Origin: a virus
Virus record (IMG/VR): IMGVR_UViG_3300005805_009577
Location: 1 to 64,000 of that record
Direction: 5' to 3' (one strand)
DNA: 64,000 nucleotides
Shown here: piece by piece, positions 1 to 64,000 of the stretch
Numbering within the stretch: position 1 is the stretch's first letter
Layout of the letters: every line of letters starts with the position of its first letter
Notes under the pieces: model-generated
What the model was told of the DNA's origin: nothing
The model's database searches: none
The model's input: only the letters and a program-made list of their open reading frames with translations
Position numbers and translations under genes: made by a program

Positions 1-1
1 T

Positions 2-166
2 ATTTTATATCCATTAAACGGAACACAAGATATTTTTTATGGTTCAGAAAACCTTTGCAAAGAATACATAGAAAAAAATTTAAATACAAAATTTTTAATA
101 TTTTCTTTTAAAAATGATGCAGAAAAGTGTTATGTAATTTCTAACGAAAAAGTAAAAATTATATAA
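2..166 (+). CDS. 3' end of a CDS entering the window (hypothetical)
   Basis: Frame open from base 2 to TAA at 164-166. Confidence 0.6.
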   Translation: MLYPLNGTQDIFYGSENLCKEYIEKNLNTKFLIFSFKNDAEKCYVISNEKVKII

Positions 167-184
167 AGCCAATAATTAAAATCC

Positions 185-212
185 TTGACTTTTTTATTTT
201 TTTTGCTATACT
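185..212 (+). promoter_or_regulatory. Sigma-70-type promoter
   Basis: TTGACT (185-190), 16 bp spacer, TG-C-TATACT (207-212), i.e. extended -10. Confidence 0.55.
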
Positions 213-277
213 ATCCAAAGTCAGGCTTCAGCAGCCGAAGCTTGTCTTACTTTTTGGCTGTAATAAAGGAGAGTTTG

Positions 278-541
278 ATGTTAAAAGTTTTATGTTTAGT
301 TTTTGCTATCGTTGTTTCCGGCTACTCTTATGGAGGGGAAGTTGCTTCTGTTCTTGTGAACAAGGAAACAGAGACAAAATCAAATGTTGTCGTTACCGAC
401 TGCAAAAAAAGTTGCTGCAAGAGTAGATGTGAAAGACTCTACAATGTAGAGGAAGATTGCAGAGATTCTTGTCGCGAAAGGCTTTTTGGTGGTTATGTAA
501 AGAAGACCACTGTTAGAAAAGTCTACAGACCAGTTCGATAA
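278..541 (+). CDS. Secreted Cys-rich hypothetical protein
   Basis: AAGGAG RBS before ATG 278; signal peptide MLKVLCLVFAIVVSGYSYG; Cys-rich mature part. Confidence 0.7.
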   Translation: MLKVLCLVFAIVVSGYSYGGEVASVLVNKETETKSNVVVTDCKKSCCKSRCERLYNVEEDCRDSCRERLFGGYVKKTTVRKVYRPVR

Positions 542-554
542 TATAATAAATTGT

Positions 555-592
555 ATGTCGCTTAGGTGGGGGAAACCCCACCTAAGCGACAT
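555..592 (+). terminator. Perfect 17-bp hairpin with GAAA loop (terminator-like)
   Basis: ATGTCGCTTAGGTGGGG-GAAA-CCCCACCTAAGCGACAT just after the stop codon. Confidence 0.7.
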
Positions 593-615
593 TAAACTTT
601 AAAAAAAGGAAAAAA

Positions 616-834
616 ATGTTTCAATTTAAAAGATCTCCAATAGTTACTTCAACCATAATTGTTAAAAAAGGAGACGCAGCATTAATATCTAGAGTTACAG
701 AAGATGATATAAGAGAAGAAGCTTATAGAATTTGGGAAAATGAGGGCTGTCAAGGCGACAGTATTGATCATTGGTTAAGAGCAAAAGAGATTGTAGAAAA
801 AAAAATAATTAGTTATTATGTAGATATAAACTAA
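616..834 (+). CDS. DUF2934-like protein
   Basis: IREEAYRIWENEG...DHWLRAKE pattern. Confidence 0.75.
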   Translation: MFQFKRSPIVTSTIIVKKGDAALISRVTEDDIREEAYRIWENEGCQGDSIDHWLRAKEIVEKKIISYYVDIN

Positions 835-835
835 A

Positions 836-1255
836 ATGGTTTATCTAAAAAAAGAAAATATAAGCTCGATAGTTAATCTTTTTAATACGCCTAGCCCAAC
901 TCTAGGAATAGATGTTGATGGTTGCATTGATGAGGCTCCATTATTTTTTTCAATGCTAACCAATAACTGGTCTGGAGATGTATTTATAATTTCTTTAAGA
1001 TCTGATCTAAATAAATTAAAAGAACTTTTAAAAGAAAAAAATATCAGATATACTGATATATTTTTGGTTAAGAAATTGGAAGAAAAAGCTAAAATAATAT
1101 CTCAAAAGGGTGTTAGCTTCTTTATAGACGATCAGCCAGAAGTTTTAAAACACATACCAGATACAGTATCTGTAATGCTATTTAGAAATAATGGCAATTT
1201 TCATTACGGAGAAAAAAAATGGATGTTAAGCGACGATACTGGAATGATATTCTAG
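836..1255 (+). CDS. HAD-superfamily phosphatase-like protein
   Basis: GIDVDGCID (DxDG motif I) and FFIDD (motif IV). Confidence 0.65.
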   Translation: MVYLKKENISSIVNLFNTPSPTLGIDVDGCIDEAPLFFSMLTNNWSGDVFIISLRSDLNKLKELLKEKNIRYTDIFLVKKLEEKAKIISQKGVSFFIDDQPEVLKHIPDTVSVMLFRNNGNFHYGEKKWMLSDDTGMIF

Positions 1256-1259
1256 TATT

Positions 1260-1547
1260 TCAGCTTAATACTGCTTTAATACAGATTGGATCCATTAATA
1301 TTTTGTCTCTTTCAGAGTCATCATAGTTAGGAACAGGAACCCCAGGACCCGATAATAATACTCTGTCTCCTATTTTGAAGCCATATTCTTCTTTTATATT
1401 TGGTCCAATGTCAAGAACTATTGCTTGAAACTCTCTTATATTTTGTTTTTGCTCATTAATTATTAATTTTGTGCCAAGCATTTCTTGTGGTGTTAATAGC
1501 TCAAGAAGTATTTGGTGTCCGCAAGGTTTACATTTTTTTATTTTCAT
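1260..1547 (-). CDS. groES: Co-chaperonin GroES/Cpn10-like protein
   Basis: KPCGHQILLE...AIVLDIGP...FKIGDRVLL...ILM...IKAVL fits the Cpn10 pattern; 95 aa. Confidence 0.75.
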   Translation of the reverse strand: MKIKKCKPCGHQILLELLTPQEMLGTKLIINEQKQNIREFQAIVLDIGPNIKEEYGFKIGDRVLLSGPGVPVPNYDDSERDKILMDPICIKAVLS

Positions 1548-1636
1548 TTTTTTCCTTTTAAATTAAATTAGTTAAAAATTTGATTTTTATATAATTTTTT
1601 ATATAATTATTAAAACCTTAAGAAAGGAAAACCAAA

Positions 1637-2059
1637 GTGGAAAAAACCAAATGCTCACACAGAGATATTAATGCGGCAACAATTGTAGGAAGGCTTGTTA
1701 GAGATTGCGAAGTAAGAGAAACTCCAAAAGGAAAGGTTGTTAAGTTTAGAATTGCCTCATCTAATGGAGAGCAAAAAACAACTTTTATAGATTGCGAATC
1801 ATGGAATATAAATGAAAAAATTATTCAATATTTAGTTAAGGGCAAAGAAGTTAATATTATACAATCTAGACTGATGTATGATGAGTGGGAAAAAAATGGA
1901 GAAAAAAGAAGTAAAAATTATTTGAGTGTTAGAGAACTGACTTTGGGCAAAAGTCCAAACAGAAATAAAGATAAAAGCCTTGATGAAGAAAATTTTGAAA
2001 ATGAAATAGAATCTTTTCTTGATGAAAAGGATGATCAAGATATAGATAAACCTTTTTAA
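1637..2059 (+). CDS. ssb: Single-stranded DNA-binding protein
   Basis: INAATIVGRLVRDCEVR, TTFIDCESW, YLVKGKEV; acidic tail ending PF. Confidence 0.9.
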   Translation: MEKTKCSHRDINAATIVGRLVRDCEVRETPKGKVVKFRIASSNGEQKTTFIDCESWNINEKIIQYLVKGKEVNIIQSRLMYDEWEKNGEKRSKNYLSVRELTLGKSPNRNKDKSLDEENFENEIESFLDEKDDQDIDKPF

Positions 2060-2066
2060 TTAATTT

Positions 2067-2110
2067 AATTGAGGGGGATTTAAATGTTTAGATCCCCCTC
2101 AATTTTTTTT
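2067..2110 (+). terminator. Rho-independent terminator
   Basis: AATTGAGGGGGAT/ATCCCCCTCAATT stem followed by a long T run. Confidence 0.75.
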
Positions 2111-2115
2111 TTTTT

Positions 2116-2814
2116 ATGAAAAAAGTTACTATATGTGTTTGTACTTATGGTGATAATTTACATTTAATTAGTCGCTGCATAAGCACCATACTTGGAAATT
2201 TTAATAGAAATCTATATGAACTAAGAGTAGGATGCAACGATTGCCCAAGCAGAGTTATTAATTTTTTAAATAATGTTAATATTGATAAGTTAATTATTTC
2301 TAAAAACAATCTTTATAAAAACGGTATGATGAAGCACCTCTATACAGATATTAGCTCTGAATATGTTTTTTGGTTTGATGATGATAGCCATGTGAAAAGA
2401 AATTGTCTTGATTCAATAATAAGTATAGCGGATAATTCTAAAGAAGATGAAGCAATTTTTGGGACAATAGGAATGTTTCCAACTCTTTATGAAATAGAAA
2501 AAGAAATAGGCTTGGACAACTGGATCAAACAACAAATTTGGTATAAAAATAAGTCTTATCCCAATTTTGAAAATGATTATTCTAAGAAAAAAGATGGTTT
2601 TTATTTTGTATTAGGAGGAAATTATTTTATAAAAACCAAAGTTTTAAAAAAGATAAATTGGCCAAGCGATCCTACAAATTTTCTTTTCAAGTACAGCAGG
2701 AATGGCGAAGATATTATTCTTGGGGAAGCCATACATCAAAATGGTTACAAGTGCGTTAATTTAGGCGTTGATTATGGCGTCGTTGTCAATGATTCGCCAA
2801 CTAGGTGTTCTTAA
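2116..2814 (+). CDS. Glycosyltransferase, GT-A fold (GT2-like)
   Basis: VTICVCTY start, GCND, YVFWFDDD (DxD), GEDIILG. Confidence 0.75.
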   Translation: MKKVTICVCTYGDNLHLISRCISTILGNFNRNLYELRVGCNDCPSRVINFLNNVNIDKLIISKNNLYKNGMMKHLYTDISSEYVFWFDDDSHVKRNCLDSIISIADNSKEDEAIFGTIGMFPTLYEIEKEIGLDNWIKQQIWYKNKSYPNFENDYSKKKDGFYFVLGGNYFIKTKVLKKINWPSDPTNFLFKYSRNGEDIILGEAIHQNGYKCVNLGVDYGVVVNDSPTRCS

Positions 2815-2815
2815 A

Positions 2816-3646
2816 ATGGGCTTAAATATTTATGGATCGCTTAAATTTGGAAATTATATTCAAGCTTTATTAAATGCCCTAAATTATTGTTTAAATGATG
2901 GTATAAAAGAATTAAGTTTTGAGCAAATAAGTTTTGACGGCAGATTATTACTTAATAAATCAAAAATATATATAGATGTAGATCTAGAAAAAGATAATAG
3001 TCAAGAAATTTTTTTGAATATCCAAGACTGTTTTTCTAATAGATTTCCAAATAAAAAAGCAACCAGTTTTCCAACCACAGGTAAAAAAAGGAACTTATTT
3101 AAAAAATACATTGGACCAATATTTGATATAAATTTTAATCAACAAGATCATTTTTTAAATGATCCCAAGAAGTTATCAATTCATATAAGAGGTGGAGATA
3201 TTTTTTCTATAAGTCCACATCCGTCGTATAGACAGCCTCCATTAGATTATTATTTAAAAATAATGAAAAGTTATGAAGAAGTTTTTTTGATAGCTCAAGA
3301 CAAGTTTAATCCTTGTGTAAATGAACTGTTGAAATTAAATAATGTACATTTTATAAGCTCAGACTTAAAAGAAGATTTGACCAATCTAGTTTGTTCTCAA
3401 AATGTTGTTTTGGGGTATGGCACCTTCGGAATGATTCCTTTATATTGTTCTATAAATTTAAAAAATATTTATTTTCCTGATTATTTTATAACTCAGGAAT
3501 CTTTGGAAAAAAATTTTAAAAATTATCCATGTGATATAAATTTTCACTGTTTGTCTATACCCGATTACATAAAAAAAGGTGAATGGCAAAACACAGAAGA
3601 ACAACGCAGTTTTATGTTAAATTATAGATTGCCATATCAAATATAA
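2816..3646 (+). CDS. GT11-like (alpha-1,2-fucosyltransferase-like) protein
   Basis: SIHIRGGDIF and QPPLDYY; N-terminal GSLKFGNYIQ resembles the GRLGNQ loop. Confidence 0.6.
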   Translation: MGLNIYGSLKFGNYIQALLNALNYCLNDGIKELSFEQISFDGRLLLNKSKIYIDVDLEKDNSQEIFLNIQDCFSNRFPNKKATSFPTTGKKRNLFKKYIGPIFDINFNQQDHFLNDPKKLSIHIRGGDIFSISPHPSYRQPPLDYYLKIMKSYEEVFLIAQDKFNPCVNELLKLNNVHFISSDLKEDLTNLVCSQNVVLGYGTFGMIPLYCSINLKNIYFPDYFITQESLEKNFKNYPCDINFHCLSIPDYIKKGEWQNTEEQRSFMLNYRLPYQI

Positions 3647-3649
3647 TCT

Positions 3650-4735
3650 TTGTCTAATATATATTTTGTGAAAAAATATAAAATAAAAGGCGAATATTGG
3701 ATTATAAACGGATCGGCAAATTACGCTGACGGTGATAATAGCGACAAAAATCATGAAATTATTGCGTATGGACACATAGCTAGTCAATATTTGAAGCCTA
3801 TATACAATCTTGCCAGTTCTTTAGAATTAAAAATTCCTAGCCTTCAATCAATAGAATCAGATTATGAAGATGTTGCATCTAATATTCAATCTTTATTGCA
3901 TGTAATAAAAAACAAATTAAATTTAAAAGATTCTGAATTATTTATTGGAGAACTTTCTAGAGGCAGCGGCATAGATTTAGAGACAATTAAGGTTCTTGTT
4001 CAAGGCATGTCTTTATTTGGCTCTTCTTCAAATTTAGATCCACGGGTTTATGTGATGAAAAGAGAAAATTGGATTGCTGTTAGAAACAACAATATAGAAT
4101 TATTTGGCATAGATCAAAGCAAAATTAAAAGTTTAATAAGTGGATTAGATGACATATTAGATCAAGAAGGCGAATACGATATCGAAGACGAAAATATTGA
4201 GTTTAATTTATATGATTTCAAAACAAACAAAAGCATAGACTTAACCCTTGAGGATATTAAAAATAACAAATTATTTAAACCTAAAACTTTACCACAAACT
4301 ACTTATAACTATTCTTTGCCTGTACTAGTCGGAAAACAACATGGAAGAGAGTTATGGAGAGGGACAAGCGAGTCTTTTAGTTTTAAAAATTGGATAGAGT
4401 CAACAATTGCAATAGGACAATGTTTTCCTTATGCCAATAATTTAGCAATGGAAATTTTAAAAGACGAAGTTATTAATGAAAAAGATATTTTTGTTTGCCA
4501 CGGAGAAGTAGAAGAGCCTTTAGCCTCTAATCCAAAAAGATATTTACATGCATGGGTTGAAGTTAAATTTAAAGGCGAAGAAAGAGTTTACGACTGGCAA
4601 ATGAATTTAGCAAAAAATAGTTTATCTAAAATAGAATTTTATAGACTGTTTAAGCCAAGCAACATTACTAAATACACAATTGAACAGTCTATGATAAATT
4701 GTCTAAAACATAAACATCACGGCCCCTGGAGCTAA
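3650..4735 (+). CDS. Hypothetical protein with a C-terminal transglutaminase/papain-like Cys-His-Asp region
   Basis: GQCFPYA...CHG...HAWVE...VYDWQ. Confidence 0.5.
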   Translation: MSNIYFVKKYKIKGEYWIINGSANYADGDNSDKNHEIIAYGHIASQYLKPIYNLASSLELKIPSLQSIESDYEDVASNIQSLLHVIKNKLNLKDSELFIGELSRGSGIDLETIKVLVQGMSLFGSSSNLDPRVYVMKRENWIAVRNNNIELFGIDQSKIKSLISGLDDILDQEGEYDIEDENIEFNLYDFKTNKSIDLTLEDIKNNKLFKPKTLPQTTYNYSLPVLVGKQHGRELWRGTSESFSFKNWIESTIAIGQCFPYANNLAMEILKDEVINEKDIFVCHGEVEEPLASNPKRYLHAWVEVKFKGEERVYDWQMNLAKNSLSKIEFYRLFKPSNITKYTIEQSMINCLKHKHHGPWS

Positions 4736-4775
4736 ATTATTCTTTTTTCTACTATATAATAAGAAGCGATCAAAT

Positions 4776-5642
4776 ATGAAAGACTTTGTACAATTCCTAA
4801 CAGAAGAAAAAATAAAAAATAAAAATGCCAAAATCAATATAGTTGCTATACAAGGATCAGCTAGAAATGATAAATGTTGTCCGGATAAAGAATCAAAAAG
4901 CTATAGGTTATTGAAAAACGCTATAAAAGATAGAACGGACGTAATTTTCGATGTCATTGATCTTTCTGTAAAATGTGACGGCAATATTATTCAGCCATGC
5001 AAAGCTTGTATAAGTACTGCAGGCGGTTATCACTGCCATTGGCAGTGCGATTGTTATTTTAAGGGCTCAAAAGTAAAAGATTTTATGCACGAAGAAAATG
5101 TATATAAAAGATTAGAAAAATGTGATGGCTTTGTTGTTTTCTCTCCAATTAATTGGGATGCACCAAGCAGTGTAGTTAAAAACTTTTTTGATAGACTGGT
5201 TTGTTGTAATTTGACTCTAAGTGTAGAGGACGCCAAGAAAGTTTTAGGAGAAGATAATTTAAAAAATAGCAAAGCAACAAGAGAGCTTGCCAAAAACGGC
5301 AAGTATGACCATCTCTTAAAAAATCATCTAGAAGGAAAATTTGCCGCCTTCTTCATGCAAGGAGACAACGGAGCGGATGATTACACAAAAATTGAAAAGC
5401 CTGATTCTTACTTAGAATATATGAAGGGCAAAACAATAAAATCAGATCCAACTTCATCGATAGAGCCAATAGTTAAACAACTAGTTTATTCGGGAATATA
5501 CGTTAAAGATGGTTGTGTAGACGGCCTGATATCAGGATTCGGAACAGATTATCCAACCAATGATGATAAATTAGAGCAAGAATTATTTAAAAGATCTAGA
5601 AGAGTTGTAGATAATTTAATTAATGCTATCATTAGCAAATAA
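4776..5642 (+). CDS. Iron-sulfur flavoprotein / NADPH-dependent FMN reductase (flavodoxin-like)
   Basis: IVAIQGSAR, IQPCKAC...CHWQCDC, CDGFVVFSPINW; N-terminus MKDFVQFLTE. Confidence 0.8.
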   Translation: MKDFVQFLTEEKIKNKNAKINIVAIQGSARNDKCCPDKESKSYRLLKNAIKDRTDVIFDVIDLSVKCDGNIIQPCKACISTAGGYHCHWQCDCYFKGSKVKDFMHEENVYKRLEKCDGFVVFSPINWDAPSSVVKNFFDRLVCCNLTLSVEDAKKVLGEDNLKNSKATRELAKNGKYDHLLKNHLEGKFAAFFMQGDNGADDYTKIEKPDSYLEYMKGKTIKSDPTSSIEPIVKQLVYSGIYVKDGCVDGLISGFGTDYPTNDDKLEQELFKRSRRVVDNLINAIISK

Positions 5643-5644
5643 CA

Positions 5645-6265
5645 TCACCTCCAATGTCCAAATTTAGAACTGGCTTTATAATAAGACCACTCTTTATTTA
5701 GCTCCGTTAAATACCATGGCACGTGTTTGATTGTATATGGTCTATTTAATCTTAATGAATTATATGCAAATATTGAATTTTTTCTATATAAACAAAATGT
5801 TGTATCTGTTAGTCCTATATATCCATCAAATTTTTCATCGTACATTTCCCAATATTTTTTTTCCCAATCAATTATTTCTTTTTTCTTATTGGTTTCTGGC
5901 AAATTATTTATTTCTATGCTAAATCCAACTTTAAAATAACTACTATTTTCTATAACATATATCATTTTATCGAGCCAATTTTCTGGCACCCCTTCATAGT
6001 TACAATCCGGATCTGTTACTATAAACGGATTTCCATTATGCAGTTTTTTGGTTTCTCTAGACCAGGGAGAATAAGGTCCAAAATTTTTTAATTTTATTAT
6101 TTCTATACCACAATTTTTATAATAGTTTAAACACGGTTCATAGGTAGATTCATGATCTAGTATAAAAATATTAACTCTTTTTTCTTTTAACAAAAAGTCT
6201 ATTGTATTTTTTGTCGTAGTGTGTAGATTTCTATTAATTATAAAAGCATTTATTTTTTCACACAT
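5645..6265 (-). CDS. Glycosyltransferase, GT2-like
   Basis: IFILDHESTY, FIVTDPD (DxD), DTTFCLY. Confidence 0.7.
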   Translation of the reverse strand: MCEKINAFIINRNLHTTTKNTIDFLLKEKRVNIFILDHESTYEPCLNYYKNCGIEIIKLKNFGPYSPWSRETKKLHNGNPFIVTDPDCNYEGVPENWLDKMIYVIENSSYFKVGFSIEINNLPETNKKKEIIDWEKKYWEMYDEKFDGYIGLTDTTFCLYRKNSIFAYNSLRLNRPYTIKHVPWYLTELNKEWSYYKASSKFGHWR

Positions 6266-6273
6266 ATTTTAAT

Positions 6274-7011
6274 CTAGTAAAATTCGTGTGCATTAAGTCC
6301 TAACTTTTCTCTTTTTTGTTTTATTTTTTCTATTTCTTTTTCTGTACTGTAATTTTTTGTTTTATTGGGACCCAGGTCAAATATATATGTTTTATTCCCT
6401 TTAACGCCTATGTTAGACGGCCCAGCATCGTTGTGGAAAAATCCTGTTTTTTTGTATAAGTCTTCAATTAGCTTTATTATAATTAACATGTTTTTTAATA
6501 ATTTTTTAGGCATATTGAATTTTTCTAAAATATTATTAGACATATCTACTAAAATATTTTTATCTTCTGGAAATTCTGTTAAATCGTATTCGTCTATCAT
6601 AACTGTAACTAAATCGGCTGCTAATTTTATATCTTCTGGAGCATTTTCTGTGTCTAGTTTGCTTTGTAGTATTGCATATTTATTGCCTATTTTTTTAACA
6701 TCTATTATATTTTTACCAATTTTTGTGTTTATTATCATTTTTGCTATATTAGCTTCCACTGCATCCTCAGTAAATTTTAAAACCTTATTATTTGGTAAAA
6801 AATAAGCTATTCCACTGCCGCCTTTTTTGAAGCTTGGTTTTTCTGTAATTTCTATTCCGTGTAATCTTAACCAATTATTTAACTCTTTATTACTCCAAAT
6901 ATTTTCTTCTATTTGAATAGATTCGTTTATTTTATTTGTCATTAATGATAAAATTTTAGATTTAACAAAGCTTATTTGCTTTTTAAGAGTAAATTGCTTA
7001 AATGAATTCAT
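6274..7011 (-). CDS. Protein-kinase-like phosphotransferase
   Basis: GGSGIAY Gly loop, VLK, HNDAGPSNIG catalytic loop, FDLG; probable start MNSFKQF at 7011. Confidence 0.75.
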   Translation of the reverse strand: MNSFKQFTLKKQISFVKSKILSLMTNKINESIQIEENIWSNKELNNWLRLHGIEITEKPSFKKGGSGIAYFLPNNKVLKFTEDAVEANIAKMIINTKIGKNIIDVKKIGNKYAILQSKLDTENAPEDIKLAADLVTVMIDEYDLTEFPEDKNILVDMSNNILEKFNMPKKLLKNMLIIIKLIEDLYKKTGFFHNDAGPSNIGVKGNKTYIFDLGPNKTKNYSTEKEIEKIKQKREKLGLNAHEFY

Positions 7012-7091
7012 TATATTTATATAGATGTTTACTGGAGACTTTTGTTGGTTAAAAAAAACAAAAAATGTATTGAAAAAATTTTTTCTTTGAC

Positions 7092-7119
7092 TTGACATCG
7101 AAAAACGTCGATCTAGTAT
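7092..7119 (+). promoter_or_regulatory. Sigma-70-type promoter
   Basis: TTGACA, 16 bp spacer, TAGTAT. Confidence 0.5.
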
Positions 7120-7171
7120 TGATTTGAAAGCACTTTATTTCGAAGTGCAATTTTTCAAAAAGGAGTTAGAA

Positions 7172-7423
7172 ATGGCTGTCAAAGTCAATGGTAAAAAGAA
7201 GGTTACGATTGAAAAGTTCATCGAGGCCTACCAAAACCCTCGGTTTGTCAAAGTTTCGCAAGTTGCCGAATACCTTGGCGTGAAACCAAGCACAATTAGT
7301 ATTCGTGCCAACAAACTGAAGAAGGGTGGCGTTGGACTCAGAGATTTTCCTAGGGTTAGAGAGTCGAATATAGTAGAAAAGGCCAAAAGAATATTAGATG
7401 GTCTTAAGAAAGCTTCAAAATAA
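7172..7423 (+). CDS. Small HTH DNA-binding protein (paralog of 46858..47136)
   Basis: AGGAG RBS; VSQVAEYLGVKPSTISIRANKLKK. Confidence 0.7.
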   Translation: MAVKVNGKKKVTIEKFIEAYQNPRFVKVSQVAEYLGVKPSTISIRANKLKKGGVGLRDFPRVRESNIVEKAKRILDGLKKASK

Positions 7424-7446
7424 GTTTTATTTAAAACTTATTAAAC

Positions 7447-7480
7447 AAAAAAAGGGGGGAGAAATCTCCCCTTTTTTTTT
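7447..7480. terminator. Terminator hairpin flanked by A and T runs
   Basis: AAAAAAAGGGGGGA-GAAA-TCTCCCCTTTTTTTTT. Confidence 0.7.
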
Positions 7481-7492
7481 ATTTTTTTTCGT

Positions 7493-7498
7493 GGTACG
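7493..7498 (+). promoter_or_regulatory. RGTACG motif, copy 1
   Basis: TTTTTTTCGT-GGTACG, 24 nt before ATG 7523. Confidence 0.55.
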
Positions 7499-7522
7499 CT
7501 TGCTCGTGAAAGGGAGACAAAA

Positions 7523-7633
7523 ATGCCTACTACAATGCCTGTAAAAACACCTGTAAAAGTGCCGCAAGCACCACCCAAACAAGAGCCTTTTAAAAGCCCT
7601 AGACCGTCTGTTATGCCTGAACCTAAGAATTAA
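7523..7633 (+). CDS. 36-aa proline-rich small protein (absent from the ORF track)
   Basis: GGGAG RBS; MPTTMPVKTPVKVPQAPPKQEPFKSPRPSVMPEPKN. Confidence 0.6.
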   Translation: MPTTMPVKTPVKVPQAPPKQEPFKSPRPSVMPEPKN

Positions 7634-7655
7634 ATATAAAGAAAAATAAAAAATT

Positions 7656-8681
7656 ATGTATGAAAATAGTTTGCACGTTAATCCTGTTATTAGAAACTTT
7701 TGGATTAATCTCAGAAAATCAGAATCTCCTTTTCATGTTTTCAAGAAAAATAGAAATTTAGTTTATTTTGGAAACACTTTAAGCAAAGCTTCTTATGAAT
7801 TTTTTGGAAAAAGGGCAAAAGATTTAGATATTGATGTGGATATATCTCATCAAACACAAAACTTTCAAGACATTTTAAGAAAAGAGCGTGGCAATGAAAA
7901 AAAGTTGGAAGCTTTAGCCAAAAAAGCAGTATATGAGTCTTTTGGTATACCCGAAGATATTCTTGATGTTGAGCTAAACGGCAGCAAAGACGTAGATCTA
8001 AACAGGGTTGAAAAGAAAGAAAATATTCCTTATTCTAAATTAGATAGAGAAACTCAAAAGCTAATCAATAAAAGAATCTTGTTAAACACCATCATCCAGG
8101 GTTCGAGTATTCATGCTTTTTGTACTTTGCATCATTTAGTTAAGGATGATCTTGAAAAATTAATTCCTGGAATTGTTAAGCTTTATGATTCGTTGAGCGT
8201 AGGAACTGTTAGTTCTTATTGGAAAATAGATTATTCCAAATATGCAGAAGATCCTGATTTTTCTCAAAACATGGCAATAGGAAGCTCTAAGATTGAATAT
8301 GATGAAGAGGAAAATCCAGAAGTTGTATGTTCTGCAAAAACTTTTACTGTTTTGTGCCAAGAAATGGTAAAGGGCGGAATAGAGTGCATATGTCTACATG
8401 GTCTTCAAGATATCTCAAAAGAACAGCTAGAGATAGTTTATAATTTTAGCGATAAAAGGGTTGATGAACCTAGATATATCCAAGCTAGTTCAGAAGTTTG
8501 GCGTAGACTGCTTTCTTTTTACAAAGTTTATAAAAAAGATAACGACACCACACTGCCAGAATATATAATGAATATTAGCCTTCTATCCCCAGATGTTATT
8601 GAAGATTTTTTTGAAGGAGTCATTGATAATGATTTTGATAAGTCTATGGCAATCATTGGAGAAATAGTAAGTGAAACTTAA
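7656..8681 (+). CDS. Hypothetical phage protein
   Basis: 341-aa ORF; KRILLNTIIQGSSIH, DEPRYIQ; function unknown. Confidence 0.75.
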   Translation: MYENSLHVNPVIRNFWINLRKSESPFHVFKKNRNLVYFGNTLSKASYEFFGKRAKDLDIDVDISHQTQNFQDILRKERGNEKKLEALAKKAVYESFGIPEDILDVELNGSKDVDLNRVEKKENIPYSKLDRETQKLINKRILLNTIIQGSSIHAFCTLHHLVKDDLEKLIPGIVKLYDSLSVGTVSSYWKIDYSKYAEDPDFSQNMAIGSSKIEYDEEENPEVVCSAKTFTVLCQEMVKGGIECICLHGLQDISKEQLEIVYNFSDKRVDEPRYIQASSEVWRRLLSFYKVYKKDNDTTLPEYIMNISLLSPDVIEDFFEGVIDNDFDKSMAIIGEIVSET

Positions 8682-8874
8682 TAGTTTTTGGATTGTTAAA
8701 ATTCCAGATAAAAACTCTGAATTATCTGATGTTTGTTTTGAATCAAATTTAGAAGATTTTGCTTGTATGGTGCGTGGTGGCTTTAATGAAAAAGAAATTT
8801 ATTCTGTTCATGATAATAAACAAGAGGCCACAAAGCAATCTAAAAAACTCTTTGAATTGTTGAATGAAAATTAA
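8671..8874 (+). CDS. Hypothetical protein
   Basis: ORF coupled to the upstream gene. Confidence 0.6.
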   Translation: MKLNSFWIVKIPDKNSELSDVCFESNLEDFACMVRGGFNEKEIYSVHDNKQEATKQSKKLFELLNEN

Positions 8875-9321
8875 CTAATTTTTATTTACTATAGGATTAA
8901 ATATAAAATCATTTTCTTCATCATCGTAATGACAATCTAAAAGTCCCTCAGACGATAACTTAGAAAGAGCATTATTTATTATTCTAGAAAATAGTTCTTG
9001 TGCTATTTTTCCACAATTTGCTTCTGTGTCTTTGATAATCCAATAATTATTTATTTTTTTAGAATAATCCTCTAATATCAAAATAGATTCGTTTATAGTT
9101 AAAAAGTTATCCATTTCTTTGTTTATTAATTTTACTTTTTTTAATTTTTCTAAAATTATTCCATGAACTTCGTATAAAGTATCGTTTTTTATTTTTTTGC
9201 TTTGATTTTTATTTTTTTCTTCTTTAATTCCCTTAAATATCATTTTTCTTATTTGTTTTAAAAAACTTTCTACTTCTTTTCTGTTTAATTTTTTCATGGT
9301 TTCTCTCCGATTATTTATCAT
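8875..9321 (-). CDS. Hypothetical protein
   Basis: 148-aa ORF filling the gap; likely start at 9297 after GGAGA. Confidence 0.65.
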   Translation of the reverse strand: MINNRRETMKKLNRKEVESFLKQIRKMIFKGIKEEKNKNQSKKIKNDTLYEVHGIILEKLKKVKLINKEMDNFLTINESILILEDYSKKINNYWIIKDTEANCGKIAQELFSRIINNALSKLSSEGLLDCHYDDEENDFIFNPIVNKN

Positions 9322-9360
9322 ATCTAAAATATTATTTGAATCAAACTAAAAAAAAATTAA

Positions 9361-9390
9361 TTGATTACGAAAAGAAAAATATGGTATAAT
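9361..9390 (+). promoter_or_regulatory. Sigma-70-type promoter with extended -10
   Basis: TTGATT, 18 bp spacer, TG-G-TATAAT. Confidence 0.55.
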
Positions 9391-9405
9391 GAAAATTCGA
9401 ATTCT

Positions 9406-9411
9406 GGTACG
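9406..9411 (+). promoter_or_regulatory. RGTACG motif, copy 2
   Basis: ATTCT-GGTACG upstream of the rIIA-like gene. Confidence 0.5.
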
Positions 9412-9470
9412 GCGGTCTGGTGTCCCTCAAATAAAAAATATAGGATTTTGAGACTTAGAAAAGGAATAAA

Positions 9471-11669
9471 ATGAAGCTTAATACAGAATCTGGCATTGTT
9501 TCTACTAATAATACTGATAACCAAAGCATGGATTTCGGCATCGGTGATGTAAGCACTATCATCGACATTCTTAGAAACAGGCTTTACTCAAATCCAATTA
9601 GAACTCTTACCCAAGAGTATCTCTGTAACGCAAGGGATAGTCATAGAGAGGCAAAGAGAGATAATATACCTTTGAAAGTTACTCTACCCACTAAGCTCGA
9701 TAGTGTTTTGAAAATTAGAGATTATGGAGTTGGATTATCTCCTGATAGAGTTCGCGATGTGTTTGTTAATTACGGATCAAGCACTAAACGAAAAGACAAC
9801 GTTCAGACCGGTGGTTTTGGTATTGGTGCCAAAAGTGCGTGGGCATACACTGATAGTTTCGTTGTAGTTAGTTATTACGAAAATAAAATGAGAACATATG
9901 TTGCTCATACCGGAAAAAGCAGCAACGGAACTCTAGAGTTAATGAGCGAAGAACCAACCGATGAACCTAACGGCGTAGAGGTTCAAATCCCAGTCAAAGA
10001 GTCCGATATTGAATTTTTTATTAATGCGGTCTATAGATGTACATTCTTTTGGGACGTTAAACCAGATTTACAGGGAATTACCGAGATAGAGATTCCCAAA
10101 GACTGGAATAATCTACAATCTACAATTATAGAGAAAAGCAAGAACTGGATCTTGCTTAGAAAAACAGATTTGGCTAAAAAGCTTTTTGATGCACATAATG
10201 CGGAAATTTTTGTCCTTATAGACAAGATTCCCTATAGTATCAACAAGTTTTTAAGAGAGTGTCCGGAGGTAGATAAGCTTAGAGGGTCTACTTCTGCTTC
10301 CACTACAATTAATTTTATCGAAGTGGAAAATGGTGTACTAGAGGTAAGTGCCACCAGAGAAAGCATCTCTGATAAAGATAGCAGCAAAGCCAAGGTTGAT
10401 AAAATTTGTTCTGAAGTCAACTCTATTCTTGCAGACTGTGTTAATAATAAGTTTAACAAAGAACCAGATAATGTAAAAGCGTTTTTTGAAAACTTCTGTA
10501 AGATAAAAGAAGTATACCATCTAAACAACGTGCCAGGATTTAAAAACGGTGACTTTAGCAGAAATGTAGAAGAGTTATCTTTTAGAAAAGATGGGGTTGT
10601 CTATTCATTCAAAAATGGCAATCTTTACTCTGGAGAATACAACAATGTTAACAAGTTTATTTTAGACAAACAAAAATCTAGACTTGTTATGAAGCGTTCT
10701 GAAGGCAACGCTTATCTAGGAAATGGATTGGATAATGTGAAGTTCATTATCAAAGACATTCCCGAAAATTCTATGAGTGAACTTGCATTCAAAGAAAAAA
10801 TGCGGAGAGTTTTATTAAACTTTAATCCTCCTGAGATTGGCATTGTGTACATGTTCAATGCCAATGTAGGAAATATTAATAGTGTTAAAGAATTTTTTGA
10901 TGCCGAACTTCTTTCTGAAATCGAATACGAAAGAGTTGCTTATAGACCGAAGAAGGATGCGGGGAAAGTAACAATTAGAAAGCTAGGGTTAGGTAGCGGA
11001 AGATACACGGAAAAAGTTGAAACCCTGGACAAGAAAGATGTCACTTTAGAAGATTTAGTTGATTCTGGAAAAACATACGTTTTAGTTCCTTTTTCCGGCG
11101 ATGAAATGTATGAAGCCACTGAGACCGAATTCGTACAGAATATTAAGTTTATTACTAATAATGCAAAAAATACAGAGGTTGTCAAGGTAAGCAAAAAAGA
11201 ATATGAAGTTCTTTGTTTGCTTGATAATACTGTTGAGTATACCGATTTAATTCAAGACTTTCCGTCATACGTCGAATTAGATGAGCAGGTTGTAAAAGAC
11301 TTTTTCTCGGATAATGAAGATGCTTCGCTTGAACATCTTAGAAAATTTGTTGGACGTATAAACTGTCCTAAGATTAGAAGTTACTTTGAAACTGTTACTG
11401 CACCAGATAATGATAGAAACAGGTATTACAGAGCAGAAAGAAGAAAGGCTATACCAGATCGTATTCTTAAGAACTATGAGTTTTATAATAAAGCTTTGGT
11501 TAAGAACAATGAAATTAACGCTTTGAAAGAAGAAATATTTTCAAGCTATCCTCTTATCAAGTATGTTTCAAATTTTGTTAATTATGGCTATTATGGTCAT
11601 GATAAGAAAGCATCAGAAGATATTATTAAAGAAGTATTGATCTATATTAATGGAAAAGCGAGCAAATAA
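9471..11669 (+). CDS. rIIA: rIIA-like protein (N-terminal GHKL/Hsp90-type ATPase)
   Basis: EYLCNARDS, LKIRDYGVGLS, YGSSTKR...TGGFGIGAKS; lies upstream of an rIIB-like gene. Confidence 0.8.
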   Translation: MKLNTESGIVSTNNTDNQSMDFGIGDVSTIIDILRNRLYSNPIRTLTQEYLCNARDSHREAKRDNIPLKVTLPTKLDSVLKIRDYGVGLSPDRVRDVFVNYGSSTKRKDNVQTGGFGIGAKSAWAYTDSFVVVSYYENKMRTYVAHTGKSSNGTLELMSEEPTDEPNGVEVQIPVKESDIEFFINAVYRCTFFWDVKPDLQGITEIEIPKDWNNLQSTIIEKSKNWILLRKTDLAKKLFDAHNAEIFVLIDKIPYSINKFLRECPEVDKLRGSTSASTTINFIEVENGVLEVSATRESISDKDSSKAKVDKICSEVNSILADCVNNKFNKEPDNVKAFFENFCKIKEVYHLNNVPGFKNGDFSRNVEELSFRKDGVVYSFKNGNLYSGEYNNVNKFILDKQKSRLVMKRSEGNAYLGNGLDNVKFIIKDIPENSMSELAFKEKMRRVLLNFNPPEIGIVYMFNANVGNINSVKEFFDAELLSEIEYERVAYRPKKDAGKVTIRKLGLGSGRYTEKVETLDKKDVTLEDLVDSGKTYVLVPFSGDEMYEATETEFVQNIKFITNNAKNTEVVKVSKKEYEVLCLLDNTVEYTDLIQDFPSYVELDEQVVKDFFSDNEDASLEHLRKFVGRINCPKIRSYFETVTAPDNDRNRYYRAERRKAIPDRILKNYEFYNKALVKNNEINALKEEIFSSYPLIKYVSNFVNYGYYGHDKKASEDIIKEVLIYINGKASK

Positions 11670-11671
11670 AA

Positions 11672-11986
11672 ATGTTTTCTTTAAAATTAGAAAGCGATTA
11701 CCACAGCAATTATAAAGCAGATATGGTAAATTACTTAAAAGGTGATATGCCTAGAAAGAATCTTAACAAGGATTTTATATCTTTTTTAGAAAAAATAGAT
11801 GAAATAGAAGATAAAATACGCGAAGTCAATGATTGTTTCATGTCACTTCAGAAAAAGTACATGCTGTTGTTTGCTTTGAGAGACTTTAGAAATTTATTTA
11901 AAGATTCTCAATTAAAAGAAGAAATGTTGCGTTATATGGAATATAAAGAAAGCATTGAGGATAACAATGAAGTATTATCTTCTTAA
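11672..11986 (+). CDS. Hypothetical protein between rIIA and rIIB
   Basis: 104-aa coupled ORF. Confidence 0.65.
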   Translation: MFSLKLESDYHSNYKADMVNYLKGDMPRKNLNKDFISFLEKIDEIEDKIREVNDCFMSLQKKYMLLFALRDFRNLFKDSQLKEEMLRYMEYKESIEDNNEVLSS

Positions 11987-13295
11987 AAATTCTTTAGTTG
12001 TAAATTTTGATAATAAAACTCATACTATTAGTAAAGAAGACTATAGGTATGAACGCGTTAAGTCTGCTATTGAGAGAAATGATTTTGGTGCCGCGATGGA
12101 TGCAATTGATCCATCGAGCAATCTAAACAAGGATGGTTTTTCTGTTCAAAATGGATTAGTTTGCTATGCAGGAGAGTCTATTCCGGCCGTATTGGGAAAT
12201 CAGTTTCTTAATTTGAAAGAAGATAATTGGATCTTTAAAAGCTTGTTTAACTTCTGGTATAATATGAAAACCAGAGTTGATAACGATACTGCAAGCGAGA
12301 TGCTTTCGGCTTTAATTGAAAAAAATGCCTATCCTATTACCGAAGATGGTTTTTATTTGGTTTATTTTGATAGAAATTTAGATCAAACTAAAAGTGCTTT
12401 AAATAAAAGAAACCTTGAAGTTGGTATTAATTTTTATAATGTGGCCAATTGTCCTGAAAAATATTTACAACTTTTTTCTCAAAGAAAAAACTTTGATGAA
12501 ATTTTAATTTCTTCATTCGGGTTTACTGCAAAAAAATTAAAGAAAATGGCTTTGCCAAATATGTTCAAGCCAGATAATAACTTCTTTAATTATGATTTCT
12601 TGCTCGTTGGAGAAGCATTAAATCAGGTTTTACAGCCAGATAATATTTATGGTCTTATAGAAGAGGGAACTTTTAAAATTCCTGAAAATAATAATGGAAT
12701 AGATGCTTATCAAAAAATAAATGTTTTGTTAAAAGATTTGTGTTTAGAAAAAGGCGAAAAATACAATCAGAAAAAAGCTATTAATTTCTTGAGGTCTGCT
12801 AAAACTCAAGGTGATTTAATAGACGCTGCAGAGTATTATACTAGAGTTAAGAACGCAACTGATGTCAATATACAAGAACTAGAACTTTCTAATTCTTGCG
12901 AAGAAGTGCTTGAGCACTTTAGGAGAGAATTTAGAAGACTTAAAGACCCAGAGGTTTCTTTGTGCATTGAAAAGAATTTCGAAAATATTTATGCTCTTGC
13001 AGACACAGAAGTCTCTGGATTAAGATTTCTTATTCCTGACAATAATTACGATTTAAGAGAGTGGTCAAGTATTATGCATAATTGTGTTGCCACCTATACA
13101 GAAAGAGTTATTGCTGGACAAACTGCTGTTTTTGCTATAATGGAGAGTGCTACAAACGAAATGATGTATAATGTAGAGGTTTGCAAAGGTAGAATTGTTC
13201 AATTTCTTACTAAACACAATAGAGAAGCTAAACCTAAAGATTATAACTTAATATGTGATTTTCTTAAGGAAAAAGGAATTTTGTTCAAAGAATAA
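11967..13295 (+). CDS. rIIB-like N-terminal domain fused to a PcfJ-like C-terminal domain
   Basis: LFNFWYN...YPITEDGFYLVY (rIIB-like); DLREWSSIMHNCVATY...MYNVEV...IVQFLTKHN (PcfJ-like). Confidence 0.65.
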   Translation: MKYYLLKNSLVVNFDNKTHTISKEDYRYERVKSAIERNDFGAAMDAIDPSSNLNKDGFSVQNGLVCYAGESIPAVLGNQFLNLKEDNWIFKSLFNFWYNMKTRVDNDTASEMLSALIEKNAYPITEDGFYLVYFDRNLDQTKSALNKRNLEVGINFYNVANCPEKYLQLFSQRKNFDEILISSFGFTAKKLKKMALPNMFKPDNNFFNYDFLLVGEALNQVLQPDNIYGLIEEGTFKIPENNNGIDAYQKINVLLKDLCLEKGEKYNQKKAINFLRSAKTQGDLIDAAEYYTRVKNATDVNIQELELSNSCEEVLEHFRREFRRLKDPEVSLCIEKNFENIYALADTEVSGLRFLIPDNNYDLREWSSIMHNCVATYTERVIAGQTAVFAIMESATNEMMYNVEVCKGRIVQFLTKHNREAKPKDYNLICDFLKEKGILFKE

Positions 13296-13401
13296 CCCCT
13301 TGATAAAAAATATTTTGTTTTTATGATTGGAGTTCCGGCACGGGATTTTGTTTCTACTAAAAAATGTAGCGTGTCCATACATTTTTTACACGGAGAGTTA
13401 T

Positions 13402-13770
13402 ATGAAAAAGTTTCTTCTTTTTGTTTTTGCCTCAGCAGCACTAATGAATGTTTGCGAAGCCAGAGGTGGTAAAAGATATTATTATCCATCTAATAATATG
13501 ACTTATTCAAGTCCTAATAGAACTTATTCTTATACTTCTAATTATTTAAGCACTGACGATCAATCTAGATGTCAGGCAGAAGCTGATTACATGGCTGCTA
13601 ATAATATAACTGGCCATGTTTGGGGCTGTATTGGTCGATTTGAGGGCGTAGGATATGGTAGTAGTCCAAATTGCAACACCTGCACTCCCGGTTCCTCAAT
13701 GACATTAACTGGCGATGCAAGTGCTCAGGGAAGAAATGGTATGTGGTATAGAGTTCGTTCTTGGCGTTAA
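13402..13770 (+). CDS. Secreted protein with a CAP/SCP-like small domain
   Basis: GGAGAG RBS; signal peptide; CQAEADYMA...GH...GRFEGVG...WYRVRSW. Confidence 0.6.
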   Translation: MKKFLLFVFASAALMNVCEARGGKRYYYPSNNMTYSSPNRTYSYTSNYLSTDDQSRCQAEADYMAANNITGHVWGCIGRFEGVGYGSSPNCNTCTPGSSMTLTGDASAQGRNGMWYRVRSWR

Positions 13771-13789
13771 TAATAAAAAGGAGTTTATT

Positions 13790-14017
13790 ATGAGAATCTT
13801 ACTTTTTGTTCTGTTTGTTTCTTTTGGTTTTGAAGTTATTGCTTCTGATTGTGCAAATGGACGTTGCGGATTACAACCAATACGCTCTTCTGCTAAGTTG
13901 GCCGGAGAAGTTGTTGGCGAAGTTTATTCTGTAACCAAAAGTGTAACAAAGACCGCCTTGCCTCCATACAACGTCAACGTCAATAAACGTTGTAGAAATG
14001 GAAAGTGCCGTCGTTAA
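13790..14017 (+). CDS. Secreted small protein with CxxGxC motifs
   Basis: AAGGAG RBS; signal peptide; CANGRC and CRNGKC. Confidence 0.65.
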   Translation: MRILLFVLFVSFGFEVIASDCANGRCGLQPIRSSAKLAGEVVGEVYSVTKSVTKTALPPYNVNVNKRCRNGKCRR

Positions 14018-14027
14018 TTGATTCTTG

Positions 14028-14087
14028 GTGGCGTGGAGGGAAACCTACTTTACCCTGAATAGGTTAAACCCTCCCGCCACTTTTTTT
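14028..14087 (+). terminator. Long imperfect hairpin plus T7 run
   Basis: GTGGCG/CGCCAC, GGAGGG/CCCTCC and AACCTA/TAGGTT helices followed by TTTTTTT. Confidence 0.6.
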
Positions 14088-14109
14088 ATTTACTTGCATA
14101 AATAAAAAT

Positions 14110-14283
14110 ATGCGAGTAAAATGTATAAACAATAAAAATTATCCTTTGGCCTTAGAGATTGACAAAGAATATGAAGTTGTAGAAAAAGATAATTATTTTT
14201 TTATAATAGTTGATGAGAATTTAGAAGAATGCGAATATCCAAAAAGCATATTTGAAATAAAAAAAAATATTGATACAATTTAG
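14110..14283 (+). CDS. 57-aa hypothetical protein (absent from the ORF track)
   Basis: MRVKCINNKNYPLALEIDKEYEVV...IVDENLEECEYPKSIF; fills the gap. Confidence 0.6.
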   Translation: MRVKCINNKNYPLALEIDKEYEVVEKDNYFFIIVDENLEECEYPKSIFEIKKNIDTI

Positions 14284-14286
14284 TTT

Positions 14287-14712
14287 ATGAATTTCGATAG
14301 AATAGTAGAAATCAGTCATGCAATTGCTGGAAAACATGAGTTTAAACACCGATGTAGGCACTTTAGCTTTATAATGGATGGAAATAGAATTCTTTCTATA
14401 GGTTTTAATAAGTCTAAAACTCATCCATATAATTTAAAATTTAATTACGTAAACAAGCAAAAAAACAAAATAAGCGAAATTATTGGTACGCACTCAGAAA
14501 TGAATGCGGTTTTAAAATATGGTAAGCAAAATTGTAAAAATTTAGTATTGATAAACACTAGGATAAACAGAAATAATGAACTAGATTATAGCAAGCCTTG
14601 CAATGGCTGTCTTCACATGATAAGTAGTTTGGGTTTTAAAAAAATATATTACTCCAACAGAGAAAAAACTTTTAGTTGTCTGCTTCCTAAGTCAAATATT
14701 TTATTGGTTTAG
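14287..14712 (+). CDS. Zn-dependent cytidine/dCMP deaminase-family protein
   Basis: HSEMNA (HxE) and SKPCNGC (PCxxC). Confidence 0.85.
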   Translation: MNFDRIVEISHAIAGKHEFKHRCRHFSFIMDGNRILSIGFNKSKTHPYNLKFNYVNKQKNKISEIIGTHSEMNAVLKYGKQNCKNLVLINTRINRNNELDYSKPCNGCLHMISSLGFKKIYYSNREKTFSCLLPKSNILLV

Positions 14713-14714
14713 TT

Positions 14715-15152
14715 ATGTATGATTTTATAATATGTCAAAAAAAATTGCCCGTTCCTGAAAATTTTTTAAATTTAGATTTTAGCAAAGAACCATTCAGAAC
14801 AAGCAGTCTTTCTAAAAATTTTAATAATTATTTAATTTCAAAAGATGGATTTTTTTATAGACAAAAAAATGATTCTTTAGAAAAAATTAATTATAGCGGA
14901 TTTATTTACTTTTCTACTCATTTTTTTAACGAACCACACACAAAACAATATTATATTTCATTTTTTTGTAGTTTTAAACAGGGCGTTCTAGAAGAACTCA
15001 GCTTAGACGGAACAAAAGAATATAGCATAAAAGATTACGATCTAAAAATTAAAAGCTTGGCAAATAAAAATTTTACTGACAAAAAATTTAAGAATTTTTG
15101 GGTGTACGTTCTAGATTGGTGGAAGTCTTGTTTTTATAAAGGAGAAGAATAA
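14715..15152 (+). CDS. Hypothetical protein
   Basis: 145-aa coupled ORF. Confidence 0.65.
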   Translation: MYDFIICQKKLPVPENFLNLDFSKEPFRTSSLSKNFNNYLISKDGFFYRQKNDSLEKINYSGFIYFSTHFFNEPHTKQYYISFFCSFKQGVLEELSLDGTKEYSIKDYDLKIKSLANKNFTDKKFKNFWVYVLDWWKSCFYKGEE

Positions 15153-15358
15153 TGAAGACTTTTGATTTAGAAGATGTAATTGAAAGTATGTTTAAGGCAG
15201 AAGAATGTAATGGAAGCATTGAAAGAAAAGCTGCTTTTAAAGCACATGCAACTAGGCGGCTCAAGTCTTATGTTAATCGACGATGCTCTGAAACAGGAGC
15301 CCGACCAAGCCAGATAGTTGCAGCAGTAAAAGCTTCCTTTACTAAGCGTAAAAGTTAA
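15152..15358 (+). CDS. Hypothetical protein
   Basis: AAGGAG RBS; TAATG stop/start overlap. Confidence 0.65.
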   Translation: MKTFDLEDVIESMFKAEECNGSIERKAAFKAHATRRLKSYVNRRCSETGARPSQIVAAVKASFTKRKS

Positions 15359-15415
15359 ATACGTTTCCCCAATCATATTAGAAAAACTATATAAATAGTT
15401 GCTTTTCTAATATGA

Positions 15416-16168
15416 TTGGGGCACATTTTTTATATGCATTATACATCAAAACAGCCGGTATATTCTAAATCTGCAACCAAGTATAAAGCAAGAGAATTGC
15501 CCATAGCAGTTTTGTATCCACTTTTTACTGGAAATTATACGTTACCAGAAGATAAACAGTATTTGTTTTTGTGTAACTTACAAGATAAAAGCGAAGGAAG
15601 TGAAGTCAGCCAATTAATTAAAAGCAGGCCAAATGGTCAATTTGCTAAACTAAATCAAATTTGTGGAGTGGATAAGTCGAGAAATTTGATTAAAAAGAAT
15701 AAAAAATATTGGCCAGAAGCAAATTGGTTTGATGATGAATGGACTAAAGTTATTCAAAACAATAAGTTTGATCCTGGAATAGTATACCTGGATACTACTT
15801 ATATGGAGGATAAGTATCCTGCTTTGCGTGCTTTAAAGCATACTTTAGAAATTTGTAAAAACAACACGCTACTTATATGTAATGTAATGATGAGCAACCC
15901 TAGGGCTGGTGTTGGCCAAAATTTATTTGATGAAAATGTTATTATAGATAATCTTTTGTTAAGCGATCACCCGGATGCTTATGCCTCTTGGAACGTTTCT
16001 GCCGAAGATTCAGATGTTAATATATTTCATAGTTATGAATATCAAACAAATAAAACTCCAATGAGAAGTTATATTTTCTTTAAAGGAATTTTGCCAGATG
16101 AAAATTCTATAATGGAAAAATTTGAAGAATTTAATGATTGGTGCACATATAGCCAATTTATTTTATAA
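15416..16168 (+). CDS. Hypothetical protein, possible Rossmann/SAM-methyltransferase-like fold
   Basis: ICGVDKS...NKK...ANWFDDEW...IVYLDT pattern resembles MTase motifs II-IV; weak. Confidence 0.4.
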   Translation: MGHIFYMHYTSKQPVYSKSATKYKARELPIAVLYPLFTGNYTLPEDKQYLFLCNLQDKSEGSEVSQLIKSRPNGQFAKLNQICGVDKSRNLIKKNKKYWPEANWFDDEWTKVIQNNKFDPGIVYLDTTYMEDKYPALRALKHTLEICKNNTLLICNVMMSNPRAGVGQNLFDENVIIDNLLLSDHPDAYASWNVSAEDSDVNIFHSYEYQTNKTPMRSYIFFKGILPDENSIMEKFEEFNDWCTYSQFIL

Positions 16169-16222
16169 AAATGATCTTAATAATAATTTTTTAACTTCTA
16201 AAAAATAAAGGCAATAAAACTT

Positions 16223-18409
16223 ATGGACGCCAAAACTTTTTCTTCTTCTTACTCATTCAAGCCCAGGCCACCAGAAAAATGGTTGTCTAAAAGACATTCT
16301 AGAACTGATAGAAAAGTAGACAATATAATTCTTAGGCGTTGGCAAAATGAAGCTCATTTATCATTAAGAGATTCTGTTAAAGGTTTTATAAAAGCTTTTT
16401 GTGGATCAGGCAAAACAATTGCGTCTAGAAGTATTGCTGCCTATAAGATTTACAAATATGGAAAGATGCAAGTTTTTTGTGTTCCTAAAAACGATATAGG
16501 AAACGACGGTTTTAGCGGGTACTTTAATATTCAAATTCCAGGACAAGATAAAGAAGAGAAAACATTAAAGTGTCATTCTCCTGTTAATTTTTGTAATTTT
16601 AAAGTAGTTCAAAAAACTGATGAACTTATTAGAGTTATGATTAATGATAGTGATAATGATTATGAACTTGAACAAGACCAAATAGTTTCTAAAAAGCAAA
16701 TAGTATGCACCCATCAATGTCTCGTTGCAGCCTTTAAGAAAATTAAAAAGATGGCGAGAAAAGATGATGGTATATTGTTGAAGTTTATTCAAAATAAAAC
16801 TTTTTGGATTGACGAAGGTCATCATATAAAAAGTGCGGCCACCAAAGAAGAAGAAAGATGTATTAATTATCTTGGAGGCTTTGTAAAATTTATATTAGAT
16901 AATAAGAAAACAGGGTCAGAGATTTTTGCCATGACCGCCACACCTTTTAGAGCAGATGGTTCTAATCTATTTCCATCAAACCAAATAGACGAATTTGATT
17001 TATATTCTTTAGATTTTCTTGAACACTTCAAAACTCTTGGAATTAAAAATGTTTATGTAGATTTTGAAGAGTGGAAAACGCCGGAAGAAATGTTCAAAAA
17101 GGTATCACAAAATATTGCAAAAGAAATCAAATGTAACAAGCATATAGTTATTGTTCCAAGAACAGGTAGCAAGTGGAGAATTAGAAAAGAAGATGTTTAT
17201 AAACTATTTGATGCAATATATAAAGCAATTATGAAAGAATTGGGCGTGGACTTATCTACGGCTAAAAGCATGGTATTAGATCTAGTGACAGAAAATACCC
17301 AGGAAAAAAATGCCGAAGAATTAAGAAAAGAACCAAAAAGCGGTCAAAGCCATCCTTCTAAATATTCTGTTGTTGTTGCCTGCGGAATGTTAAGAGAAGG
17401 AACAGATTGGGTGCCCGCCGATAGATTGCACAACACCGCCGTTGAAGATAGTCCTACTTTGGGATTTCAAACTGGTGGAAGGTTGTTTAGAGAAAATCCT
17501 GGCAAGGAAAGTGTTAGAATTACTTATTACCCCGAGCAGTTTAGCATTAAATTATATAAAAAGGGTGGCAAAAGAGAGTTCATTGCTGACAGATTAAATT
17601 GTATGTTGCATTATATGCTTTTTGATGATCTATTGAATCCTATTATGGTTGAAATTCCTTGTTTTTATCCTTTAAAGAAGAAGGAAAAGTCTGAAGTTAA
17701 GAGAAAATATACCACTCTTGAAGACCATTTTGGATTAAAATATAGTTTTGTCAAAAAAGAATTGCTAGATGCTTTTTCTGAAAAAGATTTTAATGAATCC
17801 AACGCAGATCAGGTAATTAACAAAATTATTAACAAGCATTTACCCAATAAAAGCTCTTATAGTAAAAAGTATATAACTGAAATAAAATTAGCTTTGAAAA
17901 CGTTTTTATTAAGAGCTGCTTCTCAAAATTTGAGGAACAAAGGAATTGATATTTCTTATGTTAGAAAGAATGGATTCGACATTATTGTAGAAAAAGAAAA
18001 AATTTCTGGAAACATTTATACTTCTACCCTAACTGCGGATGAAATGGAAAGGTTTAGAGAGGTGTCAAAGCTAGGCAGTTGGGACGATGAAACCAACAAG
18101 AGAAGATTGATTTTTCTAAAGAAGAAGGCCGAAAAACAGCTAGGTAGAAAAATTATTGAAAAAAACGGTGTAATAAAAGACCAAGAAGCTCTTATTATTA
18201 TTACTTCTAAGTTTAGAGAGCAAAGAAAGTTACATGATTGCATATTAAATCTTAACAAGAAAAGTAAAAACTTTTCTGTTCAAGATGTTGCAAAATCTTT
18301 GAATGTATCTAAACAAAGTATTATTGAAAAGGTAAAAGAGTTCAATAATTTCCTTCCGAGAGATTGGAAGCAAACACTAAGTCATTCTAGCTGGCACTCT
18401 ATAGCATGA
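16223..18409 (+). CDS. SF2 (DExH) helicase-like protein
   Basis: AFCGSGKT (Walker A), WIDEGHH, MTATPFR, MLREGTDW, QTGGRLFR. Confidence 0.85.
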   Translation: MDAKTFSSSYSFKPRPPEKWLSKRHSRTDRKVDNIILRRWQNEAHLSLRDSVKGFIKAFCGSGKTIASRSIAAYKIYKYGKMQVFCVPKNDIGNDGFSGYFNIQIPGQDKEEKTLKCHSPVNFCNFKVVQKTDELIRVMINDSDNDYELEQDQIVSKKQIVCTHQCLVAAFKKIKKMARKDDGILLKFIQNKTFWIDEGHHIKSAATKEEERCINYLGGFVKFILDNKKTGSEIFAMTATPFRADGSNLFPSNQIDEFDLYSLDFLEHFKTLGIKNVYVDFEEWKTPEEMFKKVSQNIAKEIKCNKHIVIVPRTGSKWRIRKEDVYKLFDAIYKAIMKELGVDLSTAKSMVLDLVTENTQEKNAEELRKEPKSGQSHPSKYSVVVACGMLREGTDWVPADRLHNTAVEDSPTLGFQTGGRLFRENPGKESVRITYYPEQFSIKLYKKGGKREFIADRLNCMLHYMLFDDLLNPIMVEIPCFYPLKKKEKSEVKRKYTTLEDHFGLKYSFVKKELLDAFSEKDFNESNADQVINKIINKHLPNKSSYSKKYITEIKLALKTFLLRAASQNLRNKGIDISYVRKNGFDIIVEKEKISGNIYTSTLTADEMERFREVSKLGSWDDETNKRRLIFLKKKAEKQLGRKIIEKNGVIKDQEALIIITSKFREQRKLHDCILNLNKKSKNFSVQDVAKSLNVSKQSIIEKVKEFNNFLPRDWKQTLSHSSWHSIA

Positions 18410-19161
18410 TTACCAAAACCAGAACAAAAAATAGTGATCTAAAACAAACTTTAGGCATAAAAATTATGCCTAACAACACAATATCTAACAAAAAACTATT
18501 GTTAAAAATTGCAAAAAGTTTAAAACCAAGGCCTAAAAAAGAAACAAAATTAGGCCAAGCACTAAATTCTTATACAAACAAAAATCATACTTCTTATGAT
18601 GAAGTTTTTACAAAAAAAGTTAAAGAGCTTTCGCCTTACTGGTTTAGAGAAACAAAAATAGCCGCGATAAAAAAAGATTTAATAGATTTGGCTAAAAGTG
18701 GAGACGATAAGCCAAGCAAGAAAACACGCCTTGGAAATTGGCTTGCCGTAATTACTAATGAGTCTAGTGATCATTATGATAAAAAGTTTTTTAATCTAAT
18801 TAAAAACACCCGTCCAGACTGGTTTGTTGTTAAAACAATAATAAAAAACACAAAAGAAGAAGATCGAGGTAGCACTTTTTTGTCTAAATTCAAATTTTTA
18901 AATTTTTTAGTCAAGAGAGGATATAAAGAAATTTATTCAAAACAAAAGCTATCCGAATTATATTTCAGAAGCTCAAATGAAAAATATTTAAAAGCTTCGC
19001 AAAGATTGGCCAAGTGCTTTCAAAAAGCAGGCTTGCTTGTTCTTTGCGATGAAAAAGGAATGCCTAGATTTAAGTCTGATCCTACTAAAAAAAGTTATTG
19101 GAAATTGCCAAAAGATATTTTTAATAAGCTAGGCTTTGAACAAAACGATTACAAAAAATAG
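18406..19161 (+). CDS. Protein with two internal ~48-aa repeats
   Basis: KLGQALNSYTNKNHTSYDEVFTKKVKELSPYWF vs RLGNWLAVITNESSDHYDKKFFNLIKNTRPDWF. Confidence 0.65.
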   Translation: MITKTRTKNSDLKQTLGIKIMPNNTISNKKLLLKIAKSLKPRPKKETKLGQALNSYTNKNHTSYDEVFTKKVKELSPYWFRETKIAAIKKDLIDLAKSGDDKPSKKTRLGNWLAVITNESSDHYDKKFFNLIKNTRPDWFVVKTIIKNTKEEDRGSTFLSKFKFLNFLVKRGYKEIYSKQKLSELYFRSSNEKYLKASQRLAKCFQKAGLLVLCDEKGMPRFKSDPTKKSYWKLPKDIFNKLGFEQNDYKK

Positions 19162-19222
19162 AACTAAAATTGGCAATTTTAGATTTCTCTTTTTTTATAA
19201 ATAATTAAACTATAATGATTTT

Positions 19223-19438
19223 ATGGAAAAATCTATATTAAACTTAAACTACAAAATAGAGGTCTTGTCTGAAGACAAAGATAGAAAGCAGATAATAGAC
19301 AGCATTCAATTGGTATCCAATAATCCAGAAGTCCTTATAACAAATAGAATAAAGTCAGATGTTGTTGTGGAAAGTCATATTTCAGACAATGTAGACTCTG
19401 TTTATATAGACTATTTTAAATTTTTTAAAAAAAACTAA
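19223..19438 (+). CDS. Hypothetical protein
   Basis: 71-aa ORF. Confidence 0.55.
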   Translation: MEKSILNLNYKIEVLSEDKDRKQIIDSIQLVSNNPEVLITNRIKSDVVVESHISDNVDSVYIDYFKFFKKN

Positions 19439-19451
19439 AATGGTTTTTCGT

Positions 19452-19457
19452 GGTACG
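19452..19457 (+). promoter_or_regulatory. RGTACG motif, copy 3
   Basis: TTTTTCGT-GGTACG, 20 nt before ATG 19478. Confidence 0.55.
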
Positions 19458-19477
19458 TCCTTTCCACGGAGGACTTT

Positions 19478-19693
19478 ATGAATTGTTCTGTTTGTAATAA
19501 AGAAGTGCTAAAAGAAAGGTATGAATTTCTTTTAGAAACAAAAAGAAAAATTATTTGTTTATCTTGTGCAAACGAGCCCAAAAGAACGGGCTTAATGGAT
19601 TTTAATCATAAAACAGCCCCACAGTTAGTTATCTTGCCAGAAGATCCAGAAATTAAAAGAATTGCTCGTCGTGCTTTTTGTAGGTCCCGTTAA
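19478..19693 (+). CDS. TraR/DksA-like C4 zinc-finger protein
   Basis: CSVCNKEVLKERYE...ICLSC matches CxxC..I..ER...CxxC; GGAGG RBS. Confidence 0.6.
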   Translation: MNCSVCNKEVLKERYEFLLETKRKIICLSCANEPKRTGLMDFNHKTAPQLVILPEDPEIKRIARRAFCRSR

Positions 19694-19710
19694 AAATTAA
19701 GGAGAATAAA

Positions 19711-19974
19711 ATGGCTCAGTCAGTAATAAATAATGTTGAGGAAAACATCGAAGTGACCGAAGAAAAAAAATTATCGGAAGACCAAATTCTAGATATGCTT
19801 TTTGCACAGATCGAAAAGCCAAAAAACTATTATAAGATTAAAGCAATCAATGTGTATGATAACGCTTACCGCGTTAATATCTGGTGCGAATATGAAGAAA
19901 ATAATTTAACTAAAAGGAAAATTGGTTATAGTTATTTTATTAAGGTTTATGGAAAAGAATTGATTGTAAAGTAA
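19711..19974 (+). CDS. Hypothetical protein
   Basis: AAGGAG RBS; NVYDNAYRVNIW. Confidence 0.7.
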   Translation: MAQSVINNVEENIEVTEEKKLSEDQILDMLFAQIEKPKNYYKIKAINVYDNAYRVNIWCEYEENNLTKRKIGYSYFIKVYGKELIVK

Positions 19975-20007
19975 TAATTGTAAAGTAATTTTTTTCATGG
20001 ATGATTT

Positions 20008-21033
20008 ATGTCTTTTGATATCAATAATAGCTTAGAAACTTTAAGCAAGTATATAGGTGACAGCCAGCCACTTTGCTTAATTGTTTTTCAAGAATATGGT
20101 CCCTGGAGTCACGAAGATAGGTTAGATTCCGATTGTAATCTTATATCTGATGTTTTGGTTAATAAAAAATTAGAGAACTTTAATTGGTTTAGTTTTTGTG
20201 TGGGCTTGATCATTAGATTAGAAAAAGAGAATAGATTCGATCTTTTTAATTTAGATTTCTTTTCTAGTTCTATAGACAATACAAAAAAGAGAATTGATAG
20301 TAAAAATTTGCCCAAGTCAGAAATAGGATTTAAAGGATGGCATGTTATTGGCTATGATTCTTTAGATTTTTTTGATGGGTCAAAAAAAGAAAAAATTAGT
20401 AATAGAAAAAATTTAAGACTTAAAAAAGAGGGGAAAATATTAGAAGAAGATAAAAGTCTTTTTTGTGAAGTTGCAAGAAAGGATGATCTCGTATTATACT
20501 TCCTCCCCGCTCTTGAGGAAAAAGAAAAAGATTTGGATAAGCTTGAATCCCAAAAAAAATCAAGAAAAAGATTGCTTTGCAAATACGGTAAAAACACAGA
20601 GTGGTGTACCGCCAATCCTACAGGCGATCATTCTGATTCTTTTGCTTTTATGCCAATTTATATTCTTCATGTTATGATTGGCGACGAATATAAGCCCATG
20701 TACCAATTCACAGAGGGCCAATTTAGAGATAAGTCAAACGAAGAAATATTTAGTGAATCTTATTTGCCTTCTGATATTTGTTCTTTTTTGTCTAGCAATA
20801 TTAAAAACTTAGAATCTTTTTTTGAAGAAGATAGTGACGAAGACGACTATGATGACTATTACGATGATGATGAAGATGAAGACGAAGATGATGACGACTA
20901 TGAAGATGATGAAGATGAAGATGATGAAGATGAAGATGAAATAGATAATGATGAAGATGAGTGGGATGAAGAAGATGAAGATGATGAAGATGAGTGGGAT
21001 GAAGATGAAGATGAAGATGAAGATGAAGATTAA
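20008..21033 (+). CDS. Hypothetical protein with a YGxxTxWCT motif and a long acidic tail
   Basis: CKYGKNTEWCTA; C-terminal ~69 aa are almost all D/E. Confidence 0.7.
   Translation: MSFDINNSLETLSKYIGDSQPLCLIVFQEYGPWSHEDRLDSDCNLISDVLVNKKLENFNWFSFCVGLIIRLEKENRFDLFNLDFFSSSIDNTKKRIDSKNLPKSEIGFKGWHVIGYDSLDFFDGSKKEKISNRKNLRLKKEGKILEEDKSLFCEVARKDDLVLYFLPALEEKEKDLDKLESQKKSRKRLLCKYGKNTEWCTANPTGDHSDSFAFMPIYILHVMIGDEYKPMYQFTEGQFRDKSNEEIFSESYLPSDICSFLSSNIKNLESFFEEDSDEDDYDDYYDDDEDEDEDDDDYEDDEDEDDEDEDEIDNDEDEWDEEDEDDEDEWDEDEDEDEDED
20824..21030 (+). repeat. Low-complexity GAT/GAA (Asp/Glu) repeat
   Basis: Many GATGAAGAT units, including a duplicated GATGAAGATGAGTGGGATGAA. Confidence 0.9.
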
Positions 21034-21053
21034 TATTTATTGAAATTCTTGCC

Positions 21054-21248
21054 ATGAGTCAGGCTACCATAAAATTTAAAGTAAAACAGGATCCAATTAC
21101 GAAGAACTTAGAATTACAAATTTATCGTAATTGCGGCAAAGAAAAAGATGAATGGTTTATGGTTGACAGGTTTAATGAATTGACGGCAAGAGAGCTAAAA
21201 GGTCTCGCAGATTTTATTAATTCATTGTTTGTTAAAAAAGAAAAATAA
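21054..21248 (+). CDS. Hypothetical protein
   Basis: 64-aa ORF. Confidence 0.55.
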   Translation: MSQATIKFKVKQDPITKNLELQIYRNCGKEKDEWFMVDRFNELTARELKGLADFINSLFVKKEK

Positions 21249-21249
21249 A

Positions 21250-21633
21250 ATGGCACATCCTTATCATCATGCTATAAGTAGTGTAAAAAAGTGGGGCGGC
21301 AAGCCAGAAGATTATCAAGCTATTCATGATTGGTTTGATGAAAGTAAAAGCCATATTGCCGATATAAGGCATCGTGCTTTAAGGCACCATAGCGAAGGCA
21401 TATTCATGGCAGAAAAAATATTCGGAACAACTATAAAAATTTCCACAGGAAGAAAAATCCCTGTTAGATTTATAGGCGAACAACATGTAATAGAAGACTT
21501 TGGATTTATACCAACGGTTTCTGATTTTCTAAAAAATATAAAAGTAGAGTCTTGGATGATTGGAAACAGAAAATTTAAGCCACCGGAATCTTTAGAGACT
21601 GTTAAAAAGAAAACAAAGCTCAATAAAAAATGA
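21250..21633 (+). CDS. DUF6915-like protein (copy 1)
   Basis: MAHPYHHAISSVKKWGGKPEDY..IHDWFDESK...RHRALRHHSEGIF...IGEQHVIED. Confidence 0.75.
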   Translation: MAHPYHHAISSVKKWGGKPEDYQAIHDWFDESKSHIADIRHRALRHHSEGIFMAEKIFGTTIKISTGRKIPVRFIGEQHVIEDFGFIPTVSDFLKNIKVESWMIGNRKFKPPESLETVKKKTKLNKK

Positions 21634-22283
21634 GAGTTATTCCTTTTTATGGATTAAGACGTTCGGGCATTCACGCTGTATTAGAGTGGCTTACACACTC
21701 GCTAGGAGATGGAGGACAAAGGGTAGAATTACAAGAAAATAGAATTATAAGATATAACAACGCGGCATATTTAAACGATTGCAGCACTTGGGAATCTGAT
21801 AAGATAGAAGGTTATTTGCAAGATTGTGATTTAAATTTTGTTTTGGTATCGTACGAAGACACCAGTTTAGATTTTTCCTACTACGCCACATCAGAAAAGC
21901 CTATTGTCGTTATAAGAGATATAAAAAACTTAGCAGCAAGCAGAATAAGATCTTGGAAGACTTTTAATGAAGAAGTTTTAAATAATTGGATAGAACACGC
22001 ACAGTCAGAAAGCAAACAAATGTCCAGAATAATAAGATATGAAAGTTGGCTGACAGATAAAGGCTATAGAAATGGTTTTGTTTCATGCTACAATAAGCAA
22101 AATTTAGATAAAACAGATTATGTTTCTAAATTCGGCAGTGGAAGTTCTTTTATAGGAAGAAAACTTGATAAAGTTGATAAACTGCTTAATCGTTGGAAGC
22201 AAATTGGCTTTTCCGATAATGTAAAAAGCCTCCTAGAAAAAGAAGAAGTAAGCGAAGCTAGGAAATTAATGGGATATTTATAA
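21630..22283 (+). CDS. P-loop sulfotransferase-like protein
   Basis: GLRRSGIHA (PAPS loop-like), VIRD...ASR, IRYE. Confidence 0.6.
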   Translation: MRVIPFYGLRRSGIHAVLEWLTHSLGDGGQRVELQENRIIRYNNAAYLNDCSTWESDKIEGYLQDCDLNFVLVSYEDTSLDFSYYATSEKPIVVIRDIKNLAASRIRSWKTFNEEVLNNWIEHAQSESKQMSRIIRYESWLTDKGYRNGFVSCYNKQNLDKTDYVSKFGSGSSFIGRKLDKVDKLLNRWKQIGFSDNVKSLLEKEEVSEARKLMGYL

Positions 22284-22296
22284 TAGGAATATTAAA

Positions 22297-22728
22297 ATGT
22301 ATAAAAATGATGATAAAGATGTTTTCTGTAAAATTTTTAAATCTCTAGGATTTAAAAGAATAGAAGCCGACTTTAACGGCTACGCTGATAGCGGAAATAT
22401 AGACTCTGTTTCTTTGATAGAAAATTCAGGTCGGCAAATTACAGTAGGTTTTGGCTCTGAATTAAATGAAGCTTTGTCTGAAAAAATTAATACCAAAAAC
22501 AACCTATTAAATCAATTTGATAATAATATTAAAAGTATAGCAAGCCAATATAAAGACTTGGCAACTTATTTAGAACATACCTTGTGGGATTTTTTGCCTG
22601 GAGGGTTTGAAATAAATGAGGGTAGTTATGGCACGATAGAAGTTGATCTCAAAACCGGAAAAATTGATATTGACCAAAACTATAACCCAGAGTATGATGG
22701 CGAAGATTCTGAATTTATTGATAATTAA
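22297..22728 (+). CDS. DUF6878-like protein
   Basis: IEADFNGYADSGNIDSV...GFEINEGSYGTI. Confidence 0.65.
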   Translation: MYKNDDKDVFCKIFKSLGFKRIEADFNGYADSGNIDSVSLIENSGRQITVGFGSELNEALSEKINTKNNLLNQFDNNIKSIASQYKDLATYLEHTLWDFLPGGFEINEGSYGTIEVDLKTGKIDIDQNYNPEYDGEDSEFIDN

Positions 22729-22773
22729 AAAAGCTTTTTTAGTTGAAAACGGACTTTCATATAAAGGAAAAAA

Positions 22774-23151
22774 ATGTTTGTTCTCAAGAATTTTAATGGA
22801 GAAGATCTTGAAATATTTTTTGATATATTCGCTGAACTAGGTATTAAAGAAATAGAAGCAGATTACATGGGTCAAGGAGAAACAGAAGAGTTTAATGTTT
22901 ATTGTTGGAGTGAAGAAAACGAGGAAATAGACATAAAAGATAACACCAAATATCCAGAAAATTATCGAGAATATATCAATAATAATTATGACGGAAGTCT
23001 AGCCAGATATTTAGATTCTTTTATGCGTAATTGCATACCTATTGATTACAAAGAAAATTTTGGAAGTTTTGGTGTTATAAAGTTTAAAATGGATGAAAGA
23101 GATTATGAGATTATTAAGTTTGAATACTCTGGTAGCCTAGAGGATTTTTAA
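22774..23151 (+). CDS. Divergent paralog of the preceding DUF6878-like protein
   Basis: LGIKEIEADYMGQGE...ENFGSFGVI parallels LGFKRIEADFNGYAD...INEGSYGTI. Confidence 0.55.
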   Translation: MFVLKNFNGEDLEIFFDIFAELGIKEIEADYMGQGETEEFNVYCWSEENEEIDIKDNTKYPENYREYINNNYDGSLARYLDSFMRNCIPIDYKENFGSFGVIKFKMDERDYEIIKFEYSGSLEDF

Positions 23152-23318
23152 TGAATAGAAAAACTTTTTTGTTATGTTTGGCGTCTGTTCTTTCTATGGG
23201 CTTTACGGCAAAAACCTATAGATACAAATGCCCTAAATGCAAGTTAATACAAGAGTATGGGACTCCTGGGGTCAAGCGTTGTCCGAACGACAAAACAATA
23301 ATGATAAGACAGAATTAG
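23151..23318 (+). CDS. 55-aa exported zinc-ribbon-like protein (absent from the ORF track)
   Basis: MNRKTFLLCLASVLSMG (Tat-like leader), YKCPKC...KRCPND. Confidence 0.6.
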   Translation: MNRKTFLLCLASVLSMGFTAKTYRYKCPKCKLIQEYGTPGVKRCPNDKTIMIRQN

Positions 23319-23327
23319 GAGATTTTT

Positions 23328-24230
23328 GTGAAGGTAAATCATAAAAGATTGCAAAAAATAAAGAGCAGCATACCAATTAGATTTTTTCACGAAAAAAGTT
23401 TTGACACATCATTTAGAAATAAAATATTATCTGACATACCGCTCGATTATAGCAAAGTTGATTATAGCAATATATTGGCTTGTTCCCCTTTATTAAATAA
23501 AGACCAAGAACAGCATCTTTTTAGAAAATATAATTATTTTAAATATAGAATATTGAAGTTGACAACTGGCGTCAAAAAGTCAGAAGTTAATCCACATCTT
23601 AAGTTTTCCAAGCCTGTAAATTTAGAAAAGCTTGGTGATAAATCTTTAAAAGAGATTGAAAGATTAATCTTTCAATCTAATAAAATAAGAAATTTACTTT
23701 TAGAGTCTAATTTAAGATTGATAATCAAACAACTTTCTAGATATTACCAAGTCGATTCATACAACAGAGATGAATTTTTTTCTCACGGATATTGTCATGT
23801 TTTAAAGGCAGTTGATTGTTTTGATTACAGAAAAGGTTTTAAATTTTCTACTTATTGTATAAATGTTTTGCAAACTAATTTTTATAGAGATTCTTCTTAT
23901 GTAAGAAAATTAAGCGAAAACTTATCTCAATTCGAAGATATTGAAATAGAAGATAAAAAAGAAGTTGATTACTCTGAAATAAATCAGGGTTATAATATAA
24001 AATTTATTAATGAAATGTTCGATAAAATAAAAATTAAATTGAAAAATCCTGATATAAAAATCAAGATTGTTAGAGACTATTATGGATTAGATGGCGATCA
24101 AAAGAATCTTTGCCAATTAGCTAAAGAGCTTAATTTGAGTAAAGAAAGAATAAGACAAATAAAGCTAGAAGTTTTAAGGTATTTGTCAAACAAGGTTGCA
24201 AAAGAAGTTGTTTATGACCCTTTAGTTTGA
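23328..24230 (+). CDS. Sigma-70 family RNA polymerase sigma factor
   Basis: LLNKDQEQHLFRKYNYFKY, ESNLRLI, KAVDCFDYRKGFKFSTY, LNLSKERIRQI (regions 2 and 4). Confidence 0.9.
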   Translation: MKVNHKRLQKIKSSIPIRFFHEKSFDTSFRNKILSDIPLDYSKVDYSNILACSPLLNKDQEQHLFRKYNYFKYRILKLTTGVKKSEVNPHLKFSKPVNLEKLGDKSLKEIERLIFQSNKIRNLLLESNLRLIIKQLSRYYQVDSYNRDEFFSHGYCHVLKAVDCFDYRKGFKFSTYCINVLQTNFYRDSSYVRKLSENLSQFEDIEIEDKKEVDYSEINQGYNIKFINEMFDKIKIKLKNPDIKIKIVRDYYGLDGDQKNLCQLAKELNLSKERIRQIKLEVLRYLSNKVAKEVVYDPLV

Positions 24231-24422
24231 CTTCTTCTTTTTCTTCTTTTTCTTTTTTTTATCCGGAGGATTTGTTTTTACTTTTCTAGATGCGTCTAAG
24301 TAAGGCGTATATCTAGTAAAATATGATTTTGGATAATTGCCAATACCTCCATATAAAGGAGGGTATATTCCAACTATATCTTCTCCAAATGTTCTCTTTA
24401 CATATTCACTAAAAGTTATCAT
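24222..24422 (-). CDS. Small basic protein
   Basis: MITFSEYV...GIYPPLYGGIGNYP...poly-Lys tail. Confidence 0.6.
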   Translation of the reverse strand: MITFSEYVKRTFGEDIVGIYPPLYGGIGNYPKSYFTRYTPYLDASRKVKTNPPDKKKKKKKKKKSN

Positions 24423-24458
24423 ATAAATTATATATAATAAAATTTAAAAAATTTTTTT

Positions 24459-24464
24459 GGTACG
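24459..24464 (+). promoter_or_regulatory. RGTACG motif, copy 4
   Basis: ATTTTTTT-GGTACG, 26 nt before ATG 24491. Confidence 0.55.
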
Positions 24465-24490
24465 CCAAGAGTTTGTAAGGGAGTACAAAT

Positions 24491-24748
24491 ATGAATATGC
24501 AATATGGAAATTGCCTTACGGGTGCGTTATTTTTAATGCTAAGAGAAAGAAGAAATAGGCCTAAATTTATAATTAGAGTTAGACCAGGAACATTTGTTCC
24601 TCATTTTATGGTTAGAACCAAAGATAAATTACATCACTATAGGGTAATCAAAGATATTCTTTGTTGGCCTTTTTGTTATTTAGTTTTTAGGGGAGAACTA
24701 CAAACGGTAAGCGTATCTGAAGAAGATAATTATATAAAGCGTTATTAA
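24491..24748 (+). CDS. Hypothetical protein
   Basis: GGGAG RBS; NCL...PHF pattern. Confidence 0.65.
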   Translation: MNMQYGNCLTGALFLMLRERRNRPKFIIRVRPGTFVPHFMVRTKDKLHHYRVIKDILCWPFCYLVFRGELQTVSVSEEDNYIKRY

Positions 24749-24749
24749 A

Positions 24750-25130
24750 ATGTCTACCTGTACCGAAAAAATTGATAGTTTTAATGCAATAAAAGAAAAT
24801 TTAGATCAGTTAGAATCTTTGCTAAAAGAAGATTTTGGAGTAGAAGTTAAAGTTATAATTGAATCACATCCAAAAGGTTTTTTATTAACAAGCACACCCA
24901 TAAAAGACATGGGCATATTTAACTATGCTTACGAAGAATGCAAGTTTGACAGCTTTAATATAATAAAACAAAATGAAGATAAATATTTTATTTACGACAT
25001 AAATTTGCGGTATACATATAAAGGTGGTGGCAGTAATGGCTGTAGTTTAGGTAAAGGATATATTTATAATTCTATTACTAAAAACTGGTATAGAATAAAC
25101 AAAGAGTTAAAAAACTTTAAAGCACATTAA
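24750..25130 (+). CDS. Hypothetical protein
   Basis: 126-aa coupled ORF. Confidence 0.65.
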   Translation: MSTCTEKIDSFNAIKENLDQLESLLKEDFGVEVKVIIESHPKGFLLTSTPIKDMGIFNYAYEECKFDSFNIIKQNEDKYFIYDINLRYTYKGGGSNGCSLGKGYIYNSITKNWYRINKELKNFKAH

Positions 25131-25132
25131 TT

Positions 25133-25765
25133 ATGTTATATCAAGAATTTCATTATCTTTATCCACCCCGACCAGAAAATGCTGTAACAGCAGGTAGAAT
25201 TTCTTTTTATGAAAAGCATGGTTATGTAGGCCAATATAAAAAGAATGGAACATGCAGTATATTTGCAATAAAAGCTCCTGATACTTTTATATCAATGACT
25301 CGTCATAACGACGATCATAAGCAATGGGGTTTTTCCAAATACTTTAAAGATTGTTTTGCAAAATATTGCGAACCAGGGCTTTGGTATTATTTTGTTGGAG
25401 AAGTTCTTCATTCTAAAACAGTTGATATTAAAGATACTGTTTATATTTTTGATGTTTTAGTTAGTGAGTCTGTTTATTTGTATGGAGAAACTTTTGAAGA
25501 CAGACAGAACACTTTAAAAAGAATTTTTAAAGCAGATGAAAAGCAAGAAGATTATAGTCACTATGTTATAGAAGAAAGATTCTGGCTTGCTAAAAATTTC
25601 GAATCTGATATCTATAAAAAATTCAAAGAAATAAAAGATACTAGCGTGGATGAAGGTTTTGTATTAAAGAAAAAGAATTCTATCTTAGAAGATTGTGCCA
25701 AAAAGACCAATAATCAATCTTGGCAAATGAAGTTCAGACACCCCAGTAAAAAGTATCAGTTTTAG
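25133..25765 (+). CDS. ATP-dependent ligase-family nucleotidyltransferase, catalytic core only (no OB domain)
   Basis: Motif I YKKNG, III FVGEV, IIIa YIFDV, IV EGFVLK, V QMKFR; ends 8 aa later. Confidence 0.7.
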   Translation: MLYQEFHYLYPPRPENAVTAGRISFYEKHGYVGQYKKNGTCSIFAIKAPDTFISMTRHNDDHKQWGFSKYFKDCFAKYCEPGLWYYFVGEVLHSKTVDIKDTVYIFDVLVSESVYLYGETFEDRQNTLKRIFKADEKQEDYSHYVIEERFWLAKNFESDIYKKFKEIKDTSVDEGFVLKKKNSILEDCAKKTNNQSWQMKFRHPSKKYQF

Positions 25766-25793
25766 AAAATTTGTACTATAATAATTGAATCAA

Positions 25794-25882
25794 AGAAGTC
25801 AGGCAGATACTGGTTTGCTGCACAGCTTTGCTAAGGCTGCCCGGGCTAAAACCCGGTAAGAGTTCGATTCTCTTGGCTTCTG
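25794..25882 (+). tRNA. tRNA-Ser(GCT)
   Basis: AGAAGTC/GGCTTCT acceptor, CAGCT-TTGCTAA-GGCTG anticodon arm, long variable arm, AAGAG-TTCGATT-CTCTT, G73; no encoded CCA. Confidence 0.9.
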
Positions 25883-25886
25883 TTAT

Positions 25887-26354
25887 ATGAATACATGTAA
25901 CTTTTGTGAAAGGCTTATTAACAATAAAGGGTCTTTAGCAGCCCATATTAAGTGTTGTAAAAATAATCCTAATAAAATTAAGCATAATCACTCTAAACTA
26001 GCAGGACAGAAAAAAGGCTGTATTCCTTGGAATAAAAATAAAACATTTGAGGATAAAACGAATTTAAAGCTAATTGAAAAAGTAGAAAGTGGAAAATATA
26101 AAAATTATTCTGACAATAGTATACGAAGATTAATTAGAGCATACCTAATAAATCGACATGGCCACAAATGTATGATTTGTGGATTCGAGCAGTGGCTAGG
26201 CAACAAGATACCTTTGGTTTGCGATCATATTGATGGCGACTCTAATAATAATGAAATAAATAACTTTAGAGTTATATGCAATAATTGTGATTCTATTTTG
26301 CCAACTTTTAAGGGCAAAAATAGAGGTAAAGGTAGAGCAAAAAGATATAATTAG
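25887..26354 (+). CDS. HNH endonuclease
   Basis: CMICG...LVCDHIDGDSNNNEINNFRVICNNCD. Confidence 0.9.
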   Translation: MNTCNFCERLINNKGSLAAHIKCCKNNPNKIKHNHSKLAGQKKGCIPWNKNKTFEDKTNLKLIEKVESGKYKNYSDNSIRRLIRAYLINRHGHKCMICGFEQWLGNKIPLVCDHIDGDSNNNEINNFRVICNNCDSILPTFKGKNRGKGRAKRYN

Positions 26355-26355
26355 A

Positions 26356-26380
26356 AAAGGTTCGAATCCCTCAGTTCCCG
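26356..26380 (+). pseudogene. tRNA 3'-end remnant
   Basis: AAAGG-TTCGAAT-CCCTC-AGTTCCC-G: T arm plus acceptor 3' strand, with no 5' half seen. Confidence 0.55.
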
Positions 26381-26411
26381 TTAATATTTATTATAGACCA
26401 ATTGCTTGGTA

Positions 26412-26545
26412 CTGGCGAAACAGGATTTGAACCTGTAACCTAGCGGTTATTCCACTTTTGGGATTTCAACCCAATAACTTCCGGTTTTTTGACCTCTGTA
26501 AGTGGCTTTGTACAGCCGCCCGCTCTACCGTTGAGCTATTCGCCA
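26412..26545 (-). tRNA. Intron-containing tRNA, best read as tRNA-Asn(GTT); 62-nt insert at 26450..26511
   Basis: TGGCGAA/TTCGCCA acceptor, GCTC-AACGGTA-GAGC, GGCGG-CTGT|TAA-CCGCT, ACAGG-TTCAAAT-CCTGT, G73. Confidence 0.8.
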
Positions 26546-26597
26546 AAGAAATCATTATACCAAAAATTTTCCCCTTCTCAAACAAAAAATTTTCTTC

Positions 26598-26626
26598 TTG
26601 ACAAAACCAAAAATTTTTTTTAGAAT
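26598..26626 (+). promoter_or_regulatory. Near-consensus sigma-70 promoter, divergent from the intron tRNA
   Basis: TTGACA, 17 bp spacer, TAGAAT; a TG-G-TATAAT element on the minus strand precedes the tRNA. Confidence 0.7.
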
Positions 26627-26702
26627 GTCGCTATTGCGACATTCCTAGTTCACTGGAAAAAAATTGGAGAACTTTCTTAAAAATAATTTAAATTTGTTTC
26701 TC

Positions 26703-26708
26703 GGTACG
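26703..26708 (+). promoter_or_regulatory. RGTACG motif, copy 5
   Basis: TTTGTTTCTC-GGTACG upstream of 26764. Confidence 0.55.
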
Positions 26709-26763
26709 TCCATCGGGTAGTCAGGCTTACAGTAAACAATTTTTAGAAAAGGGATTAATACAA

Positions 26764-27447
26764 ATGGCTAAGAAACCTAGTGCTTTCGGAAGTGTTTTGT
26801 CTGAAAAGGCTCCCGAAGATAAGAAGGCGGGAAAGAGCAAGGATATTTACAAGTTTGTCGAATCTGGTCCTGGCGATCAGAATCTTTTTGATGTTGTTAA
26901 TGCTCTTAAGTCTGCTAAGAACATTATTGACGGCGAACTTAAGATTCTTGAAGAGCAGCTTAAGAGTACTGTTCTTCTCGACAAGTTTGTTGAAATTGGA
27001 ATGAACTCGCATCGTCGTCCCGAAAGTTTTGAGGGGCAGGGTGATGTAAGCAGTGCTACGATTACCATTTCTAGTGCTACTAGGAGTGATATTGATAGCA
27101 AGGCTAGGGAAACCCTTGAGTCTTATGATGTTGACTTCAATTACAAGGAGACTGTTGCTATCCGTAGCAACGTTCTTGAAAACGAAGAAATGGTTCATAA
27201 GATTGTTGATGCTCTCACTAATGCTGGAATTGATGTGAACTCTGTGCTTGAAAAGACCACTAAGGTCGTTGCGAGCGATAAGACGATTGATAGCATTTTT
27301 GAGAAGATTCCCAATAAGAATGATGTGCGTGAACTTCTTAAGAAGGTCAGCAGCATCAGCATTCGTAGTGGTAAGTTTAGTGATGATCCCGAAGATGCCC
27401 GGAATACTGTAGCCGACATTATCAAGAGTTTCGGTATCTTCGGTTGA
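26764..27447 (+). CDS. Hypothetical protein, probably highly expressed
   Basis: Biased codon use (AAG, CTT, GTT, GCT, CGT); flanked by a promoter and a terminator. Confidence 0.8.
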   Translation: MAKKPSAFGSVLSEKAPEDKKAGKSKDIYKFVESGPGDQNLFDVVNALKSAKNIIDGELKILEEQLKSTVLLDKFVEIGMNSHRRPESFEGQGDVSSATITISSATRSDIDSKARETLESYDVDFNYKETVAIRSNVLENEEMVHKIVDALTNAGIDVNSVLEKTTKVVASDKTIDSIFEKIPNKNDVRELLKKVSSISIRSGKFSDDPEDARNTVADIIKSFGIFG

Positions 27448-27452
27448 TTGTG

Positions 27453-27488
27453 TAACCCTGGGTTAGAGTAAAATCTAACCCAGGGTTA
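27453..27488 (+). terminator. Perfect 15-bp hairpin
   Basis: TAACCCTGGGTTAGA-GTAAAA-TCTAACCCAGGGTTA followed by TTCTTTTT. Confidence 0.75.
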
Positions 27489-27513
27489 TTCTTTTTATAA
27501 TTAAGGATTAAAA

Positions 27514-27660
27514 ATGGAATACATTATTATTATTGCAATTTTAGTTGCTCTTTTTAAAGGACTCTTTGCTCCTGACACTAATAGCACTTCTTATAGGTTG
27601 GGTAGAGGATTGGGCAATAAAACAAGAAAACTTGGCGAGTGGATCATGAAAGATGACTAA
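27514..27660 (+). CDS. 48-aa membrane-anchored protein (absent from the ORF track)
   Basis: AAGGA RBS; MEYIIIIAILVALFKGLFA. Confidence 0.55.
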   Translation: MEYIIIIAILVALFKGLFAPDTNSTSYRLGRGLGNKTRKLGEWIMKDD

Positions 27661-28439
27661 TGATCACTTTCAGCCGAATGGGAAAACATGGGCGATTAGG
27701 AAACCAAATGTTTCAATATGCAACTTTGTACTCAGTTGCAAAAAAAAATAATTATGAATTTGGTATTCCTTTTAAACAAAAGAGTGAAAGTTCATATTTT
27801 AATCTTCAAATAGACGAGTGCTTTCCTAATCTATCTGCAAAAGATTCCAGCAATATAGAATCAAAAAATACTTATTTAGAAACATCTTTTAAATATGATG
27901 ATTCTATTTTTAGTATAGAGGATAACACTAATATATGTGGTAACTTTCAATCAGAAAAATACTTTAAAAACTATAAGCAAGATATAAAACAAGAGTTTGA
28001 ATTTTGTGATCGAGTTTTAGAGCAAACTCAATCTATTTTATCTAAGTTTATGGAACCTCCAATTGCATTACATATAAGAATGGGAGACTATAAGATATCG
28101 GGAGGAAAGCATCCCATATGCAATATAGATTATTATAAAAATGCCCTACAGGAAGTTCCAGATTCTTCGCCGCTATTTGTTTTTAGCGATGAACCAAATT
28201 CGGTAAAAGAGCATTTAAAGAATTTAAATAGATCATACAAAATTTATACAGACACAACTGCCGAACAAGATTTATGTTTAATGGTTCATTGTGATTATCA
28301 CATAATTGCCAATAGCAGTTTTTCCTGGTGGGGAGCTTGGCTAAGTAACTCAAAAAAAGTTATCGCACCTTATCAGTGGTTTGGAGATAGAAGTTTTGAC
28401 TGGTCATATATTTATTGTGAAAATTGGAGTGTAATATGA
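27660..28439 (+). CDS. Alpha-1,2-fucosyltransferase (GT11)
   Basis: GRLGNQMFQYA, GNFQSEKYF, LHIRMGDY, VFSD, IIANSSFSWWGAWL. Confidence 0.92.
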   Translation: MITFSRMGKHGRLGNQMFQYATLYSVAKKNNYEFGIPFKQKSESSYFNLQIDECFPNLSAKDSSNIESKNTYLETSFKYDDSIFSIEDNTNICGNFQSEKYFKNYKQDIKQEFEFCDRVLEQTQSILSKFMEPPIALHIRMGDYKISGGKHPICNIDYYKNALQEVPDSSPLFVFSDEPNSVKEHLKNLNRSYKIYTDTTAEQDLCLMVHCDYHIIANSSFSWWGAWLSNSKKVIAPYQWFGDRSFDWSYIYCENWSVI

Positions 28440-28822
28440 TCGATACACAAAAATTTGGCGGATATAATGATGCACCGCCTAATATGATAGAGTTAACTGA
28501 AAAAGAATGGGTTCAGAGTGGTTATTTTTCTAGAGAACCTGTTTTTAAAGAATTCAGACAATTTATTATCAAGAGTCTAAACGGCAGAGACACTTATCAT
28601 AATTTTAATTTGCATTACATGGATGAAAATTCTGGCTTTGCTATAACCCACGAATTTTATGAAGGCAAAGTAAGAGTCTTTAAGTTTGGGTGTGATCACA
28701 AGTATAAAGAACTATGTTATAAAGAATGTATTGATAAGGGCATTACGCATTTTGGCGGATGTTATCACGTTAACGAGTGTGAAAACTGCGGTCACGTTTT
28801 GAGTTACGATAGTGGCGATTGA
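28424..28822 (+). CDS. Hypothetical protein with a C-terminal Zn-ribbon-like end
   Basis: CDHKY...CYH...CENCG. Confidence 0.65.
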   Translation: MECNMIDTQKFGGYNDAPPNMIELTEKEWVQSGYFSREPVFKEFRQFIIKSLNGRDTYHNFNLHYMDENSGFAITHEFYEGKVRVFKFGCDHKYKELCYKECIDKGITHFGGCYHVNECENCGHVLSYDSGD

Positions 28823-29441
28823 AACTACAAAAAAGAAAAACTCTGAATTATCTGCTTTTGATAATACAAAAGCAGATATTTACCCGTATTATATTTACGT
28901 AGACATATTAAATCATGAAAAATCTAAAGAAACAAAAAAATTATACGACAGTTTAGCATTATATTTAAAAGATTTATCTGCAACCATATTCCATAAAACA
29001 AAAATACCAGCATCAAATTTTAGATTTTTTTGGGATGGAATTGGGTGTTTAGAATACGGCCCAGCCAAATACACACAAGAACATTCAATAAGTATTTGTC
29101 TTCAAGTAAAGCTGTCTAGTGATTCGTGGCAAGAATCCTCTATCATAAATCCTATTACCATAAATCCTATGATACCACAAACAGTATCTAATAATTGTGT
29201 AGTTTTACATTCCAGATATCGCATTAAACATAATATTTTTGAAAATGAAATATCAATTAACAATCTTTACTGTAAAAGTTTTGCTGAAGATGATGAAATT
29301 ATAGAAACTTATAAAAATCTTAGAAACAACGATATAATTAAAGTCATGCAAAATTTTGTACAAATTACGCCAAAAATTGTATCTAAAAATCAACTAAAGT
29401 TTTATGCTGCAAATACCCACGTAATTTTTACTGGAAAATAA
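28812..29441 (+). CDS. Hypothetical protein
   Basis: 209-aa ORF. Confidence 0.65.
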   Translation: MAIETTKKKNSELSAFDNTKADIYPYYIYVDILNHEKSKETKKLYDSLALYLKDLSATIFHKTKIPASNFRFFWDGIGCLEYGPAKYTQEHSISICLQVKLSSDSWQESSIINPITINPMIPQTVSNNCVVLHSRYRIKHNIFENEISINNLYCKSFAEDDEIIETYKNLRNNDIIKVMQNFVQITPKIVSKNQLKFYAANTHVIFTGK

Positions 29442-29453
29442 ACTCTTTTTTCG

Positions 29454-29459
29454 AGTACG
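29454..29459 (+). promoter_or_regulatory. RGTACG motif, copy 6
   Basis: CTCTTTTTTCG-AGTACG, 25 nt before ATG 29485. Confidence 0.55.
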
Positions 29460-29484
29460 CCCTAGACGTAACAAGGAGAATAAA

Positions 29485-30567
29485 ATGCTTGTAGAATCAG
29501 CAAGTTTATATTTTAAGGCAGGAGCCAGCGACAAAGTTTATAATGCTACAATTGAAAATATTAAAGAAGGATATGTAGTAAACTTTGCTTATGGTCGAAG
29601 AGGAAGTGCTTTAAAGTCAGGCACTAAAACTAATTCTCCTGTTACTATTAGTGAAGCAAAAGACATATTCAACAAGCTTCTTAAGGAGAAGATGGGCAAA
29701 GGATATAAGCAAATAGAAGAAGCTCTTGCCAATTCTATTCACGTTGCAGAAAACCCACCCGATACTCCGGTTGAGTCTAAGTGTGTTCTTTTAAATCCTA
29801 TTGAAGAAAACCAGGTTCAAAAGTATTTAGAAGATGACAATTGGCTTGCTCAATGTAAGTTTGATGGTGTAAGGTTTATGTTGAGCAAAGAAGGAACAAG
29901 TGTAAAAGGACATAACCGCAGAGGTTTGTGGACAAACATACCAGTAGATATTTGGAATGGAGTTCAAAATTGCTGTGAATTCTTTATAGATGGAGAGTTG
30001 ATTGGCGATACTTATCATGTTTTTGATATTCTTAGTTTAGAAGGTAAAGATTTAAAAGACAAGCCTTTGTCTGAAAGAATTAAACACTTAAATGACTTTC
30101 TTGGAAAATTAAAAGTCGATAGCATCAAAAATACAAAATACTATGGCGGATCTGAAAAGAAGAATTTTTATCAAAAACTCTTGTCAGATAATGATGAAGG
30201 AATTGTTTTTAAGAAAAAAGATGCACAGTATTATGTAGGCCGTCCTGCAAGTGGTGGAGATTATTTAAAATACAAGTTTTATAGCACTTGTAGTTGTGTA
30301 GTTAGCGGAGTAAATAAAAAACGAAGCGTGACCATCAGCCTTTATAAAAACAAAAAGATTGTTGATGCTGGAAAAGTTGCTGTTCCTGTTAATCATGAAC
30401 TTCCCGAAAAAGGAAGTGTGATCGAAGTAAAATACTTGTATGCTAGAAAGCAATCTGGTAGACTCTACCAACCTATCTATATTGGTCAACGGTCTGATAT
30501 TTTGCCTAATGAATGCCAGCAAGATCAATTAAAGTATAAAAAAGAAGAAGAATCTGACGAAGTTTAG
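29485..30567 (+). CDS. WGR-domain ATP-dependent DNA ligase
   Basis: SDKVY...FAYGRRG (WGR); KFDGVR, IDGELI, VFDIL, EGIVFK, LKYK; OB region EVKYLY...LYQP. Confidence 0.88.
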   Translation: MLVESASLYFKAGASDKVYNATIENIKEGYVVNFAYGRRGSALKSGTKTNSPVTISEAKDIFNKLLKEKMGKGYKQIEEALANSIHVAENPPDTPVESKCVLLNPIEENQVQKYLEDDNWLAQCKFDGVRFMLSKEGTSVKGHNRRGLWTNIPVDIWNGVQNCCEFFIDGELIGDTYHVFDILSLEGKDLKDKPLSERIKHLNDFLGKLKVDSIKNTKYYGGSEKKNFYQKLLSDNDEGIVFKKKDAQYYVGRPASGGDYLKYKFYSTCSCVVSGVNKKRSVTISLYKNKKIVDAGKVAVPVNHELPEKGSVIEVKYLYARKQSGRLYQPIYIGQRSDILPNECQQDQLKYKKEEESDEV

Positions 30568-30580
30568 TTTAAAGAAATAT

Positions 30581-30802
30581 ATGAAACTTATAATTCAAAA
30601 AGTTGATGGAAGTGTTCATGCTTATTTAGAAGACGAAAATAGGTTTAAAGTAAATGAAAAAGACCGAGAAGATCTTAAGAAAATTTCTCACGAAGTGTTA
30701 AATTTAGAATGTGATTTAAAGTACTTTCCGGAAAATTCATATTTAACTCTTGATTTGCACCATCTTTATGATTTTGTAAAATCAAATAAAATTCTAAGGT
30801 AG
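30581..30802 (+). CDS. Hypothetical protein
   Basis: 73-aa ORF. Confidence 0.55.
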   Translation: MKLIIQKVDGSVHAYLEDENRFKVNEKDREDLKKISHEVLNLECDLKYFPENSYLTLDLHHLYDFVKSNKILR

Positions 30803-30806
30803 TTTT

Positions 30807-31226
30807 ATGAGCAAGCCTTGGATTCATGCAAAAAACAGTGCTAGAAAATTCGGCGGCAAGCCAGAAGACTATATTGAAATCCATAATTTTATGGACAGCA
30901 GTAAAAGTTGTATTGCCGATAACAGACACAGGGCATTGACCCATAACAGTTGGTTCATTGGTGCAAACGGCCCGCTTGAAAGAATATTTGGCCCTGTAAT
31001 TCAGAACAGTAGCGGCAAAGAGGTTTCTGTACGAGATATAGGCGAACAGCATATACTAGAAGACTTTGGGATGAAGTTTATTCCCACCGCACAAGATTAT
31101 TTGCAAGAAATCGAATTTAAAAGTTGGATGAATAATGGAAAAGATTCCATCCCAAGCAGTTTCAAGAAGATAGAAAAAACAAAAGTTAGAAAAACAGTTC
31201 GAACCCTTAAAATTTTAGGAGATTGA
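30807..31226 (+). CDS. DUF6915-like protein (copy 2)
   Basis: MSKPWIHAKNSARKFGGKPEDY.EIH.FMDSSK...RHRALTHNSW...IGEQHILED. Confidence 0.75.
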   Translation: MSKPWIHAKNSARKFGGKPEDYIEIHNFMDSSKSCIADNRHRALTHNSWFIGANGPLERIFGPVIQNSSGKEVSVRDIGEQHILEDFGMKFIPTAQDYLQEIEFKSWMNNGKDSIPSSFKKIEKTKVRKTVRTLKILGD

Positions 31227-31228
31227 AA

Positions 31229-31831
31229 ATGGCTAAGACTACTAAGACTAAGACCGCCAAGACCAAAAAAGCTTTAGATTCTTTTTCAGAGTCTAAGAAG
31301 CTAAAAAATAAAATTGAAAAGACACAGAATGAAATCGAAAAGCTCAGAACGCAGCTTAATAAAGACGGAGAAAAGTTATTTCAAGTAAGTTGCAAAGAAA
31401 TATTTAACAAGCATGATTTTAAAAGTTTTGCTTGGACGCAATACACCCCTCATTGGAATGACGGCGATGAATGCACATTCCACGCCCACACAGACTCTAT
31501 TTATATTGATGGCGAAGAAGATGAAGAAGATTATTACAACTTAGAAAACTTTATTAAAGATCTTAAGCAAAAAGATAAGTCGATTAAGAAGCTCGAAGAA
31601 GAGTTAAAAAGCAGCAAGCAGGATTGGGAAATTAATAGTAAGAAAGAGAGAATCAAACAATTAAATAGTGCTAATCTAGAAGATGTAGAAAAAAGATATG
31701 AGTTTTTGAAAGATGTTATTGATCTTCTGGAGACCATAGACAGCGATACTTTTCAAGAAATGTTTGGAGATCATGCAAAAGTAGTGGTTTCCAAAAATAA
31801 CGTCGAGGTAGAATCTTACGAACACGATTAA
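31229..31831 (+). CDS. Hypothetical phage protein with a WTQYTPxWNDGDxCxF motif
   Basis: SFAWTQYTPHWNDGDECTF...MFGDHAKV...YEHD. Confidence 0.75.
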   Translation: MAKTTKTKTAKTKKALDSFSESKKLKNKIEKTQNEIEKLRTQLNKDGEKLFQVSCKEIFNKHDFKSFAWTQYTPHWNDGDECTFHAHTDSIYIDGEEDEEDYYNLENFIKDLKQKDKSIKKLEEELKSSKQDWEINSKKERIKQLNSANLEDVEKRYEFLKDVIDLLETIDSDTFQEMFGDHAKVVVSKNNVEVESYEHD

Positions 31832-31833
31832 AC

Positions 31834-32514
31834 ATGGAATTAGAAATTAACAACTTTATAAATTACTTAACTAACACCTATGCTAATTACATAGACACGA
31901 TACACAATTTCGTTCCAGCTTCATATAAAAGTAGTATGACGGGTGAATTCGGTGGACTTAACACAAAGTATGCTAGAATTTTAATTGTTATAAATAGAAG
32001 AAGTTATTTAGAAAGTTATTATAAAAGAGTTCAGCAAAGTGTAGACATAGATTTAATTAAAAAGCAAATAGGATACAATTTTTTACTGGTTAAAGAGACA
32101 GGATTACTAGATCAGGAACAGTTTAATAATTTTCTTGAAAATTTATTAAAGTTTTACTCTGGTCCGATGTACAGAGTAGAGAGTCTTTTTAGAAAATGTA
32201 AGTTTGCTTCTCATAAAGATTCCAGGATTGGCGACGAATTTGACCCCTTAAATTACAGAGAATATTCTCAAATAACCAACCCTTTAAGGAACAATGAAAA
32301 TTTAATTAGCGAGGCATATCTTAGATATATTACTAAATGGCCAGAAGAAAACATAGAATATATTCATAGTTTTATATCTTTGGAAGATTTCGAAGATATT
32401 CAGTCCGGAGATATACTCGGAGTAAAAGATTATAATAAGCCAGATAAATTAAAAATAATGGGAAATGTAAATAGACCAACTTCATATTTTGATGTTGATT
32501 GGAGAACAAATTGA
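31834..32514 (+). CDS. Hypothetical protein
   Basis: 226-aa ORF. Confidence 0.65.
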   Translation: MELEINNFINYLTNTYANYIDTIHNFVPASYKSSMTGEFGGLNTKYARILIVINRRSYLESYYKRVQQSVDIDLIKKQIGYNFLLVKETGLLDQEQFNNFLENLLKFYSGPMYRVESLFRKCKFASHKDSRIGDEFDPLNYREYSQITNPLRNNENLISEAYLRYITKWPEENIEYIHSFISLEDFEDIQSGDILGVKDYNKPDKLKIMGNVNRPTSYFDVDWRTN

Positions 32515-33290
32515 TTAATTTGGATACAAGATTATCTGATATCGCTTATAAAAGTGCATCGCAAGCCAGAAAAGAAATAGGCATATCATATTTGGGCTCT
32601 GTTAATTTGACAGCAAAACATTCTAAGGCTTTTGACTACGACGAACTGACTTACTCGCTCTATTTAGCCCCAGCAGATATGTCTGGATATGAAGTTTGTC
32701 CCAAGAGAAATAAAGAATGTACTTTGCTTTGTCTGAATGAATCCGGTCATAATAAAATTGATGTAAAAGAAAACAGAATTAATAAAAGCAGAATAATTAA
32801 AACAAAATTATTTTTTGAGAACAGAGAGGTTTTTGTTCGTTTGTTATCAGACGAAATTAATAGTACTAAAAAGAAAGCAGATAAGCAAAACTATAATTTT
32901 TCTGTAAGACTTAATAATACAAGCGACGTAAGTCCTGAAAGATTTAGACTTGGTGAAAAAAACATACTTCAAATTTTTCCTGAATATAAATTTTATGACT
33001 ATACAAAGGTCTTTAGTAGAATACATTTATTAGAAAAGTACGAAAATTATGACTTGACTTTTAGTTACGACGGGTATAATTGGGACGATTGTCTGAAGGC
33101 TCTTGAAAAAAATGTTAGAGTGGCCGTCGTTTTCAAAGACAAAATACCGGATAAATATAGAGGCATAGATGTTTTAAATGGCGACAAATATGATATGAGA
33201 TATAGAGATCCTAAAAATGTTCTTATTGGACTGAAATTTAAAGAGGTCAGAAACAAAATAGATTCTTCAAATTTTGTTGTGAGTGTATAA
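32499..33290 (+). CDS. GP88-like phage protein
   Basis: SLYLAPA...VCP...CTLLCL..SG, VRLNNTSD, FYDYTK, LTFSY, NGDKYDMR..D, GLKFK. Confidence 0.75.
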   Translation: MENKLINLDTRLSDIAYKSASQARKEIGISYLGSVNLTAKHSKAFDYDELTYSLYLAPADMSGYEVCPKRNKECTLLCLNESGHNKIDVKENRINKSRIIKTKLFFENREVFVRLLSDEINSTKKKADKQNYNFSVRLNNTSDVSPERFRLGEKNILQIFPEYKFYDYTKVFSRIHLLEKYENYDLTFSYDGYNWDDCLKALEKNVRVAVVFKDKIPDKYRGIDVLNGDKYDMRYRDPKNVLIGLKFKEVRNKIDSSNFVVSV

Positions 33291-33330
33291 AATTATCTTT
33301 TAAACACAAAAAAACTAAAAGCGTATAGGG

Positions 33331-33336
33331 AGTACG
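33331..33336 (+). promoter_or_regulatory. RGTACG motif, copy 7
   Basis: AGTACG inside a short AGGGA/TCCCT stem, upstream of the AAA operon. Confidence 0.5.
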
Positions 33337-33382
33337 CTATCCCTGTGTCGTCGGGCTACATTATAAACCAAACTATAAAGGA

Positions 33383-34453
33383 TTGAAAAAAATGTCAACT
33401 GATCTTATTAATCGCAACATTATTTCCGAAAATCTTTCAGACGTTATTAAACGCAACCGAAAGCGTGATCGTCCTATTATGATTTTCGGAGCCCCTGGAG
33501 TTGGTAAGTCTGAACAAGTTCAGGCTTCTATTGAACAGGGCGAATACTGTATTGATCTTCGTCTTAATAATCTTGAGAGCATTGACCTTCGTGGTTTACC
33601 TATCATTAGTAATGATGAAAAAGGTAATCCTAAAAAGGTTACTTGGGTACGTCCAGAATTTCTTCCAGAGTTGGGCGGCGGCATTTTGTTTCTGGATGAA
33701 ATTAATACTGCCCCTCCGAGTGTGCAAAATCCTGCCTTGCAGCTTGTTTTAGATAGAAAGATTGGCAATCATCATCTTGGTGATGGCTGGTATATTGTTG
33801 CTGCTGGCAATCGAAGCGAAGATAAGGCACATGTTAATCCGCTTAGTTCTGCACTTATAGCAAGATTTGCGGTTTATGATTATGTTCCTAGTGTTGAAGG
33901 ATGGCTTGATTGGGCTATTAAGCATAATATTCATTCTGATGTTGTGGGCTTCATTAGCTTTAGGAAAGAGCTTTTGCTGCAACCTATTGTTGATGAATAT
34001 ACTCCTTCTGCAAATCCTAGAGCCTGGAGTTATGTTTCTGATGCTCTTAAACTTGATCATAGGATGCTTTGCGATGTTAGGGCTTGCGTTGGCGGTGCTG
34101 CCGGTGAGTTTATGGCATACCTTGACGTTTGCAAAAGCTTGCCTGATATGGATAAGTTAATTTCCGGAAAGAGCAAGTGGAAGGAAGATAAGAAAAAGAT
34201 TAGTGTGAGCTATGCTGTGGCAAGTGCTTTGGCTTCTCACTTAATTGAAAGTAAGGCACCTGAAAAGATTTTTGAGAATTGTGCAAACGTTCTGATTGAT
34301 ATTAGTCCTGAGCCTGCCGCTTTGTTTATCAAGCGGATTATGAATGATCCAAGGGCTAGTAAGATCAGAGAAATTGCTTATGAAAGCGAGAATATCTCTA
34401 AGTGGCTTGATAAAAACAATGAGCTGATTAAGACCAGCGTTGCACTTAGCTGA
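33383..34453 (+). CDS. MoxR-like AAA+ ATPase (pair 1)
   Basis: GAPGVGKS, DLRGLP, LFLDEIN, AAGNR, ALIARF, ANPRAW. Confidence 0.9.
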   Translation: MKKMSTDLINRNIISENLSDVIKRNRKRDRPIMIFGAPGVGKSEQVQASIEQGEYCIDLRLNNLESIDLRGLPIISNDEKGNPKKVTWVRPEFLPELGGGILFLDEINTAPPSVQNPALQLVLDRKIGNHHLGDGWYIVAAGNRSEDKAHVNPLSSALIARFAVYDYVPSVEGWLDWAIKHNIHSDVVGFISFRKELLLQPIVDEYTPSANPRAWSYVSDALKLDHRMLCDVRACVGGAAGEFMAYLDVCKSLPDMDKLISGKSKWKEDKKKISVSYAVASALASHLIESKAPEKIFENCANVLIDISPEPAALFIKRIMNDPRASKIREIAYESENISKWLDKNNELIKTSVALS

Positions 34454-34469
34454 ATTAAAGGAGTTAATA

Positions 34470-35801
34470 ATGCCTGCAACAAAAAAGCCAAAAAAGACTG
34501 ATAGTTCTGTGGTTACACAAGAAGAAGAAGAGCTTTTTAGAAAACGCATAGACGCTATTCTTTTCGCTTTTGCACATCATTATCCTTTTTGGGGTGTGCT
34601 AAGCGAAAGGTGCAAGTATAGCGTAACTAAGACTGCTATTCCTACCGCTTGTGTGGACAAAGAAGGTCACATTTTATTTAACTACGACTTTTGCAAAGAG
34701 TTAACGGACCATCAGTTTCTTTTCTTGACTGCTCACGAAATTAGCCACTTTGTTTTTGAGCATAACCCAAGAAGAAGTAATAGAGATCCTCAAATTTGGA
34801 ATATTGCTGTAGATTACGCAGTTAATTTGATGCTCTGGTTTCAGTTCAGCCAGGACCGCTACTTTATTAAGGGTGGCGTTTTTGATGAAAGCTGGAGAAC
34901 AGATAAGCCTAAGTGGGAGGATATTAACGCAGAGCAGATTTATGCCGAGCTTATGAAAACTGCCACCAAGATTAAAATAAATATCATGGATATTATGGGT
35001 GACGAGCAAAATAGCAATGGTGAAGGTCAAGATGGAGAAGGCGGAGGAAAGGGCGAAGAAGAAGGCGAAGGAAATGGAAATGGAAATGGAAATGGAATAA
35101 CTGTTGTTCGCGATCGAAGAGTTCCTTTGCCTGATAAAAAGGGAAAATCTAAAGAGCAAGCTTCACAAGAACTTAAAGACTTTGTTGGCAAGGCTATTTG
35201 TGATGCTTATACTGTTGCTAAGTCTCAAGGCGATATGCCTGCTGGACTTGAGCGAGCAATTAATCGTCACTTAAAAGCAAAGGTTGACTGGATTACTGCA
35301 CTTCGCCAGAAGATGCGGTTTGGAACAAGCAGGCTTGAAAAGCGTGATACAACTTGGAATTATCCTAATAAAAGGTTTTTAGGAAGAAATTACGTTATTC
35401 CTAGTAGCACTGGTCCTACTTCTCCTAAGATTGCTTATGCAATTGATACTAGTGGAAGTATGAGCGAAGAGGACTTAGCTAATGCTATGGCTGAACTAGA
35501 AGACCTTAGAAAAAAGCTGAATGCTAAAGTTTACTTTTTAGATTGCGATGCTGGCGTATATGAAAGTCGTTGGATAAATCCCCAAGAACCTCTTCCGAAA
35601 CTTTCGGGTGGCGGCGGCACTGACTTTAGACCTGTATTTGAGCATCTTAAAAATAACGGCATCAAACCAGATTATTGTGTATTCTTTACAGATGGTTACG
35701 GTGAATTTGGAGACAAGCCTGCATTAGATGTTCTTTGGGTGCTTACTAGCGATGTTAAGCCTCCATTTGGCGAAGTTATTCGCTATAATGATTTAAATTA
35801 G
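34470..35801 (+). CDS. DUF2201-type HEXXH metallopeptidase-like plus VWA-like protein
   Basis: TACVD, AHEISH, WNIAVDYAVN, IDTSGSMS, GGGGTDFRP, VFFTDG; AAGGAG RBS. Confidence 0.88.
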   Translation: MPATKKPKKTDSSVVTQEEEELFRKRIDAILFAFAHHYPFWGVLSERCKYSVTKTAIPTACVDKEGHILFNYDFCKELTDHQFLFLTAHEISHFVFEHNPRRSNRDPQIWNIAVDYAVNLMLWFQFSQDRYFIKGGVFDESWRTDKPKWEDINAEQIYAELMKTATKIKINIMDIMGDEQNSNGEGQDGEGGGKGEEEGEGNGNGNGNGITVVRDRRVPLPDKKGKSKEQASQELKDFVGKAICDAYTVAKSQGDMPAGLERAINRHLKAKVDWITALRQKMRFGTSRLEKRDTTWNYPNKRFLGRNYVIPSSTGPTSPKIAYAIDTSGSMSEEDLANAMAELEDLRKKLNAKVYFLDCDAGVYESRWINPQEPLPKLSGGGGTDFRPVFEHLKNNGIKPDYCVFFTDGYGEFGDKPALDVLWVLTSDVKPPFGEVIRYNDLN

Positions 35802-35808
35802 AGTCGCA

Positions 35809-35982
35809 ATGAAATTTTGGCAACTAGAAAAATTTTGTTTAGAAAATGCTTACACTGTAAAGCGTATTGGTAAAAATTATCAATGGAAAAAGAACGGCGA
35901 AGATAAGTTTGGCGAAGCAGATACTGTTGTGGAGACATACGAAGAAATAAAAAAAGATATAGAAAATAATAAAAATGCCTAA
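35809..35982 (+). CDS. 57-aa hypothetical protein (absent from the ORF track); resembles 40809..41024
   Basis: MKFWQLEKFCLENAYTVKRIGKNYQWKK; overlaps the next start. Confidence 0.6.
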   Translation: MKFWQLEKFCLENAYTVKRIGKNYQWKKNGEDKFGEADTVVETYEEIKKDIENNKNA

Positions 35983-36823
35983 TTCTTATTTTGAATTTTT
36001 GAGCAATTTAGAATCAAAAGATGTTGATTCTACTATTGAAAAACTATTTGCAGAAACCAAAAAAATAAGCGGAAAATTTGACATATATGAACATCCATCG
36101 CCTGCGAAAAATCCAATTAACTGGATACTTTTTGTTAGAAGCGAAAAGTACTGCAGCACTTATGTCAATAATTACAAACTTATAGTTGGAGAGGATAAAG
36201 ATAGCTTTCCTTGCTTTAAAGTATTGATGGAAAAATGGCATCATTATGCAAAAACTAGTGCTTTGTTAGCTTTAGAGTATATGAAGTTTGTTGAATCATA
36301 TATGACAGCAGAGCAAAGATCTATTTGTGTGGGTTTGCCCAAAGAAGTATCAGAGGCAATGCCTTTAATACTAGACAACTCTGATGCGTCTTTAGGCTAT
36401 GCAATTCTTAAAGGTTCAAAACATGGTAAAAAAAGATTCTTAGAAGGCGAGTCAGCTATATTTAAATCTCCTACAAACACTTTAAAGTATATTACTTTTT
36501 TAGGATACGATACCAATAAAAACATTCCAGAAGATATTTTAGATAAAGTTGAAAAGTCTTTGAGCAAAGACGCAGAGTGTTCTTTAGAGTATGCCTTAAC
36601 AATAAAAAATAAAAGATTTCCTTTGGGAGAGAAGGCTATTTCTAAAGATGCTGCTTGTTCTTTCGCCTATGCAAAACAAATTATTTGTGGTAGATTTGAA
36701 ATGGGAGAGAAAGCAATCTCAGAGAGAGAAGACTTGAGTCTAAAGTATGCAGTCTCTGTTTTGGGTGGCGAACTTCCATACGAAATGCACAAAAAAATGA
36801 AGCTCGGCAGTTTTGCTAATTAA
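35975..36823 (+). CDS. Helical-repeat protein (xYAxxxxxGR[F/L]PxxE repeats)
   Basis: SLEYALTIKNKRFPLGEKAI / SFAYAKQIICGRFEMGEKAI / SLKYAVSVLGGELP. Confidence 0.7.
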   Translation: MPNSYFEFLSNLESKDVDSTIEKLFAETKKISGKFDIYEHPSPAKNPINWILFVRSEKYCSTYVNNYKLIVGEDKDSFPCFKVLMEKWHHYAKTSALLALEYMKFVESYMTAEQRSICVGLPKEVSEAMPLILDNSDASLGYAILKGSKHGKKRFLEGESAIFKSPTNTLKYITFLGYDTNKNIPEDILDKVEKSLSKDAECSLEYALTIKNKRFPLGEKAISKDAACSFAYAKQIICGRFEMGEKAISEREDLSLKYAVSVLGGELPYEMHKKMKLGSFAN

Positions 36824-36829
36824 TCAAGG

Positions 36830-37147
36830 ATGGTAGAAATGAATCTGAAAAGTTTTTACGACAGAGTTGTTAAAAACCATTTTTATTTTTTAAATGATCC
36901 TGTAATAAGGATTTACGATGGCGTCAAACTGATTTCAGAATATGATTATTGTGTAGAAAGAGACAACGATCTTGTTTTTGTTGACAATACAGCTCAAACT
37001 CCTGCTTTTGCACTGCCTATTAATCAACAAATTTTAATTATTAAAGATGGTATTTTTCTAATACATCAAAATAAAAAAATTACAATTAAGTTTTATTCTT
37101 GTAATGATCAAATAACGAATTTAGAGAATTTATTCAATGAGTCTTAA
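36830..37147 (+). CDS. Hypothetical protein
   Basis: 105-aa ORF. Confidence 0.6.
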   Translation: MVEMNLKSFYDRVVKNHFYFLNDPVIRIYDGVKLISEYDYCVERDNDLVFVDNTAQTPAFALPINQQILIIKDGIFLIHQNKKITIKFYSCNDQITNLENLFNES

Positions 37148-37472
37148 TGAAGATCTTAAAAATAAATTGGTTGAAAACAAAATTATAAAAAAAGAAGACA
37201 TAGAAGATGCTCCTAACTGGGCACTTAATTTGGGAGCACTTCTTTTAAAGATGAGTGAAATAGAAGATTATTGTTCTCTTGGAGTTAATAAGTTTGATGA
37301 ACAAAAATTTTTAGAAGAAATTTATAAAGTTCAAGACTTGATAGATTTAAAAAATTGTGATAAAGTAAGCCAGAACTATGAAGAAAAAATGGAAAGCTTT
37401 CCTATAGGCGTTCCTGTAAAATTGATTCCTTGTTTAAGACAAGTTATGGGTGAATTAAAAGAAAAGTTGTAG
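37137..37472 (+). CDS. Hypothetical protein
   Basis: 111-aa coupled ORF. Confidence 0.6.
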   Translation: MSLNEDLKNKLVENKIIKKEDIEDAPNWALNLGALLLKMSEIEDYCSLGVNKFDEQKFLEEIYKVQDLIDLKNCDKVSQNYEEKMESFPIGVPVKLIPCLRQVMGELKEKL

Positions 37473-37480
37473 AAAATTAA

Positions 37481-37565
37481 GCCGAGGTGGCGAAATTGGC
37501 GAAACGCAAGGGACTTAAAATCCCTCACATTAGAAACGCTGTGGGTTCGAATCCCACCCTCGGCA
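37481..37565 (+). tRNA. tRNA-Leu(TAA)
   Basis: GCCGAGG/CCTCGGC, AGGGA-CTTAAAA-TCCCT, long variable arm, GTGGG-TTCGAAT-CCCAC, A73. Confidence 0.93.
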
Positions 37566-37568
37566 TTT

Positions 37569-37927
37569 ATGCCTTTTAAAGATGCAGAAAGAAAAAAAGC
37601 TTATAGCAAGGAATATTATAGGACCCACAAAAAAGAAACTAGGGAGTATTATTTAAAAAATAAAAATAGCTTCGAGAAGTTATTAATGAGTTTAAAAATA
37701 ATGGATCTTGTTTTCGTTGTGGCTGGAATGAACACCCGTGTGGACTAGATTTTCACCACATAAATCCAAAATTAAAAAAACTTTCAATTGCAAGATTAGT
37801 AAATTTTTCTTATGGAAAAGAAACCTTAATTAAAGAAGTTGAAAAATGCGTGTTGTTGTGTGCAAATTGTCATCGCATTTTTCACAAAGTAGGCTTTGAT
37901 ATATTCATACAAAAAACAAATGATTAA
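37569..37927 (+). pseudogene. Frameshifted HNH endonuclease
   Basis: MPFKDAERKKAYSKEYY in one frame; CFRCGW..HPCGLDFHH...CVLLCANCHR in the -1 frame; break near 37655-37670. Confidence 0.75.
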
Positions 37928-38684
37928 AATAATTAAACAGATTGTAAACAAGGATGACTTATACTTATTCAGTTTAAGTATGGGTGTAGATAGTGTAGCT
38001 GCCTTTATTTGGATGATAAACAAGGGCTACAATGTAATTCCCATTCATTTTAATCATAAATTAAGACCTCAAAATGATTTGATGGAAAAGAAATACAGAG
38101 AACTTTGTTCTGCTCTTGGTTGTGGCTGGCGATTCGCTAGTACGAGAAAAAATAAAGATCTCTTTGATCAAATTCAAGCTTATTTGCTGACACAACTAAG
38201 CGAAAATTTTAAAGCAAAAACAGAATCAGAATGCCGAGAAGAAAGACTAAACTTTTATCAAGAAGTTTGTAATAGAGCAAGAAGAATTTTTTACGGCAAT
38301 AAAACTCCAAAAATTATCACCGCACACCATTTGAATGATTATGTTGAAAGTTATTTGTTAAATTGTTTTAGAGGGCATCCAACTCACACGCCCATAGAAT
38401 TAGAAAGCACTTTCACACCAAGAGATTCAGAGAATACAGAGTTTAAGATTATTCATCCTTTTTTGTTAACTAAAAAATTTGATTTCAGGCAGTTTTTAGA
38501 AAGAAACAACTACATGAAGTATGTTGTTGAAGATGAAACAAATAAAACTATCAAAGGAAGTAGAAGAAATTGGATCAGAAATACTATACTTCCTGAAATG
38601 AAAAAAAACAAGCTATCTTTAGAGAAATTTGCAAAAAGAAAGATTGAGGACAACTTGAAATTGAATAGTTTTGTGTTAAACTAG
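37920..38684 (+). CDS. tilS: tRNA(Ile)-lysidine synthetase, short form
   Basis: PP-loop SMGVDS, HFNHKLR, TAHHLND, IHPFL, EDETN, RNWIRN. Confidence 0.85.
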   Translation: MIKIIKQIVNKDDLYLFSLSMGVDSVAAFIWMINKGYNVIPIHFNHKLRPQNDLMEKKYRELCSALGCGWRFASTRKNKDLFDQIQAYLLTQLSENFKAKTESECREERLNFYQEVCNRARRIFYGNKTPKIITAHHLNDYVESYLLNCFRGHPTHTPIELESTFTPRDSENTEFKIIHPFLLTKKFDFRQFLERNNYMKYVVEDETNKTIKGSRRNWIRNTILPEMKKNKLSLEKFAKRKIEDNLKLNSFVLN

Positions 38685-38698
38685 ACCACAACAAAATT

Positions 38699-38771
38699 GG
38701 GACGTTAGCTCAGGGGTTAGAGCGGAAGACTCATAATCTTTTGGTCGGGGGTTCGATTCCCTCACGTCCCA
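38699..38771 (+). tRNA. tRNA-Ile2(CAT), the TilS substrate type
   Basis: GGGACGT/ACGTCCC, GACTCATAATC anticodon arm and TTAGCTCAG.GGTTAGAGC D arm typical of ileX; no initiator features. Confidence 0.85.
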
Positions 38772-38810
38772 TTTAAAGGCTTAGTTGTCGAGATTTTGCT
38801 TTGCAAAGCC

Positions 38811-38838
38811 TTGACAAAAATGGACATTTTGGTAGAAT
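38811..38838 (+). promoter_or_regulatory. Sigma-70-type promoter with extended -10
   Basis: TTGACA, 16 bp spacer, TG-G-TAGAAT. Confidence 0.6.
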
Positions 38839-38862
38839 TCTCTTGTCTCCGGAGAAAAAATA

Positions 38863-39073
38863 TATGAAGAAGAAAAGAAAATACAGTGTGCTTTCTCTTT
38901 CAAACGGAATGATAACTATACGAAAACCTTGCGGTTACTGTAACAAGAGACATGCTACTAAATTTCCTGTTGACGATATGTTTGTTAAAAGACGTATGCA
39001 TAGCTTATGCGATGTGTGCCAAGCCCAGCTAGAAGAAGTTAAGAAAAAGTATCCCGATATACTTGGTAAATGA
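38863..39073 (+). CDS. Small CxxC zinc-binding protein
   Basis: GGAGA RBS; PCGYC...LCDVC. Confidence 0.55.
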
Positions 39074-39306
39074 AAAAGAAAAACTTTAAGCCTGGCCAAT
39101 TAGTTAGTATAAACTTACGCACAAAAAAACTAGAATCTGTAATACTATCTAAAGACTTTAAAAAAGAAGGATTTTATTTCTTAGATTGGACCGTGTGCGG
39201 TTATAATCAAATACTTAATACTGTCTCTATAACGTCTGAAGTTTTATCAAGAAGGATGGAAAAATTCAAAAATGATGATTGTTCTGAACAAGCAATTGAA
39301 TTGTGA
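39070..39306 (+). CDS. Hypothetical protein
   Basis: 78-aa coupled ORF. Confidence 0.55.
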   Translation: MKKKNFKPGQLVSINLRTKKLESVILSKDFKKEGFYFLDWTVCGYNQILNTVSITSEVLSRRMEKFKNDDCSEQAIEL

Positions 39307-39618
39307 TTATATTTGTAAGACTATTAATAATTATCTGACAAAAGAATTAAAGGATGCAAAAAATATATCTAATTATGCTTTAACTTTTACTTTAACTGAA
39401 ATAAAAGATTCTGAAATAATTCAAACAAAAAATATTAGTAAAAAATAAAATGCCCGAAGATTCATACAATTTTGATGTCTATAGAATAAAATTAGAAAAA
39501 GCCGAAAGTTTTTTTAGTTTGCAAATTAGTAATGTTATTTCTTGGGATAGCATTGATATTAAAATGACAAAAGAAGAACTAATTCTTCTTATTGATTATT
39601 TAAAAAACAATAGCTAAA

Positions 39619-40314
39619 ATGAATGTTTGTATTTTAACTATTGCTACAAATAAATATATTGCGTTTTTTGATAGACTTTATAAAGATATTAATAATAACT
39701 TTCTTAATGACCATAACATAAAACATCTTTTATTCACAGATAGCAACTTGGAATCAAATGATAACTTAAAAATTTGTAAAATTAATCATGAGCCTTGGCC
39801 TATGCCGACTTTAAAAAGATATGAATACTTTTTAAAAGAAAAAGAATTTATTTATAAATTTGATTATTGTTATTATTTCGACGTAGACATGGGAGTATTT
39901 GATAAAATAGGCGACGAAGTTTTAGGCGATATGGTCTTTGTTCAACACCCTTATCAGTCTTTTTATTCAAAAGAAAAAAGAAGTTATGATAGAAACTTGA
40001 AGTCTCTTGCATATGTTCGTGAAGGAGAAGAGGGCGAAAATTATTATGCTGGTGGATTTAATGGAGGTTTAACAAAAAAATTTATTAAAATGTCGGAAAA
40101 GCTCGCAGCTTGTATAACCACAGATTTTAGCAAAAATATAATTGCTGTTTGGCATGATGAATCACATATGAATCGTTATTTAATTGACAATTCTCCGACA
40201 CTTACTTTGAATCCTTCTTATTGCTTTCCCGAAGAGCAAATAGATAACCCAAGATATCCATATAAACCAAAAATTGTTGCTCTAAAAAAGAATCATAATG
40301 AACTTAGATTTTAA
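39619..40314 (+). CDS. Glycosyltransferase family 6 (ABO-like alpha-1,3-Gal/GalNAc transferase)
   Basis: IATNKY, LFTD, WPMPTLKRY, YFDVD, YYAGGFNGG, AVWHDESHMNRY. Confidence 0.9.
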   Translation: MNVCILTIATNKYIAFFDRLYKDINNNFLNDHNIKHLLFTDSNLESNDNLKICKINHEPWPMPTLKRYEYFLKEKEFIYKFDYCYYFDVDMGVFDKIGDEVLGDMVFVQHPYQSFYSKEKRSYDRNLKSLAYVREGEEGENYYAGGFNGGLTKKFIKMSEKLAACITTDFSKNIIAVWHDESHMNRYLIDNSPTLTLNPSYCFPEEQIDNPRYPYKPKIVALKKNHNELRF

Positions 40315-40352
40315 TAAATAAAAATTTAACTTTTAAAAAATAAAGTATCCGT

Positions 40353-40358
40353 AGTACG
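40353..40358 (+). promoter_or_regulatory. RGTACG motif, copy 8
   Basis: CCGT-AGTACG, 19 nt before ATG 40378. Confidence 0.5.
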
Positions 40359-40377
40359 CTCTATCATAGAGGGCATT

Positions 40378-40818
40378 ATGCTTTTTAATCAAATAAGTCA
40401 TTTTCAGAAATTGGCTAGAAAGAATTTTGAAGATTTTGGTGAACTAGCACCAGTTATGTTTGGAGTATATAAAGATCCAGAAACTGGAGAATATATTCAA
40501 AAAATTATAGGATTGGTTTTTGGGCCAGAAGATAAAGATGCCTTTACTAATTTTTTGTGTAATGAAATTAGAAACAACAACTTAAAAGAATATTTACTTG
40601 TTTTAGAATCATGGATTACCGAATTTAATATAGAAGGAATTCCAAAAAAATCTGAATGCGTAATGATGGTTTATAGTAGTGCCAAGCAAGAAAAAGTTTG
40701 TATGAGCAGCATCTCACGTTCACCTGATAGATTGGGTGAATGGAAAGATTATAATGCTAAAAATATGCAAGGTAGATTTTTAGGTTTATATAAAAAGGCA
40801 GTTGCCGAATGGAATTAA
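40378..40818 (+). CDS. Hypothetical protein
   Basis: 146-aa ORF. Confidence 0.7.
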   Translation: MLFNQISHFQKLARKNFEDFGELAPVMFGVYKDPETGEYIQKIIGLVFGPEDKDAFTNFLCNEIRNNNLKEYLLVLESWITEFNIEGIPKKSECVMMVYSSAKQEKVCMSSISRSPDRLGEWKDYNAKNMQGRFLGLYKKAVAEWN

Positions 40819-41024
40819 AATGGGGCGAGATTAATCGCTGGGCAAAAAATCTAGGATATAAAATAACAAAAAGTGAAAAAGGTTTTTGTTGGATTAAGTT
40901 ATCGGATCAGAATAAAAACAACCAATCAAATAGTTTATCTTTAGTAGTTAAGCAAATTTATAATGATTATACTGATAACAAATGGTTAGATCACCAAAAT
41001 AGTTATCAGGGTTTAAATAAGTAG
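40809..41024 (+). CDS. Small hypothetical protein; resembles 35809..35982
   Basis: WGEINRWAKNLGYKITKSEKGFCWIK. Confidence 0.6.
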   Translation: MELKWGEINRWAKNLGYKITKSEKGFCWIKLSDQNKNNQSNSLSLVVKQIYNDYTDNKWLDHQNSYQGLNK

Positions 41025-41049
41025 TTTATTTTTATAAAGGAGGTTTGAT

Positions 41050-41940
41050 ATGAATAATGGTATTTTTAATCCGATTGTAAATGACACTTACTTCATTGAA
41101 GAAGACATTAGTGCTCTTTTTGGGAGAATAGAAAAAAACCGTCATAATAAAACACAAAAAATTCTTCTTCAAGGGCCGCACGGTGCAGGCAAAACAGAAA
41201 TGGCCATGCAATATGCTGCTTTAAACAATCTTCCCATGTTGATTATGGATTGTGCTAATTTGCGTGAGCCTAGAGATTGGTTTGGATACAAAAAGATTGA
41301 AAATGGAAATATAGTTTGGCAAGAAAGCCAGTTTGATAGAGCTATTCAAGCAGGCAATACAGTAATTCTTCTTGATGAAATTAATCGTGTTCATCCTAGT
41401 GTTTTAAATACTTTGCTTCCCCTTCTCGATAACAGAGAGTTCACTTATCTCGAAGAAAAAGGCAATAATATTAGACTCGGCAAAGGAATGGTTTTCTTTG
41501 CCACGATGAATGAGGGTGCCGGTTATAGTGGCACAAGTGCTACTGATTACGCTTTAAGAGATAGATTCAGCAGAGTTGTGGAAGTTAAATATCTACTTCC
41601 CACTAAAGAAAGAGAGCTTCTTGTTAAAAGAACTGGTATTGAAGAAGATGATGCTGCTTCGCTCATAGATATTGCCAATCAAATTAGAAAGAAAAGCGTC
41701 GGTTTAAACAGCAGTTATTCAGGCGGCTTTTCTACTCGACAATTAATTGCTGCTGCAGAGGATTTTGTTGATGGCGGAGTTGATAGTTTAACGTTCACTA
41801 TATCTAATTTGTTTAGTTCGGAGGGCGGAACCACTAGTGAGCGTGCAAGTGTTCTTCAATTAATTCAAGGCAAGTTTGGAATGTCTTCAAAAGCTAAGGA
41901 GACTAAAACTGGCAAGTCTAGGCTTATGGGGACCAAATAA
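41050..41940 (+). CDS. CbbQ/NorQ/CobS-like AAA+ ATPase (pair 2)
   Basis: GGAGG RBS; GPHGAGKT, LLDEINR, FATMNEG.GYSGT...DYALRDRF, STRQL. Confidence 0.9.
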   Translation: MNNGIFNPIVNDTYFIEEDISALFGRIEKNRHNKTQKILLQGPHGAGKTEMAMQYAALNNLPMLIMDCANLREPRDWFGYKKIENGNIVWQESQFDRAIQAGNTVILLDEINRVHPSVLNTLLPLLDNREFTYLEEKGNNIRLGKGMVFFATMNEGAGYSGTSATDYALRDRFSRVVEVKYLLPTKERELLVKRTGIEEDDAASLIDIANQIRKKSVGLNSSYSGGFSTRQLIAAAEDFVDGGVDSLTFTISNLFSSEGGTTSERASVLQLIQGKFGMSSKAKETKTGKSRLMGTK

Positions 41941-41942
41941 TA

Positions 41943-43889
41943 ATGTGTGCTAGTTGGTGGCTCGATAAATACGACGTTAATAAAAGTTCATACAAGGCAT
42001 ACAAGTCCTCCAGTGGCGGATCTTGGTGGCGATCTTCTTATAAAAGTGCCACCAAAGGATGGATGGACAAGTTGGGAGGATTTGGATGGTTTGATCTTGA
42101 ATACTCTAATAGAGAAGATAAAAAGAGAAGACTTTATAAAAGAGTGCTAAATCAAATTCAAACTAGTATAAATGTTATTAGTGGGGACAAAGAATTAAAA
42201 GTAAGATGGAGTGATGGAGAAAGCCAAAATTCTCCTGATAGCAATATTGTACATGTCTCTCCAGACAACTTGATAGATGATAGTGAAGTTATAGTTGAAG
42301 ATACTTTGGATGTACTGACCGGGAAAGTATATCTTTCTAGCATATTAAACAAGCAAATTGTTAAAGAGGATTATGCTCTAGCTAATTTGTATAGATCAAA
42401 AGAAAATAGAGACTCTTCTTATGCTCCAACAATTAAACTTTGGGAAGCATTAGAAACTAATATAGCAAAAAAGTTTATAGAAGATAATTGGTGTGGTTTT
42501 ATGCCACATATTATCAAGCATGGAGAATCAATTTGTTCTAAAAAAGAAGCTGTACAGTCTTTTATTGATTCGACTTTATCTACTCCAAATCTGCAAGCTG
42601 TAATTTCTGGAATAGCTTGGAATCTAGTTAATTCTGATGATATGATCGTCATTCCAGATATTTATGAAAAGTGTGTAGATGCTGCTGTAGAAATTTTGGA
42701 AAATCCAGAGTCAGAAAATAAAAAGCTTAGTAGTTGTCGTGAAATAGTTAAAAAAGTCAAAGAAATATTGCAAGAACAACACCAAGAAAACGAAAAACAG
42801 CAAACTGACAACGACAACGACAATCACAATAACGACAACGACAATCACAATAACGACAACGACAATCACAATAACGACAACGACAAATTAAATAAAAGCA
42901 ATTTATCAAAAAGTTTTAAAAGTTTAAAAATAACAGATAGCGAACTTTTTGGATTAAAAGTAAAAAATTCTACTGATGAAAGCTTGGCTCAAATAAAAAA
43001 CGATAAGGATGAAACAGGAAAAGACAGTGTTACCGAAATAAATAGTGTTGATTTGTCTGCAAAATTCAGCAAATTCGTTATACCAGAATATGATTACGCT
43101 TATGATGAAAGCTATAAGAATATAGTTATTGATCTTAATAATTGTATAAATGCGGTAAAAAATAATTTTTATTTTATTAACAATAAAATGTTCTTAAACT
43201 CATTTGGGCATATTTCTGGCGATGTTGATGAAAATAATCTGCACAAGATATTTTTAAACGATGACCGTTTGATGCAAAGAAAAGATATAGTTTCGCAAAA
43301 GAAAATAGCTGTTTGTCTTTTAATAGATGAAAGTGGTTCAATGGAAGACAAATATATCGATGCAAGAAATACCGCTATCATTCTGGCAGAAGGATTAAAA
43401 AATTATTTTGATATATCGATATACGGACATACAGCCGAACAACAAACTAATTATGAGTTTATAAATGGCTGCTTGATTACCGAATATTACACTCCTAGAA
43501 ACAGACACATTCAAACTTGTGTAGAAATATCTTCAAAATCTGAAAACGTAGATGGATTAGCCATAGAACTTGTTGCCAAAAAGTTTGTTGAAGATTACCC
43601 TTATTCTAGAAGAATAATTTTTGTTATTTCTGACGGAGAGCCCGCGTCTACTTATTATGGTGGTGGAGAAGCAGAAGAGCATGTAAATAATGTTTGTGAG
43701 ATGGTAAGAAAGAGAATGGATACAGAAGTTTATGGAATTGGTGTTTGCGATGCATATTCCGACGAAACTGGAGAGTCCCTCTACAGAGAAGGAAATTATG
43801 TAATATTGGAAGATGTGATGTCTTCTGTTGGAATTATTACTAGATTTTTAAAGCAAATCTGTAATAAAAATAAAAGAGTATTGTCGTGA
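41943..43889 (+). CDS. CobT/NorD-like VWA-domain protein
   Basis: SGDVDENNL, LLIDESGSM, ENVDG, FVISDGEP. Confidence 0.85.
   Translation: MCASWWLDKYDVNKSSYKAYKSSSGGSWWRSSYKSATKGWMDKLGGFGWFDLEYSNREDKKRRLYKRVLNQIQTSINVISGDKELKVRWSDGESQNSPDSNIVHVSPDNLIDDSEVIVEDTLDVLTGKVYLSSILNKQIVKEDYALANLYRSKENRDSSYAPTIKLWEALETNIAKKFIEDNWCGFMPHIIKHGESICSKKEAVQSFIDSTLSTPNLQAVISGIAWNLVNSDDMIVIPDIYEKCVDAAVEILENPESENKKLSSCREIVKKVKEILQEQHQENEKQQTDNDNDNHNNDNDNHNNDNDNHNNDNDKLNKSNLSKSFKSLKITDSELFGLKVKNSTDESLAQIKNDKDETGKDSVTEINSVDLSAKFSKFVIPEYDYAYDESYKNIVIDLNNCINAVKNNFYFINNKMFLNSFGHISGDVDENNLHKIFLNDDRLMQRKDIVSQKKIAVCLLIDESGSMEDKYIDARNTAIILAEGLKNYFDISIYGHTAEQQTNYEFINGCLITEYYTPRNRHIQTCVEISSKSENVDGLAIELVAKKFVEDYPYSRRIIFVISDGEPASTYYGGGEAEEHVNNVCEMVRKRMDTEVYGIGVCDAYSDETGESLYREGNYVILEDVMSSVGIITRFLKQICNKNKRVLS
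42810..42886 (+). repeat. 21-bp in-frame tandem repeat, about 3.7 copies (NDNDNHN)
   Basis: AACGACAACGACAATCACAAT at 42810, 42831 and 42852, partial copy at 42873. Confidence 0.95.
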
Positions 43890-44392
43890 TTAATTGTCCA
43901 GCCACAAAAATGTCTAAGTCATACACTATTCCTGTCCTTCCAAAAAAAGTTATTTGTGTGAATGGCACAAAAACAAGAGTTTATGAAAGATCTATAGACT
44001 TTAATTGTCAAACGGGGGGTGATGGTTATTGGAGTGATTTGTGCATCGAAGTTAATCATCGAAAGATTGCTTTATTTACGCTAGACTCTTTTATTTTTGA
44101 ATTAAGAGTGTATTTTGATAACATTCAATGGAATGTAGATGAAGTAGGTTTAATTTACACTGACTCTCATTGGATAAAAGATTTTAAGCTTAATTTATCT
44201 AAATTAGGGTTTGACAAAAATGCCACAGACTGCCTAGAATACAGCGAACAAGGCATGCAGGGAAATGATTATGTTTCTTTGGATGTCGGAAGGCCAGCTT
44301 TAGGGTTTATAAAACAATATTTTGATTTGCTTTATAAAGATAAGAAAAAAAAACTAGATAGCTTTTCTAATTTAGAAATTTTAGGGTTTTAA
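43886..44392 (+). CDS. Hypothetical phage protein
   Basis: GDGYWS...GLIYTD..W..YSEQGMQG.DYVSLD. Confidence 0.7.
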   Translation: MINCPATKMSKSYTIPVLPKKVICVNGTKTRVYERSIDFNCQTGGDGYWSDLCIEVNHRKIALFTLDSFIFELRVYFDNIQWNVDEVGLIYTDSHWIKDFKLNLSKLGFDKNATDCLEYSEQGMQGNDYVSLDVGRPALGFIKQYFDLLYKDKKKKLDSFSNLEILGF

Positions 44393-44394
44393 TT

Positions 44395-44823
44395 ATGAAA
44401 GTAGTCATAAATGACGGTGGTAGAAAAGAAGCTGGTTATGGTGGCAAAAATTCTAGAGATTGTGTTTGTCGTGCAATTGCTATAGCAACAAAACAAGATT
44501 ATCAAATTGTTTATGACTCATTAAACACACTGGCAGAAAGAGAAAGGCCTAGGGGGAATAAATCTAGAAGCCATGCCAACAAAGGTATTAGTCGGCCAAC
44601 TATTAAAAGATATATGAGTTCCATAGGATGGACTTGGACCCCTACTATGGGTGTAGGCACAGGATGTAAAGTCCATTTAAGAAAAGATGAATTGCCGGCT
44701 GGTCGCCTTGTAGTTAGTGTTAGCAAGCATTTGGTTGCTGTAATAGATGGTGTTATTCATGACAACCACGACCCTAGCAGGGGTGGAACTCGTTGTGTTT
44801 ACGGCTATTGGACTAAGGAATAA
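44395..44823 (+). CDS. Phage protein with a Cys-His-Asp (papain-like) pattern
   Basis: DCVCRAIAIA...HLVAVIDGVIHD. Confidence 0.65.
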   Translation: MKVVINDGGRKEAGYGGKNSRDCVCRAIAIATKQDYQIVYDSLNTLAERERPRGNKSRSHANKGISRPTIKRYMSSIGWTWTPTMGVGTGCKVHLRKDELPAGRLVVSVSKHLVAVIDGVIHDNHDPSRGGTRCVYGYWTKE

Positions 44824-44826
44824 ATA

Positions 44827-45051
44827 ATGACAACAATATTTTGTTATAAAAAGATAACAACAAAAGAGCTTGAAAAAATTTTTAAGAATACAGTGAAAGA
44901 TATTTCTGCTTGGTTTGTTGAAAACCCAAAAAGAAGAGTGTGCAGAGCATCTTGGGTTTATGGTGAACATTTTAAAGTAAGAAAAAATTATGTAAAAGAA
45001 GATGTTGAAAAAATGTATCAAAAAACTATATTAGATACATTCAAATCTTGA
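44827..45051 (+). CDS. Hypothetical protein
   Basis: AAGGA RBS; 74 aa. Confidence 0.6.
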   Translation: MTTIFCYKKITTKELEKIFKNTVKDISAWFVENPKRRVCRASWVYGEHFKVRKNYVKEDVEKMYQKTILDTFKS

Positions 45052-45839
45052 GGTATATTATGTTAAAAAATAGATGGAATTATTGGAGCTGCGGCAAATT
45101 CGCAGAATGGATTAGGGGCGAAAAGAAACCTTTGGCTCTTACTATGGAAGAGTGGGAGGCTTGGAGAAAGGAATTAAAGAAAAAATCTCCCTATAGGTAT
45201 TATTTTTCAGAAGTTCTTCTAAATAAAATTCAAAATATCGTTTGCTGGCCGAGTGATGTTGTTAATTCTATTAGAGCTTATATTGAAAATAGATACATAA
45301 CTAAAACTCATTATTTAAAAACCGGATTGGAGCCTGGGCAATATCACGAACTTGATGATCGAATTCTTTTTGGTCTTTTTAATGAATTGGTTGACTTTAT
45401 AGAAGTAGAACAGGCTTGGCTGTATTCATTGGGAAACAAAGAGAAAAAGTATATATTTAAAAAAGGTAGGTGTATAGAAGCAGGAGTAGACTATTTAAAT
45501 TGGGCCTCCGAACTTAAATACGAAGAAGATTGTGGTATTTATAAAGATGATCCTAATTATGGAGAGCCTACAAGACAAGCTTTGGCTGCTAAAAAAATTC
45601 TAGAATTATATAATTGGTGGAAAAATAGACCCAAAAGACCGGATCCAATGGACTTAAGTGGATGGTCAAAATATTGCGAAGACAATAAAAGTGAAGACGG
45701 AATATATCCATCATTTAAAAAAGATGAAAAAAAGTCTGAAATATTTGAAAAACTAGAAGAAATAGAAGAGCAATATGAAAAAGAAGATGAAGCTATGCTT
45801 ATAGATTTGATTAAAATAAGAAAAAGTTTGTGGACTTAA
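45048..45839 (+). CDS. Hypothetical phage protein
   Basis: RILFGLFNELVDFIE...LELYNWWKNRP. Confidence 0.75.
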   Translation: MRYIMLKNRWNYWSCGKFAEWIRGEKKPLALTMEEWEAWRKELKKKSPYRYYFSEVLLNKIQNIVCWPSDVVNSIRAYIENRYITKTHYLKTGLEPGQYHELDDRILFGLFNELVDFIEVEQAWLYSLGNKEKKYIFKKGRCIEAGVDYLNWASELKYEEDCGIYKDDPNYGEPTRQALAAKKILELYNWWKNRPKRPDPMDLSGWSKYCEDNKSEDGIYPSFKKDEKKSEIFEKLEEIEEQYEKEDEAMLIDLIKIRKSLWT

Positions 45840-45850
45840 TTTTATAAAGC

Positions 45851-46594
45851 TTGAAAATGAAAATTGGAAAAGTTATACAAACTAATCGTAAAAAATTTAA
45901 TATAACTCAAAAAGAGTTGGCAAAGACCCTTAATGTGAGCCACATTACAGTCTGTAGATGGGAAACAAATAAGATCACCCCCACAGACAGTAATTGGGTT
46001 ATTTTGCAAAATTTATTTGGCCTGAGAAAAGATAATTTAGTAGTTCCGGTTAAAGGAAACGTTAAAGTTATTAAACCTTTAACAAAAACTGACAAACCTA
46101 AAAAATTCCGTACTTATAAAGGTTTGGCTACCAAAATGCAAAATCAATATAAATTAAGAAGACAAGAAATAGCTGAATTAAAATCTGCAGGAATATCTGC
46201 GGTAGAGATAGCAAAAAGATTCAATATATCCAGGCAGGCTGTTTATCAATTATTAAAAAAGGCAGATAAAGAAGGTGTACCTGTAACGTATAATAAGCAC
46301 GTTAAAAGAGTCAATATTTGTCATATTTGTAATAAAAAGTTTAATGGTTCTTCTAAAGACGTAAAAACTTGTAGCAGTGATTGTAGAGCTATACTTAGAA
46401 GTCGTTTTTTTGCTCAAAAAGAAAGTAAGTGGAGCAGACATTTTTTCTTAGAATTAACTTGTGATAATTGTTCTAAAAAATTTACAAGAACAAAATATTT
46501 AGATTCTATTGCAAAAAACGCTGTTAAACATAAAAAACATAAAAATAATTATTGTAGTAGAGATTGTTATCATAATAGAAACACTCGTAGTTAA
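45851..46594 (+). CDS. XRE-type HTH plus a second HTH and Zn-ribbon motifs
   Basis: ITQKELAKTLNVSHITVCRWE; EIAKRFNISRQAVYQ; CHIC..CSSDC, CDNC..YCSRDC. Confidence 0.75.
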   Translation: MKMKIGKVIQTNRKKFNITQKELAKTLNVSHITVCRWETNKITPTDSNWVILQNLFGLRKDNLVVPVKGNVKVIKPLTKTDKPKKFRTYKGLATKMQNQYKLRRQEIAELKSAGISAVEIAKRFNISRQAVYQLLKKADKEGVPVTYNKHVKRVNICHICNKKFNGSSKDVKTCSSDCRAILRSRFFAQKESKWSRHFFLELTCDNCSKKFTRTKYLDSIAKNAVKHKKHKNNYCSRDCYHNRNTRS

Positions 46595-46783
46595 GGCATA
46601 ACAAGATGGATATCACATTTTTTCAATATTCTTGTGCTATTTTGAGTTGCACCTTGATGGGTTTTGTGGTTGGGCTATCTTTTGCGGCTTTATTATTTAA
46701 TAAATAATTTAACACAATTTTTTTTAAATATTCTTAAAATCTATTTTAAATGTATTTGAACAAACAAATCAAATGATTCTTCT

Positions 46784-46789
46784 GGTACG
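46784..46789 (+). promoter_or_regulatory. RGTACG motif, copy 9
   Basis: ATTCTTCT-GGTACG upstream of 46858. Confidence 0.55.
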
Positions 46790-46857
46790 TATAAAGGGTG
46801 TTGCGACGATGGCACGTTGCTGTCGGTAACATGGTTGATGAAAAAAGGAGAATGATT

Positions 46858-47136
46858 ATGCCGCGTGTTAAGAATCAGGAGGCTGTTGCTCTTGATAAGT
46901 TTCTTGAGGCCGTTCACCGTCACGTTGCTGCCGGTCATACGGTTGAAGAGTGTGCTAAGGATCTTAATCTTAAGCCCGCTTCGGTTTCGGTTCGTCTTTC
47001 GCAGCTTCGCAAGAAGTTTAAGGACGCTGGGATTGAAATGGACATTCCTCGCTTCAAGGGTGGCGTTCGTAAGTCCACGCTTATCGACGAGGCCAAGGTT
47101 ATCCTTGAGCGGCTTCAGTCGAAGAAGAGCCGCTGA
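46858..47136 (+). CDS. Small HTH DNA-binding protein (paralog of 7172..7423)
   Basis: AGGAG RBS; TVEECAKDLNLKPASVSVRLSQLRKK; GC-richer biased codons. Confidence 0.75.
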   Translation: MPRVKNQEAVALDKFLEAVHRHVAAGHTVEECAKDLNLKPASVSVRLSQLRKKFKDAGIEMDIPRFKGGVRKSTLIDEAKVILERLQSKKSR

Positions 47137-47167
47137 TATTGTTCTGAACAAAAATAAAATTTTTTGT

Positions 47168-47208
47168 ATAACCGGCGTATTGACACGCCGGTTATTTTTT
47201 TTTATAAT
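47168..47208 (+). terminator. Terminator hairpin overlapping a consensus sigma-70 promoter
   Basis: ATAACCGGCGT-ATTGAC-ACGCCGGTTAT plus T run; TTGACA 47180-85, 17 bp spacer, TATAAT 47203-08. Confidence 0.75.
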
Positions 47209-47234
47209 GGTAAAAATTAACAAGGAGTTTAAAT

Positions 47235-47450
47235 ATGAAACTAGAGCAATCTAAAATAGTTGAGTGGAAAAGCGAAGATGGAAAGAAGATACTGTGGATA
47301 ATCACCGACCAAGAAAACATGGGTGTTGTGATACACTCTGATGACTTGTTAAAGCTTGGCACAACAACTAATTTAAAAGATTATAATGTTGCACCTTTTA
47401 TCGGTTCGGTAAAAATTAATTCTGATGTGAGTAATGAACAAAGATCTTAG
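47235..47450 (+). CDS. Hypothetical protein
   Basis: AAGGAG RBS. Confidence 0.65.
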   Translation: MKLEQSKIVEWKSEDGKKILWIITDQENMGVVIHSDDLLKLGTTTNLKDYNVAPFIGSVKINSDVSNEQRS

Positions 47451-47760
47451 GTATTTTGAAAATATAAAAAAAATAGAAATTGATTACCCAGATAAATATA
47501 CTTTTATTTGTTATAACGATATTTTAGATAAAATAAAAATTAAGATAAATGAAAAAGAAGTAGATAAATCTTCTTTGATTCTTAAGTCTAAATATCTTAA
47601 ACAAATAAAGTTTGAGACCGTTGTTTTTATTTGGTTAGAAAAAGAAGGTTATATTAAAAATTTTTCTGAATTTTGTGAAGATGCTATAATACCATCTGAT
47701 GAGTATTGTAAAAAAAATAATATTCAATTTTTGAGGTTTTACACATTTCACAAGGAGTAA
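47434..47760 (+). CDS. Hypothetical protein
   Basis: 108-aa coupled ORF. Confidence 0.6.
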   Translation: MNKDLRYFENIKKIEIDYPDKYTFICYNDILDKIKIKINEKEVDKSSLILKSKYLKQIKFETVVFIWLEKEGYIKNFSEFCEDAIIPSDEYCKKNNIQFLRFYTFHKE

Positions 47761-47764
47761 AATT

Positions 47765-48127
47765 ATGCCATACATTGATTTGGAAAGAAGACAAAAACTT
47801 GATAATTCTATTAACCAAATGATTCTTTCTTTAAAAGAATTATTGGGAGCAGAAGACAATCTTTTTAATAAGGAAAAAATAAGTAATGAAGAGTTTGTCC
47901 AGCTTCTTGGCGACTTAAACTATTGTTTTTCTAGAGTTTTGTCTGGACTGATGACCGATGTTAGTTATTCTAAAATAGCGATGATTACCGGCGTATTGGA
48001 GAATATTAAACAAGAATACTATAGAAGAGTTGCAGTCCCATACGAAGATAAAAAAATTGATCAAAACGGGGATATAAAAGAATATCTAAAAAATCCACCA
48101 AATGAATGCCGCCATAGATGGAGATAA
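47765..48127 (+). CDS. DUF6899-like phage protein
   Basis: MPYI...GDLNY...GVLENIKQEYYRRVAVPYEDKKI..NGDI. Confidence 0.7.
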   Translation: MPYIDLERRQKLDNSINQMILSLKELLGAEDNLFNKEKISNEEFVQLLGDLNYCFSRVLSGLMTDVSYSKIAMITGVLENIKQEYYRRVAVPYEDKKIDQNGDIKEYLKNPPNECRHRWR

Positions 48128-48738
48128 TTTTGGAAAAGCCTGGATTTATTCATATAACTAAAACAGGCGGAGCATGTATTAAAAATACAATAATGCAATC
48201 TTATAAAGATTATTTTTTATTAGATGGATTCTACAATGAATACCATGATTTAGATACTTCGTATTTTGAAAATCCGTTCGCCATAATTAGAGACCCAGTG
48301 GATAGATTTTTTTCTTTATATTATTATTGGAAGAACGGATCAGAAATTTTTAAAGAAAAATTACCAGATTACACAATCAGTGATTTTATTTATTTTTTGA
48401 AAATAGATGATTGTGCACTCAACACTAGTAGAACTTGGATAAGCTTTTTTAAACCACAATCGGAATGGATAAAAGAAGAAGATTATAAAAAAACTGTGAT
48501 TTTGATTTATAAAAAAAATCTTAACCAAACCTTTGATCAATTGCTTAATTATTACAATATACCAATTAGAAACGAATTATCTGAATTTAATGTTACTAAA
48601 AATAAAAGTGACAAACTAGGTGTTTATCTTTTTGCAAAAAATTTAAACGAGTTTATACAGACCAAATATCAATCTGATTTCGATCTGTATGATAAAGCTT
48701 TAAATAACCCGGAGTTATTTAGAAAAGTTATACTGTAA
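48118..48738 (+). CDS. Sulfotransferase family 2-like protein
   Basis: FIHITKTGG, IRDPVDRFFSLY, FKPQSEW, DFDLY. Confidence 0.8.
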   Translation: MEIILEKPGFIHITKTGGACIKNTIMQSYKDYFLLDGFYNEYHDLDTSYFENPFAIIRDPVDRFFSLYYYWKNGSEIFKEKLPDYTISDFIYFLKIDDCALNTSRTWISFFKPQSEWIKEEDYKKTVILIYKKNLNQTFDQLLNYYNIPIRNELSEFNVTKNKSDKLGVYLFAKNLNEFIQTKYQSDFDLYDKALNNPELFRKVIL

Positions 48739-48751
48739 GGAGGAATTTACA

Positions 48752-49507
48752 TTGATAGTTAAATATAGAAAATATTTAAATGATATTGTTGTTCCAAAGA
48801 AAATAAAAATAAAAGTGCCGGGTTGGGCTGGAAACCCTGGCTATGATGAACCAAGTCCTTGGCATTGTAAGCCTTTTATTGACGCTTGTTGCTATTCTTA
48901 CGAATTGTCTTATCCATTTGACGGAGAACTGTTTGTTAAAAAGCAAAACGGGAAAATTATTTTTGAATCTGAAAATAAACTTGCTTTAAAATACATAGAA
49001 GAATTTGCACCCAATTATTACAGCATATCTAGTTTTATAGATTTAATACCACCAGAGGGCTTTTTGACTAGATTAGAGCCTCATCCAAGATTTTATACCG
49101 ACCATACAGGTACTTGCCCTATTGCCGTTTCTGGTCACATTAAGAGATTCTGGTCTAGAGTTTTTTTTGTTGTGTTTAAAGCCCCGCTAGAGGGACAGGT
49201 TAACATTTTTTCTCATAATCAGCCTTATGCAAGCTTATTGTTTATTCCGGAAAATCCAAGCTTTGAATTAAGCAAAATGAACTCTGAGGAAATTAAGTCT
49301 AGGGAAAATTTAGAGGCAACAATACATGAAAAAAGCGATAAAATCGCCACTCACAAATGGACTGATGCCAAAGGAAATAATTTTAACAATAAGTATAAAG
49401 TTTTAAATAAAATATATGAAAAAAGCGGAATTGATGCCGTTTTTGGATTTTTAAATAAATTTAAGCCATTAAAAATTAAAAAATGTTTAATTAAATTTAA
49501 AAAATAG
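48752..49507 (+). CDS. Hypothetical protein
   Basis: 251-aa ORF; WHCKPFIDA. Confidence 0.65.
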   Translation: MIVKYRKYLNDIVVPKKIKIKVPGWAGNPGYDEPSPWHCKPFIDACCYSYELSYPFDGELFVKKQNGKIIFESENKLALKYIEEFAPNYYSISSFIDLIPPEGFLTRLEPHPRFYTDHTGTCPIAVSGHIKRFWSRVFFVVFKAPLEGQVNIFSHNQPYASLLFIPENPSFELSKMNSEEIKSRENLEATIHEKSDKIATHKWTDAKGNNFNNKYKVLNKIYEKSGIDAVFGFLNKFKPLKIKKCLIKFKK

Positions 49508-49525
49508 TTAATATATAATCTTGAA

Positions 49526-50209
49526 ATGTCGATTCAAGAAGATTATATATATAAATTAATACACGGCTATCGAGACATATATGAAAACTTTGACCATACA
49601 AAATATGAAGATATTTTATATGGATGGAACAGCGATAGCAAATTTTTTTATGAAGCTATTAATGAATCAAAACCTAATTACATATTAGAAATAGGTTCTT
49701 TTTTAGGAAAATCAGCAATACATATGGGGAATTATATTAAAAATAATTCTCTAAGCACAAAAATAATATGTGTAGATACTTGGCTTGGCTCACTAGAGAT
49801 GATAGCCGATAGATTTCCGGCTGAAAGAGAAAAAATAGTAAAAAATGGGATGCCAAGATTATATGATTATTTTTTAGCTAATGTTAAAAAGCACGGATTA
49901 GAAAATATAATTATACCTTTTCCTCAAACGTCTTACAATGCTTTGAAATTTTTTATGCAACATAACATATTTTTCGACCTAATATATTTGGATGGATCAA
50001 ATTATTATGAAGAATTAAAAAAAGATATAGATCTTTCTTGGGATGTTTTAAGCAATGATGGCATTATGTTTGGCGATGATTATAGAAATTTTAGCTGGCC
50101 TCAAATTGCAGTAGCAGTAAATGAATTCGTTGCAGACAATAAGTTAGCAGATAATTTCAAAGTAAATTATGATTGTTATTGGTCCTTAAAAAAAAAACAG
50201 GTGACCTAA
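49526..50209 (+). CDS. Class I SAM-dependent methyltransferase (Methyltransf_24-like)
   Basis: ILEIGSFLGKSA, CVDTWLGS, FDLIYLDG, GIMFGDDY. Confidence 0.88.
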   Translation: MSIQEDYIYKLIHGYRDIYENFDHTKYEDILYGWNSDSKFFYEAINESKPNYILEIGSFLGKSAIHMGNYIKNNSLSTKIICVDTWLGSLEMIADRFPAEREKIVKNGMPRLYDYFLANVKKHGLENIIIPFPQTSYNALKFFMQHNIFFDLIYLDGSNYYEELKKDIDLSWDVLSNDGIMFGDDYRNFSWPQIAVAVNEFVADNKLADNFKVNYDCYWSLKKKQVT

Positions 50210-50883
50210 AATACATAATCACTTCTCATCCAAAATATACAAAAGCTTTAGAGCACTTGTTAGATAGCATGTATGTTGCCAAGATAAAGCCTTCAGATAT
50301 AATAGTTATCTTGGGCGATTGCAACACAAATGGCAAACATATAAATGAAAATATTAAAATAAGGCCTGGAGTTCATTATATTCCCATTGAAAATAATTTG
50401 TATGAATATAATTTTTTTATTGGTGTAATGAAGGCAATAGAATTGGGTGTATGTAAAAGAATAGATAGTTTTTTTCTTTTGCATGATACTTGTATGGTTG
50501 GAAATAGATTTTTAGAAAAAACTTTAGAAGCTCACCAAAACATGTCGGAACAAATTTTTTGGAACAATTTTAAAGGCAACTTCAATATAGGTATATTTAA
50601 ATACGCCGCAATTAAAGAGGGATATAATTTATTTAAAAAAATGAAAACTATGAATAAGCACGTTGCAATTTTAACAGAACACAACAAGCATCATTATAGT
50701 TTAAAAAGATTTCCCGTATCCCAGAAGTTTAATCCACAAGTAAAAAATATTAGACATTTTTTCAATCAAGATGTCTATAATGAGAAAAGAAAAAGAACTG
50801 TGGCTTATATTAGATTTTTTGATTTACTGAAATTTTTTCTTTGGGTTCCAAATGGTAATTGCCATCCAAATAATATTGAATAA
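50173..50883 (+). CDS. Glycosyltransferase-like protein; start uncertain
   Basis: IITSH...LLDSM, NLYEYN, FFLLHDTC; only a TTG without RBS at the 5' end. Confidence 0.55.
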   Translation: MLLVLKKKTGDLKYIITSHPKYTKALEHLLDSMYVAKIKPSDIIVILGDCNTNGKHINENIKIRPGVHYIPIENNLYEYNFFIGVMKAIELGVCKRIDSFFLLHDTCMVGNRFLEKTLEAHQNMSEQIFWNNFKGNFNIGIFKYAAIKEGYNLFKKMKTMNKHVAILTEHNKHHYSLKRFPVSQKFNPQVKNIRHFFNQDVYNEKRKRTVAYIRFFDLLKFFLWVPNGNCHPNNIE

Positions 50884-50923
50884 AATCATTTTTAATAAAA
50901 CCAATTTTTTACTATAACATTTT

Positions 50924-51304
50924 ATGCTTAACTTAAAAGAATATAATAAAAACAAAGACATAAAAAAATACATTCAAAAAATGTTTGAAGCAAGACATGT
51001 TGCACATAATGTCCACTTAAAAACAAAGAGCTATAGCCAGCACGTGGCGTTAAACAGTTTTTATGAAAATTTATTAGAAATGATAGATGATTTTGTAGAA
51101 ACATATCAAGGCCAATATGGAATAGTAAGCGATATTGATTTTTCTACACAGCCTGTTGAAAATATTGTTGAGTATTTAGAAGAGTTTTGTTCTTTGACAA
51201 AATCGGCTAGAGAATCTTTAAAAGAATCTCATTTACAAAATATGTTAGACGAAATATTATCTTTAGCATATAAAACAATTTACAAATTAAAATATTTAGT
51301 TTAG
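50924..51304 (+). CDS. DUF5856-like ferritin-fold protein
   Basis: HNVHLKTKSYSQHVALNSFYE...DDFVETYQGQYG...YKLKYL. Confidence 0.75.
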   Translation: MLNLKEYNKNKDIKKYIQKMFEARHVAHNVHLKTKSYSQHVALNSFYENLLEMIDDFVETYQGQYGIVSDIDFSTQPVENIVEYLEEFCSLTKSARESLKESHLQNMLDEILSLAYKTIYKLKYLV

Positions 51305-51310
51305 TAATTT

Positions 51311-51958
51311 ATGTCTAAAAAATTTTTAAGCTCTGAGTGTAAGTATTGTAATAAATTATTTTACTTTTCTAAATTTACTAAAAATAACAATTACTGTAGT
51401 GATTTTTGTGAAGACAAGCGTGGAAAATCTATATGTAAAATTTGTTTAAAAGAATTTAAAAATAACGCCGAGAGAGTAACTTGTAGTAAAAAATGTTTAT
51501 CTAAATATATAAAATATTTTTACAAAAAATGTAATAATAAAAATTTTTTTTGGCAATTACTATCTAAAGCCCTACAATCAAATTCTAAAATTGTAAGCAA
51601 ATCTTGGGGATTAGAAATACACTTTTGTAATAACAATAATTATTGTATGAAGTATTTGGTTTATTTTAAAAATAATCAATCTTCTTTTCATTTTCATGAA
51701 ATTAAAACAGAGCTATGGTATTGTCTTTACGGAAAATTTGATTGCATTATGCAAAAGGGTGGCAACAAAAAAATATTTAAAATAACTTCTGGCGATAAGT
51801 TAGAAATAAGTCCCAAGGTAAAGCACCAATTGAGAGCATTAGACAATTCTATAATATTGGAAGTATCAACTAGAGACTATCCAGAGGATAGTATAAAGTT
51901 AGCCCCTCCTTGTTTGACTCAAGGAGGGGCTAACAAATTTACATTCTTGTCAAAGTAG
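51311..51958 (+). CDS. Cupin-domain protein with N-terminal Zn-ribbon motifs
   Basis: KSWGLE, SSFHFHEIKTELWY, HQLRAL, ILEVST; CKYC..YCSDFC. Confidence 0.75.
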   Translation: MSKKFLSSECKYCNKLFYFSKFTKNNNYCSDFCEDKRGKSICKICLKEFKNNAERVTCSKKCLSKYIKYFYKKCNNKNFFWQLLSKALQSNSKIVSKSWGLEIHFCNNNNYCMKYLVYFKNNQSSFHFHEIKTELWYCLYGKFDCIMQKGGNKKIFKITSGDKLEISPKVKHQLRALDNSIILEVSTRDYPEDSIKLAPPCLTQGGANKFTFLSK

Positions 51959-52163
51959 TTATTCCTAATGCCAAACTTATCATTCCTACAATAGAAATTG
52001 GAAATGGTGTCGATAGACACCAAAAAATTCCCAATATTATTGCCACAACAGCAAAAATTGCACTCAATACATAAAAATTAAAATATAAAAAAAACAATGA
52101 AACAGGACCAGACAATAAAACCGAAATAAATATAAGACTAACCATCAAAGCTAATGAAGCCAT
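51939..52163 (-). CDS. Small membrane protein
   Basis: GGAGG RBS; hydrophobic throughout. Confidence 0.65.
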   Translation of the reverse strand: MASLALMVSLIFISVLLSGPVSLFFLYFNFYVLSAIFAVVAIILGIFWCLSTPFPISIVGMISLALGITTLTRM

Positions 52164-52186
52164 CTAACCTCCTTGTAAAAGATTTA

Positions 52187-52624
52187 TTAATCCAGCCAAT
52201 CTAAAAATTCTTTTTCTTTTTTATAACCATTTGATTCTTTTAAAACACTTTCGTCTTTGTCAATTATAAAGTAGCTTGGTATAGAAGAAACTTTATATTT
52301 TTTTGCTAAATTTTTATTTTTTGATATGTCAATATGACAAATTATATATTTGTCTAACTTGCTTGATACATCTTTATTGGACAATACTATTTTTTGTTTT
52401 TTGCACCAAGAGCAATATTCTCCTCCAAAAAATACAAAAACTTTTTTATCATTTTTTTTAGCTAATTCTAAAGACTCTTCATAACTTAAGTTTTTATTAC
52501 AATTGCAAGGATTGCAATGACATTGTTCGCCATTTTTTGTGCAATTACAATCGTGCGAATAAGAGTATGAAGGCATAAAAATTACAGACAATAAAATTAA
52601 CAGTTGTAATGATTTTTTAATCAT
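52187..52624 (-). CDS. Exported thioredoxin-like protein with a Cys-rich leader
   Basis: GGAGG RBS before MIKKS; signal peptide; CNC..CHC.PCNC; YCSWCK; IPSYFII. Confidence 0.8.
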   Translation of the reverse strand: MIKKSLQLLILLSVIFMPSYSYSHDCNCTKNGEQCHCNPCNCNKNLSYEESLELAKKNDKKVFVFFGGEYCSWCKKQKIVLSNKDVSSKLDKYIICHIDISKNKNLAKKYKVSSIPSYFIIDKDESVLKESNGYKKEKEFLDWLD

Positions 52625-52718
52625 TTGAAACCTCCGTGCTTCTATAATTATATACGCATCTGAATTGATTAAAATCTTTTTAAATAGAAAAATAGACAAA
52701 AAACACTCTTATTTTTTG

Positions 52719-52724
52719 GGTACG
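52719..52724 (+). promoter_or_regulatory. RGTACG motif, copy 10
   Basis: ATTTTTTG-GGTACG, 10 nt before ATG 52735, which has no SD. Confidence 0.55.
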
Positions 52725-52734
52725 TTATCTTTTT

Positions 52735-52920
52735 ATGGGAAAAGAAAAATCTGATAAGATTCGCAAAGAAATGTTAGTGGTTGATGGAAATGAAATCAAG
52801 AGAATCTGTAGAGATGAATTGGGCGGCATAACTTTTATTGCCGAAGTTCTTCATTCAAGAATTGTATTGACTGCTTGGACTGGCGAAAACGAAAAAGTTT
52901 TAGCAACACAAGTAAAGTAA
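52735..52920 (+). CDS. Hypothetical protein
   Basis: 61-aa ORF. Confidence 0.55.
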   Translation: MGKEKSDKIRKEMLVVDGNEIKRICRDELGGITFIAEVLHSRIVLTAWTGENEKVLATQVK

Positions 52921-52925
52921 TAATT

Positions 52926-53222
52926 ATGTCTAAGAAAAAGAAAAAACATACTTTGCCCTCGGCAGAAGAACAAAAGAAAGATATGATCAAAAGATATGGT
53001 CATTCTTGTAATTGGGTTAATGTTCAAATGCATTTGACTTATAATGAAATGATGGAATACTTTGGGTCACAATGCGAAGAATTTGAACCGCTTTGTGCTA
53101 ATTGTTCTAATTGGGTAATGTGGCACAAAACAGGAAAGGCTGAGATTTCTTTTGAGCGTGAAGAAATTTTGAGCATCTTAAAAGAAAATCATAATGGTCG
53201 TATTGGAGAACAAAACAAATGA
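52926..53222 (+). CDS. Hypothetical protein
   Basis: ATG 52926; CEEFEPLCANC. Confidence 0.6.
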   Translation: MSKKKKKHTLPSAEEQKKDMIKRYGHSCNWVNVQMHLTYNEMMEYFGSQCEEFEPLCANCSNWVMWHKTGKAEISFEREEILSILKENHNGRIGEQNK

Positions 53223-53527
53223 GAGATTTTATTGAATTGGGATCTGCCCCTTGCAATGAAGATTGTGCACAAGTTGGCTCTGATAATTATTTTGAAGAAT
53301 CCATTGCAGAGTCTAAAAGATATATAAATCTTTTAGAAAAGAAATTCGGAAAACACAAGCCTCTTAATTGTTCTTTTAAAAGAAAAAGTTTTCCGCATGA
53401 TTTCGGAAATTACTATGAGGTGGTTGTGATATTTGATTCTTCTGATGAAGAAAGCGTTAAATTTGCTTACTATGTGGAAAACAACCTTCCAGAAAACTGG
53501 TCGGACGATTCAGAAGTTCCTTTTTAA
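53219..53527 (+). CDS. Hypothetical phage protein
   Basis: IELGSAPCNEDCAQVG...FPHDFGNYYEV...PENW. Confidence 0.7.
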   Translation: MRDFIELGSAPCNEDCAQVGSDNYFEESIAESKRYINLLEKKFGKHKPLNCSFKRKSFPHDFGNYYEVVVIFDSSDEESVKFAYYVENNLPENWSDDSEVPF

Positions 53528-53544
53528 ATGATATATATAATATA

Positions 53545-53877
53545 ATGATAGACTACAACGAAGATTATTTCTATTTTGGCAAAGGAAATAATGAAAATTG
53601 GTGGGATCATGAAGTATTTCAGGAAAAAGGCTTTTTAAAGTTTAAAGATAGAGTTTATTCTTATTTTGACAATGAGTTAAGTATTGAAAAGCTTTTAGTA
53701 GAGCTTATCTGTGATGACAACGGAAACGACTTTGAGTATAATGGGGCTCCTGTAGAAAAAAGACTTGACCTTCTGATTTGCTACGGCTACAAAAAAAACG
53801 AGAATGTCCCCAACGTTGCTTCAAATGTAATGAATTGGTTAATAACTAAAAACCTCATGCAACTGACAAATGATTGA
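53545..53877 (+). CDS. Hypothetical protein
   Basis: 110-aa ORF. Confidence 0.6.
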   Translation: MIDYNEDYFYFGKGNNENWWDHEVFQEKGFLKFKDRVYSYFDNELSIEKLLVELICDDNGNDFEYNGAPVEKRLDLLICYGYKKNENVPNVASNVMNWLITKNLMQLTND

Positions 53878-54259
53878 AAAAGCTTTTCATAAAATCTGTG
53901 ATAATGCCAAACCGGCTAAATCTTTATATGTGAGCCTTTATGTAAACATTCCTTATTATGGGGGTCCAGAAGAAGGCGGTTGGTGGGGCAAAGATACAAA
54001 GTTGGTAGCATATAAAGAATACTCTAGCATAGAAAGTGCAAAAGCAGCTTTACAGGCTGTCAACAAATACTCTCAAGAGCTAAACGATCAAGCTAAAGTT
54101 GAATTTGGCGAAAAATGTAAAGCAGAGTGCGAATGGCTTGACGAAAGAGGATTAGATGGCGATTATTTGCCAGAAGTTGATGGAGAAAGTGAATACTTTG
54201 TTGTAATAGAATCAACTCCCGGCGAAGGTAATAGTCAAGGCACTAGGCATTACGAATAA
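53870..54259 (+). CDS. Hypothetical phage protein
   Basis: YGGPEEGGWW motif. Confidence 0.7.
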   Translation: MIEKAFHKICDNAKPAKSLYVSLYVNIPYYGGPEEGGWWGKDTKLVAYKEYSSIESAKAALQAVNKYSQELNDQAKVEFGEKCKAECEWLDERGLDGDYLPEVDGESEYFVVIESTPGEGNSQGTRHYE

Positions 54260-54260
54260 A

Positions 54261-54638
54261 ATGTATGACTACGAATTTTATTTTATTGACGATAAAAATG
54301 AAATAGGATTGGACTTTAACAAAACTATAAAAGTTTATGTTGACATAGAATATAGATGGTATGGTTCATACCACGATAATAGTGAAGGCGAAATGTGCAT
54401 AGAGTCGATAGACATTTCTACTGTTTTAATTGAAAGTAAATCTAATAATCTTTTAGAATCTTTTAAAAATGATAAAAATTATTGGGATGAATTAAGCGAA
54501 GAAAAAAAAGAATTGGTTAAAAATTGGGTTTGGCATAAATTAGAATCGAAAGAAATAATTGAAATATTAAAAGAAGAATATTTAGATCAATCTTGTGCGG
54601 CTGCTGAAAGATATTATGAAAGGTTGTCCGAGGGATAA
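54261..54638 (+). CDS. Hypothetical protein
   Basis: 125-aa ORF. Confidence 0.6.
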   Translation: MYDYEFYFIDDKNEIGLDFNKTIKVYVDIEYRWYGSYHDNSEGEMCIESIDISTVLIESKSNNLLESFKNDKNYWDELSEEKKELVKNWVWHKLESKEIIEILKEEYLDQSCAAAERYYERLSEG

Positions 54639-54653
54639 AAGGATTTTAATACT

Positions 54654-55388
54654 ATGATAGAAGTTTTTATAAACAGAGTAATTATAAATTGTTTAAAAGA
54701 AGAAGCAAAATACTTCAAATCTAATATTTTGTATAATCTTTTTAAAAGTGTTCCTAATCTTGAAAGCATTAGTTTTACTAAATCTAATGAATATGACGAT
54801 AATAACTACTATGATAGTTTTCAAGTTAACGATATTAATGGTGTTTCTATAGAAGATGAATGTTATATTAAAGATGAAAATGGCAATGTATTTAGCGACT
54901 GGCAGGAAGATGAGATTGTAGAAAAAGACAAGTTGGTGGATGAAGATTTAATACCAACTATCATGGAAATTACTGATGAATATGCACAAGCATCTGGTTA
55001 TGATTACGGGGATCACACTATATACAAAGAAAGTTTTAGTAAACACGAAGGCGTTCCAAATAAAGCTTTTATCGAATACTATAACTCTCGTCTAACAGGC
55101 AAGCCGGTTGCAGATGAATCTGTTTTTAAGGGCAAACCTGAAATCGCACTTTGTTATGCCTATGATGTTTTAAAAGGAAGACTTTCTCCTAAAATAGAAA
55201 GTTGTTTAAAGGAAGACTTTTACTTATGTTACCTCTATGCAGTAAATGTTATTAAAGGAAAACTACCTAGAGAATTAGAAAATCACTTTAGCTTAAAGAG
55301 TTTTAAAAGTCTTAATAATCGAGAAAAAAAATATTTTAAATTATATAAAGAATTTTTAGAGAACTCTAATGTTACACAAAAAGTTTGA
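54654..55388 (+). CDS. Two-domain protein: SISFT..NEYDD N-terminus plus helical YA..V.KG repeats
   Basis: ESISFTKSNEYDDNNY; ALCYAYDVLKGRL / CYLYAVNVIKGKLP. Confidence 0.7.
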   Translation: MIEVFINRVIINCLKEEAKYFKSNILYNLFKSVPNLESISFTKSNEYDDNNYYDSFQVNDINGVSIEDECYIKDENGNVFSDWQEDEIVEKDKLVDEDLIPTIMEITDEYAQASGYDYGDHTIYKESFSKHEGVPNKAFIEYYNSRLTGKPVADESVFKGKPEIALCYAYDVLKGRLSPKIESCLKEDFYLCYLYAVNVIKGKLPRELENHFSLKSFKSLNNREKKYFKLYKEFLENSNVTQKV

Positions 55389-55902
55389 CTTTTATATAAA
55401 TTTAAATGAGTGCTTCATAAAAGATTATGAATTAAATAAGTTTTGTGAAACATTTCCAAAATTAAATTCATTAATTTTAGAAATGAAAAGTTGTTTAAAT
55501 TCAGATTTTAAAAATTATCTTGTAGACTTAATTGTTCAAGATTATAAAGTTGGTCAAAAAACTTGCTCTGATGTTAGATATCATTTTGATGGAGATTTTA
55601 ATAGAGATAATCAATATTGCATGTGGTTGTGTGGAGAAAATAGAACAGTTTTTAGCAAAGAAATTTTTACAAAAGATTCTACTTTATTAAAAGGCTTTAC
55701 GACCGACAGAAATCATCAAAGCGAAACACTAGAGAGCTTTCTTAAAGAAAAGCCATCCTTTATAATACCAGAAAAGACTATTTTAGTTTATGACAGTTTA
55801 GTGCCGCATAAAGGAGTGATTTGCAAGAAATCAGGAAAAAGAGTTTTAGTTAGGTTGATGGGCACAAATTATATTAAGCCTAAAAATTTTATTAAAAGAT
55901 AA
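55369..55902 (+). CDS. Hypothetical protein, possible HxD...H (2OG-Fe(II)/cupin-like) fold
   Basis: YHFDG...YDSLVPHKG...RVLVR. Confidence 0.5.
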   Translation: MLHKKFDFYINLNECFIKDYELNKFCETFPKLNSLILEMKSCLNSDFKNYLVDLIVQDYKVGQKTCSDVRYHFDGDFNRDNQYCMWLCGENRTVFSKEIFTKDSTLLKGFTTDRNHQSETLESFLKEKPSFIIPEKTILVYDSLVPHKGVICKKSGKRVLVRLMGTNYIKPKNFIKR

Positions 55903-55903
55903 A

Positions 55904-56074
55904 TTACTGGTATTTGACATCGTATATTTCAACGTAACATTTGCCACATAATTGGCCTACACATTCTACATAAAACATTCTTTTATTTATATTGGTATTT
56001 TTATTTTCGTCTGTTTTTTTGTTACAAAGTACACAAACTTCTTTGTTTTCAAATTCTTTTAATAAATTATTCAC
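55904..56074 (-). CDS. 56-aa zinc-finger protein (absent from the ORF track)
   Basis: GTG start; EVCVLCNK...FYVECVGQLCGKCY. Confidence 0.55.
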   Translation of the reverse strand: MNNLLKEFENKEVCVLCNKKTDENKNTNINKRMFYVECVGQLCGKCYVEIYDVKYQ

Positions 56075-56091
56075 AAATACATTATAGTTAA

Positions 56092-56580
56092 ATGAACAAA
56101 ATTTATGAAAAATTGATTAAAGACGGTTATTGTCATGTATCTTATAAACATCATCCTAAAAAAATTAAAGATTCTATAAAGTTTGCCCGTTTTAGACCGA
56201 TGGCCAAACAATGTTTTTCAAACTCGCAAAAATTGGTAACAAGACAGAATATTTATAATCTGTATTACGCAGAAGGAATTGTTACAGGGGGTATTATTCC
56301 TTTTGAACATGCCTGGGTTATTGATGAAAAAGAAAATCATTATGATATAACGCTTGATCCCATGCCTAAAATTTTGTGTTATAAAAAGTATGATAAAAGT
56401 GTCGTTATAGAAAACATGAGAAAAACTATGTCATACACAGGAATTAATTGGCCTTGGTTAGAAGTCATGAAAATGGCTCTGTTGATGGGCGTATCGATAG
56501 ATTGCGATGAAAAAGAAATTTATAAAAAGGTTAATGAACAATTTTCTTTTCTTAAAAAGATTAACGAGCGTATAGATTAG
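56092..56580 (+). CDS. Transglutaminase/papain-like Cys-His-Asp protein
   Basis: KQCFSNS...YAEG...FEHAWV...YDIT. Confidence 0.6.
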   Translation: MNKIYEKLIKDGYCHVSYKHHPKKIKDSIKFARFRPMAKQCFSNSQKLVTRQNIYNLYYAEGIVTGGIIPFEHAWVIDEKENHYDITLDPMPKILCYKKYDKSVVIENMRKTMSYTGINWPWLEVMKMALLMGVSIDCDEKEIYKKVNEQFSFLKKINERID

Positions 56581-56989
56581 AAGTGCAATTTGGACATTTT
56601 TTTGCATATTTGCTTATTTCGCTCATGCAAAACTCACAGCATTTTTTATTTTCTTTTATATTTATTACTTTGCCTAAAAGCTTAACGTATACAATATAAA
56701 GAATGATGCTTGTTACTAAAAGTTCAAAAAAACTACTAAAAAAATTTCCTAATTCTATTTTTATATTTTTGTCTAACTGAATAGCAAAGCTAGACATCAT
56801 GCTGTTGGGCTTTATAAGTATGAAGTTTATTATTGGTTTGACTAAATTATTGCTTATTGAATTAACAACGTTATTTATTGAAGCACCTAGTAGAAAAGCG
56901 ATGCTCATTTTTATTATATCGCCTCTAAAAGCAAATTTTTTATATTGATTGATTTCTTCTATAGCAATGAATTCTCGTTTATTTTTCAC
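56561..56989 (-). CDS. mscL: Large-conductance mechanosensitive channel with a C-terminal zinc ribbon
   Basis: YKKFAFRGDIIKMSIAFLLGAS...LVKPII...LGNF; CEFCMSEI...KCPNCT; probable GTG start. Confidence 0.85.
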   Translation of the reverse strand: MKNKREFIAIEEINQYKKFAFRGDIIKMSIAFLLGASINNVVNSISNNLVKPIINFILIKPNSMMSSFAIQLDKNIKIELGNFFSSFFELLVTSIILYIVYVKLLGKVINIKENKKCCEFCMSEISKYAKKCPNCTSNLYAR

Positions 56990-57146
56990 AATTATATATA
57001 TAATTTTTTTAGCAAAGAATATTTTTCCAAGAACTTGAACCAAACCAGAAATTTATCGTATACTCAGTTATGAGCTTTGTTTTTTTTCGGTAAACAAAGC
57101 AGCGTCAATGCTAAAAGTTCTGGAGGTTTAACCAAGGAGATCAAAA

Positions 57147-57407
57147 ATGAAAAAGCTTGATGTCACTTACGAAAAAAATGGTAAAAAAGTTTCTGACTCG
57201 CTTTGTGCAAAAGACATAAAAAAGCTTTTAAAAGATGTTGTAAGAATACAGATATCTACTAGATATGAGTCTGTGGACATCAAAGATTCCATAGAAAATT
57301 TTCTTAAGAATTATAAGAAATATGGAATTAAAAATTTAGCTAGCAAATATAATTCGAACGAGACAGACATAAAAGACAAACTTATGTCTTTAGGAGTATC
57401 CGGCTAG
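57147..57407 (+). CDS. Hypothetical protein
   Basis: AAGGAG RBS. Confidence 0.65.
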   Translation: MKKLDVTYEKNGKKVSDSLCAKDIKKLLKDVVRIQISTRYESVDIKDSIENFLKNYKKYGIKNLASKYNSNETDIKDKLMSLGVSG

Positions 57408-57436
57408 TATTATAAAAAAATTTAAAAGATAAAAGT

Positions 57437-57482
57437 GGTACGCTAACTCTAGGGTCACGGAGCGGCCCTAGAGTTAGCGTAC
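57437..57482 (+). promoter_or_regulatory. RGTACG motif, copy 11, forming the base of a 17-bp perfect inverted repeat
   Basis: GTACGCTAACTCTAGGG (57438-54) / CCCTAGAGTTAGCGTAC (57466-82). Confidence 0.65.
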
Positions 57483-57507
57483 TGTTACTTATACAGGAAA
57501 AAATATA

Positions 57508-57990
57508 ATGACTATTAATGATTGTAGAGTAGGAATGAGAGTTTTTTTTGGTCGAGAAACAGGCGAAAAAACGACCGGCACTGTTGTAAAGATAAATGGC
57601 AAAAAAGCCAAAGTTAGAACAGATGAATCTCGTGGAAAGTTTCCGGCTGGCTCAGTTTGGAGTGTTCCTTATTCAATGCTTGAGCCTTTAGATTGTGCGA
57701 AGGATGAAGTAAATCTTGTCCGTCAGCCGATTCAGCCAATCGAATACTCTCCGTTTCAGGATAGAGTAGAGCAGTTGGCACTTGAAGCTATTGCTTGTTG
57801 CTATAATGGCTTAAGCCCGGAAAATTTATCTTGTGATGGCGAGGCACCTATGTATTTGATAAATCAAAAAAGAGCCAAGCTAAACAAGCAGCTTAAAGGC
57901 TTGTTTGCAGTCATAGGTAGAGAAGTTGATGAAATGACTGTTTATAATTGGCTTGATCAAAAAAGAAGCAGAAGCACAGAATATGAATAA
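57508..57990 (+). CDS. Phage protein with an SH3/KOW-like N-terminus
   Basis: VGMRVFFG...GTVVKINGKKAKV; LSPENLSCDGE. Confidence 0.7.
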   Translation: MTINDCRVGMRVFFGRETGEKTTGTVVKINGKKAKVRTDESRGKFPAGSVWSVPYSMLEPLDCAKDEVNLVRQPIQPIEYSPFQDRVEQLALEAIACCYNGLSPENLSCDGEAPMYLINQKRAKLNKQLKGLFAVIGREVDEMTVYNWLDQKRSRSTEYE

Positions 57991-58300
57991 AAAATTAAAT
58001 GTTTTTAAAGATTTCACTCTAGGTGATGTTCTAAATAGTATAAATGGTAAGTTTTTAGTTAGCGTGTCTAAAAACAATGAAGATTACTGCTTTTGCCAAG
58101 CAGTAATAGATGAAGCTGAAGAAAATGATGTTGGGTTTTTTGATGGCAGTAATTGTGTGCGTTGTCTTTCTTCAAAAGATGTTCTTAAATTAATTGATCA
58201 TAATGTTTTTAAAGTGATAAAAACAGAGCCTGTCGATTCCGATTATAATATTGGAGTTGTTTTAACTTTTTATTCATTAAAGCCGTATAGTTTTGTTTAG
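57983..58300 (+). CDS. Hypothetical protein
   Basis: ATG overlapping the upstream stop. Confidence 0.6.
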   Translation: MNKKLNVFKDFTLGDVLNSINGKFLVSVSKNNEDYCFCQAVIDEAEENDVGFFDGSNCVRCLSSKDVLKLIDHNVFKVIKTEPVDSDYNIGVVLTFYSLKPYSFV

Positions 58301-58309
58301 GAGAAATAA

Positions 58310-58729
58310 ATGTATAAGAAAAACAGAGCAGAGCCCAAAATTATAGTAAACAAAGTTTATGGCGATAAGTCAAATATAAAATTTTCTGTTTTGCTTGAAG
58401 GCGAAATAGATTGGAATGAATTTTTCGGAATGGAAAAAGCAGAAGACAGTTCTCTTTGTCACGAAAGATCCGAATTTCGTTATGGAGATGATTCTTTCTC
58501 TCAAAGTCTTGTTACCTTTATTTTAAGGGTTGCAAGCTATCAAGATGACTATGGCTTGTTTAAAAAGGCAACACTAACTAAACTAGAAGTTTGCAAAGAA
58601 GTTGAAGAATCATATCAAGAGTTCAGAAATCAAGTGGCTTCAAAAGAAAAAGCCAAAAAACTTGATCAATTAAAAGAAGCTGAAAAAGAAGTTGCTAGAT
58701 TAAAAAAAGAAGTTCTAAAAGAATTTTAA
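58310..58729 (+). CDS. Hypothetical protein
   Basis: AGGAG RBS. Confidence 0.65.
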   Translation: MYKKNRAEPKIIVNKVYGDKSNIKFSVLLEGEIDWNEFFGMEKAEDSSLCHERSEFRYGDDSFSQSLVTFILRVASYQDDYGLFKKATLTKLEVCKEVEESYQEFRNQVASKEKAKKLDQLKEAEKEVARLKKEVLKEF

Positions 58730-58999
58730 ATGAATAAATTAAATAGTTTTAAAAAAGATCCTTTATGGAATGTTTTAAAAATTTTACCCACCGACTATAG
58801 TTGTTACGGCGGAGAAGTTGCAAGATGGGAAGATGATAAAAAGTCTTATCCAGATTGCAGTTGTGGGTGTAGATATTTTGTTGAATTAAGCGGAAAAAGA
58901 GGTGCTGACTGGGGCGTTTGTTCTAATGAAAATAGCCCCAGGGCAGGTCTTTTAACTTGGGAACATCAAGCCGGTTTTGGTTGCTTTGTTGAAGAATAA
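58730..58999 (+). CDS. Cys-rich protein, DUF3027-like
   Basis: DCSCGCRYF..L.G..GADWGVCSNENSPRAGLLTWEH. Confidence 0.6.
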   Translation: MNKLNSFKKDPLWNVLKILPTDYSCYGGEVARWEDDKKSYPDCSCGCRYFVELSGKRGADWGVCSNENSPRAGLLTWEHQAGFGCFVEE

Positions 59000-59000
59000 T

Positions 59001-59981
59001 ATGCCAGTTAAATATAAGAGCATTTTGCTGCGGGAAAACCAGTCTGTGGTTTTTAAGCTAGATAATAAAATTATAGAAAAGTTTGATAATTTTATTTATT
59101 TGCCAAGTGCTATGAATGCTTGCAACTTACTTCACAAGCATTTTAAAGCACAAGAAGTAGAAGACTACATAAAACAAACTTTGGGAGAAAATGCTACAAC
59201 GCTAGATTTGTTTAAAAATAAAGAGAACCAAGAAGAAGACTCCAGAGAAATTAGAAAAAAATATAAACTTCGTGCCTATAGAGGTTTTATTTCTAAATTT
59301 GGAATTAGCCCTTTAAACTTTAAAAGAGTATTTAATGCAATAATGTTAGAAATTTGGGCTGTGAAGCCGTATTTCTCTAGGTATTGTTATAATAAATATC
59401 GAATAAATGAAGATCTTTTAAAGAAAGTTCATAAAAACTTAAGTCTAATGAATAGTGCAAGAGACAAAGGTCTCGATAACATAGTTCCTTTTATTTTATA
59501 TTCTGGATTGTCCGCTAGTTCATTAAAAAAATTATTCGGAGCTAGTTTGTGGAAAAAATTAATATCTAACAGCCATCATAAAAACCACCTAATAGCCAAG
59601 AGGGTTTCTTATTCTCTTGATCTTTGCAGCAACAGTAAGGCAAAAGTAATAGGCAAAAGAAAAGAGTTGCTAACTTCATTAGAGTATTTTAATAAATTAC
59701 CATCTACTATATTAGAAGTTCCTCACTTCTTTGGTTTAAGCGATCCAGAAAAAGATACTATTTTTTCTCTATTAAATTGTTTAAAGGTTAAAGAGGTTGC
59801 AGAAGAATTAAATGATGGTCATTGGAGGGTTGGCGGTCTTTATACAACTATTTTTGAAACTATAAAACGATCAAAGGAATTAAACAAGAAATATTCTATT
59901 AATTGGACAAAAGAAGATTGGATCAAAAAATACGAAGAATACAAAGTTTTAGAATTTTACTCTACCAGCTTCAATAAATGA
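59001..59981 (+). CDS. Hypothetical protein
   Basis: 326-aa ORF. Confidence 0.65.
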   Translation: MPVKYKSILLRENQSVVFKLDNKIIEKFDNFIYLPSAMNACNLLHKHFKAQEVEDYIKQTLGENATTLDLFKNKENQEEDSREIRKKYKLRAYRGFISKFGISPLNFKRVFNAIMLEIWAVKPYFSRYCYNKYRINEDLLKKVHKNLSLMNSARDKGLDNIVPFILYSGLSASSLKKLFGASLWKKLISNSHHKNHLIAKRVSYSLDLCSNSKAKVIGKRKELLTSLEYFNKLPSTILEVPHFFGLSDPEKDTIFSLLNCLKVKEVAEELNDGHWRVGGLYTTIFETIKRSKELNKKYSINWTKEDWIKKYEEYKVLEFYSTSFNK

Positions 59982-60003
59982 TTATCTGTAAAGGTGTGAT
60001 TAA

Positions 60004-60330
60004 ATGAACAACATATTAAAAGTTTTTAAGAATATGTCTGAAGAAGAAAAAAGGAAAGAAGTTGAAAAATTAGAACAAAAGTTTCCAGCTAATAGTCCTG
60101 GCTGGGAATTTAAGTTTAATAGAGCAGACGAAATAAACCTTTATATAGGTAGAATAATTAGCATTTTAGACGAATTTGGAGAAACTAACGACTGGTCGAA
60201 GTATATTTGCTATTCTGTGGATGAAACAGCAAAAAATTATGAAAAATTGGTTCTTAGGTTTGTAAAAGAGTATAAGCCTGAGTTGTTTTCTTACTACATG
60301 GAATACTATGGTATCGAGGAAAAAAATTAA
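60004..60330 (+). CDS. Hypothetical protein
   Basis: AAGGTG RBS. Confidence 0.6.
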   Translation: MNNILKVFKNMSEEEKRKEVEKLEQKFPANSPGWEFKFNRADEINLYIGRIISILDEFGETNDWSKYICYSVDETAKNYEKLVLRFVKEYKPELFSYYMEYYGIEEKN

Positions 60331-60345
60331 ATTGGAGGTATTTTT

Positions 60346-60573
60346 ATGAAAGTTATCAAAGTACTGTTGGTCTCTATTTGTTTTTTTGGTATTAACACTT
60401 ATGCCGGTGGCTTTACAAACAAGCCCATTAGAAGCATATTGCAAGATATTAAAGAGCGAGGAAAGTGCAGACGTATAGCAGTTGAGGGGACTTCTGTTCG
60501 GGTTCATTTTATGAACTCCGAGGATGCAAGGATATTTGCCAATGATCTTGTTGATTTAATCAACGAAGAATAA
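60346..60573 (+). CDS. Small secreted protein
   Basis: GGAGG RBS; signal peptide. Confidence 0.65.
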   Translation: MKVIKVLLVSICFFGINTYAGGFTNKPIRSILQDIKERGKCRRIAVEGTSVRVHFMNSEDARIFANDLVDLINEE

Positions 60574-60601
60574 AACTAATAATTATTTTATTTTTTTATT
60601 G

Positions 60602-60607
60602 GGTACG
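60602..60607 (+). promoter_or_regulatory. RGTACG motif, copy 12
   Basis: TTTTTTTATTG-GGTACG, 15 nt before ATG 60623, which has no SD. Confidence 0.55.
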
Positions 60608-60622
60608 TCGTAGTGTTGTCCT

Positions 60623-61132
60623 ATGAAAGAAAAAGTTTTTATAAACAATGTTGAACATGAAATAGAAGTTCAGCCTGTTACTTTGGTTTATAATTCGACT
60701 CATTATGATACCGCTTATCAGAGAATAATGATCACACCTGAAATGACACTGAATCATTTCAAGGAAGCAAAAGATGTAAATGTTTATGAAGAGTGCTTTT
60801 TTAGACTAGTGATCACAGATTATAAAGAAAAATTTAATAAAGAAAATTTAAATAATTGCAATGTAGGAATTAAGCATATTTTTGGTTTAGTTTCTTTAAC
60901 ATTAAAATTATTTATTGAGAAAAAAAAATTTGGCTGGAGACACCCAGAAAGCTTTGTTCATCCTAAATACCAAGGAAACATAGCAGATCTTTTAATTTTA
61001 ATGAATACTCCGGATATGTTTATAAAATTTATAAATAACATTAAAAATGGAAGATTGTTAAATTGTGAAGATGTTCATGATAAATTTTTCAATGTAATTT
61101 GTTGCGAAAAATTGGAAAGTTTTGTAAAATAA
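60623..61132 (+). CDS. Hypothetical protein
   Basis: HPESFVHPKYQ resembles the AAA_21/SbcC-type PExxLHP motif; otherwise unknown. Confidence 0.6.
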   Translation: MKEKVFINNVEHEIEVQPVTLVYNSTHYDTAYQRIMITPEMTLNHFKEAKDVNVYEECFFRLVITDYKEKFNKENLNNCNVGIKHIFGLVSLTLKLFIEKKKFGWRHPESFVHPKYQGNIADLLILMNTPDMFIKFINNIKNGRLLNCEDVHDKFFNVICCEKLESFVK

Positions 61133-61139
61133 TTCGGAC

Positions 61140-61211
61140 GGCCCCATAGTTAAATGGATATAACAACTGCCTTCTAAGCAGTTATTAGAGGTTCGATTCC
61201 TCTTGGGGCTA
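61140..61211 (+). tRNA. tRNA-Arg(TCT)
   Basis: GGCCCCA/TGGGGCT, GTTA-AATGGATA-TAAC, ACTGC-CTTCTAA-GCAGT, AGAGG-TTCGATT-CCTCT. Confidence 0.9.
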
Positions 61212-61222
61212 TTAAAAATATC

Positions 61223-61558
61223 ATGGAAGAAATTAACAAAAGAAGAGTAGAAGTAAATAAGTTTGCACTTCTATTATTAGACCACATACAGAATCATAAA
61301 TTTTATAATAAAATAAATCACATTTATCCAAACATAGACGTATCTATTAAGTCTAGCATAAAAGAAGATGATTACAAAATAAAACATCATCTTCATGCCA
61401 AATTTGCAGAAAAAATGAATGAAATTAATTATGAAACTCTTTGTGAAATAGCTTGTGATGTAAAAAAAATTACTGGCGAAGATTTGCCCAGAGATATTCA
61501 CAATAGAATAATTTTTGGTAAGATGAATGAGGCCACGAGAGATTACATTAAAATTTAA
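61223..61558 (+). CDS. Hypothetical protein
   Basis: 111-aa ORF. Confidence 0.6.
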   Translation: MEEINKRRVEVNKFALLLLDHIQNHKFYNKINHIYPNIDVSIKSSIKEDDYKIKHHLHAKFAEKMNEINYETLCEIACDVKKITGEDLPRDIHNRIIFGKMNEATRDYIKI

Positions 61559-61562
61559 AAAA

Positions 61563-61748
61563 ATGTCTATTTGTCCCACAACTGGTAAAAACCAATATAA
61601 AAATGAACAGGATGCACAATCCGGACTAACTAAATATAAAGAGCGTATGCCTTCTTATGAAGGCGAGGCTTATTATTGTCTTTATTGTGGAAGTTATCAT
61701 TTTGGAAGATCTAAAGAAAATCAAAAAAATAAATTAAAGAAAAATTAA
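61563..61748 (+). CDS. Small Zn-finger-like phage protein
   Basis: CPTTGKNQY...AYYCLYCGSYHFG. Confidence 0.65.
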   Translation: MSICPTTGKNQYKNEQDAQSGLTKYKERMPSYEGEAYYCLYCGSYHFGRSKENQKNKLKKN

Positions 61749-61776
61749 ATACACTTTTGGCAAGGCAAGTATAAGA

Positions 61777-62163
61777 ATGATTAAACAAATAATTGTTATG
61801 AGGCGTAATTATCCTGATGGCAAGGGCGGATTTAAAAATTTAAGAACTGGCAAACTGATCGCCCAGGGAAGTCATGCAAGCATGGCTTTTATAACTAAAA
61901 GAATTGCTAAAAAAGAAGACTTAACCCCAGTTCAAAAAGAGTGGCTAGATAATAGTTTTGTTAAAATTTGCGTTTATGTGGAAAGCGAAGAAGAACTTTT
62001 AGAAATCCACAAAAAAGCACAAGAAATGAATGTAGAGTCACATCTAGTTACCGACAAAGGCTTAACCGAATTTAATGGAGTTCCCACAAATACATGTATT
62101 GCCCTAGGTCCAGAAAAATCAGAAATTTTAGATACCATTACTGGCAATCTTAAACTGCTTTAA
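61777..62163 (+). CDS. pth2: Peptidyl-tRNA hydrolase 2 (Pth2 family)
   Basis: KQIIVMR, GKLIAQGSHAS, KICV, LVTDKGLTE, TCIALGP. Confidence 0.92.
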   Translation: MIKQIIVMRRNYPDGKGGFKNLRTGKLIAQGSHASMAFITKRIAKKEDLTPVQKEWLDNSFVKICVYVESEEELLEIHKKAQEMNVESHLVTDKGLTEFNGVPTNTCIALGPEKSEILDTITGNLKLL

Positions 62164-62170
62164 AAAATTT

Positions 62171-62593
62171 ATGAAAGAAGAACTTCAAAAAGAACTTTAC
62201 AGTAGTTATCCTGTCTTGTTTTCTAATAAAGACAAGTCTGTACAAGAAAGTTGCATGGCTTGGGGAATAGAAACCGGTGCGGGATGGTTTGATATTTTAA
62301 AAAGCCTTTGTTATGAAATAAAGCAATATGAAGAGCATTTAGTCAATGAATCCTCACAGAGATATAAAAAAGATTATGTTCCTGTAAAGTTTGACCAAAT
62401 TAAAGAAAAATTTGGTGGACTGAGAATCTACTATTCAGGCGGCGATGATTTTATTGATGGATTAATTTCTATGGCGGAAGCAATTAGTTATAAAACCTGC
62501 GAGTCTTGTGGCAACAAAGGAAAGCCAAATGAAAGCGGTTGGATTGTAACTCTTTGCGAAGATTGCAGGAATAAAAATGAAAGTAGAATTTAA
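62171..62593 (+). CDS. Hypothetical phage protein
   Basis: GAGWFDIL...QIKEKFGGLRIY...TCESCG...TLC. Confidence 0.75.
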   Translation: MKEELQKELYSSYPVLFSNKDKSVQESCMAWGIETGAGWFDILKSLCYEIKQYEEHLVNESSQRYKKDYVPVKFDQIKEKFGGLRIYYSGGDDFIDGLISMAEAISYKTCESCGNKGKPNESGWIVTLCEDCRNKNESRI

Positions 62594-63221
62594 CTTAAAA
62601 GATTTCGAAAACGATAAGCATTGGCTTCTTAGAACTCTTAGTGTTTTAAAAAGAAAAAATAAATTTAAAAGAACTAAAGAGTCTGATGAATTTTTTGTAA
62701 AGTCGCCTGCACTAGCATTTAAATATGTAGAAAGTCTAGTTAGCGAATATAAGGGCTATGACATCAGAAGTGATAAAACGATATATAAGAACACTAGGAT
62801 TAATAGACTTTCGCCAGAACTAGAAAAAGTTTTTTCTAGAAGTCCTAAATATGCTTTAAAATATCTCATTATTACAAATCAAAAAAGATTTAAAGACAAT
62901 AATTTGAATGAAAAGTTTACTAATAAACTCTACAGTCAGCCTTTTTTATCTTTTGTTTACTCTTCAAGAATTCTAGGCGGGAGAATTCCGTTTGATAAAG
63001 AAGAAGTCTTTCTTAAAGATTATAATGCTCTTTATCAATATGCCAAACAAATTATAAAAGGAAGATTCGAAGAAAAACTACATAATAAAATAAAAATGTT
63101 AGCTTTTTCAGAAGAAAATAAAAAGCGACCTGATTATAAATATTTAGAAAATTATATAAATTATATAGATGAGCCACAAGTATCAAGAAATGTAAGTACT
63201 TACTATGGAAAATATTTTTAA
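62577..63221 (+). CDS. Helical-repeat protein (YA..I.KGR repeats)
   Basis: SFVYSSRILGGRIP, LYQYAKQIIKGRF. Confidence 0.65.
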   Translation: MKVEFNLKDFENDKHWLLRTLSVLKRKNKFKRTKESDEFFVKSPALAFKYVESLVSEYKGYDIRSDKTIYKNTRINRLSPELEKVFSRSPKYALKYLIITNQKRFKDNNLNEKFTNKLYSQPFLSFVYSSRILGGRIPFDKEEVFLKDYNALYQYAKQIIKGRFEEKLHNKIKMLAFSEENKKRPDYKYLENYINYIDEPQVSRNVSTYYGKYF

Positions 63222-63479
63222 ATGACTTGGGTTTTTGAATATATATATTCAGCTTTATTTGTAAAGTCTTTTACTAAGTTTACATACATGGTCACAGAAA
63301 GATATTTTGGCGATATTAATAATTTTAATTATGGTAAAACTGTTATGGATTGTCTTAAAGATTGTAATCTTAAAAAATATAAAGAAATATCAGGCGGAGA
63401 GTATGACTGTAGTATTGGAGAAAAAGAAGAAAGAAATATACATAAAACTTTGCTATACTTAAAAAATAATTGGAGATGA
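63222..63479 (+). CDS. Hypothetical protein
   Basis: 85-aa coupled ORF. Confidence 0.55.
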   Translation: MTWVFEYIYSALFVKSFTKFTYMVTERYFGDINNFNYGKTVMDCLKDCNLKKYKEISGGEYDCSIGEKEERNIHKTLLYLKNNWR

Positions 63480-63483
63480 AAAT

Positions 63484-63735
63484 ATGAAAATTTTAAAACC
63501 AAAATTAGTTGATCAATTAGAAAATATAATTTGCGATGTTTGTGGAAACTTTTGCAAAAAAGAGTATAACATTGAATATGCTAAAATTATTGCAAATTGG
63601 GGATTTGAGACTAAAAAAGACGGACAGGTCTATGAAATAGATTTATGTGAAAATTGTTTTGATAAAACTTTGGAATTCATTAATTCTATTTCTAACAAAA
63701 AAATAGAAGCTAAAAACGATGAACTCACTTCTTAA
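63484..63735 (+). CDS. Small Zn-finger-like phage protein
   Basis: ICDVCG...WG..TKKDG...DLCENCF. Confidence 0.65.
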   Translation: MKILKPKLVDQLENIICDVCGNFCKKEYNIEYAKIIANWGFETKKDGQVYEIDLCENCFDKTLEFINSISNKKIEAKNDELTS

Positions 63736-63916
63736 AGGTTTTATGAGTCTGTTTAGTTGGATGGATTGCTATCATTCTCTTTCGCCAAAAGAAAGAGTTG
63801 ATGAAATTCTAGATGACTTTTACTCAGATCATCCTTGGATAGAAAGAAACGACCAAAAAGCTTTAGAAAATGACTTTAAGACTCTTGCACAAGAGCATAA
63901 AAACTATGAAACCTGA
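63719..63916 (+). CDS. Hypothetical protein
   Basis: 65-aa coupled ORF. Confidence 0.55.
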   Translation: MNSLLKGFMSLFSWMDCYHSLSPKERVDEILDDFYSDHPWIERNDQKALENDFKTLAQEHKNYET

Positions 63917-64000
63917 ATTTAAGATAGGCTCTGTATTAGTTTTTGAACCTAAAAATTTAAATCAAGAATATTGGGTTAAGCTTTCGCAAGAAGACAAAAT
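63906..64000 (+). CDS. 5' end of a CDS running off the window
   Basis: ATG 63906 MKPEFKIGSVLVFEP, open to the end. Confidence 0.55.
   Translation, partial: MKPEFKIGSVLVFEPKNLNQEYWVKLSQEDK

Follow-up and report, generated by a model that had tools for sequence, protein, structure and literature searches.

A putative GTAC-core promoter class in a virus genome and its relatives, with a phage sigma factor as candidate reader

GTAC boxes in the window

The window, that is, the whole stretch of 64,000 nucleotides analysed here (positions 1 to 64,000 of IMG/VR virus record IMGVR_UViG_3300005805_009577), contains a gene for a sigma-70-family sigma factor, which is the contig's only Sigma70_r2 match, and a series of RGTACG words that stand ahead of gene blocks (Table 1). 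Twelve such words had been listed as operon starts in a sequence-only reading of this DNA, and all 12 were found in place on the + strand. The window holds 18 copies of RGTACG, weakly above the 11 +/- 2.9 expected by chance; 16 of them lie on the + strand, which is their gene strand, and two on the - strand. Twelve of the 16 + strand copies are intergenic, where intergenic DNA, as set by ORF-based gene calls, makes up 6.1% of the window (binomial 4e-12), and the next start codon follows 10-65 nt past the end of each of the 12. The share given earlier for GGTACG alone, nine intergenic copies among 11 on the + strand, is likewise correct.

Table 1. Sigma factor gene and GTAC boxes of the window
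Feature	Coordinates	Strand	Score (bits)	Matches or genes downstream
Sigma-70-family sigma, 300 aa, regions 2 and 4	23328..24230	+		PF04542, PF04545, phrog_351
GTAC box, GGTACG at 7493	7484..7509	+	21.5	Heads conserved 36-aa ORF (7523-7633) and gene 7656-8681
GTAC box, GGTACG at 9406	9397..9422	+	20.2	Before rIIA (9471-11669; phrog_612, 1.8e-78)
Possible 13th site, TGTACG core (tttttggg-TGTACG)	15103..15108	+	13.6
GTAC box, GGTACG at 19452	19443..19468	+	23.1	Heads gene string 19478-24230, last gene sigma
GTAC box, GGTACG at 24459	24450..24475	+	21.7	Heads 24491-24748
GTAC box, GGTACG at 26703	26694..26719	+	22.7	Before 26764-27447
GTAC box, AGTACG at 29454	29445..29470	+	20.2	Before ATP-dependent DNA ligase gene (29485-30567)
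GTAC box, AGTACG at 33331	33322..33347	+	20.6	Before MoxR-like AAA ATPase (33392-34453) and DUF2201/VWA gene (34470-35801)
Weak GTAC box without T-run, AGTACG at 40353	40344..40369	+	8.8	Before 40378-40818
GTAC box, GGTACG at 46784	46775..46800	+	16.5	Before 46852-47136
GTAC box, GGTACG at 52719	52710..52735	+	21.2	Before 52735-52920
Ambiguous GTAC box, GGTACG at 57437	57428..57453	+	8.4	Before 57508-57990
GTAC box, GGTACG at 60602	60593..60618	+	24.5 (top score in window)	ATG at 60623

The four + strand copies within coding sequence (14485, 33037, 33646 and 38139) do not fit the extended motif, scoring from -15 to 14 with a position weight matrix that gives 16.5-24.5 for ten of the 12 intergenic sites; the matrix was trained on the sites themselves, and these scores are descriptive rather than an independent test. 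Of the 12 listed operon starts ten are strong sites, and the copies at 40353 and 57437 are weak matches to the extended motif. A possible thirteenth site lies inside the 3' end of the gene at 14715-15152, its box ending 44 nt ahead of the start of 15152-15358.

Several boxes are found where a new transcript would be required. The box at 7493 begins 12 nt past an intrinsic terminator (7447-7480), with an inferred start at about 7509; that at 24459 is the first + strand signal past the minus-strand gene 24222-24422, and that at 52719 the first past another set of minus-strand genes. Together with the box at 9406, these lie past terminators or changes of strand, points at which transcription has to begin anew, which favours reading the box as a promoter. 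Directly upstream of the box at 9406 there is also a sigma-70-like TTGATT-N17-TATAAT, with TG before it, at 9361-9390.

The bias extends to the whole record of 181,145 bp, in which RGTACG occurs 66 times on the + strand and 11 times on the - strand, at least 45 of the 66 being intergenic (2e-29). It was proposed in the sequence-only reading that the word marks a phage-specific promoter class, and genome-wide enrichment upstream of genes bears this out: GGTACG is found 49 times on the gene strand versus three times on the other (6.7 and 4.6 expected under a first-order Markov model), and in an unbiased scan of upstream k-mers it is the most enriched hexamer in this phage (G0, the 181-kb record) and in two of its relatives (G6 and G9). 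The bare AGTACG is barely over-represented (17 vs 12.9 expected). About 12 gene blocks in the window, and about 50 across the phage, are preceded by a GTAC-core word, and minority-strand genes never are. Dense arrays of boxes also occur before tiny genes at 136-142 kb, where each gene is framed by a box and a stem-loop or terminator.

Shape of the box and its conservation

With the R of the hexamer taken as index 0, the full signal in G0 reads (C)C-TTTT-y-G-G / RGTACG / y-y, followed by a pyrimidine-purine step at index 15/16, 11 nt past the last G of RGTACG. The T-rich and A-rich flanks described earlier are both present, with T at index -7 to -4 in 8-10 and A at index -11 to -13 in 7-10 of the 12 sites. 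Of 52 G0 sites, 51 have a purine at index 16, index 15 is mostly T, and the step lies at an equal distance from GTAC in G6, G9 and a third relative, G8; a T at index 7 is strong in G9 and G8 only. ATGs that open ORFs of at least 50 aa fall at index 16 four times in three genomes and at each of the other indices from 6 to 24 between zero and two times, leadered ATGs appear from index 25, and the 5' edges of ribosome-binding sites accumulate from index 15/16 onward, as at 19452, where GGAGG starts at index 16. Since leaderless ATGs begin exactly at index 16 and ribosome-binding sites occur from there on, we infer that transcription starts at this purine, which would place GTAC at about -15 to -12. 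Two genes had been thought to have near-leaderless mRNAs: at 52719 the ATG of 52735-52920 coincides with index 16, so that the mRNA would be leaderless, and at 60602 the leader would be 5 nt long, with no ribosome-binding site.

The box layout is common to three related phages, one of which has rewritten flanks (TTGTACCCTA). Orthologues in G6 of the first genes downstream carry a box within 100 nt upstream in seven of ten cases (1.5 expected; p = 1.3e-4), including rIIA (48 nt) and the orthologue for the box at 19452 (61 nt). For 26764-27447 the box lies 68 nt (G6) and 61 nt (G9) upstream, for 46852-47136 it lies 77 nt (G6) and 84 nt (G9) upstream, and the small ORF at 7523-7633 has a box ahead of its orthologues in both genomes. 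The MoxR gene is preceded by a box in four of four genomes, at 52-60 nt in G6, G9 and G8, with spacers that are otherwise unalignable. The first gene behind the weak box at 40353 has no orthologue for comparison; that behind the ambiguous box at 57437 has one in G8 with a box 45 nt upstream. The relative with TTGTACCCTA retains the GTAC core, its spacing and its placement before the same genes. In G8 the form is aaAAT-TGTACCCTA, found 84 times on one strand vs 12 on the other, with an unchanged GTAC-to-TG spacing and the same genes downstream, among them the ligase gene, whose G8-type box lies 44 nt upstream. The whole G8 regulon has been rewritten together, as would be expected with co-evolution with one trans-acting reader. 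The block immediately upstream of the core (index -10 to -1) varies by lineage.

One might suppose instead that the motif acts in RNA, as an endoribonuclease site or 5'-UTR element at which polycistronic transcripts are cut near index 16. Its strand specificity, its intergenic placement and its constant spacing to the apparent 5' end would suit processing and initiation equally, and the word at 57437 belongs to a very stable hairpin, forming the 5' arm of a perfect 20-bp stem (57437-57456 with 57464-57483; dG -37.7 kcal/mol, z -7.7). However, the box comes with no conserved secondary structure, and the flanks in G0, G9 and G8 share no pairing; boxes stand past strand switches and intrinsic terminators, at positions that no transcript from upstream would reach; the A-tracts and T-runs ahead of them are typical of promoter DNA; and minority-strand genes, whose mRNAs would need processing just as much, have no boxes before them. 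We consider an RNA-level role highly improbable. Enrichment, the k-mer scan, strand specificity, placement before orthologous genes and the pyrimidine-purine step together argue that the GTAC box is very probably a phage-specific promoter class, which would serve as a single-block promoter for most majority-strand genes in this phage and its relatives.

Candidate readers of the box

The enzyme that transcribes from the box would be the host core RNA polymerase, since no phage polymerase gene was found: five contigs (about 1 Mb) gave no match to PF00940, PF00562 or PF00623, in searches whose positive controls worked for two of the three, the PF00940 search having had no control. Promoters of phage polymerases are usually a compact single block near the start with no -35 element. 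The GTAC box, too, is a compact block that ends about 10 nt before the start and has no -35, and the contigs are all incomplete (68-79%), such that a polymerase or a second factor could be encoded off-contig; a diverged multisubunit or single-subunit polymerase on the missing part of the genome could then be the reader. Against this, and in addition to the domain searches, the largest ORF of G0 has 732 aa, none of its big ORFs without annotation matches a PHROG polymerase, and the presence of a sigma gene implies that the host core enzyme is in use. A phage polymerase as reader is, if anything, even less probable than a role in RNA.

With host core polymerase, specificity would most likely come from the phage sigma encoded at 23328-24230. 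T2 and A3 of the box, with T7 in two lineages, would match a TAnnnT -10 element of sigma-70 type at T(-12), A(-11) and T(-7), in a version whose interior is G/C-rich and whose discriminator is long. The predicted protein retains residues matching the base-flipping pocket of E. coli sigma (F419, F427 and Y430). At the equivalents of W433, Q437 and T440, through which the E. coli protein reads the -10 element's upstream edge, it carries other residues. The position equivalent to W433 is N or R in the sigma of all four GTAC-box phages, whereas in the more distant sigma-bearing phages G10, G11, G12 and G14 the tryptophan is kept and the GTAC box is absent, G14 having another motif instead. This association of sigma type with motif covers four lineages of each kind, and shared ancestry confounds it. 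Exactly one Sigma70_r2 gene is present in each of G0, G6 and G9, and three in G8. In G8 the sigma gene has TTGTCA-16-TATAAT about 30 nt upstream, in keeping with early production of the sigma in a host that recognises ordinary promoters.

There are also observations that sit poorly with the phage sigma as reader. Its region 4.2 is well conserved, with sigma-70-like DNA-contact residues (KERIRQ), and yet the box has no conserved -35: conservation does not reach upstream past index -12 in G9 or -9 in G8, and in G0 and G6 there is only A/T-richness in that region. The sigma gene of G0, G6 and G9 stands behind a GTAC box with no promoter to itself, an arrangement that would require read-through or self-activation. 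A further contig, G016, has boxes and no sigma on its 125 kb. Moreover, the arrays of boxes resemble T4-type early regions, and promoters active at once on infection would be out of reach for a sigma that has first to be synthesised.

The alternative is that the box is read by the host holoenzyme, with its primary or an alternative sigma, perhaps together with a phage activator. In T4 middle promoters a TAnnnT -10 is used by the host sigma, and T2, A3 and T7 fit such a generic element. An activator, for which small HTH proteins are candidates, might dock in a MotA/AsiA-like manner on the block upstream of GTAC, whose lineage-specific sequence is what an activator site would show. The position of the sigma gene behind a box in G0, G6 and G9 is also in keeping with a host reader, as are the box arrays before tiny genes, in that T4-type early regions are host-transcribed (PMC2839356). 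Conversely, the upstream block lies at about -26 to -17, where a MotA box would be at -30, and a primary sigma would be poorly served by the G/C-rich interior of the hexamer with no -35. Ordinary TTGACA/TATAAT-type promoters are present, one of them before the G8 sigma gene, and the host thus appears to use a standard signal. We regard a host holoenzyme as an unlikely reader, if a much better candidate than a phage polymerase.

As to the phage sigma itself, the chances that it reads the box seem about even, and the statement as a whole, a GTAC-box promoter including the phage sigma as reader, is equally balanced. Slightly more tentative is the proposal that a sigma with W433, Q437 and T440 replaced recognises a GTAC-core element lacking a -35, sigma and regulon having drifted together. 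Were this so, the sigma/promoter pairs (GGTACG, CCCGGTACGCT and TTGTACCCTA) standing before the same genes in sister lineages would differ and might be orthogonal; they would make up a naturally occurring set of matched sigma-promoter variants and represent a new mode of -10 element recognition by a sigma.

Comparison with known promoter systems

Sigma-54 promoters have GG and GC elements 10 bp apart (TGGCAC-N5-TTGC); in the box GG and TG are 15 nt apart, a GC dinucleotide element is absent, and the GG is missing from G8. The box had been described as distinct from TTGACA/TATAAT promoters, and indeed no -35/-10 pair with a 16-18 bp spacer surrounds GTAC, nothing being conserved at index 22-27 (with GTAC as a -35) or at -19 to -14 (with GTAC as a -10). 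Consensus-like sites of the TTGACA-17-TATAAT type do not exceed their frequency in shuffled sequence. An N4-type hairpin promoter was rejected, as the potential of CC-TTTTy-GG to pair is confined to G0 and the flanks in G9 and G8 are unable to pair; a promoter of the T7-type single-subunit polymerase was rejected on the lack of a PF00940 match in the five incomplete contigs, a search run with no control.

In T4 middle promoters a MotA box (TGCTT-type) at -30 accompanies the TAnnnT -10, and sigma-70 is remodelled by AsiA. The GTAC box may share the TAnnnT (T2, A3, T7) and has a phage-specific upstream block in place of a -35, but this block abuts the core, contains no TGCTT-like sequence and is not centred at -30, which argues against membership of this class; furthermore, the phage carries a full sigma of its own.

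A close parallel is with phiEco32's middle and late promoters, which consist of a single element, tAATGTAtA, centred near -11.5 with the start 6-8 bp downstream, and which are read by the phage sigma gp36 (PMC8948821, PMC12276001). Here, too, a single conserved block without a -35 would stand shortly before the start, GTAC lying 12-15 nt upstream of the conserved pyrimidine-purine step (the predicted start), and a host core polymerase with a phage sigma is the presumed reader. Between phiEco32 and 7-11, promoter positions are conserved and sequences changed (PMC8948821), much as between G0 and G8. Unlike the phiEco32 element, the box has an unrelated sequence (GTAC core, G/C flanks) in an unrelated phage group, is longer (about 17 bp) and lies slightly farther from the predicted start; region 4 is missing from gp36, while the present sigma has a well-conserved region 4.2; and the sites, known here from sequence alone, are about ten times more numerous.

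PeSL cassettes of the T4-type phages RB49 and phi1 contain strong sigma-70-like promoters read by the host holoenzyme (PMC2839356). Small genes framed by a promoter and a stem-loop/terminator occur here as well, at 7447-7509 and at 136-142 kb, but most boxes in the window stand alone with no stem-loop, and the non-canonical, not sigma-70-like, promoter element sets them apart from PeSL.

It remains to consider the T4 late promoters, in which TATAAATA at about -10 (-13 to -6) is recognised by gp55 together with gp33 and the gp45 clamp. Both systems would comprise phage-specific -10-only promoters, in phages with rIIA and with some leaderless or very short leaders, but the GTAC box differs in sequence and in the genes served, and does not contain TATAAATA. 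No gp55 homologue was detected, in a search run with no positive control. A separate TATAAATA/TATATAWA class, found in the same genomes 8-14 nt ahead of ATGs, is the better counterpart of T4 late promoters. As this class precedes capsid-tag-like genes, distinct from those behind GTAC boxes, and as the box is never used by minority-strand genes, there is indirect evidence that the GTAC box defines a temporal gene class, as had been suggested.

Sites ahead of genes and the anatomy of the box

The source record (181,145 bp, 78% complete by CheckV, about 30% G+C) carries its genes nearly all on the + strand, and the window, which is the first 64 kb of it, codes, beside the proteins in the table, for an ATP-dependent DNA ligase and a MoxR-like ATPase with its VWA partner. 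A 24-kb stretch searched by megablast had zero matches among cultured phages, tblastn of the sigma factor against them gave weak partial matches only, and identity to the rIIA of a cultured phage reaches 34% at most, so that there is no close cultured relative on which to rely.

The sequence-only reading had reported 12 RGTACG hexamers ahead of genes, all of which were found where it placed them. As a bare word RGTACG is in mild excess only (18 in the window, 11 ± 2.9 expected), but the gene strand carries 16 of the 18, of which 12 fall in the intergenic DNA that makes up 6.1% of the window (p 4e-12). Across the whole record GGTACG occurs 49 times on the + and 3 times on the - strand, against analytic expectations of 6.7 and 4.6. 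Enrichment upstream of genes, which that reading had named as a check on its proposal, was borne out, as GGTACG ranks first in an unbiased k-mer scan of intergenic and upstream DNA. Depletion of the word outside promoters can be dismissed, since counts off the gene strand equal expectation.

With index 0 set at the R of RGTACG, the sites of this genome (G0) outside the window read C-9 C-8 T T T T y G G, RGTACG, g/y y ... G13. T15 G16. In the window this GTAC box is present in weaker form, with TTTT at -7..-4, a frequent cgt ahead of the core, YY behind it, and A-rich DNA at -11..-13 and -17..-20. A purine stands at index 16 in 51 of 52 sites, usually after T at index 15. The extended motif is matched well at 10 of the 12 window sites and poorly at 40353 and 57437; the window's four coding copies all fail to match it. 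The 57437 site is the 5' arm of a perfect 20-bp hairpin, an inverted repeat at 57437-57483 (dG -37.7 kcal/mol, z -7.7) that accounts for the minus-strand AGTACG at 57478 and might act as a regulatory hairpin, stabilise RNA or serve as a site of recombination.

Several known layouts were considered for the box. No conserved -35-like block was found around it; a role of GTAC as a -35 box or as the 'TG' of an extended -10 was rejected because the downstream positions required show no conservation; a sigma-54 layout is excluded by wrong spacing, and an N4-like hairpin by pairing that is not conserved across lineages. Among known systems the nearest is the phiEco32 gp36 promoter with its single element, tAATGTAtA centred near -11.5 (PMC8948821, PMC12276001); it follows the same logic but differs in sequence, phage group, scale and sigma architecture, region 4 being present here. 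No link between GGTACG and phage promoters was met in the literature searched.

Coordinates of features in the window and in the whole record (window coordinates unless marked genome)
Feature	Position	Details
rIIA	9471-11669	phrog_612, 1.8e-78
Sigma-70-family sigma factor	23328-24230 (+)	Pfam regions 2 and 4; phrog_351; single sigma in window
Candidate 13th GTAC box	15103	TGTACG core
TATAAATA/TATATAWA site	15390-15397	
TATAAATA/TATATAWA site	19196-19203	
TATAAATA/TATATAWA site	L060:8429-8436 (genome 72429)	
TATAAATA/TATATAWA site	genome 127521	
TATAAATA/TATATAWA site	genome 149133	

Box flavours in related phages

An alignment of the sigma homologue family (A1), used as query, led to 15 viral loci, and roughly 50 closer sigma homologues were found. 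A single-protein sigma scan of viral contigs gave no matches, a metagenome scan for sigma nothing above 31% identity, and a MoxR-based scan zero additional GTAC-box phages. In two related phages, G6 (sigma 52% identical) and G9 (42%), GGTACG is again the top upstream k-mer and favours the gene strand by 26:2 and 46:5, respectively. Its flanks differ by lineage: phased A-tracts in G6, and in G9 a major form aaGTTTCYTCCC, GGTACG, CT beside a minor form cTGTTCGT, GGTACG, CT, the latter resembling the ttttCGT, GGTACG, c of the window. The third relative, G8 (381 kb; sigma 47% identical), has no excess of GGTACG, and its top upstream word is aaAAT-TGTACCCTA (84 vs 12). When the four genomes are aligned on GTAC, T15 and R16 are common to all, so that what stays constant is the core GTAC together with the spacing between it and the Y-R step.

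Searches by motif alone call for caution. The 25 single exact-scan matches to CCTTTTYGGGGTACG are attributable to chance, as five records behind them (four above 170 kb, one of 51 kb) are without enrichment. A more distant sigma-bearing phage, G10, was likewise dropped from the GTAC-box phages, because its GGTACGCTCTGG copies belong to coding repeats of RCC1 type (DGTLW.WG.N.YGQLG), within which GGTACGCTCTGG(G/T)T, at L086 (G10 positions 239 and 1004) and L088 (47035), mimics the G9-type box by chance.

The box is also conserved before orthologous genes. Ten of the 12 first downstream genes in the window have a G6 homologue, and in 7 of these 10 homologues a box lies at most 100 nt upstream (1.5 expected, p 1.3e-4). 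Ahead of the MoxR gene every one of the four genomes has a box, at a distance of 52-60 nt and of G8 type in G8, and the remainder of these spacers is unalignable between genomes; the ligase gene and the gene at 57508 likewise show the G8 flavour in that genome. Such a change of flavour across the regulon, with positions kept, is expected if the regulon co-evolves with one reader, and it parallels phiEco32 and phage 7-11, whose promoter positions are conserved while the sequences are not (PMC8948821). A 36-aa, proline/threonine-rich ORF at 7523-7633 (start MPTTMPVKTPVK) is conserved in G6 (84% identity) and G9 (66%); in each genome it immediately follows a GTAC box and precedes the same 341-aa gene.

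A probable start signal in DNA and its proposed start point

The GTAC box is, on sequence evidence, very probably a functional promoter and a real, phage-specific class. An intrinsic terminator (7447-7480) precedes the box at 7493, long hairpins lie about 25 nt ahead of boxes at 136-141 kb, and the boxes at 9406, 24459 and 52719 are the first + strand signals after minus-strand genes. Across the four genomes boxes stand in 116 of 417 plus-plus gaps but in 0 of 40 minus-minus gaps, that is, before no minority-strand gene, and no secondary structure is common to the box lineages. Terminators, strand switches, strand partition and the want of a common structure all favour a start signal at the DNA level; a role of the box in RNA is very improbable.

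Transcription is inferred to start at index 16, which would place GTAC at -15..-12, because the Y-R step is conserved, ATGs pile up there and the ribosome-binding sites have their edges there. ATGs opening ORFs of at least 50 aa fall on index 16 in four cases (G0 52719, G0 79294, G9 49572, G8 304404), whereas each of the remaining indices between 6 and 24 has 0-2; the 5' edges of ribosome-binding sites begin at index 15/16, and leadered ATGs from index 25 on. For the ten well-matched window sites the predicted start points are 7509, 9422, 19468, 24475, 26719, 29470, 33347, 46800, 52735 and 60618. The same evidence upholds the earlier proposal that 52719 and 60602 give near-leaderless messages. 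As a working hypothesis, T2-A3 and T7 might correspond to T(-12), A(-11) and T(-7) in a -10 element of TAnnnT type that is followed by an 8-nt discriminator; T at index 7 is present in 41 of 46 sites in G9 and 84 of 96 in G8, is just Y in G0 and is absent in G6. If true, one rule (GTAC core, start 12 nt after the C) would suffice to predict the majority of transcription units in a clade of large, uncultured phages of low GC content (contigs of 135-381 kb), and operon maps and leaderless genes would become readable from sequence alone.

Candidate readers and the timing of expression

That the phage sigma reads the box has about an even chance. G0, G6 and G9 have one sigma each, and the closest PDB relatives of the family are primary-like sigmas. 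Aligned to ...FKFSTYATWWIRQAITR, the family keeps the equivalents of F419, F427 and Y430, whereas W433 has become N or R, W434 has become V, and the changes at Q437 and T440 vary with the lineage; the roles of these residues are those of E. coli sigma-70, and primary sigmas open the -10 element with the tryptophan that the phage sigma has lost. The W-type version occurs in G10 and three further distant phages (G11, G12 and G14), and the box is absent from all four, a comparison of four lineages against four. G14 has its own bipartite motif, ggCTGCGATAAAA-N11-cTAGT, clustered in a small-gene array at 142-154 kb; GCGATAA occurs in this phage (L094-L101; e.g. genome 141906, 142279, 146761, 149784) 22 times on the gene strand vs 7 on the other. 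Counting against the sigma, region 4.2 is intact, yet a -35 is absent, and the sigma genes of G0, G6 and G9 stand behind a box without a promoter of their own. The small number of lineages compared and the likeness of box arrays to early regions also speak against it.

Reading by the host holoenzyme, alone or helped by a phage activator, for which small HTH proteins of the 136-142 kb array are candidates, seems unlikely: box arrays do look like early regions, which T4-type phages transcribe with host sigma (PMC2839356), but the sigma gene of G8 is preceded by a near-consensus TTGTCA-16-TATAAT of its own and G0 has a few sigma-70-like promoters, such as that at 9361-9390 ahead of rIIA, so that the host seems to read ordinary promoters. 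An unseen phage polymerase is the least probable reader, as searches of five contigs turned up no family of RNA polymerases. Were the phage sigma the reader, the four lineages would form a natural experiment in which a sigma and some 50-90 promoters shift specificity together; promoter recognition by it would merit a structure, because it has lost the tryptophan that opens the -10 element in primary sigmas, and matched pairs (G0 sigma with GGTACG, G8 sigma with TTGTACCCTA) would lend themselves to use as orthogonal parts for expression.

A second promoter-like class, TATAAATA/TATATAWA, lies 8-14 nt ahead of ATGs in a near-leaderless, T4-late-like layout and is relatively enriched ahead of minority-strand genes in all four genomes. 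It stands before a tail-like 830-aa protein in G9 and before an ORF at genome 72442, the MKTFQEY N-terminus of which resembles the T4 capsid-targeting peptide. Given this late-like character, the GTAC box marks a different and presumably earlier class. A search with phrog_234 (gp55), run without a positive control, was empty, and annotation yielded no functional split of box and non-box genes because most proteins have no PHROG match. Ahead of rIIA two signals are stacked in 9361-9422, TTGATT-N17-TATAAT (with TG ahead) and, 16 nt downstream of it, a GTAC box, which suggests expression in two phases. Two tandem copies of a unit some 50 nt long, gggtttt(tt)gaaaaact..tcccc(g/a)gatggtt...gg(g/a)agttg, lie upstream of a MoxR homologue in an unrelated 122-kb phage (51% G+C; L320:2860-3000) and may serve this phage as a repeated control signal of its own.

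What the first reader, a model, noticed from the sequence alone, without database searches (positions are those of the whole stretch)
26412..26545. 62-nt structured intron inside the anticodon of a phage tRNA (probably Asn-GTT)
Seen: a complete minus-strand cloverleaf is split by a 62-nt insert (26450..26511: ACAAAGCCACTTACAGAGGTCAAAAAACCGGAAGTTATTGGGTTGAAATCCCAAAAGTGGAA). Three junctions give a 7-nt loop: CT-GTT-AA (Asn), CT-GTA-AA (Tyr) and CT-GAT-AA (Ile). Established: U1-A72, G73 and a short variable arm are typical of bacterial tRNA-Asn, whereas bacterial Tyr has A73 and a long arm. This favours an intron between positions 35 and 36 rather than the canonical 37/38. Seen: the insert is closed by CCACTT/AAGTGG, contains a T-arm mimic (TTGGG-TTGAAAT-CCCAA), and has TACAG able to pair with the exon CTGTA, a P1-like alternative. 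It is much shorter than typical group I introns, and I see no clear bulge-helix-bulge motif. Inference: an unclassified tRNA intron type with an unknown excision mechanism.
Basis: partly seen in the sequence, partly recalled or inferred. Interest (0 to 1): 0.85.

Follow-up and report, generated by a model that had tools for sequence, protein, structure and literature searches.

The report
tRNA-shaped intron in phage tRNA-Asn
The only asparagine tRNA gene of this large phage is split in the middle of its anticodon by a conserved 62-base insert folded like the top half of a tRNA; this barely described kind of phage tRNA intron is probably cut out by ordinary tRNA-trimming enzymes and re-sealed by an RNA ligase, a splicing route never yet demonstrated.

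Summary
A minus-strand tRNA (26412-26545, Rfam 54.9 bits) carries a 62-nt insert (26450-26511) between U35 and U36. Uninterrupted phage tRNA-Asn(GUU) genes are 65/72 identical, without gaps, to the two exons joined, so the junction and the identity are fixed.

The insert is not an orphan. Five other lineages carry the same design: a 5-nt leader AYAAR, a 6-7-bp acceptor-like stem, and a T-arm abutting that stem. Compensatory changes support it (13 pairs, 0/500 shuffles).

It belongs to a wide phage class of tRNA-shaped anticodon-loop inserts. These range from complete nested tRNAs (Gly, Asp and Phe inside Asn and Arg), whose mature ends coincide with the splice sites, down to minihelices like this one. 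Devoto et al. 2019 mentioned such "enigmatic" introns in Lak phages, and this scan has found the class before on other DNA.

It is neither group I nor bulge-helix-bulge. Intron-bearing phages encode 3'-OH/5'-P RNA ligases, never RtcB or EndA.

The most likely mechanism is RNase P and RNase Z-type cuts followed by ligation. This is inferred, not shown. The conserved 5-nt leader of this subfamily does not fit a plain RNase P cut and needs an extra trimming or cutting step.

The parts
26554..26581 (-). Sigma-70-type promoter of the interrupted tRNA gene: TTGAGA, 16 nt, TATAAT with an upstream TG. The -10 hexamer ends 8 nt before tRNA position 1.
   Evidence: 11 of 12 consensus matches, TG present. 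Consensus match only; not shown to fire.
26512..26545 (-). Exon 1 of tRNA-Asn: acceptor 5' strand, D arm, anticodon stem 5' strand, and loop bases C32 U33 G34 U35.
   Evidence: Compensatory changes in the acceptor and anticodon stems among six lineages. Matches the intron-less homologues L418-L423.
26507..26511 (-). 5-nt single-stranded leader ACAAA at the 5' end of the insert. It is AYAAR in all six lineages of this subfamily and lies between the 5' splice site and the first base of the tRNA-like element.
   Evidence: Length 5 and pattern AYAAR are kept even in the divergent L264, whose stem sequence differs.
26500..26506 (-). 5' strand of the acceptor-like stem: G (opposite A, unpaired) plus CCACTT.
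   Evidence: helix 4. U-A in the window versus G-C in the other five at the pair nearest the junction. L264 has a different, fully paired 7-bp stem.
26475..26499 (-). Variable linker with a small hairpin (GGU-CAAAAA-ACC). It is larger in relatives and absent in L264, so it is dispensable.
26458..26474 (-). T-arm mimic: 5-bp stem TTGGG/CCCAA and 7-nt loop TTGAAAT, directly abutting the 3' strand of the acceptor-like stem as in a real tRNA.
   Evidence: helix 6: 100% paired, 2 pairs with double changes.
26450..26457 (-). 3' strand of the acceptor-like stem (AAGTGG, then A opposite G), followed by one discriminator-like A. The 3' splice site follows immediately.
   Evidence: The tail after the 7-position stem is 1 nt here and 1-2 nt in the subfamily.
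26412..26449 (-). Exon 2 of tRNA-Asn: U36 A37 A38, anticodon stem 3' strand, 5-nt variable loop, T arm, acceptor 3' strand, discriminator G73. No CCA is encoded.

Best explanation
This is the phage's own tRNA-Asn(GUU) gene, transcribed from its own promoter. It is interrupted between U35 and U36 by a 62-nt intron that is a miniature tRNA: a 5-nt leader, then an acceptor-like stem stacked on a T arm (a tRNA 'top half'), with no anticodon arm.

Shown: the gene, the exact insertion point, the fold and its conservation, and membership of a broad phage class. That class runs from complete tRNA genes nested in anticodon loops down to such minihelices.

Inferred mechanism: the host's tRNA end-processing enzymes treat the insert as a pre-tRNA. 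An RNase Z-type cut after the discriminator-like A frees exon 2 with a 5' phosphate. RNase P cuts at the first base of the acceptor-like stem and leaves exon 1 with a 3' OH. The two tRNA halves stay held together by the acceptor, D and T structure. An ATP-dependent (3'-OH/5'-P) RNA ligase seals the nick in the anticodon loop, as T4 Rnl1 does for broken tRNA-Lys. The phage encodes an Rnl5-type ligase and a 210-aa ligase core 650 nt from the gene.

In this subfamily RNase P alone would leave five extra bases (ACAAA) on exon 1. A further step is therefore needed: 3'-5' trimming, or a separate endonucleolytic cut at U|AYA. That step is the least supported part.
For: Gene and junction: (65/72 identity, gapless, to intron-less Asn genes).

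Functional constraint:
- Six lineages with compensatory changes in both the exons and the insert.
- No other tRNA-Asn in this genome, nor in 6 of 7 other intron-bearing genomes examined.
- Asn is 7.7% of codons and AAT is the second commonest codon among those listed.
- A near-consensus promoter.

tRNA nature of the class:
- The inserts in L010 and L039 are complete tRNA-Gly(UCC) and tRNA-Asp(GUC) ending in CCA (ARAGORN; Rfam 64.4 and 63.5 bits).
- Those inserts run exactly from tRNA base +1 to A76, and their removal restores CU-GUU-AA.
- The Rfam tRNA model also hits exactly the inserts of L020 (43.1 bits) and L047 (36.2 bits).

The rule '5' splice site = inner +1' holds in about 20 independent families. 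It holds in outer tRNAs read as Asn, Gln, Glu, Lys, Arg and (less securely) Thr/Ile, at loop positions 34|35, 35|36 and 36|37. The site is therefore fixed relative to the insert, not to the outer tRNA, as expected for RNase P.

Chemistry:
- PF09414 RNA ligases occur in 7 of 7 complete intron-bearing records and in this genome; Rnl1 occurs in three records.
- RtcB is in 0 of 40 records and EndA in 0 of 22.
- This genome's 342-aa ligase matches Naegleria RNA ligase (PDB 5COT) at E 5e-54.
- A DEDD 3'-5' exonuclease lies two genes upstream of it (PDB 7T2S, E 1e-27).
Against:
- The conserved 5-nt leader puts the expected RNase P site 5 nt downstream of the 5' splice site. Other families have leaders of 18-38 nt (L278, L056, L032).
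- Across the class the 3' splice site lies 1 to 5 nt after the inner acceptor stem, and often not after a CCA. One fixed RNase Z rule cannot explain all members; L264 of this very subfamily has a 2-nt tail.
The controls were few and mostly incomplete contigs.
- The exonuclease has no homologue in the other genomes checked, and its substrate is unknown.
- The insert folded alone is not unusually stable (z -0.92).
Confidence: 0.5

Rival explanations
1. A dedicated, still unknown protein endonuclease (phage or host) cuts at both splice sites. It would recognise the outer anticodon stem together with the U|AYA motif or the internal-loop geometry. The tRNA-like fold would only hold the ends in place or recruit the enzyme. 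Healing and sealing enzymes would then join the exons.
For: All inserts with a 5' leader begin AYA right after U35: ACAAA, AUAAA, ACAAG, ACACAG, AUACAG, AUACUA, AUACUG. The 3' splice site is not at a fixed distance from the inner stem. An HNH nuclease gene lies next to the gene here and in two other lineages of the subfamily, although HNH enzymes are usually DNases.
Against: No candidate enzyme was identified. In the roughly 20 leaderless families the 5' site tracks the first base of the insert while its position in the outer loop varies from 34|35 to 36|37, which is the opposite of a ruler on the outer tRNA. No EndA and no RtcB were found.
Confidence: 0.2
2. The RNA is not spliced into a working tRNA-Asn. 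The outer tRNA would serve as a processing scaffold, or the transcript would yield tRNA halves and a stable minihelix. These could act as a decoy or regulator, for example against host tRNA-targeting defences.
For: Where the insert is a complete, unique tRNA (Gly in G001, Asp in G002), the inner product is plainly useful in itself. No spliced product has been seen.
Against: The exons keep every tRNA-Asn feature: a 7-nt loop on removal, G73, and compensatory changes in all four outer stems. They are 90% identical to intact Asn genes. Intron-bearing phages with 21-26 tRNAs lack any other Asn gene despite heavy Asn codon use. Insert lengths are always such that the outer loop is restored to exactly 7 nt.
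Confidence: 0.15
3. A decaying pseudogene: a tRNA-Asn gene inactivated by a chance or mobile insertion.
For: A truncated tRNA 3' fragment lies 30 nt away (26357-26381, +) and a homing-type HNH gene is adjacent, so the neighbourhood is recombinationally active.
Against: The same insert at the same site occurs in six lineages with compensatory rather than disruptive changes. There is an intact near-consensus promoter.
Confidence: 0.05
4. A self-splicing ribozyme: a minimal or degenerate group I-like intron.
For: Exon 1 ends in U, as at group I 5' splice sites. The same genome has a genuine 217-nt group I intron in another tRNA (L002, RF00028 at 40.4 bits against a gathering score of 50, E 2e-08).
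Against: 62 nt is far below any group I core. There is no RF00028 signal at E<=10. The insert ends in A or U, not the omega G. The P1-like pairing is not conserved. The conserved parts are a plain helix and a T loop.
Confidence: 0.03
5. An archaeal or eukaryal-type bulge-helix-bulge intron removed by a splicing endonuclease.
For: Inserts at 35|36 of tRNA-Asn in archaeal genomes (AGAA...CAGCCG type, with a kink-turn-like motif) turned up with the same search pattern.
Against: Those inserts share no sequence or fold with this one. They come from Woesearchaeota, Nanoarchaeota, Methanosarcinales and similar archaea. There is no helix-bulge-helix at these junctions, no EndA in 22 phage records, and the promoter is of the bacterial type.
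Confidence: 0.02

Closest known systems
'Enigmatic' tRNA introns of Lak megaphages (Devoto et al. 2019, Nat Microbiol, PMC6784885)
   Same: Phage tRNA genes interrupted in the anticodon loop by short conserved inserts. One of them (in tRNA-Thr UGU) 'itself may encode a tRNA'. Insertion points were defined by alignment with intron-less alleles, as done here.
   Different: That paper reports the observation only: no fold rule, no mechanism, no survey. The present insert is in tRNA-Asn of an unrelated 30%-GC phage of about 180-230 kb, is a minihelix rather than a possible tRNA, and has a conserved 5-nt leader.
Group I introns in bacterial and phage tRNA anticodon loops (tRNA-Leu UAA, fMet, Ile, Arg; Rfam RF00028)
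   Same: They sit in the anticodon loop at non-canonical positions, follow a U, and occur in bacteria and phages. This very genome has one (L002).
   Different: Group I introns are 200 nt or longer, carry a P3-P9 catalytic core and an omega G, and splice themselves. None of these features is present here.
tRNA punctuation processing by RNase P and RNase Z (mitochondrial transcripts; polycistronic bacterial and phage T4 tRNA precursors)
   Same: A tRNA or tRNA-like fold embedded in a longer RNA defines both cleavage sites. The products carry 3'-OH and 5'-P ends. This rests on established knowledge, not on a test here.
   Different: In those systems the flanking RNAs are separate products and are never re-joined. 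Here the flanks are the two halves of another tRNA and must be ligated.
T4 tRNA repair (Pnkp and Rnl1 sealing of tRNA-Lys broken in the anticodon loop by PrrC)
   Same: A phage ATP-dependent RNA ligase seals a 3'-OH/5'-P nick in a tRNA anticodon loop. Rnl-family ligases are present in the intron-bearing phages.
   Different: T4 repairs damage inflicted by a host nuclease and needs end healing. Here the break would be programmed, and made by enzymes that already leave ligatable ends.
Archaeal bulge-helix-bulge tRNA introns, including the tRNA-Trp intron that encodes a C/D box RNA
   Same: Protein-dependent removal, non-canonical positions, and an intron that can itself be a structured functional RNA.
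   Different: They require the BHB motif and EndA and give 2',3'-cyclic phosphate ends joined by RtcB. None of the three was found here.

Membership tests
tRNA (Rfam RF00005) | Cloverleaf scoring above the gathering score of 29 bits | tested here: met
   54.9 bits over model positions 1-71, with the insert in the anticodon loop.
Bacterial-type tRNA-Asn(GUU) | Anticodon GUU in a 7-nt loop, G73, short variable arm (identity rules from established knowledge), and homology to intact Asn genes | tested here: met
   The in-silico spliced sequence is called tRNA-Asn(gtt) by ARAGORN. It is 65/72 identical, gapless, to the native intron-less genes L418-L423. It has U1-A72, G73 and a 5-nt variable loop.
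Phage tRNA-shaped (nested-tRNA-type) anticodon-loop introns | The insert lies in the anticodon loop and folds as an acceptor-like stem with a T arm (5 bp, 7-nt loop with T at loop position 1 and A at position 5) abutting its 3' strand | tested here: met
Phage tRNA-shaped (nested-tRNA-type) anticodon-loop introns | 5' splice site coincides with base +1 of the inner tRNA-like element | tested here: not met
   A conserved 5-nt leader AYAAR lies between U35 and the first position of the 12-position acceptor/T stack. The feature is met in about 20 other families.
Phage tRNA-shaped (nested-tRNA-type) anticodon-loop introns | 3' splice site lies 1-5 nt after the inner acceptor 3' strand (after the discriminator or an NCCA-length tail) | tested here: met
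   The tail is 1 nt here (A), and 1-2 nt in the subfamily.
Nested functional tRNA gene (as in L010, L039, L192) | The insert is itself a complete tRNA with D and anticodon arms | tested here: not met
   ARAGORN finds no tRNA in the insert even at relaxed threshold. There is no anticodon arm.
Group I intron (RF00028) | Catalytic core P3-P9, about 200 nt or more | tested here: not met
   No hit at E<=10 in 26250-26750; the insert is 62 nt.
Group I intron (RF00028) | Omega G at the 3' end, and P1 pairing of the 5' exon with an internal guide | tested here: not met
   The insert ends in A (U in relatives). TACAG, which could pair with CUGUA, is absent from all five homologues.
Bulge-helix-bulge intron | BHB motif at the junctions and an EndA-family endonuclease in the system | tested here: not met
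   The junctions lie in an asymmetric internal loop (9 nt against 4 nt) with no 4-bp central helix. PF01974 is absent from 22 records while the archaeal controls were positive. The host genome is unknown and was not tested.
RNase P / RNase Z substrate | Actual cleavage at the predicted sites | not testable with these tools
   Only the recognition shape (a 12-position acceptor/T stack and a T loop) can be shown.

The most novel reading that the evidence does not exclude
Phages use a fourth route of tRNA splicing, beside group I self-splicing, BHB/EndA and the eukaryal Sen complex. In it a tRNA-shaped intron is excised by the universal tRNA end-processing enzymes RNase P and RNase Z, and the halves are sealed by a 3'-OH/5'-P RNA ligase. 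This subfamily adds a third, unknown step that removes a conserved 5-nt AYAAR leader. The introns would have arisen from whole tRNA genes nested inside other tRNA genes and then shrunk to the minimal processing signal.
Probability: 0.4. Interest if true: 0.85.

Novelty: new variant of a known kind. Interest (0 to 1): 0.72.

Why it matters
- No protein-dependent tRNA splicing is known in bacteria or their viruses. A route built from RNase P, RNase Z and an Rnl-type ligase would give phage RNA ligases a second role beyond repair.
- It would explain why standard tRNA finders miss essential phage tRNAs. ARAGORN's default run missed the only Asn tRNA of this phage.
- The series from complete nested tRNA to minihelix shows how an intron can evolve from a gene.
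- The system is directly testable: a 134-nt transcript and three or four purified enzymes would suffice.
- In practice, tRNA complements and codon-adaptation analyses of large phages are undercounted wherever such genes are missed.

Tried and rejected
- Exact-word scans of viral contigs with the exon/intron junction and with the T-arm mimic found nothing. BLAST against GenBank phages found nothing. A structural pattern was needed.
- A relaxed pattern for the AYAAR subfamily without the D-arm anchor gave only chance matches beyond the known members.
- The first, stricter pattern for intron-less alleles found none; a looser one succeeded.
- An alternative hairpin, exon GGCU with insert AGCC (in the MFE fold), was considered and dropped because L264 cannot form it.
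- Collaborative homing was considered: the adjacent HNH cuts intron-less Asn genes and the insert protects the phage's own copy. HNH adjacency is conserved in 3 of 6 lineages. However, a more distant HNH also sits beside the intron-less genes L418-L423, and HNH genes are common in phage tRNA clusters. The idea is left open, not adopted.
- The 'AGAA...CAGCCG' inserts at the same loop position looked like a second phage class. They proved to be archaeal and were set aside.
- Literature searches for nested tRNAs or tRNA-like introns found nothing beyond Devoto 2019. Williams 2020 (bioRxiv 10.1101/2020.01.27.920355) covers group I introns only.
- The PDB entry 7T2S could not be tied to an RNA or a DNA substrate.

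Full report
WHAT IS THERE

The window is the first 64 kb of a 181-kb, roughly 30%-GC IMG/VR phage record estimated at 78% complete. On the minus strand at 26412-26545 the Rfam tRNA model scores 54.9 bits end to end, with a long unaligned block in the anticodon loop. ARAGORN misses the gene by default and finds it only with introns allowed. It reports a 62-nt intron, but it cannot choose the junction.

Read directly, exon 1 is 26545..26512 and ends CUGU. The insert is 26511..26450. Exon 2 is 26449..26412 and begins UAA. A near-consensus promoter (TTGAGA, 16 nt, TG-n-TATAAT) ends 8 nt upstream of tRNA position 1.

IDENTITY AND EXACT INSERTION POINT

Six viral contigs (L418-L423) carry an uninterrupted tRNA-Asn(GTT). 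It aligns without gaps, 65/72 identical, to exon 1 + exon 2 joined as CUGU+UAA. Four of the seven differences form two compensatory pairs, one in the D stem and one in the T stem. Because the insert starts and ends with A while the flanking exon bases are T, the junction cannot slide.

The genome has a separate long-arm tRNA-Tyr(GTA), a tRNA-Ile(TAT), and no other tRNA-Asn. Asn makes up 7.7% of codons in the long ORFs, and AAT alone 5.9%.

THE INSERT IS CONSERVED AND STRUCTURED

A structural pattern scan of viral contigs and metagenomes found five further lineages with a homologous insert at the same site: L062, L071 (=L266/L277), L065 (=L270), L272 (=L279) and the divergent L264. All share the following:
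- a 5-nt single-stranded leader AYAAR;
- a 6-7-bp stem;
- a linker that may or may not hold a small hairpin (L264 has none);
- a 5-bp stem with a 7-nt T-type loop that abuts the 3' strand of the first stem with no spacer;
- a 1-2-nt tail.

On the six-sequence alignment, 97.2% of cells form standard pairs. Thirteen of 36 pairs change on both sides, and these include pairs in the insert's two helices and in three of the four outer tRNA stems. None of 500 shuffles reaches this, and slid controls pair at 29-47%.

The TACAG that could pair with the exon CUGUA is absent from all five relatives. An exon-insert hairpin seen in the MFE fold cannot form in L264. Neither is supported.

WHAT KIND OF THING IT IS

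The stem plus abutting T arm is the acceptor/T 'top half' of a tRNA. The same scan, and an anticodon-agnostic scan for two T arms about 30 nt apart, show that this is one end of a series.

- In L010 the insert in tRNA-Asn is a complete tRNA-Gly(UCC) ending in CCA.
- In L039 it is a complete tRNA-Asp(GUC) ending in CCA (ARAGORN; Rfam 64.4 and 63.5 bits).
- In L192 a complete tRNA-Phe(GAA) sits in a tRNA I read as Arg(UCU).

In L010 and L039 the insert runs exactly from base +1 to A76; in L192 it runs from +1 to C75. In all three, removal restores a normal 7-nt loop. The inner Gly and Asp tRNAs are the only tRNA-Gly of G001 and the only tRNA-Asp of G002.

Other inserts are reduced cloverleaves that the Rfam tRNA model still hits over exactly the insert (L020 at 43.1 bits, L047 at 36.2 bits). 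Others again are bare minihelices like ours.

Outer tRNAs that I read as Gln, Glu, Lys, Arg and (less securely) Thr or Ile also carry such inserts, at loop positions 34|35 to 36|37. In about 20 independent families the 5' splice site is the first base of the inner element, whatever the position in the outer loop.

Bacterial genomes yielded only three such hits, two of them identical, on short-to-medium contigs (4.6-30 kb) of gut MAGs. The many archaeal hits carry unrelated inserts of the form 'AGAA...CAGCCG', with a kink-turn-like motif and an exon-complementary 3' end; I read these as ordinary archaeal introns.

FUNCTION OF THE INTERRUPTED GENES

Seven of the eight whole phage records examined have no uninterrupted tRNA-Asn. 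These include phages with 21 and 26 tRNA genes. G012 also lacks any other tRNA-Gln besides its interrupted one. Together with the covariation in the exons, this argues that the interrupted genes are the working copies.

MECHANISM (INFERRED)

A tRNA-shaped insert whose ends coincide with tRNA ends points to the tRNA end-processing enzymes. RNase P would cut at the inner +1 and leave a 3' OH on exon 1. An RNase Z-type enzyme would cut after the discriminator, or after position 76, and leave a 5' phosphate on exon 2. These are the ends that ATP-dependent Rnl-type ligases join.

- PF09414 ligases are present in 7 of 7 complete intron-bearing records and in this genome.
- Rnl1 (PF09511) is present in three records.
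- RtcB is in none of 40 records and EndA in none of 22.
- This genome's 342-aa enzyme (G000 75798-76826) matches Naegleria RNA ligase at E 5e-54.
- The 210-aa ligase core at window 25133-25765, 650 nt from the gene, is 31% identical to a G007 ORF that passes the PF09414 cut-off.

The ligase association is only suggestive. The controls were few and incomplete, and large phages often carry ligases anyway.

WHAT DOES NOT FIT

In this subfamily the first position of the 12-position acceptor/T stack lies 5 nt downstream of the splice site. RNase P would therefore leave ACAAA on exon 1. Leader length and the pattern AYAAR are conserved in all six lineages.

A few other families have leaders of 18-38 nt, and all of them begin AYA. 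This suggests either 3'-5' trimming or a separate cut at U|AYA. A DEDD 3'-5' exonuclease gene lies two genes upstream of the Rnl5 ligase gene. It has no homologue in the other genomes checked, and its substrate is unknown.

Across the class the 3' tail also varies from 1 to 5 nt, so no single RNase Z rule covers every member. No RNA evidence could be obtained.

PRIOR KNOWLEDGE

Devoto et al. 2019 (PMC6784885) reported 'enigmatic' conserved introns in Lak megaphage tRNAs, one of which 'itself may encode a tRNA', and proposed no mechanism. Other literature searches found nothing on this design.

Earlier follow-ups of this scan described the same class on at least 12 other genomes and reached the same tentative mechanism. 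Two first-reader notes describe the CCACTG/CAGTGG subfamily on another genome. I took the Lak reference from those notes and checked it myself.

VERDICT

The intron is a new variant, carrying a leader, of a barely described phage class of tRNA-shaped introns. Group I, BHB and pseudogene readings are disfavoured. The RNase P/Z-plus-ligase route is the best-supported mechanism at about even odds, with the leader-removal step unexplained.

Noticed in passing
L002:836-1125 (G000 155835-156124, minus strand; outside the window): A second interrupted tRNA in the same genome carries a 217-nt insert that matches the Rfam group I intron model (RF00028, 40.4 bits, below the gathering score of 50, E 2e-08). 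The relative G007 has a similar 198-nt one at 132816-133086. The phage thus appears to hold two different kinds of tRNA intron.
   Followed up: partly
window 25887-26354 (+): An HNH endonuclease gene lies 57 nt from the 3' end of the interrupted tRNA, in convergent orientation. Homologues of 62-68% identity lie immediately downstream of the homologous interrupted tRNA in L071/L266 and L272/L279. In G007 the order is Asn, Ser(GCU), HNH on one strand, so the Asn gene is inverted here. It may be a free-standing homing endonuclease, but a weaker homologue also flanks intron-less Asn genes (L418-L423).
   Followed up: partly
window 26357-26381 (+): An orphan tRNA 3' fragment (T loop, T-stem 3' strand, acceptor 3' strand, discriminator) starts 3 nt after the HNH stop codon. 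No 5' half is present, and there is no other match in the eight genomes searched.
   Followed up: partly
window 25133-25765 (+): A 210-aa nucleotidyltransferase with only a weak Pfam DNA-ligase hit (24.3 bits, below cut-off) and no PDB relative by sequence. It is 31% identical to a 216-aa G007 ORF that passes the PF09414 RNA-ligase cut-off. It lies just upstream of tRNA-Ser, the HNH gene and the interrupted tRNA-Asn.
   Followed up: partly
L424:834-2827 (G000 74833-76826, outside the window): A DEDD-type 3'-5' exonuclease (PDB 7T2S, E 1e-27), a 133-aa unknown ORF and an Rnl5-type RNA ligase (OB fold plus NTase; PDB 5COT, E 5e-54) lie in a row. This could be an RNA end-trimming and sealing cassette.
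   Followed up: partly
L071:10351-10702 (-) and L062:4139-4492 (+): Phage-encoded tmRNA genes (Rfam RF00023, 127 and 99 bits) lie near the interrupted tRNA-Asn in two relatives of this phage.
   Followed up: no
L046:449-1032 (-): A full-length ROOL RNA (RF03087, 328 bits) lies inside the tRNA cluster of a 169-kb phage that also has an interrupted tRNA-Asn.
   Followed up: no
L286, L288, L291, L295, L298, L304, L306, L311, L319, L325, L326, L331 (inserts at 35|36 of tRNA-Asn): Archaeal (DPANN, Methanosarcinales and similar) tRNA-Asn genes carry 48-56-nt inserts. They share a (C/U)UGA ... RAUGAA kink-turn-like motif and a 3' end (CAGCCG) complementary to the last bases of exon 1. L304 is labelled Alphaproteobacteria, which is probably a binning error.
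   Followed up: partly
L036:9256-9377 (+) and L105:7218-7341 (-): Two possible suppressor tRNAs with odd inserts, both in phages that also have tRNA-shaped introns. One has a UUA anticodon loop and about 39 extra nt in the D region; the other is CUA-type with a 43-nt insert that has no T arm.
   Followed up: no
L144:5445-5640 (+), approximate: A 119-nt insert in a tRNA (Thr or Arg) has a perfect 7-bp acceptor stem, a D arm, a T arm and a TCCA end, but a very long segment where the anticodon arm should be. It may be a nested tRNA that is itself interrupted.
   Followed up: no
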